Shown: piece after piece, positions 1 through 64,000 of the stretch
Position numbering within the stretch: the first letter of the stretch is position 1
Layout: each line of letters begins with the position of its first letter
NCBI GenBank assembly: GCA_030059665.1
Contig: JANVYR010000002.1
Span: 416,001-480,000 of the forward strand
DNA: 64,000 bases
Direction: 5' to 3'
From: Candidatus Calditenuis fumarioli
GTDB lineage: Archaea > Thermoproteota > Nitrososphaeria_A > Caldarchaeales > Calditenuaceae
Program-made: the position numbers and the translations under genes
Notes under the pieces: generated by a model
What the model saw: only the letters and a program-made list of their open reading frames with translations
The model's database searches: none
What the model was told of the DNA's origin: nothing

Positions 1-239
1 GACCCGGCGCGATAACCACGACCATGATCTCGATCCGCTCGCTTGGCATCCCCTTAATGGTCATCCCTGTGGCGGTCGTCATGGCCCTGACCTGGGCGGT
101 GCTGGAGCACTCCGAGCTCTTCACGCGATTCCTGGGAAAGGACGGCGCCGACGCTGTGGCTAGGGTGATGGCGGTCTTCATGACCGCGATAGGGGTGGAG
201 TACGTCGTCAGGGGAGCGAGGGAGCTGATCTACGGTTAG
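1..239 (+). CDS. MarC-family membrane protein, 3' part (truncated by window start)
   Basis: C-terminal 'LGKDGADAVARVMAVFMTAIGVEYVVRG' matches the MarC C-terminal helix pattern; the true start is probably upstream of the window. Confidence 0.75.
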   Translation, partial: PGAITTTMISIRSLGIPLMVIPVAVVMALTWAVLEHSELFTRFLGKDGADAVARVMAVFMTAIGVEYVVRGARELIYG

Positions 240-2575
240 GCGCTGATCACGACGATGTTGTGCATTTTCACGAGGTCGTCCTCGAAGGGCTTCAGGTCCT
301 CGGGGACCTTCAACTCTATCGGGTCCCTCAGCGACAGGCCCCGCTCCTTCTTCAATCGCCAGACGTAGCTGTTGAACTCCACGATCCTCTCGGTGTACCT
401 CCACATCTCACCGGGGTCCTGGGGCTCAGGGAAGCGCTCCAGGTGGATGCTCCGGCCGGAGTAGCAGGTCCTCCAGATCACCTCTGTCATGAACGGGATT
501 ATCGGCGCGAGGAGCAGCAGCACGTTCCTCAGAACGGTGTGGAGCGCGTACCACGCGGCCCTTGCTCCCTCCGGGTCGACGTCCTCCGAGAGAGCCCTCG
601 GCTTGGTCATCTCGACGTAGTGGCTCGCGAAGAGGTTCCAGACGAAGTCCCTGATCCTTGTGGCTGGGATGAAGAAGTTGAACTGCCTGTAGCCCTCAAG
701 CGCCTCCGACGCCGTCCTCCAGAGCTCCGATAGGATCCACCTATCAGCAGGCCTCAGCTCCGCGCTTTCCGGCACCGGGAACGAGGAGACGTACCTCGCC
801 ACGTTCCAGAGCTTCGTCAAAAACTTCCCCGCGTCGCTTATCCTCTTCTCCGATATCCTGAAGTCGTACCCGAGGCTCGCCTCCTGCGCCGACCAGAACC
901 TGAAGAAGTCCGCACCGTACTTCTCGAGTATCGGCGCCGGATCTATTATGTTGCCCTTGCTCTTGCTCATCTTCTCGCCGCGCTCATCGAGTCCCATCCC
1001 TCCTATCCAGGCGTACTCAAATGGTAACCTTCCGGTCAGCTGGTAGCAGCGGAGCACGGTGTAGTAAAGCCACGTCCGAACGATGTCCTTCCCCTGGGGC
1101 CTGACGGCGGCCGGGTAGGCCCTCCTGAAGAGGTCCTCGTTCCTCATGTACCCCGAGATGAACAGGGGGGAGATGCTGGAGTCCATCCAGGTGTCGAAGG
1201 TCCTCTCCTCGCCGACGAACTCGGTCCCGCCGCATTTCACGCACCTCTCGAATGGTGCTTTCTCCTTCCAGGGCCTCCAGTACCTGCCCGGCTCGGGGAG
1301 GTGTGGCTCGCCGCAGGACCTGCAGTACCAGACCGGTATCTCCGTTGCGTAGTACCTCCTCCTCGAGATGGGCCAGTCTATCCTGAGGGAGTTGATCCAG
1401 TCGATCAGGAGCTGCCGGTGGAACTCGGGCAGGAACTTCAGCTCCCTCGCGAGCCTCAGCATCTCGTCCCTCATCTGCAGCTGCTTCAGGTAGTACTCCT
1501 CCATCGGTATGATCTCGATGGGCGTGTTGGAGCGCTCGCAGACCGGCACCTCGTGGACTATCCGCTCGACCCGGACCAGCGCTCCCGCCTCCCTCAGCAG
1601 CTCCTTGACCCTCTCCCTCGCCTCCCTGACCCGGAGCCCCGCGAGCGGCCCCGCGTTCCCGTTCATCCTCCCGTCGGTCCCTATCAGGATCCTCTCTTTC
1701 AGCCCCAGCTCCCGGAAGAGCTGAACGTCCATCTGGTCGCCGTAGCTGCAGACCATCAGGACGCCCGTCCCGAAGTCGGGCTTAGCGTATGGGTGCTCGA
1801 GGATCTCCACCTCGTGCCCGTAAATCGGCACCACAGCCCTCCTCCCCCTGAGATGCTTGTACCGCTGGTCCTCTGGGTTGTAGATCAGCGCCGCGCACGC
1901 TCCTATCAGCTCCGGCCTGGTGGTGGCTATAGTCACCTTACCGCCGCCCACGAGCTCGAAGTCGATGTAGAAGAGCTCCGCCTCCTCCTCCCGCGAGTCG
2001 ATGTCGGCGTCCGCGATGGTCGTGCCGCACTCCCAGCAGTAGTTGTTCGGCCTCAGAGCCCGGTAGATCAGGCCCCTCCTGTAGAGCTCGATGAAGGTGG
2101 CCTGGGTCAGGGCCCTGTACTCGGCGGAGTCGGTCCTGTAGTAGCGCTTGAAGTCGCCCGAGAGGCCGAGCCTCTTCATGACCGAGAGCATGTAGGCCTC
2201 GAGCTCGTCCAGGGCCTCGGAGCACATCCTGAGGAACTCCTCCCTGTCCACCTGGAAGATGCTGACGTTCCTGGTTCGCTCGACGTACTTCTCCACCGGT
2301 ATTCCGTTCCTGTCTATCCCGATGGGGAAGTACACCTTGTGACCGAACATCCTCGCGGTCCGGGCGATCATGTCGATCTGGGCGTACTGCGCCGCCGCGC
2401 CGATGTGCCAGGGCTTCCCGGAGGGGTAAGGAGGGGGCGTGTCGATGGTGAAGAGCCTCTCGGCGCTGAAGTCCGGCTCGTAGATCCCCTCCTCCTCCCA
2501 CCACTTCATGACCTCCAGCTCCAGCCTCGGGTCCCACCTGCTCGATTGCAGCTTCGGCTCCCTCCTGGGAGGCAT
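236..2575 (-). CDS. valS: valine--tRNA ligase (archaeal type)
   Basis: 'DTPPPYPSG..WHIGAA' HIGH-like motif, 'KMSKSKGN' motif, editing domain 'IATTRPEL', 'DTWMDSS'. Start placed at ATG 2575 (MPPRREPK); the first 69 aa of the ORF track overlap the divergent gene. Confidence 0.95.
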   Translation of the reverse strand: MPPRREPKLQSSRWDPRLELEVMKWWEEEGIYEPDFSAERLFTIDTPPPYPSGKPWHIGAAAQYAQIDMIARTARMFGHKVYFPIGIDRNGIPVEKYVERTRNVSIFQVDREEFLRMCSEALDELEAYMLSVMKRLGLSGDFKRYYRTDSAEYRALTQATFIELYRRGLIYRALRPNNYCWECGTTIADADIDSREEEAELFYIDFELVGGGKVTIATTRPELIGACAALIYNPEDQRYKHLRGRRAVVPIYGHEVEILEHPYAKPDFGTGVLMVCSYGDQMDVQLFRELGLKERILIGTDGRMNGNAGPLAGLRVREARERVKELLREAGALVRVERIVHEVPVCERSNTPIEIIPMEEYYLKQLQMRDEMLRLARELKFLPEFHRQLLIDWINSLRIDWPISRRRYYATEIPVWYCRSCGEPHLPEPGRYWRPWKEKAPFERCVKCGGTEFVGEERTFDTWMDSSISPLFISGYMRNEDLFRRAYPAAVRPQGKDIVRTWLYYTVLRCYQLTGRLPFEYAWIGGMGLDERGEKMSKSKGNIIDPAPILEKYGADFFRFWSAQEASLGYDFRISEKRISDAGKFLTKLWNVARYVSSFPVPESAELRPADRWILSELWRTASEALEGYRQFNFFIPATRIRDFVWNLFASHYVEMTKPRALSEDVDPEGARAAWYALHTVLRNVLLLLAPIIPFMTEVIWRTCYSGRSIHLERFPEPQDPGEMWRYTERIVEFNSYVWRLKKERGLSLRDPIELKVPEDLKPFEDDLVKMHNIVVISA

Positions 2576-2663
2576 GATCCCGTCAGAGCAGATTCCAGGG
2601 AAATTTAAGCCCCAACGCGGGCTTTTCCGCCGAGGTGGGGTTATCTCCGAGGGCGCGGGCCTG

Positions 2664-3071
2664 TTGCCGGTGAAAGAGGAGGAGTTCGTGGAGCACCAGC
2701 TGAGGAGCCTCAGGGACATGCTCCCCGTTAGGAAGTGCTCCATCGAGGAGCTGCTGAGGAGCGAGGACCCGAAGGTGCCCACGCTCGGAGGAGGGCATCA
2801 CAGGTTCTCGAGGCGCTCGGTCGAGGCGGCCGCTTCTGCGATCCCGAGGGACCTCTGGTCCGTGCCCCTCTTCCCGATCACCTTCTCCTCGGGCGAGGAG
2901 CTGGGCAGGGGCGTCGTGGTCATCAGGAACAAGGCGGAGGCCGTCGCCTTCGCGAGGATGATGGGTCTGTCCGAGCTGCCGAGGACCCCTGAGGGCCACC
3001 ATTACACCTACAAGGTGCTCGTCATCGACTTCATGCGCAGGTACCCCTCGCTCGGCGTGCTCTCGGTTTAG
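2664..3071 (+). CDS. DUF61/UPF0216-like conserved archaeal protein
   Basis: 'LRDMLPVRKCSIEELLRSEDPKVPTLGGGHHRF' resembles DUF61; start uncertain (TTG 2664 or GTG 2670). Confidence 0.6.
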   Translation: MPVKEEEFVEHQLRSLRDMLPVRKCSIEELLRSEDPKVPTLGGGHHRFSRRSVEAAASAIPRDLWSVPLFPITFSSGEELGRGVVVIRNKAEAVAFARMMGLSELPRTPEGHHYTYKVLVIDFMRRYPSLGVLSV

Positions 3072-3124
3072 GTCCCGCTTCCGGGATGAAACCTTAAGAC
3101 CTCGGGGCTGGATGTCCTCACGGA

Positions 3125-6022
3125 TTGAGCGCGAGGGTGCCGCTTCAGAAGGTAGGGCCGAACGTCTGGGTGATCCCGAAGAGCTACAGGCAGGACATGC
3201 GCGTGCCGGTGTACGTCTTCGCCTCGGAGAAGCTGCTGGAGAAGATGACCACCGACAGGACGCTGATACAGGGCGTCAACGTCGCCACCCTTCCCGGGGT
3301 CCAGAAGCACGTGGCGGTCCTTCCCGATGCGCACGAGGGTTACGGCTTCCCGATCGGCGGCGTGGCCGCGATGGATGCAACCGAGGGCGTGATATCACCG
3401 GGAGGTGTGGGATACGACATCAACTGCCTTCCGGCCGGAACCATGGTGCTGACGAGTCTGGGATACAGAATTCCCATTGAGAGGTTCACGGGAGACGAGG
3501 AGGTCGTCTGCGTCAACCAGAAGCGCTCGGTACCCGCAGGGATCGTCTTCGTCATAAAGAAGGGGAGGGACCGGTTGCTCAGGATAAGGACGAAATCCCG
3601 CTTCGTCCTGACCGCAACCCCGGACCACCCCGTGCTGACGCCGGACGGCATGAAACCGCTCGAGGAGATAAGGCCGGGAGAGAGGATCGCGCTCTTCCCC
3701 TTCGAGGGCGTTGAGTATGAAGACCCCGGGGACCGCGTAATCCTTGACGAGACCGATCTGCCGGAAAACGTCAGGTCCGAGCTGAAGAAGAGGGGGCTGC
3801 TGCCGCTGAGGCTCGATAACCCCAAGCTCCCCTACCTAGCGAGGCTTCTGGGCTACTTCACCGGCGACGGCACTTTCGACGGCAAAGCCACCGTGTTCTA
3901 CGGCAGCGCGGAGGGACTGGAGGAGATCAGGAGGGACATAGAACTGCTCGGCTACAGGCCCTCGAGGGTCCTCACCCGCAGGAGGCAATCCGTCATCAAC
4001 GGCAGGAAGTTCATAGGCGTTGAGGGGTCGGTGCGGGTGAGCTCCAGAAGCTTTACCGAGCTCCTGAAGCGCCTGGGTGCTCCCGATGGCAAGAAGACTG
4101 ACGTGGAGTTCCTCGTACCTCGCTGGATCCTCGCAGCACCCAGATGGATAAAGAGGCTCTACCTCGCGGGACTATTCGGTGCGGAGCTGAACAAACCCCA
4201 GACGGTGAACGGATACAACTTCGAGGTACCGCAGCTGACGCTGAGCAAGAGACCTGATTTGGAGCTCAACGGCCGGTTGTTCCTAGAGCAGATAGCAGAG
4301 CTTCTTAGGGAACTCGGGGTCGAGACGACGAGCATAGTTGCGGCACAGGAGGGGAGGTGCGTGAGACTCAGGCTCCTCATCTCCGAGAGGCCTGAAAACC
4401 TGATCAGGTTGTGGGGCAGGGTCGGGTACGAGTACAATCCCCAGCGACGAAGGCTTGCGCTGGCTGCCGTCGTCTGGCTCAGGCTCAAGCAAAGCGTCAT
4501 CGACCTGAGGATGAGAGCGCAGGAGGTTGCGATCGCGATGGCGGCCGATGGAGCCACGGTAAGTGAGATCCGAGAGGCCCTCACCAGCGAGTTCGTCAAC
4601 GAGAGGTACCTGGAGAGATCCGTCTATGAGGGTCGTGAAGACGCTCCCAGGGTTCCGAGGGGCTTCCCGAGGTTCGAGGACTGGGCTGAGCTGCACCTCG
4701 ATGGCGACATAGTGTGGGACGAGGTCGATTCGGTAGAGGAGGCTGGCGAGGTCGACGAGGTCTACGACTTGACCGTCGCCAACTCCGGACACAGCTTCAT
4801 CGCTGACGGATTCGTGGTCTCTAACTGCGGCGTCAGGCTCATGGTGACGAACCTGACCGAGAAGGAGGTGAGGCCGAAGATCGTGGAGCTGATCAACGTG
4901 ATCTTCCGGAACGTCCCCGCAGGCCTCGGCTCCCGGAGGAAGGACTTCGTCTTCAGCATGTCGGACCTCGACAGGGTGGCGCTGGAGGGCGCGAGGTACA
5001 TCATCGAGAGGTACGGCCTCGGGTGGCCGGAGGACTACAAGCACATAGAGGAGGAGGGGAGGTATCCGAGGTACAAGACGGGCGACATCCCAGATCCGGA
5101 CCCGAGCGTCGTCTCCAGGGAGGCGAAGAGCAGGGGCCTCGACCAGATAGGCACGCTGGGCAGCGGGAACCACTTCCTCGAGGTCCAGAAGGTCGACAGG
5201 ATCTTCGACAGGGAGGCCGCCAGGAGGATGGGGATCTACGAGGAGGGCCAGATAACGATACTGATCCACTGCGGCAGCAGGGGCTACGGTCACCAGATCT
5301 GCAGCGACTACCTCAGGGTGATGGAGCGGGCCGTCCACAAGTACAACCTGAGGCTCCCGGACAGGGAGCTGGCCTGCACCCCGGCGAGCAGCCCCGAGGC
5401 CACCATGTACCTGAAGGCCTTCGGATGCGCTGTGAACTTCGCCTTCGCGAACAGGCAGGCGATCAGCCACTGGGTCCGACAGAGCTTCGAGCAGGTCTTC
5501 AAGAGGCCGGCTGAGGAGATGGAGATGAAGATCGTCTACGACGTCTGCCACAACATCGTCAAGCTCGAGAGGCACAAGATCGACGGCGAGACCAGGGACG
5601 TCTTCGTCCACAGGAAGGGAGCGACCCGGAGCTTCCCGGGGAACACGCCGTACTACAGCGACATGATACCTGCTGATTACAGGGACCTGGGCCAGCCGGT
5701 CTTCGTGCCGGGGAGCATGGGGACCGCCAGCTGGGTCCTGCTCGGTCAGCCGGGATCCCTGGAGCTCACCTTCGGCAGCAGCGTTCACGGTGCGGGGAGG
5801 CAGATGAGCAGGGCCGGCGCGAAGCGGCAGTACAGGGGCGACATGGTCGTCAAGGCCCTCGAGAGCAAGGGGATCTACGTCAAGGGCGACACGATGGACA
5901 CGATCGTCGAGGAGGTCCCCGAGGCCTACAAGAACCCGGACGACGTCGTAGAGGTGGCCCACTCGGTGGGCATCAGCACCAAGGTCGCCCGGCTGGTGCC
6001 GATAGGCGTGGTAAAGGGCTGA
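3125..6022 (+). CDS. rtcB: RNA-splicing ligase RtcB, intein-containing
   Basis: 'LPDAHEGYGFPIGGV', 'GVGYDIN|CGVRL', 'GTLGSGNHFLEVQ', 'YDVCHN', 'HRKGATR', 'HGAGRQMSR', 'EEVPEAYK' are RtcB motifs. Confidence 0.97.
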   Translation: MSARVPLQKVGPNVWVIPKSYRQDMRVPVYVFASEKLLEKMTTDRTLIQGVNVATLPGVQKHVAVLPDAHEGYGFPIGGVAAMDATEGVISPGGVGYDINCLPAGTMVLTSLGYRIPIERFTGDEEVVCVNQKRSVPAGIVFVIKKGRDRLLRIRTKSRFVLTATPDHPVLTPDGMKPLEEIRPGERIALFPFEGVEYEDPGDRVILDETDLPENVRSELKKRGLLPLRLDNPKLPYLARLLGYFTGDGTFDGKATVFYGSAEGLEEIRRDIELLGYRPSRVLTRRRQSVINGRKFIGVEGSVRVSSRSFTELLKRLGAPDGKKTDVEFLVPRWILAAPRWIKRLYLAGLFGAELNKPQTVNGYNFEVPQLTLSKRPDLELNGRLFLEQIAELLRELGVETTSIVAAQEGRCVRLRLLISERPENLIRLWGRVGYEYNPQRRRLALAAVVWLRLKQSVIDLRMRAQEVAIAMAADGATVSEIREALTSEFVNERYLERSVYEGREDAPRVPRGFPRFEDWAELHLDGDIVWDEVDSVEEAGEVDEVYDLTVANSGHSFIADGFVVSNCGVRLMVTNLTEKEVRPKIVELINVIFRNVPAGLGSRRKDFVFSMSDLDRVALEGARYIIERYGLGWPEDYKHIEEEGRYPRYKTGDIPDPDPSVVSREAKSRGLDQIGTLGSGNHFLEVQKVDRIFDREAARRMGIYEEGQITILIHCGSRGYGHQICSDYLRVMERAVHKYNLRLPDRELACTPASSPEATMYLKAFGCAVNFAFANRQAISHWVRQSFEQVFKRPAEEMEMKIVYDVCHNIVKLERHKIDGETRDVFVHRKGATRSFPGNTPYYSDMIPADYRDLGQPVFVPGSMGTASWVLLGQPGSLELTFGSSVHGAGRQMSRAGAKRQYRGDMVVKALESKGIYVKGDTMDTIVEEVPEAYKNPDDVVEVAHSVGISTKVARLVPIGVVKG
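3425..4825 (+). mobile_element. intein (467 aa) with LAGLIDADG homing-endonuclease domain
   Basis: Begins CLPAGT after GYDIN and ends VYDLTV...FIADGFVVSN before Cys+1; LAGLIDADG-like blocks 'LLGYFTGDG' and 'YLAGLFGAE'. Confidence 0.95.
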
Positions 6023-6024
6023 GG

Positions 6025-6750
6025 TTGAGGTTAGGTCGCCGCTCCTTCCTGGCAGGCTCTGTCATTGCGATCGCTTCCTTCGCGGGCGTCCTCTCGACCC
6101 AGCTGACGTACGAGCTGCAGATCACGAGGCTGAGGGTGGACCTCGGAGGGAGGCTCGCCTTCGTGCCGGACCTGCACTACCATCGGCCCAGCGAGGGTCA
6201 CGTGAGGAATTTGCTCGAGGCCCTGGATCGGGAGGACCCAGACGCGGTCGTGCTCGCAGGAGACGTGGTGGACGAGGAGACGTCTGACGTCGAGAGCCTC
6301 GGGAGCGTCCTGAGCCGGATCGAGTCGGACCTGAAGCTGGCGGTGCTGGGGAACCACGACTACTGGAGCGGCAAAGCAGGGGAGGTCGCTTCGATGCTGC
6401 GGGGGCACGGCTTCCGCGTTTTGCTCGACGATCTGGTCGAGACACCGATCGGTAAGGTCTACGGCTTCGACTGGCGTGAGGACAGGCGGTACCGGCCCGT
6501 GATGGTGGATGGGATCGTCATCGCCCATGACCCCAACGCCGCCGACAGCGTCTCCGGGAACGCGCTGGTCCTTGCGGGTCACACCCACGGCGGCTTCTCG
6601 ATCGGAGGCTTGACGCTCTACTCGAACTCGAGGTACAGCAGGGGCCTCTACGAGCTGGGAAGCGTGAGGCTGTACGTCTCGAGGGGCGTCGGGCAGATGA
6701 CGCACCAGATCCGGATAAACTCGCCGCCTGAGCTGCTGATCGTCGAGTAG
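6025..6750 (+). CDS. calcineurin-like metallophosphoesterase (YkuE-like) with twin-Arg-type N-terminus
   Basis: DLH, AGD, GNHD, AHDP, GHTHGG and VSRGVG motifs; N-terminal 'GRRSFL'. Confidence 0.9.
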   Translation: MRLGRRSFLAGSVIAIASFAGVLSTQLTYELQITRLRVDLGGRLAFVPDLHYHRPSEGHVRNLLEALDREDPDAVVLAGDVVDEETSDVESLGSVLSRIESDLKLAVLGNHDYWSGKAGEVASMLRGHGFRVLLDDLVETPIGKVYGFDWREDRRYRPVMVDGIVIAHDPNAADSVSGNALVLAGHTHGGFSIGGLTLYSNSRYSRGLYELGSVRLYVSRGVGQMTHQIRINSPPELLIVE

Positions 6751-6873
6751 GAGCGATGCCGTCGAAACATCGTTGGGAGATCATCCCGTATGTAGTCTGG
6801 CCGCAAGAGTCCGCCGGGAAGAGGGCCTCCCGAGAACCGAGTCACACACCAGTCTGACCAGCTATTCCGTGTA

Positions 6874-7353
6874 TTGGACTCCTGTGACCGATTTAGTAGG
6901 GAAAGCTCATATGATGCACCAGCGGCCCTTACACGTGGATTGGGCGAGGGAAGTGTAAGTCCGTTGGGGGAGAAGGTCCGCCAGAAGCTTACGGTGGACG
7001 AAAGCACGCTGCTTGATGACCACCTCGACAGGCTGAGCAGGTTCATCGGTCTCACCGCGGACGGCAAGGTCGTCTTCAAGGTCGACAAGGGCGCGTTGAC
7101 CCAGAGACATCTCATCCTGCTGTACGCGATCGGGAAGTACCTCGCCCACGAGGCGGGTTATGCGAAGGAGCCTTATGTTACGGTCGAGGAGTTGATGGAC
7201 GAGCTGGGGTTCGACATCCGCGTGGTCTCTGCCAGGTGCTCAGAGCTGAAACGCGAGGGGCTTTTGGTCTCGCCCGAGAGGGGCAAGTACAGGGCCCTGA
7301 TACGTCCGGCGATCGAGAAGGTGCTCGCGGAGTTGAGGGAGACATCTCGATGA
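6874..7353 (+). CDS. hypothetical protein with C-terminal winged-helix-like domain (start probably downstream of 6874)
   Basis: 'VTVEELMDELGFDIRVVSARCSELKREGLLVSPERGKY' has a wHTH pattern. Confidence 0.6.
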   Translation: MDSCDRFSRESSYDAPAALTRGLGEGSVSPLGEKVRQKLTVDESTLLDDHLDRLSRFIGLTADGKVVFKVDKGALTQRHLILLYAIGKYLAHEAGYAKEPYVTVEELMDELGFDIRVVSARCSELKREGLLVSPERGKYRALIRPAIEKVLAELRETSR

Positions 7354-7428
7354 CGCGAGGCAAAAGGAACAAGGGGGAACGGCCAGGCAGTACGCAAGGC
7401 TGATGGGGCACCGGGCATAACTTCTGAT

Positions 7429-7878
7429 GTGGGCAGGGTTTACCTCGCTCTGCCACCGAGGGTCAAGGTCCTCGAGGCCCTGGGCGCGGTGGCCGGAGGA
7501 AGGGTCGAGCTCCTCTCGGAGAAAGAGGCGCGTGTCAGGTCATCGGAGGGCGACAGGGTCTACCGGATCGTCGTCGACCTGGAGAGCGGCGAGGTGATCT
7601 CGGACGACAACGGGACCGTGTACCGGAACTACGTCGGCTACCCGATCATCGCCGTCCTGATGAAGCTGGGGAGGCTGCCGTACGACGAAAAGTTGGCCCG
7701 GCACCTGGCCGACGTCAGGTGGCGCACCATGAACGAGAGGTACCGGAGCTACAGGCTGGTGGAGCGGGAAATTGCTCGGATGCTCAGGTCAGCGGGGATC
7801 GAGTGGTCTGAAGTCGAGGGGTTCGTCGAGATGGTCCTCCGTCAGCTGGGCGACATGAACCTCTGGAAGCGCGGTTGA
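7429..7878 (+). CDS. conserved archaeal hypothetical protein
   Basis: 149-aa ORF with globular composition ('KVLEALGAVAGGRV...SDDNGTVYRNYVGYPIIAVLM'); converges on the helicase gene. Confidence 0.65.
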   Translation: MGRVYLALPPRVKVLEALGAVAGGRVELLSEKEARVRSSEGDRVYRIVVDLESGEVISDDNGTVYRNYVGYPIIAVLMKLGRLPYDEKLARHLADVRWRTMNERYRSYRLVEREIARMLRSAGIEWSEVEGFVEMVLRQLGDMNLWKRG

Positions 7879-7881
7879 GGG

Positions 7882-10800
7882 TCAGGCGACGTTCTCCAAC
7901 GGGTCCACCACGAGGCTCAGGAGGTACAGCGCCCTCAGCTCCCTCCTCGCGAGCTCCTCCAGCTTCCGGCCCGCGCTGTGCAGCAGCCTCTCCCTCCAAC
8001 CCCTCCTCGAGGTGGAGACCGAGAGGGCCCTCATCAGGACGTCTATCGAGGTCGTCGCGCTGCCCTCTCCCTCCCAAGTCAGGCCCGAGACGACGTCGGT
8101 GAGCGTGACGCTCTCGCCCAGTTGCCTCGCCGCGAGCACCGCGAGGTCCACCACCAGCCCCTCCTCCATCAGCCCGGAGAGCTTGGCCCTCAGGGACCTC
8201 ATCCCTAGCTTGGAGAGCTCCTCGAGCATCGCGTCGAAGTCGAAGACGTAGATCCTGAAGCCCTGGTCGACGAGCTTGGAGATCAGCGCCGATGACTGGA
8301 GGTAGGCCTCGTCGGGCTCCTCACCCTCGGCTTTGATGCCGACGGGGACCCTGAAGTTCTCGCCGTCGAAGACGGCCACGCTGTAGAGCGATCCTCCGGT
8401 GCCGGAGACCGTAGCGAGCCCCTGCTCACCGAGCTGGAAGGAGTACGTGATCACCACGGCCCTCCGCAGGGCCCTGCTGGGGAGTGGCAGGACGCGCTCC
8501 TTCCCCATGAATTGCACCCTGATCCTCTTGGTAGCGAGCACCCTCTCAACGATGTGGACGGCGCTCCTCCTCGCGACCTCCCAGTCCATCCCCCTCGCGG
8601 TCAAGGTCGAGTAGGCGTACTCGTTCACCGCCTCGAGGAGGGCCTCGTCGAGGCCGTCGGGCTGGTAGCCCTCCAGCAGCTCCTTAAGCCGCATCCAGTC
8701 GATGTGCTCCAGCAGCCCCGCGGACTCCGTCTCGTGGATCGCGACGAACTTCCGCTCGCCTGCGATGACGACGTCGTACTTGATCGTCTCCAGCGGCACC
8801 AGAAGGGCCCTCCTCAGCACCAGCTCGATGAAGGCAGCGCCGAGCCTGAGGTGATCGGGATCGTTTCTCGGGTCGACCTCCACCAGCATTCCGTAGGTGT
8901 AGTCGCTGTACACCCCATCCGTCAGGGCCGGTACCACGATCGTCTTCGTCTCTCTCGTCACCACCGTGAGGTCCTCCCTCAGCCTCACCACCCTCGGCCT
9001 CCTTCCCTGGAGTATCCATATCGCCCTGTTCGGGATCTTGTAGTACCTGCCGAACCTCTCGGGTGGCTTCACGACGCACAGCACCTCGCTGTGGAGGAGC
9101 CCTGCCCTGTAGTCGCCGACCACGTTCGGCTGCTGGCCCCACTTCCTGACGGTGGACGTGTACTCCTCGAGGACGTACTGGAGCGGCTCGTACCTCCTCA
9201 AGGTGGACTCGCTGAGGTCCTCCACGATGACGCCCGTCACCACCTTCCCTCCCGAGCTGGGCCTGCTGAAGCCGGTGACGATGCCGTCGGAGGTGTAGTC
9301 GATGCAGCCGATCTGGAACTTCTCGACCAGGTCGACGTGCGATATCTCCTCGAGGTACTGCTCTCCGTCCCTCGTCCTCCGGATCCGCTTTATCCCGAAG
9401 GGCGGAGCGAACTCGTAGAAGTTCATCTTGAGGAGGGCCTTCTTGCCGGCGTCGTTCAGGCGAAGCCCCTCCCTCAGGCCCAGCTCCTCGAGCAGCTCGA
9501 GCTCCTCCTTCGATGCCTGCTTCGCGGTCACGGGGCTTGAAAGCTTGAGGAGGCCCTTGACCAGGGTGACGTACTTGTTGGCCGGGTTGACCATCACCCT
9601 CTCCCTCGGAAGCTGGAGCCACGAGATCAGCGCGTCGAGCCCCCTCCTGAGCAGATTGTAGTCCCACGAGCTCGAGGGGAAGATCACCGTCTCGGTCCGC
9701 TCTATCCCCTCCCTCCTGCCCTTCCTCCCCTCCTTCTGGAGGAACTCCCTCAGCGACTCGGGGAGGCCGATGTGCACCGTCCTGATCACGGTCCCGATGT
9801 CGATCCCCTGCGCGAGCGTCCTCGGCGATATCAGCACCTTCACCTCCCCTTTCCTCGTTTTCTCCTCGATCTCCTCCCTCAGGCTCTTGCTGAGCAGATG
9901 GTGGTGCGACGCGACCCTGTCCCCGACCCTCTCCCTGAGGAGCCTGGCTATCTCCTCCGCCCTCGAGATGCTCCTCGTGAAGACCAGCGTGAGGCCGTCG
10001 TCGTTCGCGTACCTCTCCAGCACGTCCAGGTAGCTGTGCACGGGCTCGTCGACCTCGATGCCGGCAGCCCTGGCGACCTCGATGACCTTGTACAGGTTAC
10101 GCCTTAAGGCGTCGTAGTCGTCCAGCGCAGACAGCACGTCCGCACCTGCACCAGCCTGGACGAGCCTCTCCCGCTCGGTCCTCAACCTCTCCCATAGCCT
10201 CCTCAGATCCCTCCCGAGGACGACGAAGGTGTGGTTGGTAGGGCTGAAGGCGTCTCCGTCGATCACCTCAGTCTCCAGCCCCGTGACCTCCGTCAGGTAG
10301 CTGGCCAGCTCGTCGGCGTTCTTCAGCATCGCGGTGGTCACCACGAACCTCACCGCGGGTGCGATCGACTCCCTGAGGAGGGATATCATGGCCAGCAGTA
10401 TCGCGAGAGACCTGGGGCCGTAGAAGTCGAGGTCGTCGATCACCATCAGGTCCATCTTCTCCAGGAAACCGCGAAGGAGGGACGCCTTGGCGGAGTACAT
10501 CCTCTTCAGCTCGTTCAGCAGGAAGGCGGGATTCGTGACCACGAAGTCGGCCGATGCTACCTCGCCCCTGAGCCTGGCGTAGTCCTGACGTCCGGAGAGC
10601 TCCGACTTCCTCGGCGCGTCCACGATCACCACCTTCTTGCCCAGAGCCTCCGAGTAGGCCCTCAGCCTCCTGACCTGGTCGTTGGAGAGCGCTAGCGTCG
10701 GGTAGACCGCCAGTGCCCTCAGACCGGCCTTAGCCGCGTAGACGAACCAGGCCTCGGTCTTCCCTGATCCAGTGCCTGATCTGAGGATGACGTTCTTTCC

Positions 10801-10992
10801 CTGCGAGAGGGCGGCCATCGTCCTGAACTGGTGGTAGTAGAGCCTCTTCTCCGCGATCTCGAAACCGGCACCAGCGAGCTCCGGCAGCACGTCGGCGAAC
10901 CTCACGTTGGCGCGCCTTGGCCTGGATGGCTCCGAGACCCGCTTGTAGTACTCCAGCCCCAGCTCCCTCAGGACCTGCTCGGTGTCGATCAA
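7882..10992 (-). CDS. large SF2 DEAD/DEAH-box helicase (Hrq/YprA-like) with C-terminal extension
   Basis: Q-like 'YYHQ', Walker A 'SGTGSGKT', 'VYPTLALSNDQ', motif II variant 'DDLD', 'TLAQGIDIG', motif VI-like 'QKEGRKGR'. Confidence 0.88.
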   Translation of the reverse strand: MIDTEQVLRELGLEYYKRVSEPSRPRRANVRFADVLPELAGAGFEIAEKRLYYHQFRTMAALSQGKNVILRSGTGSGKTEAWFVYAAKAGLRALAVYPTLALSNDQVRRLRAYSEALGKKVVIVDAPRKSELSGRQDYARLRGEVASADFVVTNPAFLLNELKRMYSAKASLLRGFLEKMDLMVIDDLDFYGPRSLAILLAMISLLRESIAPAVRFVVTTAMLKNADELASYLTEVTGLETEVIDGDAFSPTNHTFVVLGRDLRRLWERLRTERERLVQAGAGADVLSALDDYDALRRNLYKVIEVARAAGIEVDEPVHSYLDVLERYANDDGLTLVFTRSISRAEEIARLLRERVGDRVASHHHLLSKSLREEIEEKTRKGEVKVLISPRTLAQGIDIGTVIRTVHIGLPESLREFLQKEGRKGRREGIERTETVIFPSSSWDYNLLRRGLDALISWLQLPRERVMVNPANKYVTLVKGLLKLSSPVTAKQASKEELELLEELGLREGLRLNDAGKKALLKMNFYEFAPPFGIKRIRRTRDGEQYLEEISHVDLVEKFQIGCIDYTSDGIVTGFSRPSSGGKVVTGVIVEDLSESTLRRYEPLQYVLEEYTSTVRKWGQQPNVVGDYRAGLLHSEVLCVVKPPERFGRYYKIPNRAIWILQGRRPRVVRLREDLTVVTRETKTIVVPALTDGVYSDYTYGMLVEVDPRNDPDHLRLGAAFIELVLRRALLVPLETIKYDVVIAGERKFVAIHETESAGLLEHIDWMRLKELLEGYQPDGLDEALLEAVNEYAYSTLTARGMDWEVARRSAVHIVERVLATKRIRVQFMGKERVLPLPSRALRRAVVITYSFQLGEQGLATVSGTGGSLYSVAVFDGENFRVPVGIKAEGEEPDEAYLQSSALISKLVDQGFRIYVFDFDAMLEELSKLGMRSLRAKLSGLMEEGLVVDLAVLAARQLGESVTLTDVVSGLTWEGEGSATTSIDVLMRALSVSTSRRGWRERLLHSAGRKLEELARRELRALYLLSLVVDPLENVA

Positions 10993-11007
10993 CCGACCCT
11001 TCCCTCT

Positions 11008-11613
11008 TCAGCGGCTCGCCATGATCCTCTCCGCTCGCCTCAGGTCCTCACCGCTCGTGACCCTGAGCAGGAACGTGAGCTTCGGGTCGAGGGACCTCAG
11101 TGCCCTGTAGTTGACGTAGATAGCGTTCCTGATGCCCTTCATCACCGAGTCCATGTCGTCCCTTTTGCCGGCGGCGTTGTATGCGCTGACGAACTCGCCC
11201 GACCTGAAGGAGGAGAAGAGGTAGTTCCTGACGCCCTCCGAGTCGGTCAAGACGGCTGCGCTGAAGCGCCTGGTTAGATCGAGCATCATCGAGGTGAACT
11301 CCACCGTCAGAAGCGGCGCGTCGCACGGCAGCACCAGCACCCTCTCCGACCCCTCCTCCGACATCAGCTGGTAGAGGCTAGAGGCGATGCCCCTGCTGCC
11401 CGACAGCATGAGCCTCCCGAAGTGCTCCTCGACCAGCTCGCCGTAGGCCCGCGCCTCCTCCTCGTCCCTCACCGAGACCACTATGTCGTCGACCTCGTCT
11501 GGGACCGCCTCCAGGACGTAGTGCAGAAGCGGTCTCCCCCTCAGCTTCACCAGCCCCCTCCTTACCCCTCCTATCTCGCTGAACTCCGTGAGGATCAGCG
11601 TCGAGACCTGCAA
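11008..11613 (-). CDS. MobA-like nucleotidyltransferase-fold protein with degenerate N-terminal motif
   Basis: 'LRGRPLLHYVLE' and 'VLVLPCDAPLL' are MobA-like; the usual LAGG..R.G..K loop reads 'LTEFSEIGGVRR'. Start set at TTG 11613. Confidence 0.7.
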   Translation of the reverse strand: MQVSTLILTEFSEIGGVRRGLVKLRGRPLLHYVLEAVPDEVDDIVVSVRDEEEARAYGELVEEHFGRLMLSGSRGIASSLYQLMSEEGSERVLVLPCDAPLLTVEFTSMMLDLTRRFSAAVLTDSEGVRNYLFSSFRSGEFVSAYNAAGKRDDMDSVMKGIRNAIYVNYRALRSLDPKLTFLLRVTSGEDLRRAERIMASR

Positions 11614-11701
11614 CCCGTTGAACGGCCGACCAGCCGAATTATTAGTGAATCTCGTCCCCGATCCCGCCCTACGCATTTATTGACGCGGTGCGTTGCCCTG
11701 A

Positions 11702-11773
11702 GGGGCCGTGGTCTAGTGGCATGACGCCGCCCTTACACGGCGGAGGTCGTGGGTTCGATTCCCACCGGCCCCA
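11702..11773 (+). tRNA. tRNA-Val(TAC)
   Basis: Acceptor GGGGCCG/CGGCCCC, anticodon arm CCGCC-CT TAC AC-GGCGG, T-loop TTCGATT, discriminator A; CCA not encoded. Confidence 0.97.
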
Positions 11774-11924
11774 CACAGGCGGCCCACTCGATGGAACGAT
11801 CATGGAGGGCTCCGCTTTCTCCCCATGTGTATCGCGGGCAAATCGCTCCGTGCTGGTTGAGAGCCGCTCGATTTGTGTGCAAGCACTATTAATTTGGCCG
11901 ACGAAGGAAGATCGCGGTGAAAGT

Positions 11925-12312
11925 CATGTCCTCGGGCGATCGACCGGTTGCGGCGGCGATGCTCGGCCTCATCGCAGGCGTTCTCATGCTCATCGGCGGG
12001 GTAGCGGGGTTGGTGATTTGGGCCGTCGCCATCCCCTACGGCATGTGGGGCATGATGGGTGGGATGATGGCCTGGTGGGGCCCCATGTTCCTCGGCATGT
12101 TCTTCGTGGTCGTGGCGCTCATCTCAGGCGTTGTGGTCCTGACTGCCTCGGTGATGCTCCAGAGCAGGCCGGCCCAGGCCCAGACGTGGGGTCTCCTCAT
12201 GCTGGTCTTCTCCGTTATAGGACTGCTGGGAATGGGAGGGTTCGTGATAGGTTCGGTCCTCGGCATAATAGCGGGCGTTCTGGCCCTTACGTGGCGGCCA
12301 TCGCCGTCGTGA
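11925..12312 (+). CDS. small 4-TM membrane protein (DUF4064-like)
   Basis: Gly-rich hydrophobic helices; 'GGFVIGSVLGIIAGVLAL' terminus is typical of DUF4064-like proteins. Confidence 0.6.
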
Positions 12313-12420
12313 TGGGCCGGCCAATCGCGGTCCAATGACCTCATGAGCGCGGTGCCGCCACCATCGCTTCCGTTTCATGCAGAATAACCCGCTCTGCATA
12401 ACTCCGCGTCTGATGGAGGA

Positions 12421-13425
12421 TCAGATCAGCTCGGCCAGCGCAGGAACCGGCGATCCGGGATCGAGCGTGACGGGCCTGCCCCTGAGCTCCCTCAGCGACG
12501 AGAGAGCCGTCTCCCTCCTCTCCCTCCTCCTGCCCGCCTCCTCCCACAGCTCGTGCTCCTCGGGCGTCATGGGTGCATAAGCCGGCAGCTCTCCAGGCCC
12601 CGTTATGTCCATCTTCACCATTGTGAAGTAAGCCCTCGAGGCCAGGACCTCTCCGTCCTCACCGAGTCTATGGGCGTCCACCTCCACCTCCATCGAGGAC
12701 CTCCAAACCCTCGTCAGCCGGGCCTCGAGCCTCACCGCCTCGTTCACCGTTATCGGCGCCACGAAAAAGGTCTGGTCCACGGATGCGGTAACGGTGACCG
12801 CGTTAGCGAACCTGAGCGCGAGTATCCCGGCCACCTCGTCCATGAACTGCATCAGCCTGCCGGCGAAGAGCAGGTCACCCGCGATCGTGTCCTCCGGCGT
12901 TATGCGCCTGTAGCTGACGAGCTGGTGCTTCACCACGCCCCTCCTCTCCCACCTGAGGGCACGGATCGAGTCCTCCGCGCGCCTCCTCCAGTTCCCCATC
13001 CTTTCCATCAGGGCTCCCTCCCATCGCTCGACCGGTTCCAGCGTCGCGTTCAAAGGCCTCGGCCTCCTGTCGGACCCCACGCAGACGTAGATCGCCTTCG
13101 ATGTGCAGGCCACGTCGTACGCGTTCCCCTCCCTCCAGATCAGGGCCTCCGTGAAGACCGAGACGGAGGACCTCCCCACGTGCCCTACCCAGCTCCTGTA
13201 CGTGATCCTGCTCCCCACCCTGACGGGGTTGAGGAAGTAGACCTCGTCCATGAAGCCCAGGACCACCTCGCCCTTGCCGCTGGCCACGGTCATCGCGGAG
13301 GAGGTGCTCGACTCGATCAGCCAGCTGAGCATGTTCCCACCGAAGAGGACGCCCAGCGGGTTCGCGTGCCTCGGCATCACGATCCTTGTGGTCTGCGAGT
13401 AGGTCTCGAGCGGCCTCAACCCCAT
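12421..13425 (-). CDS. double hot-dog acyl-CoA thioesterase
   Basis: Two repeats: 'HANPLGVLFGGNMLSWL' and 'LLFAGRLMQFMDE...VTASVD'. Start at ATG 13425. Confidence 0.88.
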   Translation of the reverse strand: MGLRPLETYSQTTRIVMPRHANPLGVLFGGNMLSWLIESSTSSAMTVASGKGEVVLGFMDEVYFLNPVRVGSRITYRSWVGHVGRSSVSVFTEALIWREGNAYDVACTSKAIYVCVGSDRRPRPLNATLEPVERWEGALMERMGNWRRRAEDSIRALRWERRGVVKHQLVSYRRITPEDTIAGDLLFAGRLMQFMDEVAGILALRFANAVTVTASVDQTFFVAPITVNEAVRLEARLTRVWRSSMEVEVDAHRLGEDGEVLASRAYFTMVKMDITGPGELPAYAPMTPEEHELWEEAGRRRERRETALSSLRELRGRPVTLDPGSPVPALAELI

Positions 13426-13497
13426 CGGTTCACGGAACCCTTCGCTATGACCGTTGGCGCACCACAGCTCCAGCGGGCATAGCGTCACGACCTCCTG

Positions 13498-13603
13498 CGG
13501 GCCCGCCGGGACTCGAACCCGGGACCTCCGGCTCCCTCCCCGACCGGACCGAAGGCCGGCGCTGTTGACCCGTTCAGGTCTGTCCGAGCTGAGCTACGGG
13601 CCC
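13498..13603 (-). tRNA. tRNA-Arg(TCG) with two introns: 16 nt in the D-stem (about 22/23; 13564-13579) and 15 nt at 37/38 (13534-13548)
   Basis: Removing both inserts gives a 75-nt cloverleaf: GGGCCCG acceptor, GCTC/GAGC D-stem, CCGGC-CT TCG GA-GCCGG, discriminator G. The anticodon intron folds a BHB (CTTC/GGAG). Confidence 0.9.
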
Positions 13604-13699
13604 CGTGATGAGCCGATATCCGGCCGGATAAAGGTAGGCTGCGGCCCTGACTTCCCGGAGGCACAGGCTTATCCCTCACGGGACCAGACGACTCGCTGG

Positions 13700-13885
13700 A
13701 TGGTACGCTTCGCGAGGATCTGCGGGACAGGTGATTACGTCTGTGAGGAATGCGGGACCGCGTACCACGACCTGGAGACCGCACGGAGGTGCGAAGATTT
13801 CTGCAGGACCCACCACGCCTGCTCGCTAGAGATCATCAGGCACGCCGCGCATCAGCCCTCCGAGGTCCCCAGCACGGGCAGCTGA
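13700..13885 (+). CDS. small Cys/His-rich putative zinc-binding protein
   Basis: 'YVCEECGTAYHDLETARRCEDFCRTHHAC'; ATG at 13700. Confidence 0.7.
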   Translation: MVRFARICGTGDYVCEECGTAYHDLETARRCEDFCRTHHACSLEIIRHAAHQPSEVPSTGS

Positions 13886-13927
13886 GCACCGGATGACAGC
13901 ATCGCCTCCACCCGATTGCGGACGAAA

Positions 13928-15288
13928 TCACATCTGTTGCGTCTCGACGCTGGTCCACCTCACGCCCCTTCCGGGGTGCGCGGTCTTCTCCCAGAAGACG
14001 TCCTTGAAGACCTCCTGGTAAAGGGCCCTGAAAGCGGCCACGGGCAAGAGCACGTTCATGTAAACCAGAACCTGAGGAAGCATCCTCCAGTACCCCACGT
14101 CGATGCCCTCGAGTTTCTTGCCGACGTACCAAACGGTGAGGTAGAAGGCGTTGAAGCCGAGCGGCACCAGGCTGTACCACGGGAAGAGGTCAGAGGTCAA
14201 TGCGGTTGGGAGCACCCTGAAGAACTCCAGAAGGTACAGAGCGGTCATCGAGTAGGCGACCCAGTTGAACGCGACCACGAGCGGTGCCACCAGCATGCTC
14301 AGGATCGAGAGGACGTCCGGCAGCCTCCGAGGATTTCTAAGGCCCATCCAGAGGATCCTTGGGCCGTGATCGAAGAGCGACTGTAGCCATCCCTTGAACC
14401 ACCTGGTCCTCTGGCGAAGCCAGGCCCTCACCGTGACGGGAGCCTCCTCCCGTGGCGGCCGTCGATGACGACGGTCCTGTAACCGTTCAGGTGCAACCTC
14501 AACGCGAGCTCCGCGTCCTCAGCCAGGTTCAGCGGGTTCCACATCGCCATGCTCCTGAGGGCATCGGCCCTGATGTAGTTCCCAGTACCACCGAGGGGGG
14601 CATACATCCTAAGCCTCGACCTGCCGTTGAGGAGGACCCTGAACCATCCCGCGTACTCGCATGCGAAGACCCTCGTTATCCATGAGTCGTGGACGTTGCC
14701 TATCCGGAGGATGGCCTGGATCACCGAGTGGTTATCGGCCGCCACGGCCGCGTTCACCTTCCGGAGAAGGTCGTTCTCCACGATGTCCTCAGCGTCGACG
14801 ACCCCTATCACCTCGCCGGTGCAGAGGGCGAACCCGTCGTCCAGCGCGCTCGGCTTGGTGGGGAAGAACTGTCGCCTCACGATCAGCTTCACGTTCCTCG
14901 GGTACATCTGCTGCAGCCTCAGCGCTATCCTCCCGGTCTGCTCGTCGTCAGCCACAACCACGAGCTCCTTCAGCGCCTTCGGGTAATCGACCTCGGTGAG
15001 GAGGTGCGTTATGGTCCGTTCGATCAGCGGCTCCTTCACCGCCGGCAGGATGAGGGAGAACTTCAGGAACCTCGACGGCTGCGAGGCTGGGCTGTAGGGG
15101 CTCTTGAGCCCTGAGAACAGGAACAGCGAGTTGTAGAGACCCCAGAACAGGTAAAGGAAAACCGACAGGTATGCGAGCGCCAGCAAGGTCAACCGGGTTT
15201 GAGCGTAGAGCCCGAAGGCGAACGACGCCAACAGGATGACGAGGTAGTAGAACCTCCGCCTCAGAAGGAACCTCGGGACCCTCCTCAT
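13928..15288 (-). pseudogene. processive GT2 glycosyltransferase (cellulose-synthase-like), split by a 1-nt frameshift at about 14451
   Basis: ORF 14428-15288 has 'KPSALDDG', 'DAED', 'GGTGN', 'AED'; ORF 13928-14431 carries 'QRTRW' and TM helices. Adding one base (CAC-[T]GG-GAG-GAG) restores 'HWEEAPVTVRAWLRQRTRW'. Confidence 0.8.
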
Positions 15289-16259
15289 ATAGCATCAAGC
15301 GCGTTCAATAGCTTAGCCAGAAGCTCCTTCTCGTCGGAGTAGACGATGACCTTGACGAGCTCCCTCGGGAAGAGGCTGCCGATGCGTTCCTCCAGATTGC
15401 CCTCAAGCCGAAGGAACTTGGCGATGTTGTTGGCGAATCCGGTGCTCAAGGCTGCAACCACCGGAACCTGTAGGTCCAGTGCAAGTGTTAGCAGACGGGA
15501 AACTGTGTCGGGGCTCGCAACGGAGTTGTCGATCAGCACCACCGCGCACCGCTTCTCGCCCTTGTGGACGAGGGCGTCGACGACGTGCTCCAGATGCGAG
15601 AGTTGCCCCCGCAGCACCGCGAACGGTTCTGCCCTGTACCCATGTGAGCTCAGGGCCTCGATCAGTGACAGCACCCTGGATACAGCGGTCGCCTGGCGCG
15701 ATCCTGAGGGTTCGTAGACGAGGACCGGTGACCTGTGGAGGGCCAGCTCGTCGAGCCTGAGGACGTGACCGTTGCTGCAGGTGAGGGAGAAGAGCGGGAA
15801 CTGGAAGACGCTCATGCAGGTGCTGCACCTGTAGCTTATGCCGGGCCTTCCGTAATCCACGCCGACCACCTTCAGAGGCTTATCGCAGACCGGGCACACG
15901 AGCCCCTTCGGGGTCCTGAATCGGGAGACGTCATCGGCATAATGGCACTCGTAGTGGATGACGAGGTCCACCTTCTCGAGGTCCTGGGAGTTGCAGTTAG
16001 GGCAGAAGAGGTTCAAGGACAGGTCGAGGTCGCCGCAGACGGGACAGATCGCGAACGAGACGTGTCCCTTTATCCTGAAGAGGCCAAGCTTGATGAGCGT
16101 GGAGACCCTCTCCTCCCTGATCGTTAGCTCGCCTATTTTGTAGACTACCCCTATGCCCCTGATGCGCTCAGGCCTCAGCTCCTCGCCGGGTTTCAGGAGC
16201 CTGTTGAGGATCTCGACTTGCCTCAGCTCGCTCAGCGTCAGCTCGTCCTCGAAGGCCAT
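15285..16259 (-). CDS. TackOD1-like multi-zinc-ribbon protein with C-terminal extra domain
   Basis: CPVC...CPNC...HYECH...CPVC...VGVDY...CSTC...CSNGH series matches the thaumarchaeal output domain 1 pattern; its stop overlaps the GT2 start (ATGA). Confidence 0.8.
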   Translation of the reverse strand: MAFEDELTLSELRQVEILNRLLKPGEELRPERIRGIGVVYKIGELTIREERVSTLIKLGLFRIKGHVSFAICPVCGDLDLSLNLFCPNCNSQDLEKVDLVIHYECHYADDVSRFRTPKGLVCPVCDKPLKVVGVDYGRPGISYRCSTCMSVFQFPLFSLTCSNGHVLRLDELALHRSPVLVYEPSGSRQATAVSRVLSLIEALSSHGYRAEPFAVLRGQLSHLEHVVDALVHKGEKRCAVVLIDNSVASPDTVSRLLTLALDLQVPVVAALSTGFANNIAKFLRLEGNLEERIGSLFPRELVKVIVYSDEKELLAKLLNALDAI

Positions 16260-16302
16260 TCCCCCGACCTCGACCGGTTTCTGCCGTCATATTAGGGAGA
16301 TG

Positions 16303-17244
16303 TCATTTGGAAGGATTGGAGCCCCTCAACGTCCCCAGCAATCCAACGTACAGGAATGGCAATATGAGCGTAGCGTCGCACTTCAGGAACACTGTCCTCG
16401 CCTCCGGCGAGACCTTTCCCCAGCTCTGGGCCTCCTTCGGCCGGGCACCGCTCAGGCTCCCGTCGTACTCGTCCGAGCTGGAGACGTAAACGGCGTAGTC
16501 GAGACCCTCGCCGCCGAACTGGCTCCACCAGAGGGCGTGGTGCTTGGATATCCCACCTCCGAGGATCAAAGCCCCCTTGACCTTATGGGACCACATCAGC
16601 TCGTCCAGCAGGTCCTGGTCTTTCGTGAGGTCCACCGTGACCCTCGCCCTCTTGCCGTAGAGCCAGAGGTTGTAACCAACCGCGCCGTCGAAGATGCCCG
16701 GAACAACAACCGGAATTCTGTTGACGTGGGCCCAGTAGAGGAAGGAGCTCCCGGAGCCGAGCTTTTCGCCGATCCTCCAGCAGAGCTCGTACGTCCCCAA
16801 AACGGTTCCCGGGCTGAGGCCTTCGATGAGGGACCTGACGAACCTCTCGATGGTCGCCCCGTAGCTCTCGAAGGGGATGAAGACGTTGCCGAGCCTGTGA
16901 ACCTGCCTGCTCCGGAGCTCGACGTCGTCGGCGTCGAAGGAACCGTGGTAGTAGTTCGCGAGGGACCGGGCAATGTCGTGGTCGAGGGCGCCGCAGGTCG
17001 TGATGACCAGGTCGAAGAGCCTACGCCTGAGCATGTCCGCAAGGATCCCCCTCAGGCCCGTCGAGACGAGGTTCCCAGTGAAGGTGAGGACCTTCAGGCA
17101 CCTCTCGGCCCTCATCATCGACTCGAGCACCTCGAGGCTCCTGGCGAGGTGTGGTCCCATGAAGCCGCCCATCTCGCCCATAGCCCTCAGCACCTCGAGG
17201 ACCGAGGAGTCCGCGGAGAGCTTGAGGTCGACGACGGGTCTCAT
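16303..17244 (-). CDS. dys: deoxyhypusine synthase
   Basis: '[11 protein letters not shown]', 'TTCGALDHD', 'LHRLGN'-like 'VHRLGNVF', '[10 protein letters not shown]', '[17 protein letters not shown]', 'DATLILP'. Confidence 0.95.
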
Positions 17245-17318
17245 GCGCGCTCCACCGCGGTGTCGGTAGATGTGAGACGCTCTATAACTTATCACGAGGC
17301 TGTGTCCTGTTGCTGGGG

Positions 17319-19373
17319 ATGGGTGAGGCGAGGAAACCGAACAGGCTCATCAACGCCCGGAGCCCCTACCTGAGGAGGCACGCTTACAACCCGGTCGACT
17401 GGTACCCCTGGGGCGAGGAGGCCTTCAGGAAGGCGAGGGAGGAGGACAAGCCGATCTTCCTGAGCATAGGCTACCTGGCGTGCCACTGGTGCTCCGTCAT
17501 GGAGCGCGAGTCCTTCAGCGACGAGGAGGTAGCCAAGATCCTGAACAGGCACTTCGTCCCGGTCAAGGTCGACAGGGAGGAACACCCTCACGTCGACGAG
17601 TACTACATGCGGGCTGTCCAGCTCATGACCGGAACAGGAGGCTGGCCCCTCACGGTCTTCCTCACCCCCGACCTGAAGCCCTTCTACGGCGGAACCTACT
17701 TCCCCAAGGAGCCGAGGTACGGGCTCCCGAGCTTCAGGCAGGTCCTCGAGGCGGTGGTCCAGGCCTGGAAGACGAGGAGGGAGCAGGTTCTGGCCGAGGC
17801 CGAGCGGATAGACCGGGCCGTCCGGGAGAGCTTCGCCCAGTGGAGCCGTCAGGAGCGGGTCGAGCCTTCGAGGAGGCCGATCGAGGCGGCCTTCGACCAG
17901 CTGGTGATGCTCTTCGACGACGAGTACGGAGGGTTCGGGTACGCGCCGAAGTTCCCCAACCCGGGCTACCTGTCGCTGCTGCTCAGGCACCACCACCTGA
18001 CGGGTGACGCCGTGGCCCTCAGGATGTTCAGGAAGACGCTGGACGCGATGGCGCGTGGCGGCATCATGGACCAGGTCGGGGGAGGCTTCCACAGGTATGC
18101 GATCGACAGGGCGTGGCGGATCCCCCACTTCGAGAAGATGCTGTACGACAACGCCCTCCTGATCCAGGTGTACTCGGAGGCCTACGCGGTCACGAGGGAT
18201 CCGGAGTACGCCGAGACGGTCAGGCTGACGGTGGACTTCCTGCGGAGGGAGCTCAGGTCAAGGTGCGGTGCCTTCTGCTCCTCTCTCGACGCCGAGTCTG
18301 AGGGCGTGGAGGGGCTGTTCTACACATGGACCTACGACGAGATCGTAAGCGCCTTCGGTGGCGGCGTGGGGGAGCGAGTGGCGGCGTTCTTCGGCGCAAC
18401 GGTCTCCGGAAACTTCGAGGGAGGGAGGAACGTCCTCTTCAGGGCAGGCAGGCCTGAGGAGCTCGCCTCGGCGCTCGGCATCAGTCCCGAGGAGGCCATC
18501 AGGGTCGTGAGGCGGAGGCTGCTGGAGCTCCGGGAGGCGCGTGTCAGGCCAGAACGTGACGAGAAGGTCATCGCGTCGTGGAACGGCCTCGCGGTCTCGG
18601 CCCTGGTCTCCGCAGCGGTCCACCTGGGGGAGAGGAGCTACCTCGAGCTGGCGGTGGAGGTGCTGGAGGGTGCGACCTCGGCGCTCTACGAGGGCGGCAG
18701 GGTGTGGAGGTACTGGCTCGACGGAAGGGGAGACGTGGAGGGCAGGCTGGAGGACTACGCGGCCCTCGGCAACGCGGCGCTCGACGCCTTCTCGGTCACC
18801 GCCAAGGACCGGTACCTGGATCTGGCCCTTAGGATCCTCGACGCCGTTTCGGAGAGGTTCGTCTCGCAGGACGGAAGGCTGCTCTCGTCTCCCTGTGACG
18901 AGACCGGGCCCCACTCGGGCCTACAGGAGGATTACGAGGGGGTTCTGCCCTCCGGTGCGACGCTGACCTTCCTGCTCGCGGCGAAGGCCTTCCACGCCAC
19001 CGGGGAGGAGAGGGCCTACAAACTATCGGAGAGGGCTCTGGCGACGTGCGGCAGGATCGAGGACGAGCCGCTCGCTTTCCCCTTCCTCGTCGCGAACCTC
19101 CCGCTCCTGGGCAGGGACTCAAGGGAGCTCTTCGTCGCCTTCGAGTCCGGGGATCCCTTCGAGCACGTCAGGGCCGCCATCGGCTCCTTCCAGCCCTACA
19201 CGGTGATTGTGCCCGTCGACAGGCGCTCGCTCCCGGAACCTCTGAGGAACGTGGCGCAGGACAAGGTCGTGGTTCATCCAGGTCCCACCTACTACCTCTG
19301 CGAGGGTTTCAGCTGCAGGATGCCGACCAACGACCCTGGTCTCGTGGCCAAGATGCTGTCCGAGCGCGGCTGA
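17319..19373 (+). CDS. thioredoxin-domain protein YyaL/SPATA20 family
   Basis: '[25 protein letters not shown]', '[12 protein letters not shown]', 'GGWPL', '[11 protein letters not shown]'. Confidence 0.93.
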
Positions 19374-19377
19374 CCTC

Positions 19378-19572
19378 TCACTCCATCCTGAAGGCCCTTC
19401 TCAACGCCGAGATGGCCCTTGCCGTGTGAAGGACCTCGAGCCTGAACCTCTCCGCGAGGTACTCCTCCAACCGCAAGTTCCCCTTTTCGTAATCGTCCCT
19501 GAGCTTCATCGCCTCGACCGAGAGCTGCTCGAGCTCCCTTTTGACCTCCCTCATCCTTTCCCTCGCGCTCAA
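19378..19572 (-). CDS. small helical hypothetical protein coupled to rps19e
   Basis: TTG start overlaps the rps19e stop (TTGA); charged amphipathic 64-aa product. Confidence 0.5.
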   Translation of the reverse strand: MSARERMREVKRELEQLSVEAMKLRDDYEKGNLRLEEYLAERFRLEVLHTARAISALRRAFRME

Positions 19573-20003
19573 GACGCCGCCGGCTGCATCGCCTTGAGGA
19601 TCCTGTCGCAGAAGTCCTCGACCAGCTTCCTCCCCTTCTCGGAGAGGACCCGGCCCTTCCTGTCCTTCTTCTCCACGAGCCCCGCGGCCTCGAGCTGCTG
19701 CAGCGCCTTCCTTATCACGCTGCCGCTCGCCGGTGCCGAGTGCGGTTTTCCATGGCCTACCCTGTGCCTGTCGCTGTACTCCCTCCGGAGCCTCGAGACG
19801 CCGATAGGCCCCTTCAGGTACAGCTTCCTGAGCAGCGAGGCGCACCTGATGTACCACCAGTCAGGGTCCTGCGGAGGCCTCTCCTTGGCAACGCCCGTCT
19901 TGACGAACATGGCCCACGGCGGCGGCGTCACCACCCTGTTCTCCTTCAGGTAACTCGCCAGCTCTTTGATCAGCGCGTCCGGTGGCACCAGCTTGACGCT
20001 CAA
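19569..20003 (-). CDS. rps19e: 30S ribosomal protein S19e
   Basis: 'PPWAMFVKTGVAKERPPQDPDWWYIRCASLLRKLY...GSVIRKALQQLE'; TTG start 20003 preceded by a GGAGG-like site. Confidence 0.96.
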   Translation of the reverse strand: MSVKLVPPDALIKELASYLKENRVVTPPPWAMFVKTGVAKERPPQDPDWWYIRCASLLRKLYLKGPIGVSRLRREYSDRHRVGHGKPHSAPASGSVIRKALQQLEAAGLVEKKDRKGRVLSEKGRKLVEDFCDRILKAMQPAAS

Positions 20004-20049
20004 TCCTCCCCTCCACAAAACCGTCCTGTATTTCAAAGTGTGCCGCGGC

Positions 20050-20943
20050 TCACCCTATGCCGAGGTAGGCGCCCCAGACGTACCGGTATATCCAGTCCCG
20101 GGCCACAGGGTGGAGGGGCTGCCTCAGGCCGTCCTCGAACTCCCGGATGAAGAGCTCCGCGATCCTGAACCTGTCCAGGCCCTGCGACTTGAGCTCCCTG
20201 ATCCTCTCGAACCACCTCCGGTACAGCTCCAGCTCCTCCTCCATCAGCTCCTGCGATGCGACGTACCAGCCGTAGTGCGTGATCAGGACCAGCCTCGGAT
20301 CGGCCTCGAAGACCCGCCTGATGCTCCTCATCCCGGCCTCGAAGTCGAACCCCGGAGGCACCGTGTCCGGCAGAGGCACCTTGAAGACCGTTCCCCTTGT
20401 CGCGAGGGCGTCACCGGCGAAAACGTACCTGTGCGGCGTCAGGAGGTAAGCCACGTGGTGTGGCGCATGCCCCGGTGTGTAAAGGGCCCTCAGGACGACG
20501 TCACCGAACTCCAGCTCCTCCTCGTCCGAGACCCTCACGATGCGGGAGCCGTCGACCGGTTCCATGCCACCCATTTTGCTGAAGACCCTCTCGCCGAAGA
20601 TCTCCTTGGTCGCCTCGAGCAGCCTGCTCGGGTCCTCCAGGTGCCTAGCGCCCCTCGGATGCACGACCACCACCGCATCCCGGAACTCCCTGAGGATCAA
20701 CGGCGTCGCGCCGCAGTGGTCCAGGTGGACGTGCGTCAGCAGCACCGCCTTCAGCTCGTCCCTTCCTATTCCGATGGCCCTGAGTCCCTCCATCACCCTC
20801 CTGAAGGCCACCGCGTAGCCCGTGTCTATCATGATGGATCCCCTGCTGGTCCTGACGACGAACGTCGCGTTGGTCCTGTCGTAGCCGAGGCCGCCGTTGT
20901 CGATGACGTAGACGTTCCTGCCTAGGTACGTGACCGGAACCAA
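20050..20943 (-). CDS. MBL-fold metallo-hydrolase
   Basis: 'THVHLDHCG', 'TPGHAPHH', 'AGD', 'THYG'. Confidence 0.92.
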   Translation of the reverse strand: MVPVTYLGRNVYVIDNGGLGYDRTNATFVVRTSRGSIMIDTGYAVAFRRVMEGLRAIGIGRDELKAVLLTHVHLDHCGATPLILREFRDAVVVVHPRGARHLEDPSRLLEATKEIFGERVFSKMGGMEPVDGSRIVRVSDEEELEFGDVVLRALYTPGHAPHHVAYLLTPHRYVFAGDALATRGTVFKVPLPDTVPPGFDFEAGMRSIRRVFEADPRLVLITHYGWYVASQELMEEELELYRRWFERIRELKSQGLDRFRIAELFIREFEDGLRQPLHPVARDWIYRYVWGAYLGIG

Positions 20944-21029
20944 GGTGCTGGACCCTGAAGGTCTGATGTCGGGATAAAATTAGATGTATTTTCCGGGTTC
21001 CGGGGAGTGGAGAGGCCGAGCGTTGGGGA

Positions 21030-21881
21030 TCAGCGCTCGATCGGGGCGCCCACAGCGTTGCCCCACTCGCTCCAGCTTCCGTCGTAGTTCCTGACCTTCG
21101 GGTACCCCAGCAGGTACTTCAGCACGAACCAGGTCACAGAGGAACGCTCTCCGATCCTGCAGTAGGTGATCACCTCCTTGTCCGGCGTGACGCCTGCCGA
21201 CTCGTAGAGCTTCCTGAGCTCCTCCACCGGCTTGAAGGTTCCGTCCTCGTTGAGGGCCTTGCCCCACGGTATGTTGATCGCTCCGGGTATGTGTCCTCCC
21301 CTCTGGGCGTGCTCCGTCGGGTACTCCGGCGGCGCGAGGATCTTACCGGTGTACTCGTCCGGCGACCTGACGTCCACCAGCACGACGTTCGGGCTCCCTA
21401 TCCTGCTCCTGACGTCGTTCATGAAGATCCTGAACTCGTAGTTCACCTTGGTGACCTTGTACTGCGCCGGCGGATAGCTCGGGACCTCCGTCACCAGCTC
21501 CCTCTCCTCGGCGATCCACTTCTTCCTCCCTCCGTCCATGAGGCTGACCTTCTCGTGGTTGTAGAGCTTCATCACCCAGAAGGCGAAGGCCGCGAACCAG
21601 TTGTTGTAGTCGCCGTAGAGCACGACGTGGGTGTCGTTCGAGATGCCGCTCCTCGACATCAGCGCCTCGAACCCCTCCTTCGAGATGATGTTCCGCTCCA
21701 GCTGGTCGTTGATGTCCTTCTTCCAGTCCCAGAGTATCGCTCCCCTTATGTGGCCCTGGAAGTAGGCCGTCTGCGGGTCGTAGTCGACCTCGACGATCCT
21801 GACGTTCGGGTTGTTCAGGTTCCTCGCCACCCAATCCGTCGAGACCAGCACGGGAACTGTCTGGGACATTTCCCTTGACAT
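21030..21881 (-). CDS. thiosulfate sulfurtransferase (tandem rhodanese, CysA/SseA-like)
   Basis: 'GHIRGA', 'GGHIPGA', active-site 'YCRIGERS', 'YDGSWSEWG'. Confidence 0.93.
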   Translation of the reverse strand: MSREMSQTVPVLVSTDWVARNLNNPNVRIVEVDYDPQTAYFQGHIRGAILWDWKKDINDQLERNIISKEGFEALMSRSGISNDTHVVLYGDYNNWFAAFAFWVMKLYNHEKVSLMDGGRKKWIAEERELVTEVPSYPPAQYKVTKVNYEFRIFMNDVRSRIGSPNVVLVDVRSPDEYTGKILAPPEYPTEHAQRGGHIPGAINIPWGKALNEDGTFKPVEELRKLYESAGVTPDKEVITYCRIGERSSVTWFVLKYLLGYPKVRNYDGSWSEWGNAVGAPIER

Positions 21882-22334
21882 ATTGCCAAATAATATTGCA
21901 ATATAACCATCACGTCAGCACACGGGACCGTGTGTGGTGGCTCAGGGTCCGTCTGGATTGATGCCTATTCTGAGCGGTTCAGGGCGTTATGGGGGACCTT
22001 ATAGCTAGGGAGTGTTCAAGCCTTTTCGCCGAGGAGAACGGTCTGGCTGAACGGCGATTTCGATGTGCTGACGTCGCCAGTTGAAGCGGTGACAGGGAAT
22101 GAACGGGGCCTCTTGTCGAAAGATTTCGAGTTCGCCTTTTCCCTGCGCCCAGTCATGGTTTCGATGGAACGGACTGCATGACGGGTTGCAAATGAGTAAC
22201 TCGGCTGAGGAATGCGTCGTCACGCGGGTGGCCTTGTAATCGTGGTCATTAGTACTGTTCACCAACAAACCGTCCTTCATCAGCGCTGCAATCACATTTA
22301 TGGTGACCGGGGCCTCAAGAATGGGAAAGGGGGG

Positions 22335-24161
22335 TTGAAAGCGGAACGCGTCACCCGCTGTGCTTTAGTTGCAGCTGGCTTGATATCCGTAGCGCTCGGC
22401 ATCAGCATCCTCTCGTCTTCGAAGGCGACCGAGCCAGAGTTCGTCAATTGGTCTTACCCGAACGCCGACAAGTTCGGGGCCAACTTCAGCCCCCAGCGCT
22501 CGATAGGTCGTGAAAACGTGGCTCACCTCCAGAAGGTTTGGAGCTTCACTTTGAGGCGCGAACCGGGTGACCTCGGGTACGGAGCAATGGCTCCTCCGCT
22601 CGTCGTAAACGGAACCGTTTACGTGGCAACGCACGCTCCGTCGATACTGGCACTGGACGCGGCTTCCGGAACGCTGTTGTGGGAGTACAGGCCGGTATTG
22701 GACTGGCCGCCTTCCAAAATCGAACTCCACATCCACGGCATGAGCTATTACAACGGAACCTTATTGTATCCTGCTCCGGACTGCACGATCAGAATAATTG
22801 ACGCGCATACTGGAGTGGAGAGGGGAAGGGTCGGGGGTCTCTGTGAGGGCGTGAGGGGCAACAAGGGCTCGTATTCCTCGCGCGCCCCACCTCCCAGCGT
22901 CGACGGCGTCCGAGGCGTGATGATTTGGGGACCTCTGGTCTCGGGAGGTACCGCAGCGGGCAGGGGCTTCGTCGCCGGCATATCCCTCACCAACAAGACC
23001 GTTCTGTGGAGGTGGTTCGTGATACCCCCCGCTGGCGGCGATCCCCTCTGGGATTTCAAGTACGAAGTCGAGAGGGGAGGGAGGGTAGTCGTTGGTAGAG
23101 CTAGGGGAAACGTTGAGCCCTTCGTGGGAGACTGGGGAGACCTCGGGCTTATCGGTAACTCGACACGCGCAGGAGGAGGAATCTCTTTCGGTTTCATGCC
23201 GATAGACGAGGAGAGGGGAATCGTCTATCTCAGCACGGCGAACCCTAAGCCGGACTTCAACGCCACGTACAGGCCTGGACCCAACCTATTCTCCTCATCG
23301 ATCATAGCGCTGAACGTGTCCACCGGAGATATGGTCTGGTACTACCAAGCTGTGTCTCACGACCTCTATGATTTCGATTGCGCGTGGAACACGGTACTCG
23401 CCAAGGTTCAGCGCGGGATGTTGGTTTTGAAGGGTTGCAAAAACGGCGTTCTGTACGCTCTCAATGCAACCGAGGGCACCCTGCTCTGGAAGTTCCAGCC
23501 CCCTGACATGGTCGTCTCGGTTGAGCTGGAGCGGGTGAACCTCACCAAGCGTTGGCACAACGAACCACAGATGGGCTCCTATCTCCAATGTCCCGGTGTT
23601 TTCGGCGGGATAGAATCCGATATCGCGCTGGCCTACGACAAGGTCTACGTAGCCGTGAACAACCTCTGCGTCCTGGTACATCCGCTACAAGTTGAGGGGT
23701 TCGGGAATTTCGTAGCCGGAGGCGTATACAATACGGCACCTCTCCCCGTAAACTCAACTATCTATGCGATCGACGTTAACACAGGTAAGGTCGTTTGGAG
23801 TCACCGAATGGACGTCCCTTATAGGGGATGGTTGACCGTCACTAATGGGATGTTGTTGGTGTCAAGGCTTGACGGGAAGATCGCATTCTTGGACGCGGAG
23901 AATGGGAACGTCCTCCACGTCATCAACGTAGACGGTGGTAGCATGAGAACAGGGCCGGTTATAGGTAGCGATAGGAACGGTAGGGTTTTGATGCTGCAAT
24001 TAGTAGAGCTCAGGGGCGGCGAGGTCGTGGAGCTGATTGCCTTCTCACTTAACGAAACGAACGTCCATTCCCTGATAGGCACCGCATTCTCAATTATTGG
24101 GACCATCATTGCCGTCGTGCCCTTGATAAGGTGGTTCTATAGAAGGAGAACAGTAAAATGA
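22335..24161 (+). CDS. PQQ-dehydrogenase-like beta-propeller protein #1, membrane anchored
   Basis: N-terminal TM; 'YRPGPNLFSSSIIALNVSTGDMVWYYQAVSHDLYDFDC'; repeated A.D..TG...W propeller motifs; C-terminal TM plus RRR. Confidence 0.85.
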   Translation: MKAERVTRCALVAAGLISVALGISILSSSKATEPEFVNWSYPNADKFGANFSPQRSIGRENVAHLQKVWSFTLRREPGDLGYGAMAPPLVVNGTVYVATHAPSILALDAASGTLLWEYRPVLDWPPSKIELHIHGMSYYNGTLLYPAPDCTIRIIDAHTGVERGRVGGLCEGVRGNKGSYSSRAPPPSVDGVRGVMIWGPLVSGGTAAGRGFVAGISLTNKTVLWRWFVIPPAGGDPLWDFKYEVERGGRVVVGRARGNVEPFVGDWGDLGLIGNSTRAGGGISFGFMPIDEERGIVYLSTANPKPDFNATYRPGPNLFSSSIIALNVSTGDMVWYYQAVSHDLYDFDCAWNTVLAKVQRGMLVLKGCKNGVLYALNATEGTLLWKFQPPDMVVSVELERVNLTKRWHNEPQMGSYLQCPGVFGGIESDIALAYDKVYVAVNNLCVLVHPLQVEGFGNFVAGGVYNTAPLPVNSTIYAIDVNTGKVVWSHRMDVPYRGWLTVTNGMLLVSRLDGKIAFLDAENGNVLHVINVDGGSMRTGPVIGSDRNGRVLMLQLVELRGGEVVELIAFSLNETNVHSLIGTAFSIIGTIIAVVPLIRWFYRRRTVK

Positions 24162-24834
24162 CTGATATAGCAACTATTAGCAAAGCGAACGCGCCACTGA
24201 AGTTGTACGCAAGTTCCTTCAACGCATCACGCTCGCTCTCTGATTTTGCTCCTCCTCTCAGGGACGACCATGACCACTGGGGGAACGTTGTGGATCCAGG
24301 GCTCTCCGAATTGAAGCGGGAATAGTGCCATTGTTCCGAGGCTATTTTCCACCCGGTATCCGTCAACACGAGCTCGCATCTCACGTTGGCTTCCCCCTCA
24401 AACCGACCTATGACGAAATTGCGCCCTTTGACGGAGGTCTTGAAGGAGACTGTTGCAGACTTCGTGCCAAGTCTCTCCGTAGAGAGCTCTGTAACAGATA
24501 TCTCAACGTCCTCGGACCCCGTCAGCACGATGCTGAGAAACGTCCTTATGGCACCCAACCCACGGTACGTCCCAGATAGACCTCCGCTCTCACCACTCCA
24601 TGTTATTGTTCCATCAGGCAGGTAGTCGTTCAGCAATGATGCCACATTCCTATCGCGATACTTCATCATGTGCTCCATCACGAACTCTGCGGGATCTGCC
24701 GTTACTGAAGCGCTAGACTCCCTGTCCTCAGTCTTGCTCGCCGGTACCAATAGCATCGATGGAAGCAAAACGATCAGGATTGCCGAGAGGGCTGCAACGA
24801 CGACGGTCACCAACAGTATTGCACGCGCTTGCAA
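24106..24834 (-). CDS. NTF2/SnoaL-like domain protein with N- and C-terminal TM helices
   Basis: 'YRDRNVASLLNDY...GTYRGLGAIRTFL...WKIASEQW' is SnoaL-like; paralogue of 44394-45254. Confidence 0.65.
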   Translation of the reverse strand: MQARAILLVTVVVAALSAILIVLLPSMLLVPASKTEDRESSASVTADPAEFVMEHMMKYRDRNVASLLNDYLPDGTITWSGESGGLSGTYRGLGAIRTFLSIVLTGSEDVEISVTELSTERLGTKSATVSFKTSVKGRNFVIGRFEGEANVRCELVLTDTGWKIASEQWHYSRFNSESPGSTTFPQWSWSSLRGGAKSESERDALKELAYNFSGAFALLIVAISVILLFSFYRTTLSRARRQ

Positions 24835-24850
24835 ACCGTGTTCCAGACTT

Positions 24851-25864
24851 TCACTTGAGGCCCAGCTCCTTGAACACTGAGACGTACTCCTCCAATCTCT
24901 CCACTTCAGCGGTAGTTGGGAAGTATTCGAGTCCCATCTCTAAGGGCTTAGTCACCCAGTATTTAGTGACCGTTCCGGGGCGCGACGGGACCATTCCCTC
25001 CAATTTCTCACCCATCTCGTCCTGCCACTCCTTTGAGAGGGCGAAGTCGAAGAAGAGCTCGGCTGCGTTCGGATGCTTCCCACCCCTGATCAGACACATC
25101 GTCCTCATGCAAGCGAGGTCCGGCAGGTCCATGAGGTGTAAGGTGTCTACGGGTCCTCCCTCAGCAGCATCGGCCATGCTTGCCTTCCTCAATGTGGCCG
25201 GGAACCCAATAAGCTGCTCACCTCTAGCAATGGAGTGGCTCATGTGGAGTAGACACTCGTAGTAAACCGGATCGAGTCTAGTGGCTATTCCTTGCAGGAA
25301 TTCACGCCACTTGCTCTCCTTCATGCGCCTCTTCAATGCGACCAGGTAGAACGCTCCCATCATTCCCTCGCTGAAGGTCGTCACGTACTGCGTCGCGACC
25401 CTTCCTTTCCACGGCCCGTTCAGGAATTCGTCAGATGTGGCCGGAAGGTCGTCCGCGCTCAGCTTCCCGGAGTTGTAAATCATTCCTATGGGTTCGATGG
25501 CCAGCGCAGCCCATCCGCCGTCGACGTTGAAGAACGTTCGCGGATAGTATCTGAACTGATCGGATTCGTAAGGACGCGTGAGCTCTTCCCTCACGAGCTG
25601 GAGGACGGCGTAGTGTGGCACTATAACCACGTCGGCCGTCGGCAACCCCGCGTTGACCTCGGCCCTGACCCTCTGTAGGATCGGGATGGGGTGGCTGCTT
25701 AAGAAATGAACGTGGATGTGAAGATCCCTGTAGCGCCTCCTGAACGCCGTGACCAAATTCAACAGAACGCCCCTAAGGGAGGCGTAAATTACTAGGTGAC
25801 CCTCCCTTTCTGCTTCTCGCTCCCTCACCATATTCCTCGCTATGAACTGCCGGTTATCCGCCAT
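24851..25864 (-). CDS. AfuA/FutA-type ABC substrate-binding-like protein lacking a signal peptide
   Basis: 'EGHLVIYAS', 'PTADVV', 'MIYNSGKL', 'HPNAAELFFDFALSKEWQ'; N-terminus has no hydrophobic stretch. Confidence 0.75.
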   Translation of the reverse strand: MADNRQFIARNMVREREAEREGHLVIYASLRGVLLNLVTAFRRRYRDLHIHVHFLSSHPIPILQRVRAEVNAGLPTADVVIVPHYAVLQLVREELTRPYESDQFRYYPRTFFNVDGGWAALAIEPIGMIYNSGKLSADDLPATSDEFLNGPWKGRVATQYVTTFSEGMMGAFYLVALKRRMKESKWREFLQGIATRLDPVYYECLLHMSHSIARGEQLIGFPATLRKASMADAAEGGPVDTLHLMDLPDLACMRTMCLIRGGKHPNAAELFFDFALSKEWQDEMGEKLEGMVPSRPGTVTKYWVTKPLEMGLEYFPTTAEVERLEEYVSVFKELGLK

Positions 25865-25999
25865 TTAAGTATTGTTTATCAACTCAAAAGCATGGGAACT
25901 AAGAACGCCGTTCAAGGACGCACCGATGTTTCGCAGGCGAAACCGGGGGGCCAGCCATCAGCTCTCTTTTTATCGTCTTGCGAGGGACCCTGAACTGAT

Positions 26000-26491
26000 A
26001 TGGCGAAGGAGTCCATCGATTTCAGGGACGCATCGAACCTTTTCCTCAGGGTGGCCCTCTGGAATGTCGTTGCTGCGGTTGCGTTCACGGTCCCAGTGCT
26101 CATACCCAGATTAGCCTTCCCCATACTCCTCACGCAGTGGGGTTCAATTTACATGGTCCTCGGATATCTCGCCTTCTTGCTCTTCGGGGTCATAGGACCG
26201 GTCTGCTGGTCGGTAGTATACTACATGAATGGTCTTCTGAACTACAAGACGGAATACGATAAGGCGCTCACGCTTTTCCATGCCATAACGAATGTTATCT
26301 CTGCGTATTGTGTGTCCACCCTTCTTTTCATTGGTGGTTACATCGGAGCTAGAGCCGTCTATGAGGGGGAGTCGCTGGTCAACGTTGGCGTAGCGATGGA
26401 AGTCGTCGAAATCCCAGCCGGTTTCTTCATAGGATTAGCAATTATAAGTACCATAGTCGGTTTGCTGAACCTCAAATTCGTAAGAACGTGA
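26000..26491 (+). CDS. 4-TM membrane protein (paralogue of 45266 and 45775 genes)
   Basis: 'WGSIYMVLGYLAFLLFGVIGPVCWSVVYY' motif is shared with the two other copies. Confidence 0.75.
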   Translation: MAKESIDFRDASNLFLRVALWNVVAAVAFTVPVLIPRLAFPILLTQWGSIYMVLGYLAFLLFGVIGPVCWSVVYYMNGLLNYKTEYDKALTLFHAITNVISAYCVSTLLFIGGYIGARAVYEGESLVNVGVAMEVVEIPAGFFIGLAIISTIVGLLNLKFVRT

Positions 26492-26871
26492 TTGTAGGAT
26501 AGCAAACAGCATTCGAGTATAACCATACGCTAAGTTGATGTCGAGAATACATCTACTCGGTCATCACCTCTGAGGGATGAGTTAGCGTCCCGCCGGTCTA
26601 TTTCTTTTCGTGTTCAACTTATGTTGTCTCTTCACAAATGTCGGTTCTCTCATCCCTCTGGCTACAATCCTCATGCTTGGAGAGGCTGACGGATTAGGTA
26701 GCATAGCACCACCATACTCGGGAACAGAGTTTGGGACGGGCCGTCACGCTGCGTTTAAACCCGACTGAATGGGGGAGCCGCGCAGGGTGCGTCACGTCGA
26801 TAAAAATTGGTGACCTTTAAGATGTGACGATTAAAATATTTATTAAGTTCCGACATGATATCCGTCGACGA

Positions 26872-27786
26872 ATGCTGCGGGCCTCAGGCGTCACGAAGAA
26901 GTACGGTCGGCTGGTGGCCCTAAGGGACGTGTCCTTTGAGGTGGGCCGGGGGGAAGCGTTAGGCATACTAGGACCGAACGGCGCCGGTAAGACCACGTTA
27001 ATCAAATGCGTCTTAGGGTTGCTGAACTTCGATGGCGACATAACGGTTGACGGAATCGACGTCAAGAGGTATGGTGCAGATGCCAGGAGGAGGATGGGTT
27101 ACGTGCCCCAGAAGCTAGCGCTTCACGACAAACTATCGATCCTCGATGAGGTCAAACTGTTCGCCAAACTGAAAGGGGTTCACGATGAAGACAGATTGAG
27201 GGATCTGTTGGAGAGCAACGGGCTCTGGGAGAGGAGAAAGGATCCGGTGGGAAGCCTCTCTCAGGGCATGCGTCAGCGTCTCATACTGGCCCTTACGTTG
27301 CTGGCCGATCCAGATGTCCTGCTGCTCGACGAACCTCTCAGCAACGTAGACGTTGAGGGTCAGATGGAGATACTCTCACAGTTGGAGGAGAGGAAAAGGG
27401 AGGGCCGGACGGTCGTCATAACTTCCCACATAGTCGGTATAGGGAAGGTGATCGACAAGGCCCTCGTGATCAATTCGGGTAGGGTCATCTCGTACGGGAC
27501 CACAGAAGAAGTCATGCGACTTCTCAAACTGAGGAGCAAAATCTACCTCAAGCTCAACCAGCAGAACGAGAAGTACAGGGCCGTCCTCAATGAGTTGAGA
27601 ACCCTCAATTACGTATATCAGGTGTCAGTAAGCGGTGATTGGACTATAATCGAGTGCGACGCTGAGCGCAAACCCAATGTCATATCCCAGGTGTTGAGCG
27701 AGGGTATACGTGTCGAGGACGTGATGACCGAGGAGGTGAGCCTTGACAAGTATTACTACAAGTTAATCTCAGGTGACGCAGCATGA
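26872..27786 (+). CDS. ABC transporter ATP-binding protein (NosF/CcmA-like)
   Basis: 'GPNGAGKTT', 'LSQGMRQR', 'LLLDEP', H-loop 'TSH'; start set at ATG 26872. Confidence 0.9.
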   Translation: MLRASGVTKKYGRLVALRDVSFEVGRGEALGILGPNGAGKTTLIKCVLGLLNFDGDITVDGIDVKRYGADARRRMGYVPQKLALHDKLSILDEVKLFAKLKGVHDEDRLRDLLESNGLWERRKDPVGSLSQGMRQRLILALTLLADPDVLLLDEPLSNVDVEGQMEILSQLEERKREGRTVVITSHIVGIGKVIDKALVINSGRVISYGTTEEVMRLLKLRSKIYLKLNQQNEKYRAVLNELRTLNYVYQVSVSGDWTIIECDAERKPNVISQVLSEGIRVEDVMTEEVSLDKYYYKLISGDAA

Positions 27787-28613
27787 AGTTATCACCGTTT
27801 TTTGCGCTTGTAATCCATAACTTCTTCGAGGGTATCAGAGCGAAGTGGGTGGTAATATACACTGCAGTCTTCTTCATGCTCTCAGTCAATGTTCCGATGC
27901 TCGTCCTGATATCCGCGCGATACCTCCCTCCGGACTATTTAGAGGCATATCTAGCCGCGCTCATGGCGCTCTCCTTCCCGTTCCTTCCACTGCTCTCTTT
28001 GCCCCTGAGTTCAACGTCGATCGTAGACGAGAAAGAAAGCGGCCTGCTAGAATTCACACTTTCGAATCCTATCTCGCGGTTGACATACATAACCGGAAAG
28101 CTCGCAGGTCATTTCCTTTCAACTTCTCTGGTAGTAGTCGCCGGCTTCCTCATCGCAGCACTTTTAGCCTACAACGTCAGAATCAGTCAGCTATCCGCCG
28201 TCTTACCGGTGATCGGTGCTGCGCTGCTCCTAAACGCCATCATGCTTGCCCTCGGGACGCTAATTTCGATCCTGTCGAGGCGGAAAGTTACCGCTCTGAT
28301 GGTCGCTATCTTCGCGTGGTTCCTAATGACGGTCTTAAGCGACATAGGTTCTCTCAGCATACTGGTCAGCGTTGCAGGTTCAGCGCCCTACGTACTCTTC
28401 CTGGTGGCGATCAATCCCATAGAGGCCTGTAGACTTCTGGGCGTTTACGGGATAAGGAACGTCGGCTTCACGGAACTGGGAAGCGTTGGACTGATTTTGA
28501 GACACCTTGTGGGCGAGAGCGCATGGATATTCCTTCTGAGCGTCCAAGTGATCTGGCTCGCTGTGTTGATCTCGCTCTGCCTGTCGATCTTCATCAGGTC
28601 CGAGATCGCCTGA
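27783..28613 (+). CDS. ABC-2 permease (NosY-like)
   Basis: 'SIVDEKESGLLEFTLSNPISR...GKL' and 'INPIEACR' fit the NosY/ABC-2 pattern; ATGA overlap with the ATPase gene. Confidence 0.8.
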   Translation: MKLSPFFALVIHNFFEGIRAKWVVIYTAVFFMLSVNVPMLVLISARYLPPDYLEAYLAALMALSFPFLPLLSLPLSSTSIVDEKESGLLEFTLSNPISRLTYITGKLAGHFLSTSLVVVAGFLIAALLAYNVRISQLSAVLPVIGAALLLNAIMLALGTLISILSRRKVTALMVAIFAWFLMTVLSDIGSLSILVSVAGSAPYVLFLVAINPIEACRLLGVYGIRNVGFTELGSVGLILRHLVGESAWIFLLSVQVIWLAVLISLCLSIFIRSEIA

Positions 28614-30507
28614 GCACCCTCTCCCTGACGAGAACCGCAAGGGCCAAGGCCATTATCAGGACGCTTACGATCAGCAAGAGAACGGACTGAGACGAAGGTT
28701 GAGGGGCCCCGCTTTCGGGCGAGACGGTCGTTTGCACCGTGATGGTTACAACCGTACGGACTGTTTCCTGTGCCAGGGTTCTCAACGGCCGTAGCGTGAG
28801 GAGATAGCCGGGATTGTTAACTGAGCTCATGCTCAGAACGATCCTCAGATTCCCTTCAACGTCCGTACCAAGTGACGGGGCGGCCATCGCTGGCCCTATG
28901 TTGGACCTCGATAGGAGCGGTTCGCCGGTGGCGGACTCGAGGACGTAAAGGTTTCCCGTGTAAGTGAGCGCCAGCAGAAAGTCGTTGACCGATGTGAGGA
29001 AAGCAATGCCCTCGCCTTTGAGGGTCCTAGACCATCTGATTTGTCCGGTGCTAGCATCGATTGCCATCAAAATGGCATCGGCTTGGTCAGGGAGATACAA
29101 CTCCGGTCTCGATGCGCTAGAGACCTCCTTGGACTCCAGTGGCAGCGAATAGAAGATGAGTCCCCTATCAGGGTCTGCTGCGAGGCCGAATACGCTTAAG
29201 GGTGGCGGGCTTAGAATTACGACACCGCTGCTGGAGGGAAAAGCTCTAGACATCTCTCCTTCGTTGAACGGATCCGGCGGTTTGTAATCTGATCTGTTCG
29301 ATGGCGGTCTCAAGAACCACCTAAGCCGGCCTGTCCCCTTATCAAGTGCGTAGAGGTAGCCGTTGCCGCACGCTGTGACCACCATGTCGCCGACTAACAG
29401 GACGTCGGTGTTGCAACCGTATCCGTAAACGTCGTGCGGTATCGCTTGGAAGGTCCAGATCACCTTGCCGGTCTCGGACTCTATCGCTATGACCGATGAG
29501 GAAGGGAAGTTCGGTCCCCTGCGCAATCGTCCATCCAACGACGGTAGCGGCTGGGAAACCGTCAGATAGACCGTCCCCGTGGCCTCGTCGACCGCCCAAC
29601 CGCCGATCCAGCTGGCCATTCCGCCAGCCCTCAACCTCTCGCCGTCCGCAGGCGACCAGTCACCGTACAATAATTTTTGGACGGAATCCCGGTCAAGGGA
29701 CTTCAGGTCGACAGCCTTGCTGCCGTCAAAAATCCACGCGTTCCTCAGCGATTGAACGAACTCGACGGACCAAGAGGGATCGTAACTCACCTGGGGTGGC
29801 ATGAGGAAGGTCCTCCAAAGTCTCTCAGGTCCACGCTGCGTCAACCTGAACCCCATGAGGAACGCCCTGCCAGCATCAGGTGCATCTGGGGATGTGCTCC
29901 CTACGACCAGGACCGACCTCTTCGAATCGTAGGCGAAGTTCACAGGGTACCCTCCGTACGTGCCGGCGTTTCCCTCGATGCGCTCATTACCTCCGAGGAG
30001 ATCGACGGTTGCGAGCAGCCTACCTGTGTAGATGTCGAGTAGGACTACCGATTGCCAGGGTGTGCCTATTGCCAGGGCCTCTGCCCCCGCTATGTTGACT
30101 ATTTTCACGTTGGTCACATGACCTAACTGATCCCTCAGCACCTGTGTCGAGGTTGATCCCGGTCTTGGTATCTCCAGGGTCCAGAGCAGTTTTCCGCCCC
30201 TTAGATCGAAGGCGATGACCACGAAACCATTAGTGACCACGTAGCCCACACCTAGTCTGGTTAGTGGGGTGTGGGTCACCCCGTGTATTCCGGATCTGCC
30301 CGGCGGCAGCGGCATGAACGACTCCTGAACGAGGTTGACGACGTCCTCCCTGCTCAAGTCAGGAGCCTTCACGTGCTTGACGTTACCCTGGTCGTACCCT
30401 GTCGTGGTCCAGTCTACTGGGTCCCCTAGCGCGGTGGCCGACGCTAGCAAGGCGATGAGGGTTAGAGTTAGAACGGTTGATGGGTTGACGCTCACCGCCT
30501 GTGTCAT
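28594..30507 (-). CDS. PQQ-dehydrogenase-like beta-propeller protein #2 with degenerate metal motif
   Basis: 'RRGPNFPSSSVIAIESETGKVIWTFQAIPHDVYGYGC'; signal peptide, Thr/Val-rich linker and C-terminal TM. Confidence 0.8.
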   Translation of the reverse strand: MTQAVSVNPSTVLTLTLIALLASATALGDPVDWTTTGYDQGNVKHVKAPDLSREDVVNLVQESFMPLPPGRSGIHGVTHTPLTRLGVGYVVTNGFVVIAFDLRGGKLLWTLEIPRPGSTSTQVLRDQLGHVTNVKIVNIAGAEALAIGTPWQSVVLLDIYTGRLLATVDLLGGNERIEGNAGTYGGYPVNFAYDSKRSVLVVGSTSPDAPDAGRAFLMGFRLTQRGPERLWRTFLMPPQVSYDPSWSVEFVQSLRNAWIFDGSKAVDLKSLDRDSVQKLLYGDWSPADGERLRAGGMASWIGGWAVDEATGTVYLTVSQPLPSLDGRLRRGPNFPSSSVIAIESETGKVIWTFQAIPHDVYGYGCNTDVLLVGDMVVTACGNGYLYALDKGTGRLRWFLRPPSNRSDYKPPDPFNEGEMSRAFPSSSGVVILSPPPLSVFGLAADPDRGLIFYSLPLESKEVSSASRPELYLPDQADAILMAIDASTGQIRWSRTLKGEGIAFLTSVNDFLLALTYTGNLYVLESATGEPLLSRSNIGPAMAAPSLGTDVEGNLRIVLSMSSVNNPGYLLTLRPLRTLAQETVRTVVTITVQTTVSPESGAPQPSSQSVLLLIVSVLIMALALAVLVRERVLRRSRT

Positions 30508-30644
30508 CTCCCCGTTAACGAGCCTGAGCCGGTGTTAAGCATTGCGGGCAACAGCCCACCGGTCTGTGAGATACAGGTTCGTCGAACCATGGCTACCCTT
30601 TAAGAACTTGATTGCTACTCTCCGTTCCTTCATAAGCCCCCATA

Positions 30645-30891
30645 GGAAATCCTTATCTATTGACCTCTTACTTCACCTCTACGCTATGGAAAGGAAATCG
30701 GGGCTGCTCGGATTGAGCCTGGCCGTCGTCTCCGTGCTGGCTATGCTGATCACCTCTTCGGTGGCCTTGGCGCAGCAGCAGGCACTGGACTGGGCGAGGT
30801 ACAACGGAGTCCCTGGGAACTGGAACTGGAGCCCGCAGACTCAGATCGACAAGGAGAACGTGAAGTTCTTGGAGGTGAAGTGGGTATTTCC
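30645..30891. repeat. 247-bp identical inverted repeat (partner 42830-43076) covering the upstream region and first 69 codons
   Basis: Direct base-by-base comparison with the reverse complement of 42830-43076. Confidence 0.9.
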
Positions 30892-32932
30892 AGTACCAGC
30901 ATCGCCGTTTACTGATAGCCCATTCTATGGTGGGGGAAGAGCAGAAGGTGTCATCCACACACCATTAGTCTACAAGGGAGTAGTATATTTTGTGACAAAC
31001 TGGAACGGTATTTTTGCTGTCGATGCGGCAACAGGAAAGACGTTATGGTCAAGGCGAATAGACCCTCCAAAGGAGTTAATTGATTTGATAGTAAAGCCTG
31101 GCTCTATTCCACTCTCTATCGACCCCGATTCCGCACTGAGTGGACACTACCATCAAATCCATATATACGAACTTGGAGGAAGGCCCTATCTACTTCTAGT
31201 AACCAACTACTACTACTTAATTGCGTTGGACCCATTAACGGGTGATATAAAATTAAACTGGCCGATATTCACACCAGAATATCTTGCTGCTGTACCTGGA
31301 AATCGGGGCCTTTACGATCCTTCTACGCCGAGCTTTGCGATAGATACGAAGCGTAACATTATGATAATTGGTAGTAGCACGTCTGAGGCTCAAAGTGCAG
31401 GTCGTGGCTTCTTCGTTGGCGTGGACTTGAAGCCGTGGCTTGAGGGCCGTGGCCAGCCTCAGATCATCTGGCGTACGTTCATAATTCCGCCCCAGGACGG
31501 CAGTGACCCTGAGTGGACTTTGAAGTCGGTTGACCAGATGAGGGGTGCTTGGATATGGGACGGTGAGAAGCTGATCAACCTCAAGACCCTACCACCTGAC
31601 CAGAAGAGACAGCTCCTCTACGACGACTGGGGATTTGCTAGGTTCGTTCAGCGGTATCCGAACGAGAAGGTCAGCTATGCTGGAGCCGGTGCGGGTTGGG
31701 GAGGAGCTTACGCTGTGGACGAGGACAGGGGAATAGCGTACGTGGGAACTAATCAACCCGCTCCAGACTGGAACGCAACGTTCAGGCCAGGCCCGAACTT
31801 GTGGAGCGATTCCATTTTAGCGCTGGACGTCGAGACTGGAAAACTGATATGGGGGGTTCAGACAATGCCTCACGATATATGGGACTACGATTGCGCGTGG
31901 AGCGTCCTGCTGGTCAAGAACGCCATGATAGGCGGACAGAGACGTGATGCTGTAATCAAAGGGTGCAAGAACGGCGTTGTTTACGCACTGGATCCCGATG
32001 ACGGCCACCTCCTCTGGGCCTTCAACTCATGGGATCCTGCGAAGAGCGGAGGAGATCCGAGATACGGCATCAAACCATCAAAGTATGTCAGGTTCCTGAA
32101 TCCTCTCGATCCGAAGGACATGAACTGGAGATGGCAGGGTGAGTGGACCACAGGACAAGAGTACGAATACATTAAGAACCACGGAGCATTCTATCAGAAC
32201 CCGCCAGGCGTTGGTGGGATCGAAAGCGATCCTGCTTATGATCCTCAGAGAAACAGACTGTTCGTGGCGGTCTACAATTACCCATCCGCCTATACCATTC
32301 AAAATGTTGGACCTGGTACTGGATGGCCAGCAGGCCGAGGATTAAGGGGCGGTACTCTGCCTCCTGCTCCGATCAACACCACCATATACGCCATAGATGT
32401 GAACACCGGAAGGGTTGTATGGAACACGTTCGTAGACGGCGTTCCGTACAGAGGTGGGTTAACCACATCCAATGGTCTCGTATTCGCGACCTTCAACGAC
32501 GGCACCCTCAGGATTTACGATGCCGATACGGGAGCAGAGCTTAAGCGGGTGATAATAGGCGGTCCGGTTCTCGTGCAACCGTCGTTAGCGACCACCGCTG
32601 ACGGTAAGATCAGGGTTCTGGTGCCCGTCTCTGTACCCCTATCGCTATGGGGTCCGACAACGAACCTTCCAGGTTTCGTCGTCGCTCTAGGCCTTCCTGA
32701 TGTCATAGCAGAGAGAACGGTAGTCCAGGAGAGGACAGTGGTCCAGACTCAGGTCAGGACTCAAGTCCAGACGGTAGTCCAGACCGCAGTCGCTACTCAG
32801 GTGGTCACTCAGGTACAGACTCAGGTCAGGGAGGTTGAGGTTATACCTGCTTGGGTCTATGCCGTTGCAGGCGTCGCAGTAGTAGCTGTGATAGCTGCAG
32901 CCACGATAGCTGCCAGGGGAAGGAGGAGGTAA
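30686..32932 (+). CDS. PQQ-dehydrogenase-like beta-propeller protein #3 (inverted partner of #5)
   Basis: Signal peptide; 'GTNQPAPDWNATFRPGPNLWSDSILALD...PHDIWDYDC'; T/V/Q linker; IPAW-TM-RGRRR tail. Confidence 0.88.
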   Translation: MERKSGLLGLSLAVVSVLAMLITSSVALAQQQALDWARYNGVPGNWNWSPQTQIDKENVKFLEVKWVFPVPASPFTDSPFYGGGRAEGVIHTPLVYKGVVYFVTNWNGIFAVDAATGKTLWSRRIDPPKELIDLIVKPGSIPLSIDPDSALSGHYHQIHIYELGGRPYLLLVTNYYYLIALDPLTGDIKLNWPIFTPEYLAAVPGNRGLYDPSTPSFAIDTKRNIMIIGSSTSEAQSAGRGFFVGVDLKPWLEGRGQPQIIWRTFIIPPQDGSDPEWTLKSVDQMRGAWIWDGEKLINLKTLPPDQKRQLLYDDWGFARFVQRYPNEKVSYAGAGAGWGGAYAVDEDRGIAYVGTNQPAPDWNATFRPGPNLWSDSILALDVETGKLIWGVQTMPHDIWDYDCAWSVLLVKNAMIGGQRRDAVIKGCKNGVVYALDPDDGHLLWAFNSWDPAKSGGDPRYGIKPSKYVRFLNPLDPKDMNWRWQGEWTTGQEYEYIKNHGAFYQNPPGVGGIESDPAYDPQRNRLFVAVYNYPSAYTIQNVGPGTGWPAGRGLRGGTLPPAPINTTIYAIDVNTGRVVWNTFVDGVPYRGGLTTSNGLVFATFNDGTLRIYDADTGAELKRVIIGGPVLVQPSLATTADGKIRVLVPVSVPLSLWGPTTNLPGFVVALGLPDVIAERTVVQERTVVQTQVRTQVQTVVQTAVATQVVTQVQTQVREVEVIPAWVYAVAGVAVVAVIAAATIAARGRRR
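31569..31854. repeat. 286-bp identical inverted repeat (partner 41882-42167), central block
   Basis: Direct comparison with the reverse complement of 41882-42167. Confidence 0.9.
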
Positions 32933-32961
32933 AGTAGACAAACCGGATAACGAGCTCAAAA
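32687..32961. repeat. 275-bp identical inverted repeat (partner 40775-41049) covering the anchor region and downstream flank
   Basis: Direct comparison; the ORF track also shows identical 90-aa shadow ORFs at 32687-32959 and 40777-41049. Confidence 0.92.
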
Positions 32962-33145
32962 GGCCCTTATACTTTTTATGCGATTTTTCTTTCTTTTAGC
33001 GAGATTGAAACGTCTGTCTTTTACACTCGCGCACTCGGAAAAATCATACCTGCAATAAAATGGTATCAAGGGCAAATTGCTTAAATTGGTTGCAAACAGC
33101 CATCTTTAAAAGCTTATATACAAACAATTGATTTCCAAGATCGAC

Positions 33146-35344
33146 ATGTTGAGGGGAGAAGTCTTTGGAATCGCCTTGGTGCTCTCAATGACCACTTTAT
33201 TCCTGACCTCAACGATAGCATATGCGCAGCAAACAACTGATTGGTCATACTATAATGGCAACAAATGGGGATGGAACTACGCGTTCCAGAACCAGATTGG
33301 CAAGCAAAACGCGCAATTCGTAGAGGTGAAGTGGGTGTTTCCGGTGCCTGCAAATCCGGGCGACCCAGCCAAATTCTTCGTGACCGAGGGCGTTGGTCTA
33401 ATACCTCTTGTATACAAAGGAGTCGTTTACTTTATGACCAATTGGAACAGAGTGTACGCATTGGATGCGAAGAGTGGGAAGACCTTATGGTTCAGGGACC
33501 TTTCGCCTCCCGCAGATTGGATAGATCGGTTCAAATCAGGTCCATTCGCGATGTATTACTCGTTCGGCGGTCATTATCACCAGCAATACATCTTCGAGCT
33601 TGGAGGAAAACCGTATATTGCCATTGTGACTGACTGGTACGAACTATTCCTATTGGATCCTTTAACCGGCGATATAAGGCTCAGGTATCTTATTTTGGAT
33701 CCTGAATGGGTGAAGAACAACGTAGTCGGTAATCGGGGTGTTTATCATCTTATAAGCCCTAACTATATTATAGATACTAAGCGAAACATTCTAGTAACGA
33801 TGACAAACTCTAGGCACTCGCAGGATGCTGGGCGTGCCTTCATCATAGGTGTTGATTTAGGCCCATGGGTGAGGGGGGAGGGGCAACCGAGGATCAAATG
33901 GATCACGTATACCATGCCACCGCAGGACGGATCCGACCCGATGTGGAGCATTAACTCCGTTAACTCCATGAAAGGAGCTTGGGCTTGGGACGGCGAGAAG
34001 CTTGTGGACCTGAAGGCCATGCCGGACGATCTAAAAATGCAGATACTGTACGACGATTGGGGATTCAAAAGGTTTTATGAGCAGTATCCGAACGAGAAGG
34101 TCAGCTATGCTGGCGGGGCAGGAGCTGGGTTTGGAGGTATGTTCGTGGCTGATGAGGAAAGGGGACTCACTTATGTGTACACTAACCAGCCTGGGCCTTT
34201 CTTCAACGCTACGTTCAGACCAGGTCCCAACCTTTGGTCCGATTCGATCCTCGCAATCGATACTGAGACGGGAAGGATAGTATGGGCGGTTTCCACGCAT
34301 CCACACGACCTATGGGATTGGGACTGTGCATGGAACATCGTTCTAGCCAAGAACGCGCTTGTCAAAAACCAGAAGAGGGATGTTCTGCTGAAGGCATGCA
34401 AGAACGGAGTCCTCATGGCATTGGATCCCGATAGCGGGTCCCTGTTATGGGCCTTCAACCCCTGGCATCCAGAGAGGTATGGGGGCAATCCTGCTTACGG
34501 CGTTAAACCGTCCAAGTACGCGAGGTTCCTCAACCCCCTTGATCCGAAAGACATGAATTGGAGATGGCAAGGCGAGTGGGAGACCGACCCGGCGTCTTCC
34601 AACGCGATAAAGACGCACCAACCAATCATAGTGAATCCAGGTCCTTTGGGAGCTGTCGAGAGCGATATAGCGTATGACCCTGAGAGGAACTACGTTTTCA
34701 TAGCAACTTATAACATTCCGTATAAGTTATCCATACAGAACTGCGGTCCAGGTACCCAGAGACCACAAAACAACTGCGGTTCGTCGAGCAGATTAGGGAA
34801 GGAGAACACCACTATTTACGCGATAGACGTCAATAACGGCAGGGTCGTCTGGGAACACTTTATTCCAGACCTTCCGTTTAGGGGTGGCCTTACAACATCC
34901 AATGGTCTGGTTTTCGTACCATTGATCGACGGCACGCTAAGGATCCTCGACGCGGACAACGGGAGGGAGCTGAAACGACTCGTATTCGGAGGATATATAG
35001 TACAGCCACCGTCGATAGCTGCCGATGTCGACGGGAAGGTGAAACTTTTCCTAGCAGTTGGCGGTGCCCCACAAATATGGGGGCCTCAACTGCCTGGCTT
35101 CGTCGTAGCTCTAGGTCTTCCGGAAGTAATCGCAGAAAGAACGGTAATCCAAGAAAGGACCTTTATACAGATTCAAACGCAAACACAAGTGATTACACAA
35201 TTACAGACAAGTGTGGTTACGCAGGTACAGACTCAAGTTAGAGAGGTCGAGGTTATTCCTGCATGGGTTTATGGAACTACTGGAATTGCTGTGATTGCAG
35301 CTATTACGGCAGCTACGATAGCGATCAGAGGAAGGCGTAAGTAA
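33146..35344 (+). CDS. PQQ-dehydrogenase-like beta-propeller protein #4
   Basis: 'YTNQPGPFFNATFRPGPNLWSDSILAID...HPHDLWDWDC'; IPAW-TM-RGRRK tail; start 33128 (TTG) or 33146 (ATG). Confidence 0.88.
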   Translation: MLRGEVFGIALVLSMTTLFLTSTIAYAQQTTDWSYYNGNKWGWNYAFQNQIGKQNAQFVEVKWVFPVPANPGDPAKFFVTEGVGLIPLVYKGVVYFMTNWNRVYALDAKSGKTLWFRDLSPPADWIDRFKSGPFAMYYSFGGHYHQQYIFELGGKPYIAIVTDWYELFLLDPLTGDIRLRYLILDPEWVKNNVVGNRGVYHLISPNYIIDTKRNILVTMTNSRHSQDAGRAFIIGVDLGPWVRGEGQPRIKWITYTMPPQDGSDPMWSINSVNSMKGAWAWDGEKLVDLKAMPDDLKMQILYDDWGFKRFYEQYPNEKVSYAGGAGAGFGGMFVADEERGLTYVYTNQPGPFFNATFRPGPNLWSDSILAIDTETGRIVWAVSTHPHDLWDWDCAWNIVLAKNALVKNQKRDVLLKACKNGVLMALDPDSGSLLWAFNPWHPERYGGNPAYGVKPSKYARFLNPLDPKDMNWRWQGEWETDPASSNAIKTHQPIIVNPGPLGAVESDIAYDPERNYVFIATYNIPYKLSIQNCGPGTQRPQNNCGSSSRLGKENTTIYAIDVNNGRVVWEHFIPDLPFRGGLTTSNGLVFVPLIDGTLRILDADNGRELKRLVFGGYIVQPPSIAADVDGKVKLFLAVGGAPQIWGPQLPGFVVALGLPEVIAERTVIQERTFIQIQTQTQVITQLQTSVVTQVQTQVREVEVIPAWVYGTTGIAVIAAITAATIAIRGRRK

Positions 35345-35408
35345 TCTTGTGAATGAAAGGTCGCCAGTTTTTGTTTTTATGTTAATTCATACTTTGGATT
35401 TTCACAAA

Positions 35409-35834
35409 ATGAGAGTAAATAAAAGGAATACAATACTTTTCACTATTCTGATTATAATGATTGGTACAATCTTACTTTTAATATCTTTCCTAATTAATAA
35501 TGAGTTTATACAGGTGAAAAATATAGAAAAAACTACAAAGATTACCATTGTTGCAACCGATTACAGCTTTTCGGAGAGAGTTATAAACGTACGGAAAGGT
35601 TACACTGTGACGTTCGTCTTAGTTAATAAAGGACGTTACCCCCATAACTTTGTCCTTAAATTCAAAGACAGGATTGTTGAATTGGTGTCAGTTCTTATGC
35701 CAGGTGATAATTCTACGTTCGTATTCACGTTTGCTGATCCAGGCAGGTATGAATTCCTTTGCACAGTAGAGTACCCGGCTCCTATACCACATTACGAGCT
35801 GGGTATGAAGGGTGAAGTCTATGTTAATCAGTAA
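35409..35834 (+). CDS. membrane-anchored cupredoxin (type-1 Cu: His, Cys, His, Met)
   Basis: 'PHNF' and 'YEFLCTVEYPAPIPHYELGMKG'; N-terminal TM; AT-rich gene. Confidence 0.85.
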   Translation: MRVNKRNTILFTILIIMIGTILLLISFLINNEFIQVKNIEKTTKITIVATDYSFSERVINVRKGYTVTFVLVNKGRYPHNFVLKFKDRIVELVSVLMPGDNSTFVFTFADPGRYEFLCTVEYPAPIPHYELGMKGEVYVNQ

Positions 35835-36065
35835 TTGCCAAACTGGTACGTTCAATCCGTCATAAAAAGCTGATAGGTGGTCCCCTACCTAAACGCTCGT
35901 TGGATCAGCAGAGCTTGAGGTCTTGCACTAATCCACCGCATTTGAGAAGCGCTATTTGCCTCACGTGGTATGACTCGTCAAGTCTCTTTCGAGCCCTCCT
36001 TGGTCCACATAACGGTCGTTATGGGGGACTAGAGCTAAATACAGCGTTATAATTTTTAACGCAGT

Positions 36066-36551
36066 ATGCGTACATCTAGATTGGTATTGGTTATAACCTT
36101 GATCGCGATATTGGTTATAGCGGCAGCTCTTGCAACTTTCCTTAGACAGCCTGGTCCACGTGAGGTTCGGATAAAGGTCACGGAATTCTCATACCAGGTG
36201 GATAGCGGCCAGCCCATCATCACACTGAAGGTAGGGGAAGAGATTAGAGTAGTTTTAGAGAACGTAGGGAAACACGATCACGAGTTCCTATTAGTCCGTG
36301 ATAAGGACGTGGCAATACAAACGGTCAGGGAGGAGCTGGCGAAGGGTACACCCGATGAGGCGCTAGACCGGCTTAAATCTAACATGGCAGTGATGGGCAT
36401 CAGATATGAAGTAGAGCCTGGAAGCCTCACGATCTTTAGGCTGAGGTTCACCACACCGGGGACGTTCTACTTCGTCTGCCTCGAGACGGAACCTAGAGGA
36501 GTGCCTCATGCAGAACTGGGAGAAGTGGGACAGATAGTTGTGGAGGGTTAA
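36066..36551 (+). CDS. membrane-anchored cupredoxin with Glu at the axial Met position
   Basis: 'DHEFLL' and 'FYFVCLETEPRGVPHAELGEVG'. Confidence 0.8.
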   Translation: MRTSRLVLVITLIAILVIAAALATFLRQPGPREVRIKVTEFSYQVDSGQPIITLKVGEEIRVVLENVGKHDHEFLLVRDKDVAIQTVREELAKGTPDEALDRLKSNMAVMGIRYEVEPGSLTIFRLRFTTPGTFYFVCLETEPRGVPHAELGEVGQIVVEG

Positions 36552-36557
36552 GGCGCA

Positions 36558-37613
36558 TTGAGGATTTCCCTGGAACGGCTGGAGAAGTCCTATGGAGGTA
36601 GAAAGGTGCTGAAGGGGATAGACCTGGATATAGGATCGGGTGAGCTCTTCTGCGTGTTGGGTCCCTCGGGCAGTGGTAAGACCACCCTGTTAAAACTGAT
36701 CGCGGGCTTGGAAAGGCCCGACAGCGGCAGGATACTCTTCAACGGGGACGACGTAACGGAGGTCCCAGCAGGGGAGAGAGGCGTCTCCATGGTGTTCCAG
36801 AACCTAGCGCTCTTCCCCAACATGACGGCCTTTGAGAACGTCGCCTTCCCCTTGAGGGTTCGGAGGTTTTCCGAGGAGGAGGTTAAAAGGAGGGTGAGGG
36901 AGATATCCGAGCTTCTCCGGATTGAGGGACTTCTCGACCGGAAGGTCGAGACCCTCAGCGGTGGGGAGAGGCAGAGGGTGGCCCTAGCGCGGGCCCTGGT
37001 TTACGAGCCCAGGGTGTTCCTCTTAGATGAGCCTCTGACAGGATTGGAACCACAGTTAAGGCGGGAGATCCGGGAGGAGGTGAAGAGGATCCAACGGGTC
37101 ACAAAAATCACTACAGTCTACGTTACACACGACCAAGGGGAGGCCTTCGCACTGGCAGACAGACTAGCCTTGCTGAGGGATGGGGAGGTCCAAGAGGTCG
37201 GTGACCCGATCAGCGTTTACACGAGGCCAAGGAACCTATGGGTTGCTGAGTTCCTGAGCGATACGCCGTTGAACGTCTTCAGGGGCAGGGTCGAGGGGCG
37301 AATGGTCCACGTGGAAGGGTTAGGGTGCGCGTTGGACGCCCCGAAAGGAGTTGAGGACGGACAGAGGTTGATTGTCGTGTTCAGACCTGAAGACCTCAAA
37401 ATTTGTGAGGAAACCCCGCACCTACCGACAGGAACTGTTCGGAGGATCGAATTCGTCGGCGACAGAGCGGTATATGAGGTGGACATAGGAACCACGTCGA
37501 TTTACATTAAGGAATTCAAACCGCAATGGTTCCCCAAATTATACGGGCGGGTGTCGATCAGATACAATCCGGAGGTCGTGCTGTTCTTCAACGAGGCGGG
37601 TGAGGCACTATGA
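36558..37613 (+). CDS. carbohydrate-type ABC transporter ATP-binding protein (MalK-like)
   Basis: 'GPSGSGKTT', 'LSGGERQRVALARAL', 'LLDEP', 'YVTHDQ'. Confidence 0.92.
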   Translation: MRISLERLEKSYGGRKVLKGIDLDIGSGELFCVLGPSGSGKTTLLKLIAGLERPDSGRILFNGDDVTEVPAGERGVSMVFQNLALFPNMTAFENVAFPLRVRRFSEEEVKRRVREISELLRIEGLLDRKVETLSGGERQRVALARALVYEPRVFLLDEPLTGLEPQLRREIREEVKRIQRVTKITTVYVTHDQGEAFALADRLALLRDGEVQEVGDPISVYTRPRNLWVAEFLSDTPLNVFRGRVEGRMVHVEGLGCALDAPKGVEDGQRLIVVFRPEDLKICEETPHLPTGTVRRIEFVGDRAVYEVDIGTTSIYIKEFKPQWFPKLYGRVSIRYNPEVVLFFNEAGEAL

Positions 37614-38482
37614 GGCTCAGCTCTCTCATATGGTCGATTACTGTACTGGCTGTTGCGGTATTGGGCTCTTTGGTTCCGTTAGCATACACGTTGTACCTGA
37701 GTTTTATTTCGCCAGGAGGTGAGGTGGGAACGTTAACCCTCAAGAACTTCGCATCGGTCATCTCGGACGTTAACTTCTACAGGTCAACTTTCCTCTCGAT
37801 TGCCTACACTTTACTGTCGTTAATGGGATCGCTGGTGATTGGCGTGGCCGCTGCCCTCGTTCTCTCGGCACTCGGCAGGAGCAACAGGATCCTAGAGGGT
37901 CTTTACGCGATGCCTCTAGCCGTCTCACCCATCATCGCAGGTATCCTCTGGTCACCTCCCGCTGTATGGGACGACATCAACTCCCTTCTTCACGTATCCT
38001 TTGGACTTCCGTTCATAGACGTAACAGATGCCATAATTTACTTCCCCATAATGACTCTGGCTGAAAGCTGGCTTTGGTCACCACTGTTCATGTTAGCGTC
38101 ACTGATCGTCATAGAGGACATCCCGAAGGAATGTGTCGGAGCTGCGAGGCTGATGGGCGCGAACGAATTTGACCTGCTTAGATACCTCTACCTCCCCTCC
38201 ATCCTTCGATCGAACGTCGTTAGGACGCTCATGATCATAAAGTCGATAGATTTCTTCAGGGCTTTCGAGATACCATTTGCATGGAGCAACTGGGTACGGG
38301 CAACGCAGGTGGGTGAAGCTACCGACACCTTAAGCCTCCTTTTGTTCAAGCAGCTAGTCTATCCACCGTCCGGTCTGCCCTCCATCCAGTACATAGCGAC
38401 AGTTTCGATGCTGCTTCTGGGGGTCAGCCTATCAGTTGCTTTCGTCCTCTTCAGGGTCTTCGTGCAGGGGGAACGATCATGA
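37610..38482 (+). CDS. carbohydrate ABC permease (MalF-like)
   Basis: TM helices and EAA-like 'IPKECVGAARLMGA'. Confidence 0.85.
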   Translation: MRLSSLIWSITVLAVAVLGSLVPLAYTLYLSFISPGGEVGTLTLKNFASVISDVNFYRSTFLSIAYTLLSLMGSLVIGVAAALVLSALGRSNRILEGLYAMPLAVSPIIAGILWSPPAVWDDINSLLHVSFGLPFIDVTDAIIYFPIMTLAESWLWSPLFMLASLIVIEDIPKECVGAARLMGANEFDLLRYLYLPSILRSNVVRTLMIIKSIDFFRAFEIPFAWSNWVRATQVGEATDTLSLLLFKQLVYPPSGLPSIQYIATVSMLLLGVSLSVAFVLFRVFVQGERS

Positions 38483-39330
38483 GGGTGACACGGTTATTAG
38501 TTTACGTCGCTGCAGCCGCCCTTGCACTCTTTTACGTATACCCGATAGCGAACATGGTCTTTGAAGGGTTCGACATAGATCTCTCCTCGATCTACGCACC
38601 TGGGTTCAGGTTGATAGGGGGAGTCCCATACTATTCAGGGGGGATAACGCCCTCTTTGACCTATTACATGGACATGTTCAGGGTTCAGGGATTCCAGAGG
38701 CTGATAACCAACAGCTTAGTTATAGGAACGGTCAGCGCACTCATAGCTACCGTTTTAGCACTGCTTTCGTCTTACCAATTGACGTTCGGCTCCAGATTCT
38801 TAGGGAGGAACATGGACTACCTGATGCTCGTCATGAGATCTGCTCCTCCGTTTGTGTACTTACTGCCGTTTCTGATAATAGCGGTGAACGTTGGGTTATG
38901 GGACACCCAAGCTGGTTTGACGCTTGCCTATACATCGCTCAACATACCTCTGGCCTATCTGCTTGTGAGGTCGTTGCTCAGGGACTTCCCTAAAGAACTA
39001 GTAGAGGTCGCGGAGTTGATGGGAGCACCGGCCACCGCCGTCCTAAGAAGGGTCATACTTCCTTTAGCGTTACCGGGGCTCGCAGTGATATGGACTTTCT
39101 TGTTCGTCGTTACTTGGAACGAGTTCCTCCTTGCTAGCATTCTCACAGGACCTGACGCGAGGACCGTAAGCGTGGGCGTTTGGGCGGGCGTTGGCGAACA
39201 AATAGGGACCTTCAGGACCGTTGAATTCGAGGCCCAAGCTGCAGCCGGAACCATAGCGATGATCGTTCCTTTGTTGATAACGCTCTATCTCAGGCGCAGG
39301 TTAGCCAGACTATTTTCGTTACGAGTGTGA
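38479..39330 (+). CDS. carbohydrate ABC permease (MalG-like)
   Basis: 'FPKELVEVAELMGA', 'VTWNEFLLA'. Confidence 0.87.
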   Translation: MRVTRLLVYVAAAALALFYVYPIANMVFEGFDIDLSSIYAPGFRLIGGVPYYSGGITPSLTYYMDMFRVQGFQRLITNSLVIGTVSALIATVLALLSSYQLTFGSRFLGRNMDYLMLVMRSAPPFVYLLPFLIIAVNVGLWDTQAGLTLAYTSLNIPLAYLLVRSLLRDFPKELVEVAELMGAPATAVLRRVILPLALPGLAVIWTFLFVVTWNEFLLASILTGPDARTVSVGVWAGVGEQIGTFRTVEFEAQAAAGTIAMIVPLLITLYLRRRLARLFSLRV

Positions 39331-39358
39331 ACACTGGTGATCTGTTCTCGGGCCAGCT

Positions 39359-39577
39359 TTAGGAAGCTAATCGTATACGCGAAAAATACCAAGCCATCAA
39401 CGTTACCAGACCTGTGAAGACCAAAACCAACGAGAAAAGGTACCACGATCTTATGTCCTGCCTGAAGAATTGGTGAGAAAGGTCCTCCAGCAATATTATT
39501 GCTATATAACCCATGAGGATAAGCGTAAGGGCCGTGAGCATCAACATCCTTGACGACAACCTCCAAAGACCTCTCAT
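39359..39577 (-). CDS. small 2-TM membrane protein
   Basis: Two hydrophobic helices; start overlaps the Kelch gene stop. Confidence 0.5.
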   Translation of the reverse strand: MRGLWRLSSRMLMLTALTLILMGYIAIILLEDLSHQFFRQDIRSWYLFSLVLVFTGLVTLMAWYFSRIRLAS

Positions 39578-40590
39578 TCCAATATTAGAACGTCATTTAC
39601 GTCGCTGACCGTGAGCCCTGGTCTAGGACCGCCGGCGATAACGTAGACTCTGTTACCTACGGTTGCTGCAGCGAGTCCGTGTCTAGGGGTGGGCATGTAT
39701 GTCAACGATGTCCATGATCCCCTGTTCACGTCGTATGCCTCGACCTCACCGAAGGTCCTCGTCTCGCTCTCTCCTCCGAAGACCATAACCATCCCCTTGA
39801 CAGCGACCGCCGCTATACCGCTTCTAGGTGTTGGCATAGGAGGACCCTCACTAAGGACTCCGGTATCTGCGTCATAGATCTCCAGGGTTCCCAGGTTGTT
39901 GATCCTTCCACCTGAGGGTGCCCTGCCGCCCACAACATAGATTCTCTTCCCCATTACGGCTGATGAGAGGTGTTCCCTCGCCACCCTTAGCGAGACACCA
40001 TCCACCACCGACAGTCTTTCGAGATCAACTATGGCGTGATCGTTCACCGCATGCCCCTTTCTGGCGCCACCGAAAATGTGGATCTCATTGCCCAGGACCT
40101 GTGCGGTGGCAGCTGCTATGGGTCTCTTTAGGGTGAGAAACACCTCCCACCCGTCAGACTTGACGCTGTAACGATAGATCCTGTCCTGTGCCGTCCAACC
40201 GTCGTCGTAGCCGCCGATCACGAAGATCTGATCGCCTTGACTTACCATTGCCACGTGATGGAGGGGGGCGGGCATTCTCGCCAGCTCCTTCCACCTAACT
40301 TCTGGGACGTCGAACGCGAAGAAGCGATCGGACGCACGACCTTCAGCGGTAAGTCCCCCCGCTAGATATATGGTCTGTCCGACCACTGTAGCAGCCACCT
40401 CGCTCAGCCTCACCGGCAAGGGAGGACCTGAATCCCACCGCACCGATATGGAGGATGTCCGCTCTGCTAGGGAAATCGCGGTTTGCGATTTCTCACCTGA
40501 AATCAGCTGGAGATATCTGAGACCAAATGCAGACAGTCCCGATAATACCGCCGCTCCTGCCAGCGCTATGAGAGCTCTTCGTCGGTTCAA
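39574..40590 (-). CDS. Kelch-repeat beta-propeller protein with twin-Arg-like N-terminal anchor
   Basis: Repeated 'IY(L/V)(A/V/I)GG', 'VFGG' and 'MPTPR' Kelch motifs; 'MNRRRALIALAG'. Confidence 0.88.
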   Translation of the reverse strand: MNRRRALIALAGAAVLSGLSAFGLRYLQLISGEKSQTAISLAERTSSISVRWDSGPPLPVRLSEVAATVVGQTIYLAGGLTAEGRASDRFFAFDVPEVRWKELARMPAPLHHVAMVSQGDQIFVIGGYDDGWTAQDRIYRYSVKSDGWEVFLTLKRPIAAATAQVLGNEIHIFGGARKGHAVNDHAIVDLERLSVVDGVSLRVAREHLSSAVMGKRIYVVGGRAPSGGRINNLGTLEIYDADTGVLSEGPPMPTPRSGIAAVAVKGMVMVFGGESETRTFGEVEAYDVNRGSWTSLTYMPTPRHGLAAATVGNRVYVIAGGPRPGLTVSDVNDVLILE

Positions 40591-40803
40591 AGCCCCCAGA
40601 ATCTTTCTCTACGCATTACCTTAAAATAATTGCTCGGTTTTGCGGCTTCATTAATCGTGGTACTTCCGGTTCGTGAGCCGGATAAGGGTCTTCCGAGATC
40701 GTCGTTGAAAGAGACACGCATCTTGATATCAAAAAAGGATAAGGGGACCGAGATCGCATAAAAGTCTAAGGTTTTTTTGAGCTCGTTATCCGGTTTGTCT
40801 ACT

Positions 40804-43035
40804 TTACCTCCTCCTTCCCCTGGCAGCTATCGTGGCTGCAGCTATCACAGCTACTACTGCGACGCCTGCAACGGCATAGACCCAAGCAGGTATAACCTCA
40901 ACCTCCCTGACCTGAGTCTGTACCTGAGTGACCACCTGAGTAGCGACTGCGGTCTGGACTACCGTCTGGACTTGAGTCCTGACCTGAGTCTGGACCACTG
41001 TCCTCTCCTGGACTACCGTTCTCTCTGCTATGACATCAGGAAGGCCTAGGACCACCACGTAGCCTGACAGCGCGTGAGGCCCCCAAGTTCCCGGGATCGC
41101 GTTTGATACTGGAACTATTATTCTAATTTTTCCGTCGGCTGTGGCAGCGATGCTCGGTTGTGTCATCATCGGGCCTCCCACAATCACCTTCTTTAGTTCC
41201 GCTCCGGTGTCAGCGTCGTATATGCGGAGGGTGCCATCGTTGAACGTCGCGAAGACTAATCCATTCGAGACCGATAGTCCTCCTCTATACGGTACGTCTG
41301 GCACGAAGGTGTTCCACACGATCCTCCCGGTGTTCACGTCTATGGCATAGATCGTTGTGTTCGTGGGTTGCGATGGGAGCGTCTCAAAGCTAATTCCCCA
41401 TCCCGCAGGCCACGCTGTTCCTGGGCCGACGTTCTGTATAGCGAATGCTGCGGGCATGTTGTAAACTGCTACGAATAACCTGTTTCGTTGGGGATCGTAC
41501 GCAGGATCGCTCTCCAGCGCGCCAGTTGCAGGCGGGTTCTGATAGAAAGGTTTGTGATTCTTAATGTATTCGTACTCCTGTCCAGTGGTCCACTCTCCCT
41601 GCCATCTCCAGTTCATGTCTTTCGGGTCGAGCGGGTTCTGCCACTTCACGTACTTCGACCACTTTATCCCATACCTTGGATCACCTCCGTACTTCGCCGG
41701 CTCCATAGCCTTGAACACCCATAGTAGGTGACCGTCGTCGGGATCTAGCGCGAAAACCAGCCCGCTCTTGCACCCTTTGATCACAGCATCACGTCTCTGT
41801 CCGCCTATCATGGCGTTCTTGACCAGCAAGACGCTCCACGCGCAGTCCCAGTCCCAAAGATCGTGAGGCAACGATTGAACTCCCCATATCAGTTTTCCAG
41901 TCTCGACGTCCAGCGCTAAAATGGAATCGCTCCACAAGTTCGGGCCTGGCCTGAACGTTGCGTTCCAGTCTGGAGCGGGTTGATTAGTTCCCACGTACGC
42001 TATTCCCCTGTCCTCGTCCACAGCGTAAGCTCCTCCCCAACCCGCACCGGCTCCAGCATAGCTGACCTTCTCGTTCGGATACCGCTGAACGAACCTAGCA
42101 AATCCCCAGTCGTCGTAGAGGAGCTGTCTCTTCTGGTCAGGTGGTAGGGTCTTGAGGTTGATCAGCTGATCGCGGGCACCGTCGAATATCCATGCTCCTT
42201 TCATCTGGTCAACCAACTTCAAAGTCCACTCAGGGTCACTGCCGTCCTGGGGTGGGACCGTGAAAGTCCTCCAGATGATCTGGGGATTGCCGCGTCCCTC
42301 AAGCCACGGCTTCAAGTCCACGCCAACGAAGAAGCCACGACCTGCGCCCTGGTCCTCGGGCGTAGAAACACCGATTATCATAATCTTCCTCTTGGTATCA
42401 ACTACAAAGCTCGGAGTGGAGATGTCGTATACACCTCTGTTCCCAGGCACGTTGGCTAAGTAGTCGACAGTGAATATGGGCCACCGTAGCTTTATGTCAC
42501 CCGTGAGAGGATCGATGACAACGAGATAGTAGTAGTTCGTAATTATGAAGAGGTAAGGTCTGCCGTCGAGTTCGTAGATGTGTATCTGATGGAAGTGCCC
42601 CTTGAAGAACGGCTCCCACAGCGGCGGTTTACCAGCGGCCATCTGATCGACGAATTCCTTCGGTGGAGGAAGGTCCTTGAACCAGAGAGTCTTTCCAGAC
42701 GCTAGGTCCAACGCGTAAACCCTGTGCCAGTTCGTGACGAAGTACACCACTCCTTTGTAAACAAGCGGTGTGTGTATGACTCCCTCGGACCCAGCGAAGA
42801 ACGGATCACCCAGCGATGCGGGCGGTACCGGAAATACCCACTTCACCTCCAAGAACTTCACGTTCTCCTTGTCGATCTGAGTCTGCGGGCTCCAGTTCCA
42901 GTTCCCAGGGACTCCGTTGTACCTCGCCCAGTCCAGTGCCTGCTGCTGCGCCAAGGCCACCGAAGAGGTGATCAGCATAGCCAGCACGGAGACGACGGCC
43001 AGGCTCAATCCGAGCAGCCCCGATTTCCTTTCCAT
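40804..43035 (-). CDS. PQQ-dehydrogenase-like beta-propeller protein #5 (inverted partner of #3)
   Basis: Identical N-terminus, central block and C-terminus to #3; 'LPHDLWDWDC'. Confidence 0.88.
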   Translation of the reverse strand: MERKSGLLGLSLAVVSVLAMLITSSVALAQQQALDWARYNGVPGNWNWSPQTQIDKENVKFLEVKWVFPVPPASLGDPFFAGSEGVIHTPLVYKGVVYFVTNWHRVYALDLASGKTLWFKDLPPPKEFVDQMAAGKPPLWEPFFKGHFHQIHIYELDGRPYLFIITNYYYLVVIDPLTGDIKLRWPIFTVDYLANVPGNRGVYDISTPSFVVDTKRKIMIIGVSTPEDQGAGRGFFVGVDLKPWLEGRGNPQIIWRTFTVPPQDGSDPEWTLKLVDQMKGAWIFDGARDQLINLKTLPPDQKRQLLYDDWGFARFVQRYPNEKVSYAGAGAGWGGAYAVDEDRGIAYVGTNQPAPDWNATFRPGPNLWSDSILALDVETGKLIWGVQSLPHDLWDWDCAWSVLLVKNAMIGGQRRDAVIKGCKSGLVFALDPDDGHLLWVFKAMEPAKYGGDPRYGIKWSKYVKWQNPLDPKDMNWRWQGEWTTGQEYEYIKNHKPFYQNPPATGALESDPAYDPQRNRLFVAVYNMPAAFAIQNVGPGTAWPAGWGISFETLPSQPTNTTIYAIDVNTGRIVWNTFVPDVPYRGGLSVSNGLVFATFNDGTLRIYDADTGAELKKVIVGGPMMTQPSIAATADGKIRIIVPVSNAIPGTWGPHALSGYVVVLGLPDVIAERTVVQERTVVQTQVRTQVQTVVQTAVATQVVTQVQTQVREVEVIPAWVYAVAGVAVVAVIAAATIAARGRRR

Positions 43036-43155
43036 AGCGTAGAGGTGAAGTAAGAGGTCAATAGATAAGGATTTCCGATGGGAACTTAAATGGAATGTAG
43101 TGAACGTAGGGGTCCGCTGCCGCGGGCATCAAAGGACTTTAGATCTGCAGGGAAC

Positions 43156-44253
43156 TCATTTCCTAACCAGCGAGCACAGGGCCGGGTCGATCCTCACGCA
43201 TACCCTGGACCCCGTGGCGACGTTCACCCTAGATGGGAGTGAAACCCTGAGGATCACGCCGCTCACTTCCACCGAAAGCTCCCACCTGTCGCCGAGGAAC
43301 TTCTTCTCGCGCACCGTCCCGGCGAACGCGTTGGTGGTGCCGCTACAAGTTCCCGTGAGGTCCAGGTCGACAGACTCCGACCGAAAGACCACATAGACCT
43401 TTCCGTGGTCCAACGTCGGATCGCGAGATTCAACGACTATCTTGCCGATCCGCGTATCAACCGTGCCGTCGGGAAGCAGCTCACCCTCCAGCACGTTCGC
43501 AGAGCCCAGGAATTCGGCCCCGAACTTGGTCCTGGGCCTGAAGTAGGTCTGGACCGGATCTCCCACCTCGAGCAGCTCACCCTCGCTCATCAGACCTATG
43601 CGGTCCGACATCACGAAGGCCTCCAGCTGGTCGTGGGTCACGTAGACTGTGGCGATGTTCATCGATCTCAGGAGGTGCCTCAACTCGTCCCTCAGCTCCT
43701 CTCTGACCTTGGCGTCCAAGTTGCTGAGCGGTTCATCGAGCAACAGCACCTTAGGTTCCGAGACGATGGCCCTTGCGAGCGCCACCCTCTGTTGCTGTCC
43801 ACCGCTGAGCCTTGTGGCAGGCCTGTCCTCCAGCCCGTCTAGCTTGACCAGCGACAGAGCCCATCTCACCCTCCTCACCAGCTCGTCCTTAGGCACCCCC
43901 TTTGCCCGGAGGGGATACGCCACGTTCTCGAAGACGCTCATGTGGGGCCAGACGGAGTAGTTCTGGAAGACCATGCCTATCCCCCTTTTCTCAGGCGAAA
44001 CGGAGATCGATCTCGTTTTCGAGAAGACCGTTACGCCTCCGATCTCTACCTCGCCCTCGTCTGGGTCCTCGAGTCCCGCTATGCACCTCAGCGTGGTCGT
44101 CTTCCCGCATCCACTGGGCCCGAGCAGCGTGAAGACCTCACCCTCCCGTACTTCGAAGTCCATTTCCCTGATGGCTTCAACCACCTGAACCAGTCTCCCC
44201 GACTTGACCCTGAAAGTCTTCCTGAGACCCTGGACCCTCAGGGCTACACACAT
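43156..44253 (-). CDS. ABC ATP-binding protein (PotA/FbpC-like), no adjacent permease
   Basis: 'GPSGCGKTT', 'LSGGQQQRVALARA', 'DEPLSNLDAK', 'VTHDQ'. Confidence 0.9.
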   Translation of the reverse strand: MCVALRVQGLRKTFRVKSGRLVQVVEAIREMDFEVREGEVFTLLGPSGCGKTTTLRCIAGLEDPDEGEVEIGGVTVFSKTRSISVSPEKRGIGMVFQNYSVWPHMSVFENVAYPLRAKGVPKDELVRRVRWALSLVKLDGLEDRPATRLSGGQQQRVALARAIVSEPKVLLLDEPLSNLDAKVREELRDELRHLLRSMNIATVYVTHDQLEAFVMSDRIGLMSEGELLEVGDPVQTYFRPRTKFGAEFLGSANVLEGELLPDGTVDTRIGKIVVESRDPTLDHGKVYVVFRSESVDLDLTGTCSGTTNAFAGTVREKKFLGDRWELSVEVSGVILRVSLPSRVNVATGSRVCVRIDPALCSLVRK

Positions 44254-44393
44254 GGCGCACCATCACCGCGCAGGATTCCCGGCCCTAAAATCTGTTCGCC
44301 GGTCGTCTCTTGATTTTCGGGACTACAGAGCTGTTAATCGCGAATATTTAAATAGGGATGAGCGCCTTTGCGTGCGAGATGGCACCAGACCGC

Positions 44394-45254
44394 ATGGCTG
44401 GGATCGCACGGACCCTCTTGGTCGGAATAGTCGTGGCGGTCATCGTGGTGGCAGCGGCCGGTTACATTTTAGCTGCGCGAACGCCACCTTCAGGTCCTGC
44501 AACGACCGTCACCCGCTCTCCAACCCAACAGACCACTACGTTTGCCACCCAGCCTGGAACCGTCACTGAAGTCACTAGAACTCGGACCGAGACTACCGTG
44601 ACGACCACCACAACGGTCCAGACTTCGCCCGCCGTGACGACGACCCAGACTACGCCAGCCGCCAATCTGCCCACAGAGCAGCAGCTAAGGACCTTCTTCA
44701 ACAACTACGTAGCTGACGTCCAGCGTCGGGACGTGTTGGCTATCATCGACAAGTACAGTCAGGACGCTGTGGCTTACTGGACTGGACAGGCTGCGGGTCT
44801 GAAGGGGACATACAAGGGACAGGGAAACATCAGGATACTGTACATAGCTGCACTGGGAACGGCGAAGACCATCACGCTTAAGGAGGAAAGCTTCACCACG
44901 AGGTATGAGGGCGACGTTGCCGTGATAGAAAGCGTTCAAGCGATCAGCGGCAATTCTGATGTGCTGGGCAACTTCGATGGACGTGTGAAGATCACGCTGA
45001 AGGTGAAGCTGCTGGGCGGTCAGCTTAAGATAGTTGAGGAGACTTGGGATTACCTGACCTTCAATTACGAGAAGACCGGGGGAGCCACCACGTTCCCGCA
45101 GTGGGCCGACATCAAGGCTGGCAGGCCGGTGGCGCTGGAGCCGACGAAGGACTTCAAGGACCTAGTCTGGGCGGTCAGCAGCTTCTTCGCCTATGGGCTC
45201 TTCGCCTTCGCCGCGGTTACAGCGGTCATCGCCATCAGAAGGTTCGTTCGGTAA
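44394..45254 (+). CDS. NTF2/SnoaL-like protein with Thr-rich linker and two TM anchors
   Basis: Shares 'GTYxGxGxIR', 'ExWxYxxFNxE' and 'TTFPQW' with 24106-24834. Confidence 0.7.
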   Translation: MAGIARTLLVGIVVAVIVVAAAGYILAARTPPSGPATTVTRSPTQQTTTFATQPGTVTEVTRTRTETTVTTTTTVQTSPAVTTTQTTPAANLPTEQQLRTFFNNYVADVQRRDVLAIIDKYSQDAVAYWTGQAAGLKGTYKGQGNIRILYIAALGTAKTITLKEESFTTRYEGDVAVIESVQAISGNSDVLGNFDGRVKITLKVKLLGGQLKIVEETWDYLTFNYEKTGGATTFPQWADIKAGRPVALEPTKDFKDLVWAVSSFFAYGLFAFAAVTAVIAIRRFVR

Positions 45255-45265
45255 GGGTGTGTTTC

Positions 45266-45778
45266 ATGGACGTACTGAAGATCTCTAAAATCTACTTCGC
45301 TCTTGGATTGCTAAACGGAGTTTTGGCTGCGGTGGCCACAGCCCTCATCCTGATACCTGAGCTGCGTCTGGCCGCTGGACCTGGCTCGATACTGACCCAT
45401 AACGTGGACGTCTGGCCCGGCGCCTGGGGTTGGGTATCGTACTTCGTGCTGCTGATCGCTGGCGTGGGTGGAGCTTTCCTTTGGTCGCTGAGCTACTACC
45501 TCCTCAGGCAGCTGTTCAACGTCGAGGGCGCCAACGCGCTCCTGTCGATCCTGTCCATGGCCCTTTACGAGATAGGGGTTCTGGGAACCGTCGGTCTCAC
45601 GGGCTACGTCGGGATCGAGGGAGGGAGGTTCGTGGCTGACGGCGGCTCCGCGATGGTGGTCACAGCGCTGATAGGGTGGGTCGTGATTCCCACCGGGCTC
45701 TCCGTAGGCGCCGCGGTGCTCGGCACCCTCCTCGGCATATTGAACCTGATAGCATCGGTTGTGCGCAGGAGACGATGA
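45266..45778 (+). CDS. 4-TM membrane protein (family of the 26000 gene)
   Basis: 'WPGAWGWVSYFVLLIAGVGGAFLWSLSYY'; ATG at 45266. Confidence 0.75.
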   Translation: MDVLKISKIYFALGLLNGVLAAVATALILIPELRLAAGPGSILTHNVDVWPGAWGWVSYFVLLIAGVGGAFLWSLSYYLLRQLFNVEGANALLSILSMALYEIGVLGTVGLTGYVGIEGGRFVADGGSAMVVTALIGWVVIPTGLSVGAAVLGTLLGILNLIASVVRRRR

Positions 45779-46290
45779 ATAAGCGGGGGTCTACACTCAT
45801 TGACCCACTCGTAGCTTCCAAGTACTTCCTGATCAACACGCTGATTAACGTGATTGCCTCAGCCCTAGTTGCAGCACCGGTCCTCGTAGCACCGCTCGCG
45901 CTACCGTTGAAACTCACCGTCTGGCCCGGGACCTGGATGTTCGTGGCCTATGCAGTCTTCGTAGGGTTCGGGACCATTGGGGCCCTCTGCTGGTCAGTCA
46001 TCTATTACCTGGCGAAGGTCGTGCTGGGAGTCAGCGCGCTTCGCAGGCGGCTGGTCGTCACGCACCTGCTGACGCACAACGCAGCAGCTTACGGTATAGG
46101 AGCGCTCATGGGATATGCTGTCGGGTACGTGGGCGGAACGGCTGCGATGCTCGGGTTCGGCCAGGCGGTGATAACGGCATTAGTCAGCTGGGCCGTGATC
46201 CCCATAGGTCTCATGGTCTTCATAGGGCTTCTGTCGGCGCTGCTCGGCGTATTCGCGTTGGTGGACGGAGCAGGGAGGTCTGAGGGTTGA
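45775..46290 (+). CDS. 4-TM membrane protein (tandem paralogue)
   Basis: 'WPGTWMFVAYAVFVGFGTIGALCWSVIYY'; ATGA overlap with the upstream copy. Confidence 0.75.
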   Translation: MNKRGSTLIDPLVASKYFLINTLINVIASALVAAPVLVAPLALPLKLTVWPGTWMFVAYAVFVGFGTIGALCWSVIYYLAKVVLGVSALRRRLVVTHLLTHNAAAYGIGALMGYAVGYVGGTAAMLGFGQAVITALVSWAVIPIGLMVFIGLLSALLGVFALVDGAGRSEG

Positions 46291-47747
46291 ACTTCAGGCT
46301 CAGCAGGAGGAGGTTCCTGACCGTCACTCTCTCCGCCGCTGCGACGGCGGCTCTTGGGATTTACTTCTTGACCAGCAACAGGAGCGGTAAGGGCTCCGAG
46401 AGGAGATCTGTTAGGGACCTGCTCGCGTCGCTGGGCAGGAGCGACCTCAATCCGCGCTACCTGGCCTTCCTGGAATGGTTGGCGGAGGTCTCTCCCCCCA
46501 TAGCGGGCTCGAGAACTTACGTGGCCTTGATGGCGGAGAGCACAGGGCTCGCCCTTCAGAGGATAGAGCGGGACTTCTACTACGCCTCAGGCGTGGACTC
46601 CAAACTGGACGTTTCCCCTTATCCGGTCCACGTGACGAAGACCCTCTCCGCGCTGAGCGTTGGAACTGCAATCCACGACCTGGTGGCAGTCGAGTCCTTC
46701 GATCTGGCCCTTTACAGACCCTACCTGACCGAGGTGGGAGGCCTTCCTGAGAGGTACAAGGATTACACCTACGATGGGTTCAGACTCGACGATTTCATCG
46801 GACCCTCCCTCGAACTGGTATGCTACTACCCTCCAGTTGGACCCAGGGAGAACAGGGTGCCGGTCCTCCTTCCCCTCAGCGCACCCACCATGATCCGCTT
46901 CTACAGGGCAGACCTCTACGAGAGGCTCGGAAGACCTCCCGGGAGGACATGGGACGAGCACCTCGAGGACCTCAGGGACCTCCACAACCCGACAGGCGGG
47001 ACCTTCGCGACGGCCATGCAGTTGGGGAGCGATGTCGGTGCCGTGACCGAGTTCAACAACCTGGTGTTCAGCTACGGCGGCAGGCTCTTCGAGGTCGGTG
47101 AAAGGGAGGTCGTACCAGTCATGGACAGCTCCGAGGTGGTCGAGGCCCTAGAGGTGTACTCGCGGATGAGGCCCTTCGCCGACCCGGCCTCGATATCGTA
47201 CGACTGGGACGCAGTCGCGAACGCGATGAGGAGGGGAAGGATAGCGACCGCCATCCTTTGGCAGGACTTCGCGTGGATGATGGACGACCCCGAGAGGTCG
47301 ACGGTGGTAGGCAAGGTGAGATACCTGAGGAACCCCGCGGGCCCCTCGGGAAGCTTCCATCAGTTCGTCGGCGACGGTCTGGGACTCACCAGGAACTCCA
47401 GGAACCGACTGGCCGCCTGGCTATGGCTCCAGTGGGCTACGGAGGTCGGCACCAGGATCGAGCTGATGCTGGATAAAAGGTCGCTCTCCATCCCCGTCAG
47501 AAGATCCGCCTTCGACGACGATTCCGTAAAGGCTAACATCGGACGGCGCGAATACGAGTCCGTTAAGGTGGTGAAGGAGGTGCTGGACTCGGGCGAGGTC
47601 GCCTACGTGCCTCCCACGATCAAGGCTAACCAGGTGATGTTCGTTTTGGCGAGGCACATCCGTAGCGCTTGGGCTGGCAGAGACCCCAGAACTGTGGCGA
47701 AGGAAATGAAGGAGGAGGTCGAGGCCCTTGGGCCGTTCACTTACTAG
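46287..47747 (+). CDS. sugar-type ABC substrate-binding protein with Tat-like signal
   Basis: 'LSRRRFLTV', 'FYRADLYERLG', 'AAWLWLQW' fit an SBP family 1 pattern. Confidence 0.82.
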   Translation: MNFRLSRRRFLTVTLSAAATAALGIYFLTSNRSGKGSERRSVRDLLASLGRSDLNPRYLAFLEWLAEVSPPIAGSRTYVALMAESTGLALQRIERDFYYASGVDSKLDVSPYPVHVTKTLSALSVGTAIHDLVAVESFDLALYRPYLTEVGGLPERYKDYTYDGFRLDDFIGPSLELVCYYPPVGPRENRVPVLLPLSAPTMIRFYRADLYERLGRPPGRTWDEHLEDLRDLHNPTGGTFATAMQLGSDVGAVTEFNNLVFSYGGRLFEVGEREVVPVMDSSEVVEALEVYSRMRPFADPASISYDWDAVANAMRRGRIATAILWQDFAWMMDDPERSTVVGKVRYLRNPAGPSGSFHQFVGDGLGLTRNSRNRLAAWLWLQWATEVGTRIELMLDKRSLSIPVRRSAFDDDSVKANIGRREYESVKVVKEVLDSGEVAYVPPTIKANQVMFVLARHIRSAWAGRDPRTVAKEMKEEVEALGPFTY

Positions 47748-48357
47748 ACTAACAGTCTTCCTTTTGGTCCCAGTCCTCGTCGCTGCAGGATCTAACGAGA
47801 TAGTTAACACGGTTAAGATTCAACTGGTGGACGCCATAGGGAGGAGCGAGTACTCGCTCACCGTCGAGATGCCGGATGAGGTACGTAGGGGCTCCCCCAT
47901 CAACCTGACCTTCACGCTGGTTCTGGAAAAGCTACCTCCGTTGAAGCACTATTCAGGCTACATATCCCTCACGTTCACGCTCATCTCGCCTGACGGCAGG
48001 ACGCTCGCCAGGCGCACCGTGACCACCAGGGATGATGCGTACAAGGTGGATTACGTCTATCCCGGCTACAGATGGGGGCCGTTCACGACGTCCATCATGC
48101 CAGATTATTCGATAGCCGCATCTGACTCAATAAGAGTCGTGGTGACGTTGGAGTCCGAGGAGTACGCGGAGGACCCACTCGGCATCCCAGTCATACCCAC
48201 CAGACCGACCCCGGCCGTGGTGGAGATCGGCACCGTGAGGGTCTCAAGCGACCACTGGTCCTACGTGACTCCACTGCTGCTCCTTTCAGTGGCGTTGCTC
48301 CTCGTATCTTGGACGGCTTTCCTTCTAAGGAGGAGATACAGGAAACTTCGCGCGTGA
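47728..48357 (+). CDS. hypothetical exported, C-terminally anchored beta-rich protein
   Basis: Signal-like N-terminus, alternating beta-strand pattern, C-terminal TM plus 'RRRYRK'. Confidence 0.55.
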   Translation: MGRSLTRLTVFLLVPVLVAAGSNEIVNTVKIQLVDAIGRSEYSLTVEMPDEVRRGSPINLTFTLVLEKLPPLKHYSGYISLTFTLISPDGRTLARRTVTTRDDAYKVDYVYPGYRWGPFTTSIMPDYSIAASDSIRVVVTLESEEYAEDPLGIPVIPTRPTPAVVEIGTVRVSSDHWSYVTPLLLLSVALLLVSWTAFLLRRRYRKLRA

Positions 48358-49820
48358 TGGACCTCATAGTAGAGGGCAAACGCCGCAGCGGTTAACGACA
48401 GTCCGGATCCGATGAGGAAGAACGTGTCCATCCCCTTAACGAACGATGAGATGTCTATCTCACCTCCAAGCAGGAACTTCTCGTATCCTATACTCAGATC
48501 CATCACCATCGAAGCGAACACCAGGCTGAGGGTCTGCCCGATGTGTCTCATGAAGCCCAGGAGACCGTTGACCTGTGCCCTCACCTCAGGTTGCACGGAC
48601 TCGAGTGCAGTGTTAGTGTTGGGTGCAGCGAACGTGCCTATCCCCATTCCGAGGAGCACCAATGAGACGGCTATGAACAGAATGGACGTATCAGCCGATC
48701 CGAAGGACAGCATCAGAAGCGATGTTCCGCTGACGAACAGCCCAAAGGTCATGACCTGAACGTGTCCGTACCTGTCGGATATCAGTCCGCCCAGAGGGGA
48801 GATCACGAGCACCGTGAGCGGAAGGACTGCGATGGTCATCCCTGTCTCGATGGGGTCCATCCCCTTGACAACGGTCAGGTAGAAGCTCAGAAGCACCCAT
48901 GTGGCGTGATGGGCCGTGTAAAGCAACAGGATCGAGACGCATGCGGATCGCAACCTGGTGTTGACCTTCAACAGCCTCAGGGGGATGACCTGATCGCTCT
49001 CACTCTTCCACTCGCTGAGGAGCGTCAGAGTCGTGAGGGCGGCACCCGCCAGCACGGGCACCCATGCGGGGAAGCTGACGTAGAAAAAGGGACGCGTGTA
49101 GAGACCGAAGAACCTGACCTCCTCCAGTAACAGCTCGATGGTGCCCTTGGTCATCGTCCACATGCTCACGCCGCCTATGAGCGCGAGCAGCCCGAAAAAG
49201 AGGAGGACTGCCCTGAACCAGTTCAAGCGCCCCGATGAACGAACGGGCCTGTTGCTCCTCGGGACCAGTACGACCGTGAGCGTTGCCGATGCCACGCATA
49301 TCGGGATGTTCACAAAGAACACGTCCCGCCAGCCCACCACGCTCGTCAGGGTCAGGATGACGCCCCCTAGAAGAGGACCCATGAGGAGGGCGAAGTAGAG
49401 GACTGCTATGTGGACGCCCATCGCCAGACCCCTGCCTTCCCCGAACAGATCGGAGATCAGCGCCCTGCTGTTGGCCAGCACGAAGGCCGCCCCCACCCCT
49501 TGTACCAACCTCGCGAACAGCAGCTCGTAAATGGTCTGGGAGCTGCCCGAGAGGAACGCTCCCAAGGCGAAGACGAGCAGCCCGAACGCGAAGAACTCCC
49601 GCCTTCCTAACCTGTCCGACAACGCCCCGAAGGTGGGCATGAAGACCGAGATCACCAGCAGGTAGATTATCGGAACCCACGTGGCTACGGTTATGTGGGC
49701 GTGGAGGTCCCTGCTGAGGGCAGGCAGTATAGCTGCCACAAGACCGGTGTCCAGCGGTGGCGGCAGGGTGCCGAGATTAACCGCCGTCGCCGCCAGCCAC
49801 CTTCTGACCTCTCCTCGCAA
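48261..49820 (-). CDS. MFS transporter, 14-TM DHA2 (EmrB/QacA-like)
   Basis: 'GALSDRLGRR' motif A, 'ARLVQGVGAAF', 'WRDVFFVNIPI', 'GGLISDRYG'. Confidence 0.9.
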   Translation of the reverse strand: MRGEVRRWLAATAVNLGTLPPPLDTGLVAAILPALSRDLHAHITVATWVPIIYLLVISVFMPTFGALSDRLGRREFFAFGLLVFALGAFLSGSSQTIYELLFARLVQGVGAAFVLANSRALISDLFGEGRGLAMGVHIAVLYFALLMGPLLGGVILTLTSVVGWRDVFFVNIPICVASATLTVVLVPRSNRPVRSSGRLNWFRAVLLFFGLLALIGGVSMWTMTKGTIELLLEEVRFFGLYTRPFFYVSFPAWVPVLAGAALTTLTLLSEWKSESDQVIPLRLLKVNTRLRSACVSILLLYTAHHATWVLLSFYLTVVKGMDPIETGMTIAVLPLTVLVISPLGGLISDRYGHVQVMTFGLFVSGTSLLMLSFGSADTSILFIAVSLVLLGMGIGTFAAPNTNTALESVQPEVRAQVNGLLGFMRHIGQTLSLVFASMVMDLSIGYEKFLLGGEIDISSFVKGMDTFFLIGSGLSLTAAAFALYYEVHHARSFLYLLLRRKAVQDTRSNATERSSSGVT

Positions 49821-51693
49821 GCCTCCTGCCTCCGAGCCTCAGAAGCGCGATGAACCCCAACACTATAACCCCTGCACCCACCACCAATAGCAGGAGCTCA
49901 GAGGAGCTGAGCCCGAATGGCCCGGGGGTCGCAACAGGCCCCACCAGCTTGAAGGCAGCAACGACGCCGGGCGTGTAGGTGCCCGCGAACTCACCCCCTC
50001 CCGAGGGTACTACCAGCACGGGTTCGCCCGATGCGTCGGTGCCGATGCTCACACCCGATGATCCGAGCCCTCCCAGCGAGATCCTCCTCAGGAGCCTTCC
50101 CGTCTCCTCGTCGAGCATGTACAGGATGCCTGCCCTGTCAACCGCGTAGACGACGCCCCCGCTCACGACCACAGAAGCCGCCTGATACCTGTTCGGCATC
50201 TCGAACTTCCACTTTATCGTCCTGGTCCTGAGGTCGACGGCGTACAGCGTGGAGTTTTGGGGTATCGTCGGATCGGGGAGGCTGATGTAACCGTCTATTA
50301 TCTGCCCCTTGTAGAAGACCTTTCCCTTGACTATTCTGTGGCAGGCCCTCTGGGAGGCGACGAAGAGGACACCGTCGTGATAGGCGGGCGGTTCCTCGAC
50401 CCCGCCTTGAGCTCCGGGGCAGTACGTCTTGCCAGCCAGGACCTCAGTGGAGAGGCCCATGTCGGCTCCGTTCCCCATGTTCACGTTGTGGACGTTCATC
50501 TCGCGCCATCCCACCTTAATCGGCTCGTACACGGGCTCGCCTGTCCGCGCGTCCAGGACGTAGATGTAGTCCGCCTTAGACGCGGCTATGACGACCTTCC
50601 TCTTGGCCCCGCCAACCTCAAGCTCAGCGAGGATGACGCTCCACCCGGGCTCCAGGGGGACGAGGGCGTGCGGCATGACCTGATAGTACCATTTCAGGTC
50701 ACCGGTCTTCGCATCTATTGCAACGATGGACATGGTATACAGGTTTGGACCTGGACGAAGCGAGGCGTCGTAGTAGGGAGATGGCTGTCCAACAGAAGCG
50801 TATAGCGTCCCCTCCTCCTGGTCGATGGCTATCAGGCCCCATAACGCCCCACCGCCTATGAGGTCTGTCGTTCCCCAATCACCGGGGAAAGGTCTGATGT
50901 TGCCCCTAGTCTTTCCCTCGAAGAGTCTCCCGTCCCTCTCGACCACGTACTTCGCAGACCAGTCAGGGTCCCCTCCTACCGGTGGAACGGTGTACCAACG
51001 CCATACCAGCTTCATGTCCCGGAGATCGTATGCTGCGAGGAAGCCCCTCCCGCCGAAGCCCGCTGTGGAAGCCCTCACTATCAGAAGGTTATCGTAGACG
51101 ATTGGTGCCTGCTCTCCCCAGTAGTAACCGGTGTTCCCTGGGATGTCGCACACAACCTCCCCTGGAACGCGCCTCAGCAACCTCCCTGTCAGCGCATCTA
51201 GCACGTGGATCGAGCAGTCCGATGCCATCATCAGTATCGTGTTGTTGTGGTACCAGATGCTCTTCTGGTTCGCGACGTACGCCCAGTAGGGCTTACCCGT
51301 GAACTCGCTCATGTTTACCTGATATGACCAGATGGGTGTTCCGGTGTCGGCCCTCAGCGCGATCACTCTATTGTATGGTGTGGCGAAGTAGACGATGCCG
51401 TTCACTATCAGCGGCGTGGTCTCGATGCCCTGGAGAGGTGCCAACGAAGGTATCCTGAAGGGGTTCTCAGGCACCTGATATAGCCAGACCAGCGCGAGCC
51501 TCCCTACGTTCTCCCGGTTTATGAGGTTCTGGGGACTGTAATTGGTGTTGCGGAGGTCGTACGCCGGATACTGCCAATTATAGGTCTGCTGAGCTGAACC
51601 GGTCGTTAGAGGAGCCCACGTCGCTAAGAGGATCAGTGTTAGGAACGCCGTTCCGATGAGGAGCCTGAGAGCGCCGGAAACGGAGGGGCGCAT
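49777..51693 (-). CDS. PQQ-dehydrogenase-like beta-propeller protein #6 with degenerate HD.WDxD motif
   Basis: 'GGGALWG', 'LRPGPNLYTMSIVAIDAKTGDLKWYYQVMPHALVPLEP'; signal peptide and C-terminal TM. Confidence 0.83.
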   Translation of the reverse strand: MRPSVSGALRLLIGTAFLTLILLATWAPLTTGSAQQTYNWQYPAYDLRNTNYSPQNLINRENVGRLALVWLYQVPENPFRIPSLAPLQGIETTPLIVNGIVYFATPYNRVIALRADTGTPIWSYQVNMSEFTGKPYWAYVANQKSIWYHNNTILMMASDCSIHVLDALTGRLLRRVPGEVVCDIPGNTGYYWGEQAPIVYDNLLIVRASTAGFGGRGFLAAYDLRDMKLVWRWYTVPPVGGDPDWSAKYVVERDGRLFEGKTRGNIRPFPGDWGTTDLIGGGALWGLIAIDQEEGTLYASVGQPSPYYDASLRPGPNLYTMSIVAIDAKTGDLKWYYQVMPHALVPLEPGWSVILAELEVGGAKRKVVIAASKADYIYVLDARTGEPVYEPIKVGWREMNVHNVNMGNGADMGLSTEVLAGKTYCPGAQGGVEEPPAYHDGVLFVASQRACHRIVKGKVFYKGQIIDGYISLPDPTIPQNSTLYAVDLRTRTIKWKFEMPNRYQAASVVVSGGVVYAVDRAGILYMLDEETGRLLRRISLGGLGSSGVSIGTDASGEPVLVVPSGGGEFAGTYTPGVVAAFKLVGPVATPGPFGLSSSELLLLVVGAGVIVLGFIALLRLGGRRLARRGQKVAGGDGG

Positions 51694-51806
51694 CACCTCA
51701 GTCGGATCGGTAAGCGCTCTATTAGCGCTTCGCTCCAACCGTCATGCCGTCCAAATTTGGACTACAGGGGAATGCTTATCAAGACCTCTCATGGTAGTGA
51801 TGCAGG

Positions 51807-52277
51807 ATGAGGGCCACCACATCCCTCCTCATGGTATCGATCGTTTCGGCAGCGGTCGTCATGCTCTACGCGTTGCAACCGTTTTTGGGGACGGGAACCA
51901 AGGCTGGAGAAGTCACGGCCGCAGATGCCTCGTCGTTGTATGAGAGGTTGTCCGGGAAGTCGCCCAACGAGGTCTTCGAGGCGATTGACAAGTTATCTGA
52001 TGCGGAGTTCAACGCGTTGCTCAACTCCATTAAACCGAGGTTTGCCACCGCACCACCTTTCAGGTGTACGCCAGATATGAGCGCTAGGCTGTGCGCACTC
52101 CTGCAGAGGAGCAGCGCCAACGGGCAGAGAGAGCCATGGGAGTTCTGCTTCAACGAGCCCTTCGACGCCGGATGCCCAGCCGCCACCTACTGCGACATTT
52201 ACACCGGAAGGTGCCAGAGCTCTCAAGGACCCTGCTTCCTGGACCAGGCGAGACAGGCCTTCGAGCGCGGCGGGTAA
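51807..52277 (+). CDS. exported/anchored small protein with 7-Cys C-terminal domain
   Basis: Hydrophobic N-terminus; seven Cys in the last 70 aa; first gene of a three-gene unit divergent from propeller #6. Confidence 0.6.
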   Translation: MRATTSLLMVSIVSAAVVMLYALQPFLGTGTKAGEVTAADASSLYERLSGKSPNEVFEAIDKLSDAEFNALLNSIKPRFATAPPFRCTPDMSARLCALLQRSSANGQREPWEFCFNEPFDAGCPAATYCDIYTGRCQSSQGPCFLDQARQAFERGG

Positions 52278-52282
52278 CTGCC

Positions 52283-52900
52283 TTGGAGCGGTACAGGCTA
52301 GCAGCGCTCGGAGCGTTGGCTATATTGATCGTTGTGTCGGCCCTGCTCTCTGCGGACTTCAGTCCCTACAAACTTAGACCGGTAAAGACGTTTTACGTCG
52401 TTGCGTATAAGTGGGGATACGTCTTCTACGATTCGCAGTTCAACGAGATACCTTACATGGCCGTGAACAGGGGCGATGAGGTGGAGATTTACCTCATACC
52501 GGCGTCCCAGATAATCAGAGACCCGATACTCTCTGTCAGGATGAACGCCTACGTCGAGTACGAGAACAGGACTCGGTGGAGTGGCATCGGCCCACTTCCT
52601 CCGAACGACCCCAGGATAACTGAGGAGATAGTAGCGAGCCACGACCTGCCCGATCACTCGATGTTCATAGAAGGGTACAACGTAGTCGTCATCACATGCG
52701 ATGAGTGCGCGAAATCCAGGGAGGGCGAGACACATAAGGTCAGGTACAGCATAAGGCAGGTTCTGGAGGAGGCAAGGGCATCGGTCGGATACGTGAGGTT
52801 CGTGGCTGATAAACAGGGGAGCTTCGACGTTTACTGCACGATTTACTGTGGTTTCGGGCATCAGTACCAGAGGGTGAGGGGGGCTTTCGTGGTTAAATGA
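52283..52900 (+). CDS. CuA-type cupredoxin (cytochrome oxidase subunit II C-domain-like)
   Basis: N-terminal TM; 'DHSM'; 'YCTIYCGFGHQYQ' matches C-x3-C-x3-H with Gln where Met is usual. Confidence 0.8.
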   Translation: MERYRLAALGALAILIVVSALLSADFSPYKLRPVKTFYVVAYKWGYVFYDSQFNEIPYMAVNRGDEVEIYLIPASQIIRDPILSVRMNAYVEYENRTRWSGIGPLPPNDPRITEEIVASHDLPDHSMFIEGYNVVVITCDECAKSREGETHKVRYSIRQVLEEARASVGYVRFVADKQGSFDVYCTIYCGFGHQYQRVRGAFVVK

Positions 52901-53730
52901 GGAGCGGGTCAGTAACTGCACGTTGGAAGTTCAGCTCCGCATTGCTGTGGGCGATCTCGACTTTCGTCGGGTCATTCGCGATATCCCTCTTCGTCGACGA
53001 CCTTGCAATGAGCCTGAGGATCTGGCTTGACAACAGGATTGGCTCTCCGGGCCTCAGCATCCTAGCGTACAACTCGGTTCACTACCTGCTCTTTCAGCTG
53101 GCGGTGATACTGCTGCTCATTGGGGTCACTGGCGGTACTAGGAAGACCGCTGGCAGAGCATTGATCTTGCTCTTCGCGATAACCGCTGGGAAGCTAGCTG
53201 GGAGGTCGTTCTCGGAGCTTTCCCCCACGCTTTCGCAAGCGGCGTTCTCCATAGTCGTATCGACGGCGCTGAGCGCTTCAACTATAGTTCTGTCGGAAGA
53301 CCTTCTTGGTGACGGTGAGGGCCGGAAGTCGGACCCGCCGTACTTCCTCTGGACCGCAACCTTCGTGGCTGTGACCTTCTGGTTCGCTGCTTTTCCCTTG
53401 GTAGACAGGTTCGGTAACCCTGACATCTCCAACGCCACAAGGATAGGCATGGTTTTGACGCTAGCAGCTCTCGGCTACCTGGGAACGAGGGGGGTTAAGA
53501 TCAGATGGACGCTACTGCCCCTGGGGACTATGACCGCTTATTTGACCGTGGCGCTCCTCGTGTCGAGCCTCCTCGCTGACGTCTTAACAGGTACGAGAAC
53601 GCTGGCGTCGCTGCCCCCAGTGGAGCTGATCCTATACGCGGCCTCCAGGGCCCCTTTGGCCTTCTACCTCTCGATGATCGGTGTAGCTGGGAACTTCGTC
53701 AGGCGACTACTCGCGTCACGACCTGATTAG
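52897..53730 (+). CDS. polytopic membrane protein of unknown function
   Basis: About 8 hydrophobic helices; ATGA overlap with the CuA gene. Confidence 0.65.
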   Translation: MRSGSVTARWKFSSALLWAISTFVGSFAISLFVDDLAMSLRIWLDNRIGSPGLSILAYNSVHYLLFQLAVILLLIGVTGGTRKTAGRALILLFAITAGKLAGRSFSELSPTLSQAAFSIVVSTALSASTIVLSEDLLGDGEGRKSDPPYFLWTATFVAVTFWFAAFPLVDRFGNPDISNATRIGMVLTLAALGYLGTRGVKIRWTLLPLGTMTAYLTVALLVSSLLADVLTGTRTLASLPPVELILYAASRAPLAFYLSMIGVAGNFVRRLLASRPD

Positions 53731-54843
53731 CAATGGGATGACCTCGTTAACGAGCATCTCTGCAGTCCTCAGCGACTCTGAGTAGGACAGGTCCCCGAAG
53801 CGAGTCAGCAATACGAAGGAGTTGGCGCCGGACTCGGCCAACGACCTCCTCATTTGGGCCGCCACACGATCTGGCGCCCCGATGAAGGCGATTCCCCGAT
53901 TAACTGCGTACTCAGCTGCATTGTTGCCATCTATTACGTTGGTCTTCAGCTCATTCAACAAAAAGTCATCGATCGGGGTGGAACCGGTGAAGGCCCTAGT
54001 CCACCTTACGGACCATTCGCTGAAGAGATACTCCAGGTGGCGTTTGATTGCCACCTCACCCCTTTGCCTAGCCCTGTGGTCGTCTTTGTCCACGAGAACG
54101 AGCTTCGAGAGGGACAGATAGGGGCCTTTCCTGTTGACCGAAGTGGATGCTCTCGATTCGAACGTTCTTCTGTAGTGCTCGAAATGCTCTCTGGTGGTCC
54201 CCCTCAACCAGCTCAACCACCCCCTCACTATGTTGTAGCCGTTTTCAGCAGCCCATTCTACAGCCTCCCTCCTCCTTACGGGGAACCAGAGAGGAGGATG
54301 CGGTCTCTGATAAGGCATTACGGGCGGCAACACGTCCTCGAACTCGTAATATCTCCCCTTGAAGGAGAACCTGGCCCCTCCTGATTTGAAATATTCTATC
54401 AGGAACCTTGTGGCCTCGATGCTCATCTCGCGGGCAACCTCCGGGTCCAGTTTCATGCAGGCTAGGGCCCTGCTCCCGACGTCCACCCCGCTCCCCACCC
54501 CCAACTCGAGTCTGCCCTTGCAGAGGTGATCTAACATTGATACTTCCTCCGCCAACAACAGCGGGCTCCTCATGGGTAGGACGTAGACGAGGGCACCGAG
54601 TCTAACGCGGCTGGTCCTCTGCGAAGCAGCAGCAATTATTGCGGGCTGAGACGGAGAAGGCCTGCTGGGGTTAACGTGCTTCTCGGTGAAGAAGACCCTC
54701 TTCAGTCCTATCTCTTCAAGGGCTTTGACGTGCTCAAGTTCCATATCATAAAGCTCGTGTAGCTGTTGTTTTGATCCGGCAATTGATATCCTAATTAGTA
54801 CCGAGAAGGCTTCAAGATCTAGGTCCTCAATAGTGGGGATCAC
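53716..54843 (-). CDS. LLM-class flavin-dependent oxidoreductase
   Basis: 'FTEKH', 'RTSRVRLG', 'LLAEEVSMLDHLCKGRLELGVGSG', 'PHPPLW'. Confidence 0.9.
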   Translation of the reverse strand: MIPTIEDLDLEAFSVLIRISIAGSKQQLHELYDMELEHVKALEEIGLKRVFFTEKHVNPSRPSPSQPAIIAAASQRTSRVRLGALVYVLPMRSPLLLAEEVSMLDHLCKGRLELGVGSGVDVGSRALACMKLDPEVAREMSIEATRFLIEYFKSGGARFSFKGRYYEFEDVLPPVMPYQRPHPPLWFPVRRREAVEWAAENGYNIVRGWLSWLRGTTREHFEHYRRTFESRASTSVNRKGPYLSLSKLVLVDKDDHRARQRGEVAIKRHLEYLFSEWSVRWTRAFTGSTPIDDFLLNELKTNVIDGNNAAEYAVNRGIAFIGAPDRVAAQMRRSLAESGANSFVLLTRFGDLSYSESLRTAEMLVNEVIPLLIRS

Positions 54844-55167
54844 TCAGTCCCCCCTAAAGGGCGATATGTGGGACTATCATTTATAATTTTCATCAAGTGG
54901 TTTAATTCGCACATCTTTCGCGCTCATATGTCGTCAGTCCTCGGAATTCCCCTTGCGATCAGACCGAAAAACCCCGTTGTTACCTAGGATTTGTTGCACG
55001 GTTAATCAGCAGTCTTGTTACGTCTCGCCTATCAAGCCTCAGAACATATAATCATTGAGCTCCAATATCTACATGCCTATTAAAGCAGCGATAAGTTAAT
55101 GGAGGAAACCAATAGCTCACCCCTTGTTTCAAATCACACGAGACTAACGGGTCCTCAGGACATGCAT

Positions 55168-55896
55168 TTATATGTTTTTTATCAAGTAAGTATAATGTCT
55201 TCTTAAACTATGGTCTGGATACTTCTTCACGACGACTTTACGGTTTAGTAGATTGCTAAACAAACTTTCTATAAAAGCCAAAAGAACATCGTCCACTCTG
55301 ACATCGAAATCGGTGAATCCCATGAACCTATTCACACGCAACAAGTAGTTATGTTTAATTCGGGTTAATGATATATCGGCATCAAAAATTTCCTTAAAAA
55401 TAGCTAATGCTGACACGCATCTTTCATTCGTCTTATGTTTTGTATGGGTTAGAACAAATTTTGCCAACCTGTTGCCTAACTCCCTCAAGAAAACAGAACT
55501 ATGATACGAGTAGAATGGATCAAGCAGACGGAACGCATGGAACAAAGCATTTACTACGATATTTCTGATGACAACATTCGCATTCATTTCTATGAAATTC
55601 ATATCATTGTGATGACTTAATTGCGTTGTGTTGAAAACATCCAGTATCTTTTTCATAAGCTCCTCCCTTTTTGAGAGATCAGGCGCAGAGAGAAAACTGT
55701 ACTCGATCAACCTTTCAATTCGCGCGAGATACTTGACTGCTTTACCAGTTCTGATCCTTATAGCTAGCCCATCATTCGTTAAGGACTTCAGGTGATAATG
55801 AACTAGTTGTCTGTCCACACCTAATTTTCTGGCAATTTCGCTGGCAGCCATGGGTTCCCTTACAATTGAGAATAGCACCGCGAGGCTCTGCCTCAC
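55168..55896 (-). CDS. ArsR-like HTH regulator with C-terminal V4R-like domain (AT-rich)
   Basis: 'ASEIARKLGVDRQLVHYHLKSLTNDGL' HTH; C-terminal 'FLRELGNRLA...LLAFIESLFS' is V4R-like; start uncertain. Confidence 0.7.
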   Translation of the reverse strand: MRQSLAVLFSIVREPMAASEIARKLGVDRQLVHYHLKSLTNDGLAIRIRTGKAVKYLARIERLIEYSFLSAPDLSKREELMKKILDVFNTTQLSHHNDMNFIEMNANVVIRNIVVNALFHAFRLLDPFYSYHSSVFLRELGNRLAKFVLTHTKHKTNERCVSALAIFKEIFDADISLTRIKHNYLLRVNRFMGFTDFDVRVDDVLLAFIESLFSNLLNRKVVVKKYPDHSLRRHYTYLIKNI

Positions 55897-55951
55897 GTCA
55901 AAATAATTTTTACAAATATATATATATAAAGATTCGATGATGTGACTCGGG

Positions 55952-57190
55952 GTGAGGGTTATGAGCCCTAGGTTCAGTCTGGTCCTGTCTTCAGTTGCCC
56001 TGATTGCCGCGATAATCGTCGCAGGGTATGTGGTCGTGCTCTCAGAAGGTTTAAGGAACGACGTACGAAGATCGGTAAACGACCTCACCAGCGACCTGAA
56101 GTCGGTGTCTGATAGGCTGCAAACCCTCGAACAGCTGATCAACCTGTACGCGCGGGCCGCTGGGATAGAGTCCCCAGCTCAGGCCGAACAGCTCATTAAA
56201 GAGAGACAGGAGCTTCAGGCCAAAATAGAGGGAGCCAGGAGGGAAAGCGGTACCCTGCGCATTTACGGCAGCGTTGATTTCAGGGACGTCAAGTCATTGA
56301 TCGACGCTTTCCAGGCAAGATATCCATTTATAAAAGTGACTTACGAAGAGATGAGACCGCCAGAGGTTTACACAAGGGTTACCAGCGAACTCGCCGCCAA
56401 CAAGCCCACCGCCGACATTGTGATAATCAGTCATACGACTGGTGTAAGGCTAGCAGCAGAGGGAAGGTACATGCCCTATGTTTCGCCGGAGTCTAAGTCT
56501 TACCCCGACTCTTTAAAGGATAAAGACGGTCTTTGGACGGCTTTCGTACTGCTACCCATATCACTCGTGTACAATACAAAGCTGGTCAAACAAGAAGAGC
56601 TTCCCAGGACTTTGGAAGAATTAGTGAACCCTAAATGGAAGGGAAAAGTCGTAATGCATGACATCACTCTAGGAACGGTGGGAACCCAGTGGCTGGTTTC
56701 TCTGAAGAGTTATGTAGGTGAGAGTAGGTGGAATGAGTTCGTAAATGGGCTTCTGAATTTGAAACCAGTCCTTGACATCGCGGTTTCTGCTGTTGCGGAA
56801 AAGGTTGCGGCAGGCGAATACCCCATTGGTATCATAACCAACCTACACGACGTGGTTCGATTAAGACTTCAGGGGGCTCCGGTGGACTACTTCCTTCCGG
56901 AAGGCGTCCCGTTGCTTACGTCCTTCTCTCACATCGCCATCATTAAGACGACGCAGAACCCCAATTCAGCCAAGCTCTTCGTCGACTTCGCCCTCTCACA
57001 GGAAGGTCAGGTCATAATAGGTAACGTGCCCGTGAGGTTCCCGGCAAGACCAGGAACTCCGGCCGACTTCGCATTGGAGAAGGTCCTGAAACCGGGCATC
57101 AAGATCGAACCTTATCCCACGCAGGAGGCAGTTGAGAAGGCTAGACAATGGGCTGACGAGTTCAAGAAAATGGGCTTCGGTTCTAAGTAG
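55952..57190 (+). CDS. Fe3+/thiamine-type ABC substrate-binding protein with TM and coiled-coil stalk
   Basis: 'GTLRIYGS', 'LVYNTKLV', 'LVNPKWKGK', 'NPNSAKLFVDFALSQEGQ'. Confidence 0.85.
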   Translation: MRVMSPRFSLVLSSVALIAAIIVAGYVVVLSEGLRNDVRRSVNDLTSDLKSVSDRLQTLEQLINLYARAAGIESPAQAEQLIKERQELQAKIEGARRESGTLRIYGSVDFRDVKSLIDAFQARYPFIKVTYEEMRPPEVYTRVTSELAANKPTADIVIISHTTGVRLAAEGRYMPYVSPESKSYPDSLKDKDGLWTAFVLLPISLVYNTKLVKQEELPRTLEELVNPKWKGKVVMHDITLGTVGTQWLVSLKSYVGESRWNEFVNGLLNLKPVLDIAVSAVAEKVAAGEYPIGIITNLHDVVRLRLQGAPVDYFLPEGVPLLTSFSHIAIIKTTQNPNSAKLFVDFALSQEGQVIIGNVPVRFPARPGTPADFALEKVLKPGIKIEPYPTQEAVEKARQWADEFKKMGFGSK

Positions 57191-57221
57191 GTTACTTACA
57201 ATCAATTAGAGGTCCAAATTT

Positions 57222-58904
57222 ATGGATCGTCCCATAATTCACAGGATACTGAAGCTTGCGCTTTTTGCCCTAGTCGTCTTGCTAGTATTATTACCAGTTG
57301 TATTCCTACTGCTCGCAAGCATAGGATTGGGACCTTTGGGACCTAAGACTAACATCACGCTAGGGAACTATCTAGCGGTATTAGAGGATCCATTTTTCGC
57401 GTCATCGCTGGTAAACAGCATCACTTTTGCTGCCCTCTCCTCATTAGTTGCAACAGGTCTCGGGTTCGTCCTGGCCTTCATCAACAGAGCGACTGATGCC
57501 CCTCTGGCTAGTGTTCTCCGCTCGGTGATGGTTGCAATGTTGGCAATGCCCAGCTTCCTTGAAAGCATCGGATGGACGTTTTTACTTAGCCCGAGAGCGG
57601 GGTTAGTTAATGTCATTTACTCGCGACTAGTTGGGGCGCAGGAGCCGCTTTTCAACATATACTCTTTCGCTGGATTGGTCTTCGCCATGGGGCTGAACCT
57701 GACACCGGTGTCCTTCTTCCTCATCAGCCCAGCTTTCTCGCTCATCGATAAGACCTTGATAGAGATGTCGACCGTCTTCGGTGGCGGTCTCTGGCGCACC
57801 ATATATCGCGTATATCTGCCTATAGTTTTGCCTTCTATCGTCTCAGCTTACATCTACACTTTCATAATCGGACTTGAGGCCTTCGACACCCCCGCAATAA
57901 TTGGCATACCTGCCGGAATCTATGTCCTGACGACCTCCATTTACAAGAAGATGGTCAGCGATATCCCTCCAGATTACGGCGGCGCAACAGCATATGCGGT
58001 TTTCCTTGCAGCGTTGGCGTCGGTTGCCCTTTGGTCGTATAGGTTCGTAGTCGCGCATGCCGAAAAATACGGGTCATTAACGGGTAGGGCAGAAGTTTCG
58101 CCAACACTTAGGTTGGGAAGAAAGTTAAAGTTCACAATCACGTTAATTATCATGACATATCTTGTAATTCACCCTATATCGGTTGTTGGCGTGTTAATTC
58201 TAGCCTCACTTCACTCCTTCTGGAACCCTAGCGTGCTCTTTCAGAACATAACGCTGGAGAATTTCCTCCTGTTCCTGACATATCCCTTGTCGTGGGTCGC
58301 TGCAATAAACAGCGCATTAGTGGCGCTCATCACCTGCATAGTTACTGTCATAGGCGGCTTGATGGTTTCGTACTTTTGTTACAGGAGACCATTTAAGGGG
58401 TCACACACTTTCGCTCTCATAACATCGCTTCCGTTGGCCGTTCCTCCGATGGTCCTCGCAATAGGCGTCTACTGGACGGCCCTCTTCTCGAACGTCGGGA
58501 TCTATGGGACCGTATGGGCTTTGGTATATGCCTATTCTCTCAGATACCTTCCCCTTGTAGTTAGATTGGTAGTTGGTCCTCTACTGCAGATAGGCAGAGA
58601 GATTGAGGACGCAGCGAGGATTTACGGTGGAATTTGGCGAAGTTTAACCAGGGTTATATTACCTCTTATGCGTGGACCCCTAATTTACGCAGCAACGTAT
58701 GTGACTGTTATAGTGTTAACGAACCTCAGCGTGGCAGTCCTCCTCGTAACTAAAGAGTCGGTCGTTCTGTCGACAACGCTGTATTCGTTGTGGAATACAG
58801 GGGAGCGGCTCGAAGCAACTGCTGGTGGACTCTTGTATTTTAGTGTAACGTTATCGGTCGCTCTTATCGGTAATTCGCTGCTGACTAAAAGCGATAGGCA
58901 ATGA
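57222..58904 (+). CDS. FbpB-type fused ABC permease
   Basis: Two permease halves; 'IEDAARIYG' EAA motif; 'FDTPAIIG'. Confidence 0.87.
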   Translation: MDRPIIHRILKLALFALVVLLVLLPVVFLLLASIGLGPLGPKTNITLGNYLAVLEDPFFASSLVNSITFAALSSLVATGLGFVLAFINRATDAPLASVLRSVMVAMLAMPSFLESIGWTFLLSPRAGLVNVIYSRLVGAQEPLFNIYSFAGLVFAMGLNLTPVSFFLISPAFSLIDKTLIEMSTVFGGGLWRTIYRVYLPIVLPSIVSAYIYTFIIGLEAFDTPAIIGIPAGIYVLTTSIYKKMVSDIPPDYGGATAYAVFLAALASVALWSYRFVVAHAEKYGSLTGRAEVSPTLRLGRKLKFTITLIIMTYLVIHPISVVGVLILASLHSFWNPSVLFQNITLENFLLFLTYPLSWVAAINSALVALITCIVTVIGGLMVSYFCYRRPFKGSHTFALITSLPLAVPPMVLAIGVYWTALFSNVGIYGTVWALVYAYSLRYLPLVVRLVVGPLLQIGREIEDAARIYGGIWRSLTRVILPLMRGPLIYAATYVTVIVLTNLSVAVLLVTKESVVLSTTLYSLWNTGERLEATAGGLLYFSVTLSVALIGNSLLTKSDRQ

Positions 58905-58916
58905 CCAGATGCGTCC

Positions 58917-59810
58917 TTACTTCGTTAGTTCTAGTTGGCGTATAACATTTCGGGATGGGACTCCATCTATCAATTTTCTATTCAGCATCCAGCTTGCAGC
59001 ACTATATAGTTCTTCATATGTATAAGGTTCCCATAAATTCCATTTATCAATAAGATTAACATCACTAAGGTCTGGAAGGTCAATGCCAATCTCACTCGCA
59101 AGTTGCAGCAAGTACTCCTCACACACCTTGTTATATTTTAATGCCTCCTTATTTATAATTTTAATTGCCTTATTAATCGCGTATATGAGGCTCCGAACTA
59201 CCCCATCGCTCAACCTATTAGACACAATCAGTACTGTTGGTCTCGTCCTACGGAGTTTGACTAGCTCGATCATTCCGTATAGTTTGGCTATTCTGTTCCA
59301 CGGTCCGAGGAGGACGGCTGCATCTACGGTCCCTTTAATTAACGCCTGAAATCTCTTATGAGGTTCAGAAATGTTGACGAGCTTCAATTCCCGCTCCGTT
59401 ACAAATGGTTCTAAGGCTTCCAGCAAATTGTATTTAGAACCGGTACCTTCCTCTACAGCGACAGCTTTGTACTTAAGGTCCGTAAGCGTTCTGATGTCAG
59501 AACCTTTCCTTGCGAACAATGTGAAGCTCGAGTTCAACGTCTCATCGCCTGGCGGAGATTTTGCTACCGCTTTCCCGTCCTCAGATATCAACAACCTAGC
59601 AACTGCAACCCACTCACCACAATGGTAGAAGTCTGTAATACCATCAGCCATCGCCCTGACGTAAGCCGAGGTTTTGTCGGGATATTTCGGCAGTCTGTTC
59701 CATTCTATTAACAACCCTTGCTCTCTGAAGAAACCCTCTCTGTCCGCGATCAGCTCGGGCAGATACCAGTGAAATGCCGCCGGATTGACCGCATACCTTA
59801 CCGTTGTCAT
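58917..59810 (-). CDS. SsuA/TauA/NMT1-like binding protein without signal peptide
   Basis: 'IADREGFFREQGL', 'DIRTLTDLKYKAVAVEEGTGS', 'GTVDAAVL'. Confidence 0.75.
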   Translation of the reverse strand: MTTVRYAVNPAAFHWYLPELIADREGFFREQGLLIEWNRLPKYPDKTSAYVRAMADGITDFYHCGEWVAVARLLISEDGKAVAKSPPGDETLNSSFTLFARKGSDIRTLTDLKYKAVAVEEGTGSKYNLLEALEPFVTERELKLVNISEPHKRFQALIKGTVDAAVLLGPWNRIAKLYGMIELVKLRRTRPTVLIVSNRLSDGVVRSLIYAINKAIKIINKEALKYNKVCEEYLLQLASEIGIDLPDLSDVNLIDKWNLWEPYTYEELYSAASWMLNRKLIDGVPSRNVIRQLELTK

Positions 59811-59961
59811 CCCATCTGTTATGTATGAACAGTTATAAAAGGAATTTTTAGGGTAGGTGTCGGTTAAAATATAGCCAGCTCCTCAGCGCGTAGGATATTG
59901 ATGATGAGCGAGGGATATAAATATCTTCTGGGATAAGATGTCAAATCATTTTCAATCATCG

Positions 59962-60651
59962 TCATTGAGAAGTTACGATATATTTCATGTATATTGCGTC
60001 CAATATCGCCCACTGAACGTCGCAGTTGAATTTTGCCGCCTTTATGCATTTCTTTAACTGCTCGCTGGATAATATCTTCTTCTCAATAGCTCGTGAGACG
60101 ATCTCTATCTCTTCTGTCAGATAACTCATTCGCTGGTAAAAGAACTCTAACCCTTCAGGTTCGATCCACTCGTATTTCTCAGAAAGCGCTTTCAACCTTC
60201 GTGGTAACTCGTCTATTAACATGCTTTCTGCGAGCGTTGCAGACATCGCATACAACCAATTGGTGTGCCTGACAAAGTCGAGATAAGAATTGACCGCCAT
60301 CTTCACCCCAGGTATGATTTTTGATTTCTCTAGGACCTGTCTTGGAATGCCAGCAGCCTTAGCGAACTCAGCCCATCCCTCGACATCGCCGAGATAACCA
60401 CCCAGCCCCTCCCTCTTGGACAACCTGATCAACCAGAGCTTCCTCAGTTCGGGATCAGTGCATTTTGATAATATCATGGCGTCCTTCACAGGAACGCATT
60501 TGAGGAAATAGTAGCGGTTTACTATCCATCCCCTTAGCTGATGAGGTGTCAATTTCCCAGAATAAAGTAACTTCATGAATGGGTGATGCCAGATATACTT
60601 AGCCTTTAAGGCCTCCCTGACCCTTTCGGCTAGGTTCAATGAACCCGACAC
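59962..60651 (-). CDS. pqqC: PqqC homologue (TenA/PqqC heme-oxygenase-like fold), probably with altered active site
   Basis: 'HHPFMKLLYSGKL', 'NRYY', 'KDAMILSKCTDPELRKLW', 'YEWI', 'QWAILDAI' align by eye with PqqC hallmarks; the 'DHDG' His reads 'KREG'. Confidence 0.75.
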   Translation of the reverse strand: MSGSLNLAERVREALKAKYIWHHPFMKLLYSGKLTPHQLRGWIVNRYYFLKCVPVKDAMILSKCTDPELRKLWLIRLSKREGLGGYLGDVEGWAEFAKAAGIPRQVLEKSKIIPGVKMAVNSYLDFVRHTNWLYAMSATLAESMLIDELPRRLKALSEKYEWIEPEGLEFFYQRMSYLTEEIEIVSRAIEKKILSSEQLKKCIKAAKFNCDVQWAILDAIYMKYIVTSQ

Positions 60652-60726
60652 GGCGGTTATCCCACATCATATAATAAAAGCCTTACTAAACCCGTCTGAA
60701 GACATAGACTACTGCCCCAATTGAAC

Positions 60727-61959
60727 TCACGGGGTATTGCTGCCCAGCTCAAGCATTATCGTCCACTCTGCCAAGGTGGGCATATCGTCCTCGTCAACGA
60801 TCCCCGTGTCCTTCAGGTAATCGAGGAAGCACATGGCCAGCGCCTTCCCGAACGGCCTGAGCTTTCCGTACTTCGAGAGCATTCCGAGACCCACAAGCTT
60901 CTCCAGCGTCTCGGCTCTGAGCCACTCTGGCGTCTTCAGCCCTAGGAAGACGTAGAAGCAAGACAGAACGTCGATGAAAGTCAAGTTCTCCGCGACGATC
61001 CTGCTCACCTTCTCAAGCGCCTGTGGGTTCTCCCTCATCCGTTGACTTATCTTGGAGAGCTTCCTTGGAAACTTAAGGACGACGTAGTTCATGAGGTTGT
61101 GGATCCTGTACTTCCACGTCTGAGCCTTCGATTCCGGAATCCTGCAGCCGCTCTCCGCTATTCTGTGGAGGAGGTCCCGGAAGGATCTGCCTAACGGAGT
61201 TAGGGAGACGCTGTCACCGTTAACCTTGATCATGCCGAACGTCCAGGCGTCGTGAAGGGCCCTCGATGCGTTTCTCTCGTCAAGCCCCATCGCTTTCAGG
61301 ACCGCATCGCACATCGCCCTTTCATACTTGGGTTCAACGACGAAGAGCAGGTACGCAGCGAGCTCGGGGTAGACGCTCGAGAGCAGCATTTTGAAGACGA
61401 GGGAACTCGTGCGGGCTGCACCGAGCCTGCTACCGTCCAGGACCCTTAGGGCGTTTACGAGCTGGGTGACCTTCTTCTTCTCCCTGGTCCTCTCCAGCCT
61501 CTCTGCACGAACCAGAAGCCCACCGAGTTGTTCCTTTAAGGCCGAGACGAGCCTCCCTATCCTCTCGTTCCCTGCAACCTTACGTCTCAGGATCAGTATG
61601 TCCTCGCCGAGGTCCCTGAGCTGAAAGCCGTGAGAGCTGAGGACCTCGGCCGCCATCAGGAAGAACTCGCGTCTGCTCACGAAGCGAGCGGTATCGGTGG
61701 TTCCGCGCGCCACCAGCAGGACGTTCTGTCCCCTCAAGCGGAGCTCCACATTGGTCGTCCATCCGTTCGGATCCATCGGGAACAGCACGGATAGCGAGGG
61801 GAACCTCTCGGCCAGCTGTTTCACCCTCAGCCCCTTGAACTCGTCCCTAAGCAGGACATCGCATCGAACCGTCTGCATTCCCCTCTCCTTTTCGATCAAC
61901 TTCTCCAGCTTCCTCAGCGCCTCTTCGGCCCTCCGAGCGGACCTCCCGGCTTTTCCCAT
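60727..61959 (-). CDS. hypothetical protein with two winged-helix-like motifs
   Basis: 'ASRALHDAWTFGMIKVNGDSVSLTPLG' and 'LEKLVGLGMLSKYGKLRPFG'; no family recognised. Confidence 0.6.
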   Translation of the reverse strand: MGKAGRSARRAEEALRKLEKLIEKERGMQTVRCDVLLRDEFKGLRVKQLAERFPSLSVLFPMDPNGWTTNVELRLRGQNVLLVARGTTDTARFVSRREFFLMAAEVLSSHGFQLRDLGEDILILRRKVAGNERIGRLVSALKEQLGGLLVRAERLERTREKKKVTQLVNALRVLDGSRLGAARTSSLVFKMLLSSVYPELAAYLLFVVEPKYERAMCDAVLKAMGLDERNASRALHDAWTFGMIKVNGDSVSLTPLGRSFRDLLHRIAESGCRIPESKAQTWKYRIHNLMNYVVLKFPRKLSKISQRMRENPQALEKVSRIVAENLTFIDVLSCFYVFLGLKTPEWLRAETLEKLVGLGMLSKYGKLRPFGKALAMCFLDYLKDTGIVDEDDMPTLAEWTIMLELGSNTP

Positions 61960-62105
61960 ACCTCAGAACTCGCTCCGGAAATTTTACTTAAGCGAGAGAG
62001 ACGGGCGAAAGTGGAGGCTAAGGTTGTAATGATAGGTTTATATTGAAGATAATGAAAGCGAGGAATGCGGAAAGCGGGGTAGTCGGCCCCGCAAGGTGAC
62101 CTCCT

Positions 62106-63059
62106 TTGTCCAAGGATAGTTCTGATCATCGAGCCGAATCGATGGGCCCCGGTGCCCCTGGGGTCTCGGGTTCCGGGGCCGATCTGAGGCAGAGGCTTCT
62201 GAGGAAGTACGCGGAGAAGGGTCTGCTGGTGATGACCGTAGTCGACGTCAACGTGGACGACGTGATCGTCGCGCTCTTCGAGGTGAGGCTGCTGCTACAT
62301 CTGATGAGGCGAAGTAGGACGTGGAGGAACACCGGGAAGCTGCTCTTCGTGAGGAGGGTCAACAGGATGTCGATGAGGGTGTACGGAAGGCCAGCGACGT
62401 CATGGCTGAGGTATGCTAAGAACCTGGACAACGACTGGGTCAACAAATCGGTTGCTCTCGTGAAGAGGTTCATGGCGAGGAGCAGCGTGGTCGTGATCGA
62501 GGACCTGGATCCCCAGAGGCTGAGGGAGAAGCTGAGGTCGAAGGATCCCGAGAAGGCATATTTGTTCAGCACGTGGCCCGTCGCTAAGATCCTGAGGAGG
62601 ATCAGAGCTGTAGCGGAGAGGGCCGGTAAGCTACTGGTGGTCCCGCCGAACTACACCAGCTCGATATGCATCAAGTGCCTGACGTTGATGGAGCACGACG
62701 AGGGGAAGTGGAGCAGGCTGAGGTGTCCTAAGTGCGGTTTCAGGGAGGACAGGGATCACGTCGCCGTCTGGAACCTCGCGAAGAGCGCGCTGGTGGTTCT
62801 CGGATTCCACTACCTCGACACGTACCTCGGAAGGAGCATCAAGGCGTATAAGGAGGCCGTCGACGCGCTGACGCCTGCGCTGACGAGAGCCCTCTCCCAA
62901 GGCCCCGAACCAGGGCCTGGGGTTTCGGAGGAGGGAGGGGAGGCGTCCTCCCCAGAACCCTCCCTGAGCTCCAGGCCAGCTCGGGGAGATCTGGGAGAGG
63001 GCGCTAATGAACCTTCCTCCGATGATGACCTCGGTAGCCAGAGGGGCCCGGTCCAGTGA
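62106..63059 (+). CDS. tnpB: TnpB/Cas12-like RuvC plus zinc-finger protein lacking the N-terminal lobe
   Basis: RuvC-I 'VVDVN' (D47), RuvC-II 'VVIEDL' (E132), 'YTSSICIKC...CPKCG', RuvC-III 'DRDHVAVWNL' (D217); no tnpA nearby. Confidence 0.75.
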   Translation: MSKDSSDHRAESMGPGAPGVSGSGADLRQRLLRKYAEKGLLVMTVVDVNVDDVIVALFEVRLLLHLMRRSRTWRNTGKLLFVRRVNRMSMRVYGRPATSWLRYAKNLDNDWVNKSVALVKRFMARSSVVVIEDLDPQRLREKLRSKDPEKAYLFSTWPVAKILRRIRAVAERAGKLLVVPPNYTSSICIKCLTLMEHDEGKWSRLRCPKCGFREDRDHVAVWNLAKSALVVLGFHYLDTYLGRSIKAYKEAVDALTPALTRALSQGPEPGPGVSEEGGEASSPEPSLSSRPARGDLGEGANEPSSDDDLGSQRGPVQ

Positions 63060-63110
63060 GAGACCCAACCGGGCCACAGGGACTTACTACCGGGGCTCTG
63101 CGGGAGAGCC
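62889..63110 (+). ncRNA. candidate omegaRNA/sotRNA-like structured element overlapping the tnpB-like 3' end
   Basis: 11-bp stem 62889-62899/62992-63002 encloses three hairpins; further hairpins at 63045-63075 and 63094-63110. Confidence 0.45.
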
Positions 63111-63323
63111 TTGGAAGGGCTCGCAGAAAAAGAAGGAGATGGCTGGCGAAGCGGGGCAACCGTCGGTGAAGCGGGATGGCAACAGAAGACGGGAGAAGCG
63201 AACGCAACCTCTCCCCAAAATCTATTTTTTGTTTTCATTCTGGTCGTAGCATGACGCATCTTCGGCACCGAACATAGACGTCGACTTCACATCACGACTG
63301 CGCGGCGCAAAAACCGCAAAGCG

Positions 63324-63398
63324 TGCCCCGGCCGGGATTTGAACCCGGGTCTCCGGCTCGAGAGGCCGGCATACTTGACCGGGCTATACTACCGGGGC
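63324..63398 (-). tRNA. tRNA-Glu(CTC)
   Basis: GCCCCGG/CCGGGGC acceptor, CCGGC-CT CTC GA-GCCGG, T-loop TTCAAAT; no intron, no CCA. Confidence 0.96.
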
Positions 63399-63613
63399 GT
63401 TTCCTTTCCCGGATCCGGTTCCCCGGATCGCCATCAGATCTCGTCGATCCCCTTCACATAAACGCTTTCCCGCCTTGAACGTCGGATCGGACGCCTCGCT
63501 TTCCCCCTCGCGCACCGATGGCTCTACCGAGGGCTCTATACCGATGGGTATGTCGAAACGCGACAGACGGCCGCAGAGTCTATAAATTATCGGTGGGAGG
63601 TTTGCGAGCAGAA

Positions 63614-63718
63614 GGGGCCGTGGCCTAGCAAGGTATGGCGGCGGGCTCCAGATCCTAGATGCTGGCCGGAGCGGGAGGTCAAACCCGCAGGTCGTGGGTT
63701 CGAGTCCCACCGGCCCCA
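63614..63718 (+). tRNA. tRNA-Trp(CCA) with 31-nt intron in the anticodon arm (nominally 63652-63682)
   Basis: GGGGCCG acceptor, GCGGG-CT CCA ... -CCCGC, T-loop TTCGAGT; removing 31 nt gives a 74-nt cloverleaf; TATA-like 'TATAAAT' about 30 nt upstream. Confidence 0.88.
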
Positions 63719-63851
63719 CACGTTCCTGAAACGCGTTCGATCTGCGTACTTCAAGCTCGATTGTGGTATGAGAATGGATTGCAGAATAACCCGTGAGATA
63801 TGAAACGGTCAGCTTAACAGGGACCACCACGGATTCACGTCCGTTCTCTTC

Positions 63852-64000
63852 TCAGGACTTCCTCCAGAAGACGGGAACGAACCTCTTGGACCTTCCGTAA
63901 TCGGGTGGCGGGGAACCGACGATCGCGATCTTGTAGCCGCAGCTGGGGCACCTGTTGTCCTTCGTCAGCCTCCAGTCCACGATGTCGAATCCGTAGCGCT
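63852..64000 (-). CDS. 3' end of a PflA-like/AmmeMemoRadiSam radical SAM enzyme (truncated by window end)
   Basis: '[28 protein letters not shown]' matches the typical C-terminus of that family. Confidence 0.65.

What the first reader, a model, noticed from the sequence alone, without database searches (positions are those of the whole stretch)
22335..60651. Candidate archaeal quinoprotein-copper surface redox system: six anchored PQQ-type propellers with cupredoxins, a CuA protein and a PqqC homologue
Seen: six paralogous exported, C-terminally anchored propellers, two cupredoxins, one CuA-like protein, a NosFY-like ABC pair, several importers and a PqqC homologue within about 38 kb. All six propellers carry the RxGPN-type segment, and most carry H-D-x-W/Y-D-x-D. 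No c-type cytochrome (CxxCH) gene is evident. Established: bacterial type I PQQ alcohol dehydrogenases pass electrons to cytochrome c or to blue-copper proteins such as azurin, and Nitrososphaeria rely heavily on copper carriers. Inference: this is an archaeal array of extracellular PQQ dehydrogenases of different specificities wired to a copper electron chain. I know of no description of such a locus.
Basis: partly seen in the sequence, partly recalled or inferred. Interest (0 to 1): 0.88.

Follow-up and report, generated by a model that had tools for sequence, protein, structure and literature searches.

The report
Archaeal PQQ-type dehydrogenase and copper island
A hot-spring archaeon carries a 38-kb imported block of genes for six surface-tethered relatives of bacterial PQQ alcohol dehydrogenases and three small copper proteins; such arrays are already published for related archaea and none has been tested at the bench.

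Summary
Window 22212-60651 encodes six Pfam PF01011 eight-bladed propellers, the only ones in this 1.57-Mb genome. Each has an N-terminal export segment and a C-terminal membrane anchor. With them lie two paralogous cupredoxins, a CuA-like protein, an ABC-2 exporter pair, three importer sets and a PqqC homologue. The genome shows no cytochrome c.

The block is conserved gene for gene (45-76% amino-acid identity) in 5 of 13 Caldarchaeum genomes. It was not found in 18 genomes of the host's own family. Its GC3 is 36-74% against 86-91% in the flanks, so it is an acquired island.

- P1, P3, P4 and P5 keep the XoxF/PedH-type Asp-x-Asp site.
- P2 and P6 lack the catalytic Asp.
- The PqqC homologue has lost His24, His84, His154 and Tyr175, and no PqqB or PqqE exists. 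PQQ must therefore be scavenged or replaced.
- Copper genes co-occur with the propellers everywhere I looked, but electron transfer between them is inferred only.

It is not undescribed. Aylward and Santoro 2020 and Sheridan 2023 reported such arrays, the lone pqqC and the blue-copper idea in related archaea. This scan has also found the same kind of island on other DNA, including Caldarchaeales.

The parts
22212..24161 (+). P1, PQQ-ADH-type propeller. Exported and C-terminally anchored. Keeps HDLYDFDC and KGCKNG.
   Evidence: PF01011 168 bits; motifs; TM segments 50-68 and 621-639; orthologues 51-58% identical in Caldarchaeum
24106..24834 (-). NTF2/SnoaL-like protein with a TM helix at both ends. 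Always next to P1.
   Evidence: SnoaL_4 E 5e-4; Atlas structure neighbours are NTF2-like; adjacency conserved in G024, G036, G040, G050 and G056
24851..25864 (-). Solute-binding protein
   Evidence: SBP_bac_6 and SBP_bac_8; 67% identical orthologues
26000..26491 (+). 4-TM membrane protein of unknown family, a paralogue of 45257-46290
   Evidence: Atlas hits are Nitrososphaerota-only clusters (run on the paralogue at 45775-46290)
26824..28613 (+). ABC-2 exporter pair (ATPase plus ABC2_membrane_2 permease)
   Evidence: lies between the P6 and P2 orthologues in Caldarchaeum; not the nos system
28594..30507 (-). P2, propeller lacking the Asp pair and the Lys (HDVYGYG, CGNG)
   Evidence: PF01011 80 bits; residue columns
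30683..32932 (+). P3, propeller with HDIWDYDC. Mosaic paralogue of P5.
33128..35344 (+). P4, propeller with HDLWDWDC
35349..35834 (+). Cupredoxin A, N-terminally anchored, type-1 site His99/Cys138/His148/Met153
   Evidence: Cupredoxin_1 44 bits, Copper-bind 35 bits; ligands invariant
36066..36551 (+). Cupredoxin B, paralogue of A with Glu at the axial position and a helical insert
36558..39330 (+). ABC importer: TOBE-type ATPase and two permeases
39574..40590 (-). Exported Kelch propeller, weakly like NanM/YjhT mutarotases
   Evidence: Kelch families, NANM 58.5 bits; mutarotase models far below their cut-offs
40804..43035 (-). P5, propeller with HDLWDWDC. This is the one modelled.
43156..44253 (-). 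ABC importer ATPase
44358..45254 (+). Second NTF2/SnoaL-like protein with TM helices at both ends and a Thr-rich stalk
   Evidence: Paralogue of 24106-24834; sequence
45257..46290 (+). Two tandem 4-TM proteins (45257-45778 and 45775-46290)
46287..48357 (+). SBP_bac_1 solute-binding protein, and a protein of unknown function with a hydrophobic N-terminus and a C-terminal TM helix
48261..49820 (-). DHA2-type MFS transporter overlapping P6
   Evidence: MFS_1; efflux_EmrB 152 bits, below its cut-off; adjacency conserved
49777..51738 (-). P6, propeller lacking the catalytic Asp and the Glu (HALVPLE)
   Evidence: PF01011 187 bits; alignment to 1KB0; its wider family has E/D-H-E at that place
51807..52277 (+). 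Small exported Cys-rich protein, always upstream of the CuA-like gene
52307..52900 (+). N-terminally anchored CuA-like cupredoxin (H...C-x3-C-x3-H; Gln or Leu at the Met position)
52897..53730 (+). Polytopic membrane protein of unknown family
53716..54843 (-). Luciferase-like (FMN/F420) oxidoreductase, without a close orthologue in the Caldarchaeum loci
55168..56142 (-). Winged-helix regulator beside the PqqC-like gene
   Evidence: same pairing in L013, L016, L020 and L027
55952..59810 (.). SBP (+), fused double permease (+) and SsuA/NMT1-like binding protein (-)
59962..60651 (-). Cytoplasmic PqqC-like protein. His24 to Ile, His84 to Arg, His154 to Leu, Tyr175 to Phe, Lys214 to Asn.
60727..63398 (.). 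Right edge of the genome-specific segment: unknown 410-aa gene, TnpB-like gene, tRNA-Glu

Best explanation
Window 22212-60651 is a horizontally acquired metabolic island of a hot-spring Caldarchaeales archaeon. It encodes a cytochrome-free oxidation module on the outer face of the membrane.

Shown:
- It holds six Sec-type exported, C-terminally tethered members of the PQQ alcohol/methanol dehydrogenase fold.
- It holds three membrane-tethered copper proteins: a type-1 cupredoxin, a Glu-axial paralogue and a CuA-like protein.
- It holds exporters, importers, tethered NTF2-like proteins, 4-TM proteins and a PqqC-like protein.
- All of these are kept together across two families of the order.

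Inferred:
- P1, P3, P4 and P5 keep the metal Asn, the Asp-x-Asp pair of lanthanide enzymes, the Lys that stands for Arg331 and the stacking aromatic residue. They oxidise alcohols or aldoses outside the cell, using PQQ with a lanthanide or Ca ion.
- The cell has no PqqB or PqqE, and its PqqC-like protein lacks the catalytic residues, so PQQ is taken from the community.
- Electrons pass to the tethered cupredoxins and on to the CuA site of one of the two haem-copper oxidases, because the cell has no cytochrome c.
- P2 and P6 lack the catalytic Asp and sit beside exporters. They have a non-catalytic or altered role.
For: Fold and family:
- PF01011 is passed by all six.
- The family profile hits XoxF 6DAM at E 3.8e-55 over positions 14-568 of 677.
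- The AF2 model of P5 has pLDDT 90.5. PDB ranks 1-30 are all PQQ dehydrogenases (TM by target 0.61-0.77), followed by a gap down to BamB.

Active site:
- In phmmer alignments RPGPN falls on RPGDN of PedH and XoxF, and HDLWDWD falls on HDGWDFD / HDEWDYD.
- In 109 homologues of the P3-P5 group, Asp395 (108), Asp397 (109), Cys398, Lys420, Cys422 and Lys423 (all 109), His147 (108), His149 (107), Glu508 (108) and Trp333 (105) are conserved. Glu227 is present in 101.

Export and anchoring.

The module travels as a unit:
- Gene-for-gene conservation in G024, G036, G040, G050 and G056.
- The PqqC-like gene and PF01011 occur in exactly the same 6 of the genomes searched in the class (61 for PF01011; 76 for the PqqC model).
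- A distant Nitrososphaerota contig again joins PQQ propellers, an MFS transporter, PqqC-like plus HTH, an ABC-2 pair, a cupredoxin and an NTF2-like protein.

Acquired island:
- GC is 53.6% against 62-63% for the genome. GC3 is 36-74% against 86-91% in the flanks.
- Homology to same-genus genomes stops at window 21847 and resumes at about 63851.

Respiration:
- No cytochrome c.
- Two haem-copper oxidases with CuA subunits.

Literature: the same reading was published for related archaea (PMC7300363; PMC10640624).
Against: - No PQQ synthesis genes were found. There is no PqqB. PqqE matches are only generic radical-SAM hits of 72 bits or less, which also ring in all 14 control genomes. The PqqC-like protein is below its cut-off and lacks its catalytic residues.
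- All six propellers are far below the NCBIfam cut-off for the methanol/ethanol family (65-228 bits against 480). They score nearly as well against 'acido-empty-quinoprotein group A'.
- The vicinal Cys-Cys and the CCDxVNRG segment are absent. A GHxH segment stands in its place.
- The canonical metal Glu is only approximately placed. Glu227 lies two residues out of register, and it is absent in P1, P2, P4 and P6.
- The gene beside cupredoxin A differs between genomes: P4 here, P2 in Caldarchaeum.
- There is no expression, cofactor or activity data for any archaeal member.
Confidence: 0.55

Rival explanations
1. The propellers are real quinoprotein dehydrogenases, but they feed the membrane quinone pool, as membrane glucose dehydrogenase does. 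The route would be their own anchor or the conserved 4-TM partner proteins. The copper proteins would serve another task, such as copper handling or supplying the haem-copper or N2O reductases.
For: - Three conserved 4-TM paralogues lie in the island. Their family is restricted to Nitrososphaerota clusters and faintly resembles a four-helix piece of oxidase subunit I (TM 0.59).
- PMC7300363 names the quinone pool as an equal alternative.
- Cupredoxin B sits in an importer operon that has no binding protein of its own.
- The best NCBIfam match of cupredoxin A is the copper-resistance protein CopI, far below its cut-off.
- The genome has nine further Cupredoxin_1 matches outside the island, some of them NosZ-like or COX2-like proteins.
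Against: - The 4-TM family has no invariant His or other evident redox ligand.
- Three different copper proteins are retained in every copy of the island.
- The ligands of cupredoxin A are invariant.
Confidence: 0.2
2. The propellers do not use PQQ at all. They would be 'empty quinoprotein'-type proteins of the same fold with another cofactor or none, acting as hydrolases or binding proteins. Tetrathionate hydrolase is a precedent of the same fold.
For: - No PQQ pathway in the genome.
- PqqC-like active site lost.
- Strong scores against TIGR04528 acido-empty-quinoprotein, which is the best hit for P2.
- P2 and P6 lack the catalytic Asp.
- Cys-Cys absent.
- A rhodanese gene and a metallo-beta-lactamase-fold gene lie just left of the island.
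Against: - Asp-x-Asp, Asn/Asp, Lys and the stacking Trp are almost invariant in 109 homologues of the P3-P5 group. This is the signature of a metal-PQQ pocket.
- Tetrathionate hydrolase is a far weaker structural match (TM by target 0.43-0.56 against 0.61-0.77).
- A PqqC-like protein that keeps the residues binding PQQ carboxylates co-occurs strictly with the propellers.
- The rhodanese flank is host DNA, not part of the island.
Confidence: 0.2
3. The genes lie together by chance or through mis-called ORFs, and there is no functional module.
For: Some ORF starts are uncertain: P1, P3, cupredoxin A and the CuA-like gene overlap upstream ORFs.
Against: The same roughly 30 genes are found together at 45-76% identity in five genomes of another family. 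Sub-blocks appear again in a distant Nitrososphaerota contig.
Confidence: 0.02

Closest known systems
PQQ-dependent dehydrogenase arrays of non-ammonia-oxidising Nitrososphaerota: heterotrophic marine Thaumarchaeota (Aylward and Santoro 2020, PMC7300363) and Gagatemarchaeaceae (Sheridan et al. 2023, PMC10640624)
   Same: - Several divergent, co-localised PF01011/PF13360 propellers with signal peptide and TM segment.
- No Cys-Cys, and DYD/DxD motifs.
- A lone pqqC.
- No cytochrome c, with blue copper or quinone proposed as acceptor.
- The propellers here are 35-50% identical to proteins named Thaumarchaeota, Nitrososphaerales or Nitrososphaerota archaeon.
   Different: - The host is a thermophilic Caldarchaeales, outside the 'mesophilic clade' to which Sheridan et al. 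assign the gain of pqqC.
- All six genes lie in one 38-kb acquired island, with three copper proteins, exporters and importers.
- Two propeller types have lost the catalytic Asp.
- Here the PqqC-like protein is shown to lack the catalytic residues, whereas those papers call it a PQQ synthase.
Lanthanide-dependent PQQ alcohol/methanol dehydrogenases XoxF (PDB 6DAM, 4MAE) and PedH (6ZCV)
   Same: - Eight-bladed fold.
- Metal Asn in R-P-G-x-N.
- Catalytic Asp plus the extra Asp two residues on.
- An aromatic residue stacking on the cofactor.

   Different: - Only 16-20% identity.
- No vicinal Cys-Cys disulfide. Instead there are invariant Cys398 and Cys422 beside the active-site residues, and a GHxH segment.
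- Lys in place of Arg331.
- Membrane-tethered through a Thr/Gln/Val-rich stalk.
- No cytochrome cL/XoxG partner.
Bacterial PqqC, pyrroloquinoline-quinone synthase (K. pneumoniae 1OTV/1OTW/3HLX; TIGR02111)
   Same: Full-length homology (E 6e-40 to 3HLX). Arg50, Lys60, Arg80, Tyr128, Glu147, Arg157 and Arg179 are kept.
   Different: - His24, His84, His154, Tyr175 and Lys214 are replaced by Ile, Arg, Leu, Phe and Asn.
- Of these, Arg80, Leu149 and Phe170 (our numbering; the places of His84, His154 and Tyr175) are invariant in five archaeal orthologues. The places of His24 and Lys214 vary among them but are never His or Lys.
- The Arg/Leu/Phe combination at positions 84, 154 and 175 is rare: 2 of the 62 rows (the query included) with letters at all five compared positions.
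- The score is below the family cut-off.
- No pqqA, B, D or E context.
Cupredoxin-coupled quinoprotein dehydrogenases of bacteria: methylamine dehydrogenase with amicyanin, type II quinohaemoprotein ADH with azurin (from my own knowledge of the literature)
   Same: A periplasmic quinoprotein hands single electrons to a small blue copper protein, which feeds the terminal oxidase.
   Different: - Those enzymes use TTQ, or PQQ plus a haem c domain.
- Here there is no haem c.
- The copper proteins are membrane-tethered.
- Transfer is not shown.
NCBIfam TIGR04528, acido-empty-quinoprotein group A
   Same: Quinoprotein-like propellers; by my recollection of the family description, which I did not check here, they come from organisms without PQQ synthesis. 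It is the second-best model for P1, P5 and P6 (of the four scanned; P3 and P4 were not) and the best for P2.
   Different: Scores are 86-197 bits against a cut-off of 650, so none is a member.
CuA domain of Thermus thermophilus ba3 oxidase subunit II (2CUA, 1EHK)
   Same: His, then C-x3-C-x3-H, in the same register.
   Different: - E-values are only 0.02-0.04, and Pfam COX2 is not matched.
- Gln or Leu stands at the Met position, though a distant homologue has Met.
- It has an insert of roughly 70 residues (my estimate from the HMMER gap and the alignments) with a C-x-x-C.
- It stands alone, without an oxidase subunit I.

Membership tests
PQQ-dependent dehydrogenase, methanol/ethanol family (type I; Pfam PF01011, NCBIfam TIGR03075) | Eight-bladed propeller fold of PQQ alcohol/methanol dehydrogenases | tested here: met
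   The AF2 model of P5 has pLDDT 90.5. PDB ranks 1-30 are all PQQ dehydrogenases. The profile matches XoxF over its full length.
PQQ-dependent dehydrogenase, methanol/ethanol family (type I; Pfam PF01011, NCBIfam TIGR03075) | Score over the curated family cut-offs | tested here: inconclusive
   Pfam PF01011 is passed by all six. NCBIfam TIGR03075 is not passed by the four scanned (P1, P2, P5, P6: 65-228 bits against 480); P3 and P4 were not scanned against NCBIfam.
PQQ-dependent dehydrogenase, methanol/ethanol family (type I; Pfam PF01011, NCBIfam TIGR03075) | Vicinal Cys-Cys disulfide over the cofactor | tested here: not met
   No CC in any of the six. The aligned segment reads GHxH or similar.
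PQQ-dependent dehydrogenase, methanol/ethanol family (type I; Pfam PF01011, NCBIfam TIGR03075) | Catalytic Asp (Asp303 of MxaF) | tested here: inconclusive
   Present in P1, P3, P4 and P5. Absent in P2 (Gly) and P6 (Pro).
PQQ-dependent dehydrogenase, methanol/ethanol family (type I; Pfam PF01011, NCBIfam TIGR03075) | Metal ligands Glu177 and Asn261 | tested here: inconclusive
   Asn is invariant in the six and in 24 island proteins. A Glu lies two residues out of register in P3 and P5 and in 101 of 109 homologues. It is absent in P1, P2, P4 and P6.
PQQ-dependent dehydrogenase, methanol/ethanol family (type I; Pfam PF01011, NCBIfam TIGR03075) | Bound PQQ and dye-linked activity | not testable with these tools
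   Needs protein. PQQ is not among the ligands of the complex predictor.
Lanthanide-dependent subgroup (XoxF, PedH, ExaF) | Additional Asp two residues after the catalytic Asp | tested here: met
   D-x-D in P1, P3, P4 and P5, aligned on WDFD of PedH and WDYD of XoxF. Asp395 is kept in 108 and Asp397 in 109 of 109 homologues. Not met in P2 or P6.
Nitrososphaerota PQQ-dehydrogenase arrays (PMC7300363, PMC10640624) | Several co-localised, exported, membrane-bound PF01011/PF13360 genes; no Cys-Cys; DxD motif; lone pqqC; no cytochrome c | tested here: met
   Sequence kinship to Nitrososphaerota proteins is 35-50%.
PqqC, pyrroloquinoline-quinone synthase (TIGR02111) | Score over the equivalog cut-off | tested here: not met
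   179.7 bits against 240. The Caldarchaeum orthologues reach 222-238 bits, also below.
PqqC, pyrroloquinoline-quinone synthase (TIGR02111) | Catalytic His84 and the His154/Tyr175/Arg179 oxygen site, plus His24 | tested here: not met
   Arg, Leu, Phe and Ile stand at these places, with only Arg179 kept. Arg, Leu and Phe at the places of His84, His154 and Tyr175 are invariant in five archaeal orthologues; the place of His24 varies (Ile, Phe, Gln) but is never His.
PqqC, pyrroloquinoline-quinone synthase (TIGR02111) | Residues that hold the three carboxylates of PQQ (Arg50, Lys60, Arg80, Arg157, Tyr128) | tested here: met
   All kept.
Type-1 (blue) copper protein | His, Cys, His, Met ligand set in a cupredoxin domain | tested here: met
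   Cupredoxin A passes Pfam, with His99, Cys138, His148 and Met153 invariant. Cupredoxin B has Glu for Met and is below the Pfam cut-off.
CuA centre (COX2-type) | H...C-x3-C-x3-H-x2-M in a cupredoxin fold | tested here: inconclusive
   His, Cys, Cys and His are conserved, while the Met position holds Gln or Leu. Only weak sequence matches, no Pfam hit, and an unusable AF2 model with pLDDT 40.
NosDFY copper/sulfur maturation system | NosF and NosY together with NosD beside NosZ | tested here: not met
   The pair has only the generic ABC_tran and ABC2_membrane_2 domains. NosD and a NosZ-like gene lie on contig C1 at about 579-582 kb.

The most novel reading that the evidence does not exclude
The island is a self-contained, transferable respiratory add-on that brings its own cofactor logistics. 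In this reading:
- The active-site-altered PqqC-like protein, with its paired regulator and importer, binds or senses scavenged PQQ or a precursor and does not make it.
- The two Asp-less propellers P2 and P6, fixed beside an ABC-2 exporter and an MFS exporter, hold or load the cofactor at the cell surface.
- The four Asp-x-Asp propellers would be archaeal lanthanide enzymes, none of which has been demonstrated to my knowledge, wired through tethered copper proteins in place of cytochrome c.
Probability: 0.15. Interest if true: 0.8.

Novelty: new member of a known kind. Interest (0 to 1): 0.42.

Why it matters
No archaeal PQQ-type dehydrogenase has been purified, according to the papers read here. 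[quoted passage not shown]

The hot-spring versions offer thermostable, compact candidates for the first biochemical tests. Those tests would ask which cofactor and metal the enzymes use, what they oxidise, and whether blue copper proteins replace cytochrome c as their acceptor.

Two points found here bear on published annotations:
- The 'PQQ synthase' of this island lacks the catalytic residues of PqqC. Whether the published marine and soil copies share this was not tested here; earlier notes of this scan say they are altered too.
- Part of the propeller repertoire has lost the catalytic Asp.

The island also shows that the whole module can move between archaeal families as one block.

Tried and rejected
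- My first guess, that the 'PqqC' is a TenA thiaminase because an NMT1/THI5-like gene lies beside it, was wrong. It matches PqqC over its full length, and its only other NCBIfam match is the CADD family, not TenA.
- Expression. Two metatranscriptome runs from the study of a DNA holder were laid on window 33128-53000. No read mapped, so this is no test. No RNA holder was listed.
- Complex prediction of the P4 ectodomain with cupredoxin A gave no answer, score 0.00. It is not evidence either way.
- The AF2 model of the CuA-like protein from a five-row alignment had pLDDT 40 and was not used.
- The idea that the 4-TM proteins are small b-type cytochromes was dropped, because 13 members share no invariant His.
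- Reading the ABC-2 pair as NosFY was rejected.
- A PqqD-family ORF 5 kb left of the window was checked as a possible trace of PQQ synthesis. It stands alone beside eRF1 and a methyltransferase, with no radical-SAM partner.
- A search for att-like direct repeats between the two island borders found nothing above chance.
- Recent transfer from the sampled Caldarchaeum species was considered and rejected. Island proteins are no more similar (45-76%) than two housekeeping proteins (43-46% and 76%). The donor is therefore unsampled.
- An empty site could not be reconstructed. In same-genus genomes the two flanks lie next to other genes and on different contigs.

Full report
What is there.

ORF listing and Pfam scans show about 35 genes between window 22212 and 60651. 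Six of them encode proteins of 637-749 residues that pass Pfam PF01011, the propeller of glucose/ethanol/methanol dehydrogenases, at 80-187 bits against a cut-off of 26.7:
- P1, 22212-24161 (+)
- P2, 28594-30507 (-)
- P3, 30683-32932 (+)
- P4, 33128-35344 (+)
- P5, 40804-43035 (-)
- P6, 49777-51738 (-)

A whole-genome search finds no other PF01011 match in the 1.57-Mb, 91%-complete assembly. Each protein has a hydrophobic N-terminal segment without a twin-arginine motif and one C-terminal TM helix followed by basic residues. P3, P4 and P5 reach the anchor through a Thr/Gln/Val-rich stretch that the model leaves unstructured.

- Cupredoxin A (35349-35834) passes Pfam.
- Cupredoxin B (36066-36551) is its paralogue, with Glu at the axial position.
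- A CuA-like protein lies at about 52307-52900.
- There is an ABC-2 exporter pair.
- There are three importer sets.
- There is a PqqC homologue.

None of the 37 proteins called in window 20050-63059 carries CxxCH. The genome has neither a cytochrome c maturation gene nor a class I cytochrome c.

Whose genome, and is the block a unit?

The nearest database proteins are named Candidatus Caldarchaeum sp.. The DNA is held by hot-spring metagenomes from several studies. Among 60 relatives in the same order, PF01011 was found only in 5 of 13 genomes of one genus of another family. It was found in none of 18 genomes of the host's own family. One of the five is a single contig of 1,680,938 bp, which I take, from memory, to be Ca. 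Caldiarchaeum subterraneum.

In those five genomes tblastn and ORF mapping recover almost every gene of the stretch at 45-76% amino-acid identity. The genes fall into the same sub-blocks:
- P1, an NTF2-like protein and a binding protein.
- P4, P5, a 4-TM protein, a Kelch protein, importer genes, cupredoxin B and a membrane protein.
- The PqqC-like gene, a regulator, a binding protein, a permease, a second binding protein, a Cys-rich protein, the CuA-like protein and P3.
- An NTF2-like protein, two 4-TM proteins, a binding protein, an unknown gene, an MFS transporter, P6, the ABC-2 pair, P2 and cupredoxin A.

The flanking host genes are not part of it. The PqqC-like gene occurs in exactly the same 6 of the genomes searched in the class as the propellers (61 genomes for PF01011; 76 for the PqqC model). 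A contig of a distant Nitrososphaerota again joins propellers, an MFS transporter, PqqC-like plus regulator, an ABC-2 pair, a cupredoxin-type protein and an NTF2-like protein. Another distant contig has a homologue of the CuA-like protein beside a propeller.

An acquired island.

The stretch has 53.6% GC against 62-63% for all three contigs. GC3 is 36-74% in island genes against 86-91% in flanking genes. DNA homology to the six same-genus genomes ends at window 21847, at the end of a rhodanese gene. It resumes near 63851, after an unknown gene, a TnpB-like gene and tRNA-Glu. In three of those genomes the rhodanese gene runs on into other DNA, so the island is not at this site there.

MAG binning can lose islands, so absence elsewhere in those genomes is not proven. 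No flanking direct repeats were found. Island proteins are no closer to Caldarchaeum than two housekeeping proteins are, so the donor is an unsampled lineage of lower GC.

Are the propellers quinoproteins?

A profile of 24 island propellers matches lanthanide-dependent XoxF (6DAM) at E 3.8e-55 over nearly its full length. All other good PDB matches are PQQ alcohol, methanol, sorbose or glucose dehydrogenases. An AlphaFold2 model of P5, built from 113 sequences (pLDDT 90.5, pTM 0.87), has PQQ dehydrogenases in PDB ranks 1-30 (TM by target 0.61-0.77). BamB and tetrathionate hydrolase follow far behind.

In the HMMER alignments R-P-G-P-N lies on R-P-G-D-N of PedH and XoxF, which holds the metal Asn. 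H-D-L-W-D-W-D lies on H-D-G-W-D-F-D and H-D-E-W-D-Y-D, that is, the catalytic Asp and the extra Asp that marks lanthanide enzymes. C-K-N-G lies on D-R-N-G or P-K-N-G, the place of Arg331 or Lys.

In 109 homologues of the P3-P5 group:
- Asp397, Cys398, Lys420, Cys422 and Lys423 are kept in all 109, and Asp395 in 108.
- His147 (108), His149 (107), Glu508 (108) and Trp333 (105) are nearly invariant.
- Glu227 is present in 101.
- The metal position holds Asn in 65 and Asp in 42.

This is the pattern of a conserved catalytic pocket.

The differences from the bacterial enzymes are real:
- There is no vicinal Cys-Cys. A GHxH segment stands where CCDxVNRG would be.
- The metal Glu is out of register or missing.
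- NCBIfam scores (65-228 bits) are far below the family cut-off of 480. They are close to those for the 'acido-empty-quinoprotein' model.

P1 keeps D-x-D-C and K-G-C-K. P2 has Gly at both Asp positions and Gly for the Lys. P6 has Pro at the catalytic Asp and no Glu. The wider family of P6 mostly reads E/D-H-E at that place, so the Caldarchaeales P6 clade is a derived form that has lost the base. It is nevertheless 68-72% identical between families. P2 and P6 are always next to the ABC-2 exporter and the MFS transporter.

Cofactor supply.

The PqqC homologue matches K. pneumoniae PqqC over its full length (E 6e-40). It keeps Arg50, Lys60, Arg80, Tyr128, Glu147, Arg157 and Arg179. It has Ile, Arg, Leu, Phe and Asn at His24, His84, His154, Tyr175 and Lys214. 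The replacements at the places of His84, His154 and Tyr175 are invariant in five archaeal orthologues, including the distant contig; the places of His24 and Lys214 vary among them but never hold His or Lys. They are rare in an exhaustive profile search: the Arg/Leu/Phe combination appears in 2 of 62 rows (the query included) with letters at all five compared positions. Most rows there keep His84 and Tyr175, with residue 154 varying.

The genome has no PqqB. Its only PqqE-like matches are generic radical-SAM hits of the kind seen in all 14 control genomes. A lone PqqD-family ORF lies beside eRF1. I conclude that this cell does not make PQQ by the known route. The PqqC-like protein more likely binds PQQ or a related tricarboxylate than makes it. 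Its role is not known.

Electron path.

Shown:
- There are three outward-facing, membrane-tethered copper proteins with conserved ligands in every copy of the island.
- There is no cytochrome c.
- There are two haem-copper oxidases with CuA subunits elsewhere in the genome.

Inferred: the propellers reduce the cupredoxins, which then feed an oxidase. The alternative is that electrons enter the quinone pool through the anchors or the conserved 4-TM proteins. That family has no invariant His and only a faint likeness to a piece of oxidase subunit I. This alternative cannot be excluded. A complex prediction for P4 with cupredoxin A gave no answer, and metatranscriptome reads did not map. Neither result counts for or against.

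Other genes.

The ABC-2 pair is not NosFY. NosD and a NosZ-like protein lie on contig C1. The binding proteins and ATPases match no specific NCBIfam equivalog, so their substrates are open. The Kelch protein weakly resembles NanM/YjhT mutarotases. That would fit aldose oxidation, but it is only a lead.

Comparison with what is known.

Aylward and Santoro (PMC7300363) described, for heterotrophic marine Thaumarchaeota, 4-19 divergent PQQ dehydrogenases per genome. These have signal peptides and TM domains, lack the Cys-Cys motif, carry DYD or DxD motifs in part, and come with a 'PQQ synthase'. The authors proposed that, lacking cytochrome c, these enzymes feed the quinone pool or a blue copper protein.

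Sheridan et al. (PMC10640624) found up to eight co-localised genes in Gagatemarchaeum. They placed the gain of pqqC at the ancestor of the mesophilic clade. A 2026 paper again reports high expression (PMC13374868).

I found no paper in the held library that describes the cluster in Caldarchaeales. Earlier notes of this scan, however, had already reached the same reading on other DNA, including hot-spring Caldarchaeales.

The finding is thus a new member of a known kind. The new details are:
- the thermophilic host
- the single acquired 38-kb block
- the third, CuA-like, copper protein
- the two propeller types without the catalytic Asp
- the loss of the catalytic residues in the PqqC-like protein

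Verdict.

My confidence in the full mechanism (PQQ-type surface dehydrogenases with scavenged cofactor, coupled to copper carriers) is 0.55. Interest is moderate.

Noticed in passing
window 30640-32930 and 40804-43076: P3 and P5 are convergent inverted paralogues. Three blocks are 98-100% identical at DNA level (about 30640-30880, 31593-31830 and 32673-32930). Between them lie blocks of 41-80% identity. This looks like repeated gene conversion that spares variable segments.
   Followed up: partly
window 3125-6022 (+): This 965-aa protein carries an insert of about 465 residues (roughly residues 102-566). The insert is missing from its 495-511-aa homologues in the same genus and family, and from two Caldarchaeum genomes. 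It is present in G024, whose 964-aa protein is 81% identical. It looks like an intein.
   Followed up: partly
G000:C1:579586-582442: A NosZ-like 713-aa protein with a CuA/cupredoxin domain and a NosD gene lie on another contig. The archaeon may therefore reduce N2O.
   Followed up: no
G000:C2:410939-411199 (about 5 kb left of the window): A lone 86-aa PqqD-family ORF lies beside eRF1 and a methyltransferase, with no radical-SAM partner.
   Followed up: partly
G024:C1:209076-209747 (L013:19061-19747): The PqqC-like gene of the 1.68-Mb single-contig Caldarchaeum genome has one in-frame TGA near its 5' end.
   Followed up: no
window 63607-63721: A segment of about 112 nt is conserved at 82-85% in same-genus genomes. 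Its last 35 nt match many places in these genomes, including the 3' half of the tRNA-Val gene at window 11741-11776. It may be an intron-bearing tRNA gene or a tRNA remnant that ARAGORN did not call.
   Followed up: no
window 62106-63059 (+): A short TnpB-like gene (Cas12f1-like TNB domain) lies next to tRNA-Glu at the right edge of the genome-specific segment.
   Followed up: no
window 51807-52277 (+): A small exported protein with seven conserved Cys is always directly upstream of the CuA-like gene. It matches no family. It may be a partner or a copper chaperone.
   Followed up: partly

Follow-up and report, generated by a model that had tools for sequence, protein, structure and literature searches.

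PqqC (EC 1.3.3.11; TIGR02111; PDB 1OTV, 1OTW, and 3HLX) is the closest described relative of the archaeal protein considered in this work. In PqqC, H24, H84, Y175, K214, and H154 serve acid/base chemistry and O2 activation. A second group of residues, R50, K60, R80, R157, and R179 together with Y128, are what we take to be the holders of the substrate and product carboxylates, as in the 1OTW structure. PqqC releases PQQ extremely slowly, a property that would make a catalytically silent PqqC well suited to PQQ binding.

PQQ binding without catalysis is also the task of PqqT from Methylorubrum extorquens (PDB 9B1U), a non-enzymatic protein that binds PQQ with nanomolar affinity and has been proposed to act in PQQ import by feeding an ABC importer; its K142 takes the position of the metal and faces the C5 carbonyl and the C7 carboxylate of PQQ (PMC11331073). 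Heterotrophic marine Thaumarchaea encode 4 to 19 PQQ dehydrogenases per genome and a lone “PQQ synthase,” and the genome paper that named this gene inferred that PQQ is made by the cells (PMC7300363).

Here, we consider a PqqC-like gene of the hot-spring archaeon Candidatus Calditenuis fumarioli. The window analyzed is the whole 64,000-nucleotide stretch between positions 416,001 and 480,000 of contig JANVYR010000002.1. The gene was originally predicted to encode a PqqC homologue that appears to have lost its catalytic residues and that binds, stores, or delivers scavenged PQQ for six propellers encoded in the same window or acts as an enzyme for a modified cofactor, with thiamine salvage as an alternative.

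Results

The window protein groups with PqqC in sequence, family models, and fold

The window protein matches Pfam TENA_THI-4 (PF03070; 3e-35), a family into which PqqC also falls and which includes TenA thiaminase II, a member of the same superfamily. Its best NCBIfam model is PqqC TIGR02111, with 179.7 bits against a curated equivalog cut-off of 240. The copies from five Candidatus Caldarchaeum genomes reach 222 to 238 bits with this model, and the score is thus below the cut-off in all six genomes that carry the gene. The second NCBIfam match, to the CADD subfamily model TIGR04305, amounted to 62 bits against a cut-off of 200. When the PDB was searched by sequence, the top matches came from PqqC of Klebsiella pneumoniae (E = 6e-40) and PqqC/D of M. 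extorquens (2e-34), with CADD/CT610 (~5e-11) and a single TENA/THI-4 protein (5e-3) among the lower matches.

The AlphaFold2 model of the protein (mean pLDDT of 96.3) has the seven-helix haem-oxygenase-like fold of PqqC. Foldseek ranked PQQ-bound PqqC first (1otw and 3hlx; TM of 0.89 to 0.91), followed by CADD (0.84) and TenA proteins (~0.7). The structural comparison with PqqC, TenA, and CADD that the original prediction had proposed as its check thus places the protein with PqqC and not with TenA, in agreement with sequence and family models. A CADD-type di-metal site was considered separately and excluded: since H23 is the only invariant His among the protein and its relatives, the site of three His, two Glu, and one Asp cannot form.

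These data bear directly on the thiamine alternative, according to which the protein would be a TenA-like thiaminase II that salvages thiamine pyrimidines together with an ABC importer and a protein of the NMT1/ThiY type. The TENA_THI-4 match is consistent with this idea, and so are two features of the neighborhood: an adjacent protein with an NMT1/THI5-like domain and a Thi5/ThiY-like fold, and a substrate-binding protein (SBP) that weakly matches the thiamine-binding model TIGR01254. However, sequence, family models, and fold all side with PqqC, and the closest relatives by sequence and structure are not TenA proteins, which makes thiamine salvage very improbable.

Catalytic residues are replaced, while the carboxylate-binding residues are kept

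Residue equivalences were derived from a phmmer alignment with K. pneumoniae PqqC (1otv/1otw/3hlx, native numbering). In the alignment with 1otv, eight residues of PqqC are kept: Y23 (Y19 in the window protein), R50 (R46), K60 (K56), R80 (R76), Y128 (Y123), E147 (E142), R157 (R152), and R179 (R174). The basic cage that holds the three carboxylates of PQQ/AHQQ in PqqC is therefore retained as R46, K56, R76, R152, and R174, plus Y123 and E142. Nine others are replaced: H24 (by I20), Y53 (F49), D83 (K79), H84 (R80), D85 (E81), T146 (A141), H154 (L149), Y175 (F170), and K214 (N209), so that the D83-H84-D85-G stretch of PqqC reads K-R-E-G. Y175, H154, and R179 are named as active-site residues in the titles of PDB entries 3hlx, 3hml, and 3hnh.

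The residue assignments of the original prediction had been made by eye. The formal alignment reproduced all of them, both the retention of R50, K60, R80, Y128, R157, and R179 and the changes of H24 to I, H84 to R (DHDG to KREG), H154 to L, Y175 to F, and K214 to N, and it revealed Y53F, D83K, and T146A in addition. The catalytic His/Tyr set is thus replaced rather than conserved.

Relatives of the gene were collected from five Candidatus Caldarchaeum genomes, close metagenome proteins, and ten metagenome contigs. A contig scan with a single protein query returned nothing; an alignment-based scan returned four named Caldarchaeum MAGs. The members of the resulting clade are 49 to 77% identical to the window protein. 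In the catalytic and O2-pocket set, they have fixed H84→R, H24→I/F, Y175→F, K214→N/S, and H154→L, and D83 is fixed as K/R. This pattern is common to all 13 to 17 clade members (six genomes and ten metagenome contigs), while the basic cage residues and Y128 align and are invariant in every one of them. In the copy from G024, a single-contig Caldarchaeum genome, a TGA lies directly before the conserved N-terminus, and there is no standard start codon until approximately residue 26. The reading frames are intact in 15 other loci.

The clade was compared with 65 full-length canonical-like PqqC representatives. H24, D83, H84, D85, G93, and T146 are conserved in 85 to 98% of this set, and all of them are lost in the clade. 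The H154 position is variable in the set (H/M/I), with H in about one-third of sequences, and the loss of H154 alone is thus a weak marker. Residues that are invariant and specific to the clade are M26, K27, Y30, Y86, D89, E148, P150, Y177, and E180; the newly fixed set comprises K/R79, R80, D89, E148, Y177, and E180. In a quick IQ-TREE run, the clade was monophyletic with 100% support and had a long stem. Rather than merely a dead pocket, the substitutions suggest one that was rebuilt with invariant Arg, Asp, Glu, and Tyr residues of its own. With such a pocket, a new enzymatic activity on PQQ-related or other substrates is possible.

Pairwise dN/dS values were 0.07 to 0.21 for non-saturated pairs, and ~70 positions were invariant across eight sequences that are 53 to 76% identical. 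Low dN/dS combined with a pattern fixed in all relatives means that the PqqC-like family is a remodeled family under purifying selection rather than a decaying gene. The gene stands alone, its catalytic residues are gone, and the G024 copy has an irregular start, all of which could be expected from a functionless relic of a lost pqq operon, but the dN/dS values, the many invariant positions, the fixation of the replaced positions themselves, and the intact frames elsewhere render decay scarcely credible.

The canonical PQQ synthesis pathway is missing

The genome that contains the window (1.57 Mb in three contigs) is 91% complete. A search of this genome with the PqqB model gave no match, and hits of the PqqE model did not exceed 72 bits against a cut-off of 381, which is the level seen in all 14 control genomes. 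No credible match to pqqA was found in it either; the best hit of the PqqA model (14.5 bits) had neither a start codon nor a Tyr and was rejected. The five Caldarchaeum genomes, one of which is a 99%-complete single contig, contain no pqqB and no pqqE above the cut-off. Over all of these genomes, pqqE scores stay at 77 bits or less against 381.

It had been stated that the window contains no pqqB, pqqD, or pqqE, and this was correct. The whole-genome search proposed along with that statement extended the absence of pqqB and pqqE, together with that of pqqA, to the 91% complete genome, but it also uncovered an orphan PqqD-family protein outside the window. The gene for this 86-amino acid protein, located 5 kb ahead of the window, has eRF1 and a methyltransferase as neighbors, which rule it out as part of a pqq operon. 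As far as gene content tells, the canonical PQQ pathway is missing in the genomes that carry the PqqC-like gene.

Relatives of the protein are labeled “pyrroloquinoline-quinone synthase” in databases. Since the family departs from PqqC in score, catalytic residues, and pathway context, this annotation is unwarranted. Judged by its sequence, the gene in Caldarchaeales cannot be a standard PqqC.

The protein could nevertheless still be a PQQ synthase, or catalyze another late step, in an unrecognized archaeal route. The roles of the His and Tyr residues would then fall to Arg80 together with the new Glu and Tyr, and the substrate would be an imported precursor (for example, AHQQ) or a product of other archaeal enzymes. 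The database names, the Caldarchaeum scores just below the 240-bit cut-off, and the intact substrate-binding cage fit such a route, as does the fact that these organisms need PQQ and have no other visible source gene. Single replacements need not be decisive either: PqqC with the Y175F change was crystallized with PQQ according to the title of 3hlx, and H154 is not conserved even in canonical-like PqqC. On the other hand, H84, H24, and K214, which are 85 to 94% conserved in the canonical-like set, are all replaced here together with D83 and D85; there is no pqqA, pqqB, or pqqE to supply the substrate; and none of the six genomes has a copy that reaches the equivalog cut-off. We consider a divergent synthase unlikely.

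The gene lies at the edge of a laterally shared quinoprotein island

The features of the locus are listed in Table 1. The six propellers of the original prediction are borne out: all six large propeller open reading frames match Pfam PF01011 (PQQ dehydrogenase propeller) with 80 to 187 bits. Four of them (p1, p3, p4, and p5) keep the catalytic Asp motif and the extra XoxF-type Asp (DxD), while p2 and p6 do not. The extra Asp is, we assume, typical of lanthanide-dependent XoxF enzymes. In the PDB, p6 matches XoxF 6dam (E = 2.8e-34) and quinohaemoprotein ADH and XoxF structures (~1e-34). With their Sec-type signal peptides and a C-terminal membrane anchor that has a basic tail, the propellers should face outward and fold outside the cell.

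Table 1. Features of the PqqC-like locus, with coordinates in the window.
Feature	Position	Strand	Remarks
Laterally shared island, ~38 kb	22212..60651	.	GC 0.536 versus 0.623 in the genome; syntenic with G024 (Ca. Caldarchaeum) 198.9–230.5 kb
Propeller p1	22212..24161	+	PQQ-dehydrogenase type; motif SHDLYDFDC; signal peptide and C-terminal anchor
Propeller p2	28594..30507	-	Motif PHDVYGYGC; second and third Asp missing
Propeller p3	30542..32932	+	Motif PHDIWDYDC
Propeller p4	33128..35344	+	Motif PHDLWDWDC
Propeller p5	40804..43035	-	Motif PHDLWDWDC
ABC ATPase with TOBE domain	43156..44253	-	Orthologue adjoins SsuA-like gene in G024
Propeller p6	49777..51738	-	Top PF01011 score, 187 bits; catalytic Asp motif absent (PHALVPLEP)
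Polytopic membrane protein of no known family	52897..53730	+	277 aa
Luciferase-like monooxygenase	53716..54843	-	Part of the block in the window's subclade alone (L036, L038)
MarR/ArsR-like winged-helix regulator	55168..56142	-	Long C-terminal domain; between PqqC-like and SBP genes in relatives' loci
Membrane-anchored SBP	55952..57190	+	412 aa; Fe3+/2-AEP/thiamine cluster; SBP_bac_6/1/8/11; exact start uncertain
Fused two-domain ABC importer permease	57222..58904	+	560 aa; BPD_transp_1 x2; PhnU2/FbpB-like; in all loci
Signal-less SsuA/NMT1-fold protein	58917..59810	-	297 aa; 152 bp downstream of PqqC-like gene, same strand
PqqC-like protein	59962..60651	-	GTG start; 229 aa; no signal peptide; catalytic residues replaced, carboxylate-binding basic residues kept

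Window positions 22.2 to 60.7 kb are syntenic gene for gene with G024, but rearranged. Genes common to both comprise the propellers, cupredoxins, an MFS transporter, a Kelch protein, and three ABC systems, and the PqqC-like gene and propeller genes are within 10 to 20 kb of each other in the syntenic island. The last 6.7 kb of the island have a GC content of 0.473. The PqqC-like gene is located at the island edge, and the island end adjoins a TnpB element. The island is absent from the six same-genus genomes searched.

Among 61 Caldarchaeales genomes, six have the PqqC-like gene, and these are exactly the six with PF01011 propellers; the six same-genus genomes and 8 of the 13 Caldarchaeum species have neither. 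Since the island moves as a unit, this co-occurrence represents a few independent events, not sixty. The class-level search took in only 76 Caldarchaeales genomes. An even sampling of the phylum (401 genomes, with no thaumarchaeal PqqC-like gene among them) showed the gene only in the same six genomes and never without propellers, while four other archaeal genomes had a PF01011 match without the PqqC-like gene. The exact co-occurrence with propellers in the 61 genomes and the physical linkage favor a PQQ-related but non-canonical role, as had been proposed.

A conserved block links the gene to an importer and a regulator

The genes for the PqqC-like protein, the MarR/ArsR-like regulator, the SBP, the permease, and the SsuA-like protein form a block that is present in all five Caldarchaeum genomes and, despite local rearrangements, in every metagenome contig long enough. 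Gene order varies: The PqqC-like gene is beside the SsuA-like gene in the window and beside the regulator gene elsewhere. In Caldarchaeum and in loci L039 to L043, the gene directly upstream of the PqqC-like gene encodes the polytopic membrane protein, for which an Atlas search found no family. From the position of its orthologue in G024, the ABC ATPase is the probable ATPase of the importer. The longest-ORF start of the regulator, which overlaps the SBP gene, is probably too far upstream.

The SsuA/NMT1-fold protein contains the invariant motifs DFYHCGEW, TLNSSFT, EPH, and LLGPW, and its matches to Pfam NMT1 and TIGR01728 are below cut-off. A signal peptide is absent in all six orthologues. 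Searches of the PDB with sequence and profile yielded marginal SBP matches only and did not reach PqqT, and an Atlas search yielded generic NMT1 clusters only. The AlphaFold2 model (pLDDT of 89.7) has a class II SBP fold of the SsuA/NMT1 type. Foldseek matched it to SsuA (TM of 0.71), Thi5 (0.61 to 0.64), and PqqT (9b1u/9ooz; 0.64 to 0.67, E = 1e-10), as well as to TauA, ThiY, and DszB, with 13 to 19% identity in all cases; the match to PqqT is no better than that to SsuA. By its predicted structure, the protein is in a fold class that also holds PqqT, the only known PQQ-binding SBP (PMC11331073), and is not specifically closest to PqqT. The PQQ-contacting residues of PqqT are T41, G112, K142, and N143. 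The original prediction had taken this neighbor as a pointer to thiamine salvage; it is better read, going by the model, as a cytoplasmic protein of the PqqT/Thi5/SsuA fold class.

In H. influenzae FbpA, a Tyr-Tyr pair provides the iron ligands. At the place of this pair, the SBP of the block reads TNLHD, which is invariant in eight sequences (the window SBP and seven orthologues). In the PDB, it matches best to 7f6e (E = 2.5e-29), which is named an “iron-binding protein.”

The composition of the block suggests another possibility, namely, that the ligand is some other anionic substrate delivered by the ABC importer. The PqqC-like protein would be an enzyme or binder acting with the SsuA/Thi5/DszB-fold protein and, in one subclade, with the luciferase-like monooxygenase, and its link to the quinoproteins would reflect membership in the same catabolic island, for example, in the assimilation of acids made outside the cell by the propellers. 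Indeed, the importer, the regulator, and the SsuA-fold protein, and not the propellers, are the closest and most constant neighbors, and in the window, L036, and L038, the monooxygenase gene belongs to the block as well. Enzymes are common among cytoplasmic proteins of the SsuA fold (the fold matches include Thi5 and DszB), the pocket has acquired new invariant Arg, Asp, Glu, and Tyr residues, and PF01011 propellers occur without the PqqC-like protein in the four other archaeal genomes. Yet, the retention of five basic cage residues and a Tyr across a divergence of 49 to 77% identity is hard to explain for an unrelated ligand, the PqqC-like protein never occurs without propellers in the 401 genomes, and many PQQ dehydrogenases together with a lone “PQQ synthase” are reported for heterotrophic marine Thaumarchaea as well (PMC7300363). 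We regard an unrelated substrate as possible but doubtful.

Discussion

Our best reading, to which we assign a probability of about 0.4, is that the PqqC-like protein is a PQQ-handling protein that salvages or holds the cofactor. It would be a neofunctionalized protein of the PqqC lineage that has given up the O2-dependent eight-electron oxidation of AHQQ to PQQ, and the block would be a cofactor-acquisition module for PQQ auxotrophs. The importer would take up either PQQ itself or a PQQ-derived polycarboxylate, for example, an adduct or a precursor. In the cytoplasm, the PqqC-like protein would bind the imported cofactor tightly, with R80, at the H84 position, replacing the Lys of PqqT or the metal of quinoproteins, and would either hold the cofactor and hand it on or subject it to simpler, non-oxidative processing. 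From there, the cofactor would have to get back to the outer face, the site of propeller folding; the membrane protein whose gene adjoins in Caldarchaeum is a candidate for this step.

This reading modifies the binding, storage, or chaperone role originally predicted. The link to PQQ rather than to TenA stands, but a simple cytoplasmic chaperone hand-off misfits exported propellers: with propellers outside the cell and a PqqC-like protein without a signal peptide, an export step is needed. The same need weighs against the PQQ-handling reading itself, since a cytoplasmic PQQ pool requires an unexplained export step to reach exported, anchored propellers, and PQQ could in principle be picked up outside the cell without import. 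Further points against PQQ handling are that the SsuA-like neighbor is as distant from PqqT as from SsuA and Thi5 (17 to 18% identity to all), that the best solved relatives of the SBP are called iron-binding proteins, and that four archaeal genomes have a PF01011 match but no PqqC-like protein. A protein that has gained so many invariant polar residues is also more suggestive of a working active site than of a passive binder.

A more elaborate proposal would make the block a complete archaeal system for obtaining PQQ without pqqABCDE. Its components would be the MarR-like regulator, the ABC importer, the membrane protein, the rewired PqqC, and the cytoplasmic protein of the Thi5/PqqT fold. 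The last two would jointly regenerate or finish PQQ from an imported precursor or environmental adducts, and the product would be re-exported to the lanthanide-type propellers at the surface. Both of these proteins have a self-sacrificing enzyme among their relatives (Thi5 and CADD), which makes single-turnover chemistry conceivable in such a scheme. We offer this proposal as speculation that is decidedly unlikely to hold in full.

In the literature, we found no description of the Caldarchaeales PqqC-like protein or its altered site. Our analysis narrows the question of archaeal PQQ supply to a few testable proteins, the PqqC-like protein, the SsuA-fold protein, the SBP, and the membrane protein, and cautions that a pqqC annotation alone is poor ground for inferring PQQ prototrophy. 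A finding that the PqqC-like protein is thermostable and naturally binds PQQ with high affinity, or that it is an enzyme of PQQ salvage, would add a new function to the PqqC/TenA/haem-oxygenase-like superfamily.

Compared to PqqC, the window protein scores below the family cut-off and has H24, Y53, D83, H84, D85, T146, H154, Y175, and K214 replaced; it is encoded beside an importer and a regulator and not in a pqq operon, and its genome is without pqqA, pqqB, and pqqE. Its identity to CADD/CT610, the self-sacrificing 4-aminobenzoate synthase, and to other haem-oxygenase-like di-metal oxidases is 21 to 22%. The lone, divergent PqqC-like proteins of marine and soil Nitrososphaerales (P0010/P0181 cluster, “uncultured archaeon W5-61a”) and the “PQQ synthase” of heterotrophic marine Thaumarchaea (PMC7300363) resemble the Caldarchaeales proteins in being archaeal, of the PqqC lineage, and altered at conserved positions. 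Their genomes are reported to encode numerous secreted PQQ dehydrogenases but none of the other pqq genes. However, these proteins form a separate branch of the tree and are altered differently: They keep H84, Y175, K60, R80, and R157 and lose R50, Y128, E147, and R179.

PqqT shares the fold class of the SsuA-like neighbor (TM of 0.64 to 0.67) and is unrelated in fold to the PqqC-like protein. PqqT is exported, while the SsuA-like neighbor lacks a signal peptide and is 18% identical to PqqT. The parallel with the PqqC-like protein concerns the binding site: K142 of PqqT is found where quinoproteins have their metal, and R80 of the PqqC-like protein is proposed to play a like role.

The end of the island and the PqqC-like gene

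GC content is 0.473 in the island's final 6.7 kb (window 54000-60700), where the genes for the regulator, the importer, the SsuA-like protein, and the PqqC-like protein are located; it is 0.536 in the rest of the island and 0.623 in the genome. The origin of this block may therefore be different from, or more recent than, that of the propellers. On its right side, the island is bounded by the gene for a 410-aa protein that matches no Pfam family, together with a short TnpB-like gene with a Cas12f1-like TNB domain. On the metagenome contig L034, the same 410-aa gene adjoins a nearly identical PqqC-like gene (100% in one comparison, 99.6% in another).

In the single-contig Candidatus Caldarchaeum genome (G024), the PqqC-like frame is directly preceded by TGA and contains no ATG, GTG, or TTG up to approximately residue 26; the upstream membrane-protein gene terminates in the same frame. 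C64, otherwise conserved, is replaced by I in this copy. Possible explanations are a sequencing error, an unusual start, or early decay.

An orphan RRE-type protein of the PqqD family is encoded in the window's own genome next to eRF1 and a methyltransferase, with no radical-SAM partner nearby. Within the island, a second SBP_bac_6-type binding protein shares ~30% identity with the block's own SBP and apparently lacks a signal peptide or membrane anchor.

Features and their coordinates (window positions unless a locus is named)
Feature	Coordinates	Strand	Remark
Second SBP_bac_6-type binding protein	24851-25864	-	
Propeller p3	30542-32932	+	
Cupredoxin	35349-35834		
Cupredoxin	36066-36551		
Propeller p5	40804-43035	-	
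Cys-rich secreted protein	51807-52277	+	156 aa
Membrane-anchored protein	52091-52900	+	269 aa; CuA-like C-x3-C-x3-H at its end
Right boundary (410-aa protein, TnpB-like gene)	60727-63059		
PqqD-family orphan	L026:6940-7200 = genome C2:410939-411199		86 aa; 5 kb before window
G024 PqqC-like frame	L023:8062-8790 = G024 C1:209061-209789		

Propellers and their putative partners

The N-terminal ~70 aa (from MERKSG...) and the C-terminal ~70 aa are identical in propellers p3 and p5, while their middle parts differ, which suggests recent gene conversion between these inverted paralogues. The long ORF of p3 begins ~48 codons upstream of the start common to both.

The Cys-rich protein and the protein with the CuA-like motif adjoin the block and are conserved there in all lineages. 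Together with the cupredoxins, they may accept electrons from the propellers.

The vicinal Cys-Cys of methanol dehydrogenases is absent from all propellers, as judged from the p6 alignment. Of the six propellers (window 22212-51738), p2 and p6 lack the PHD-x-W/Y-D-x-D motif, and p6 has the top PF01011 score of the six despite missing it. The other four keep this motif, which comprises the catalytic Asp and the XoxF-type lanthanide Asp.
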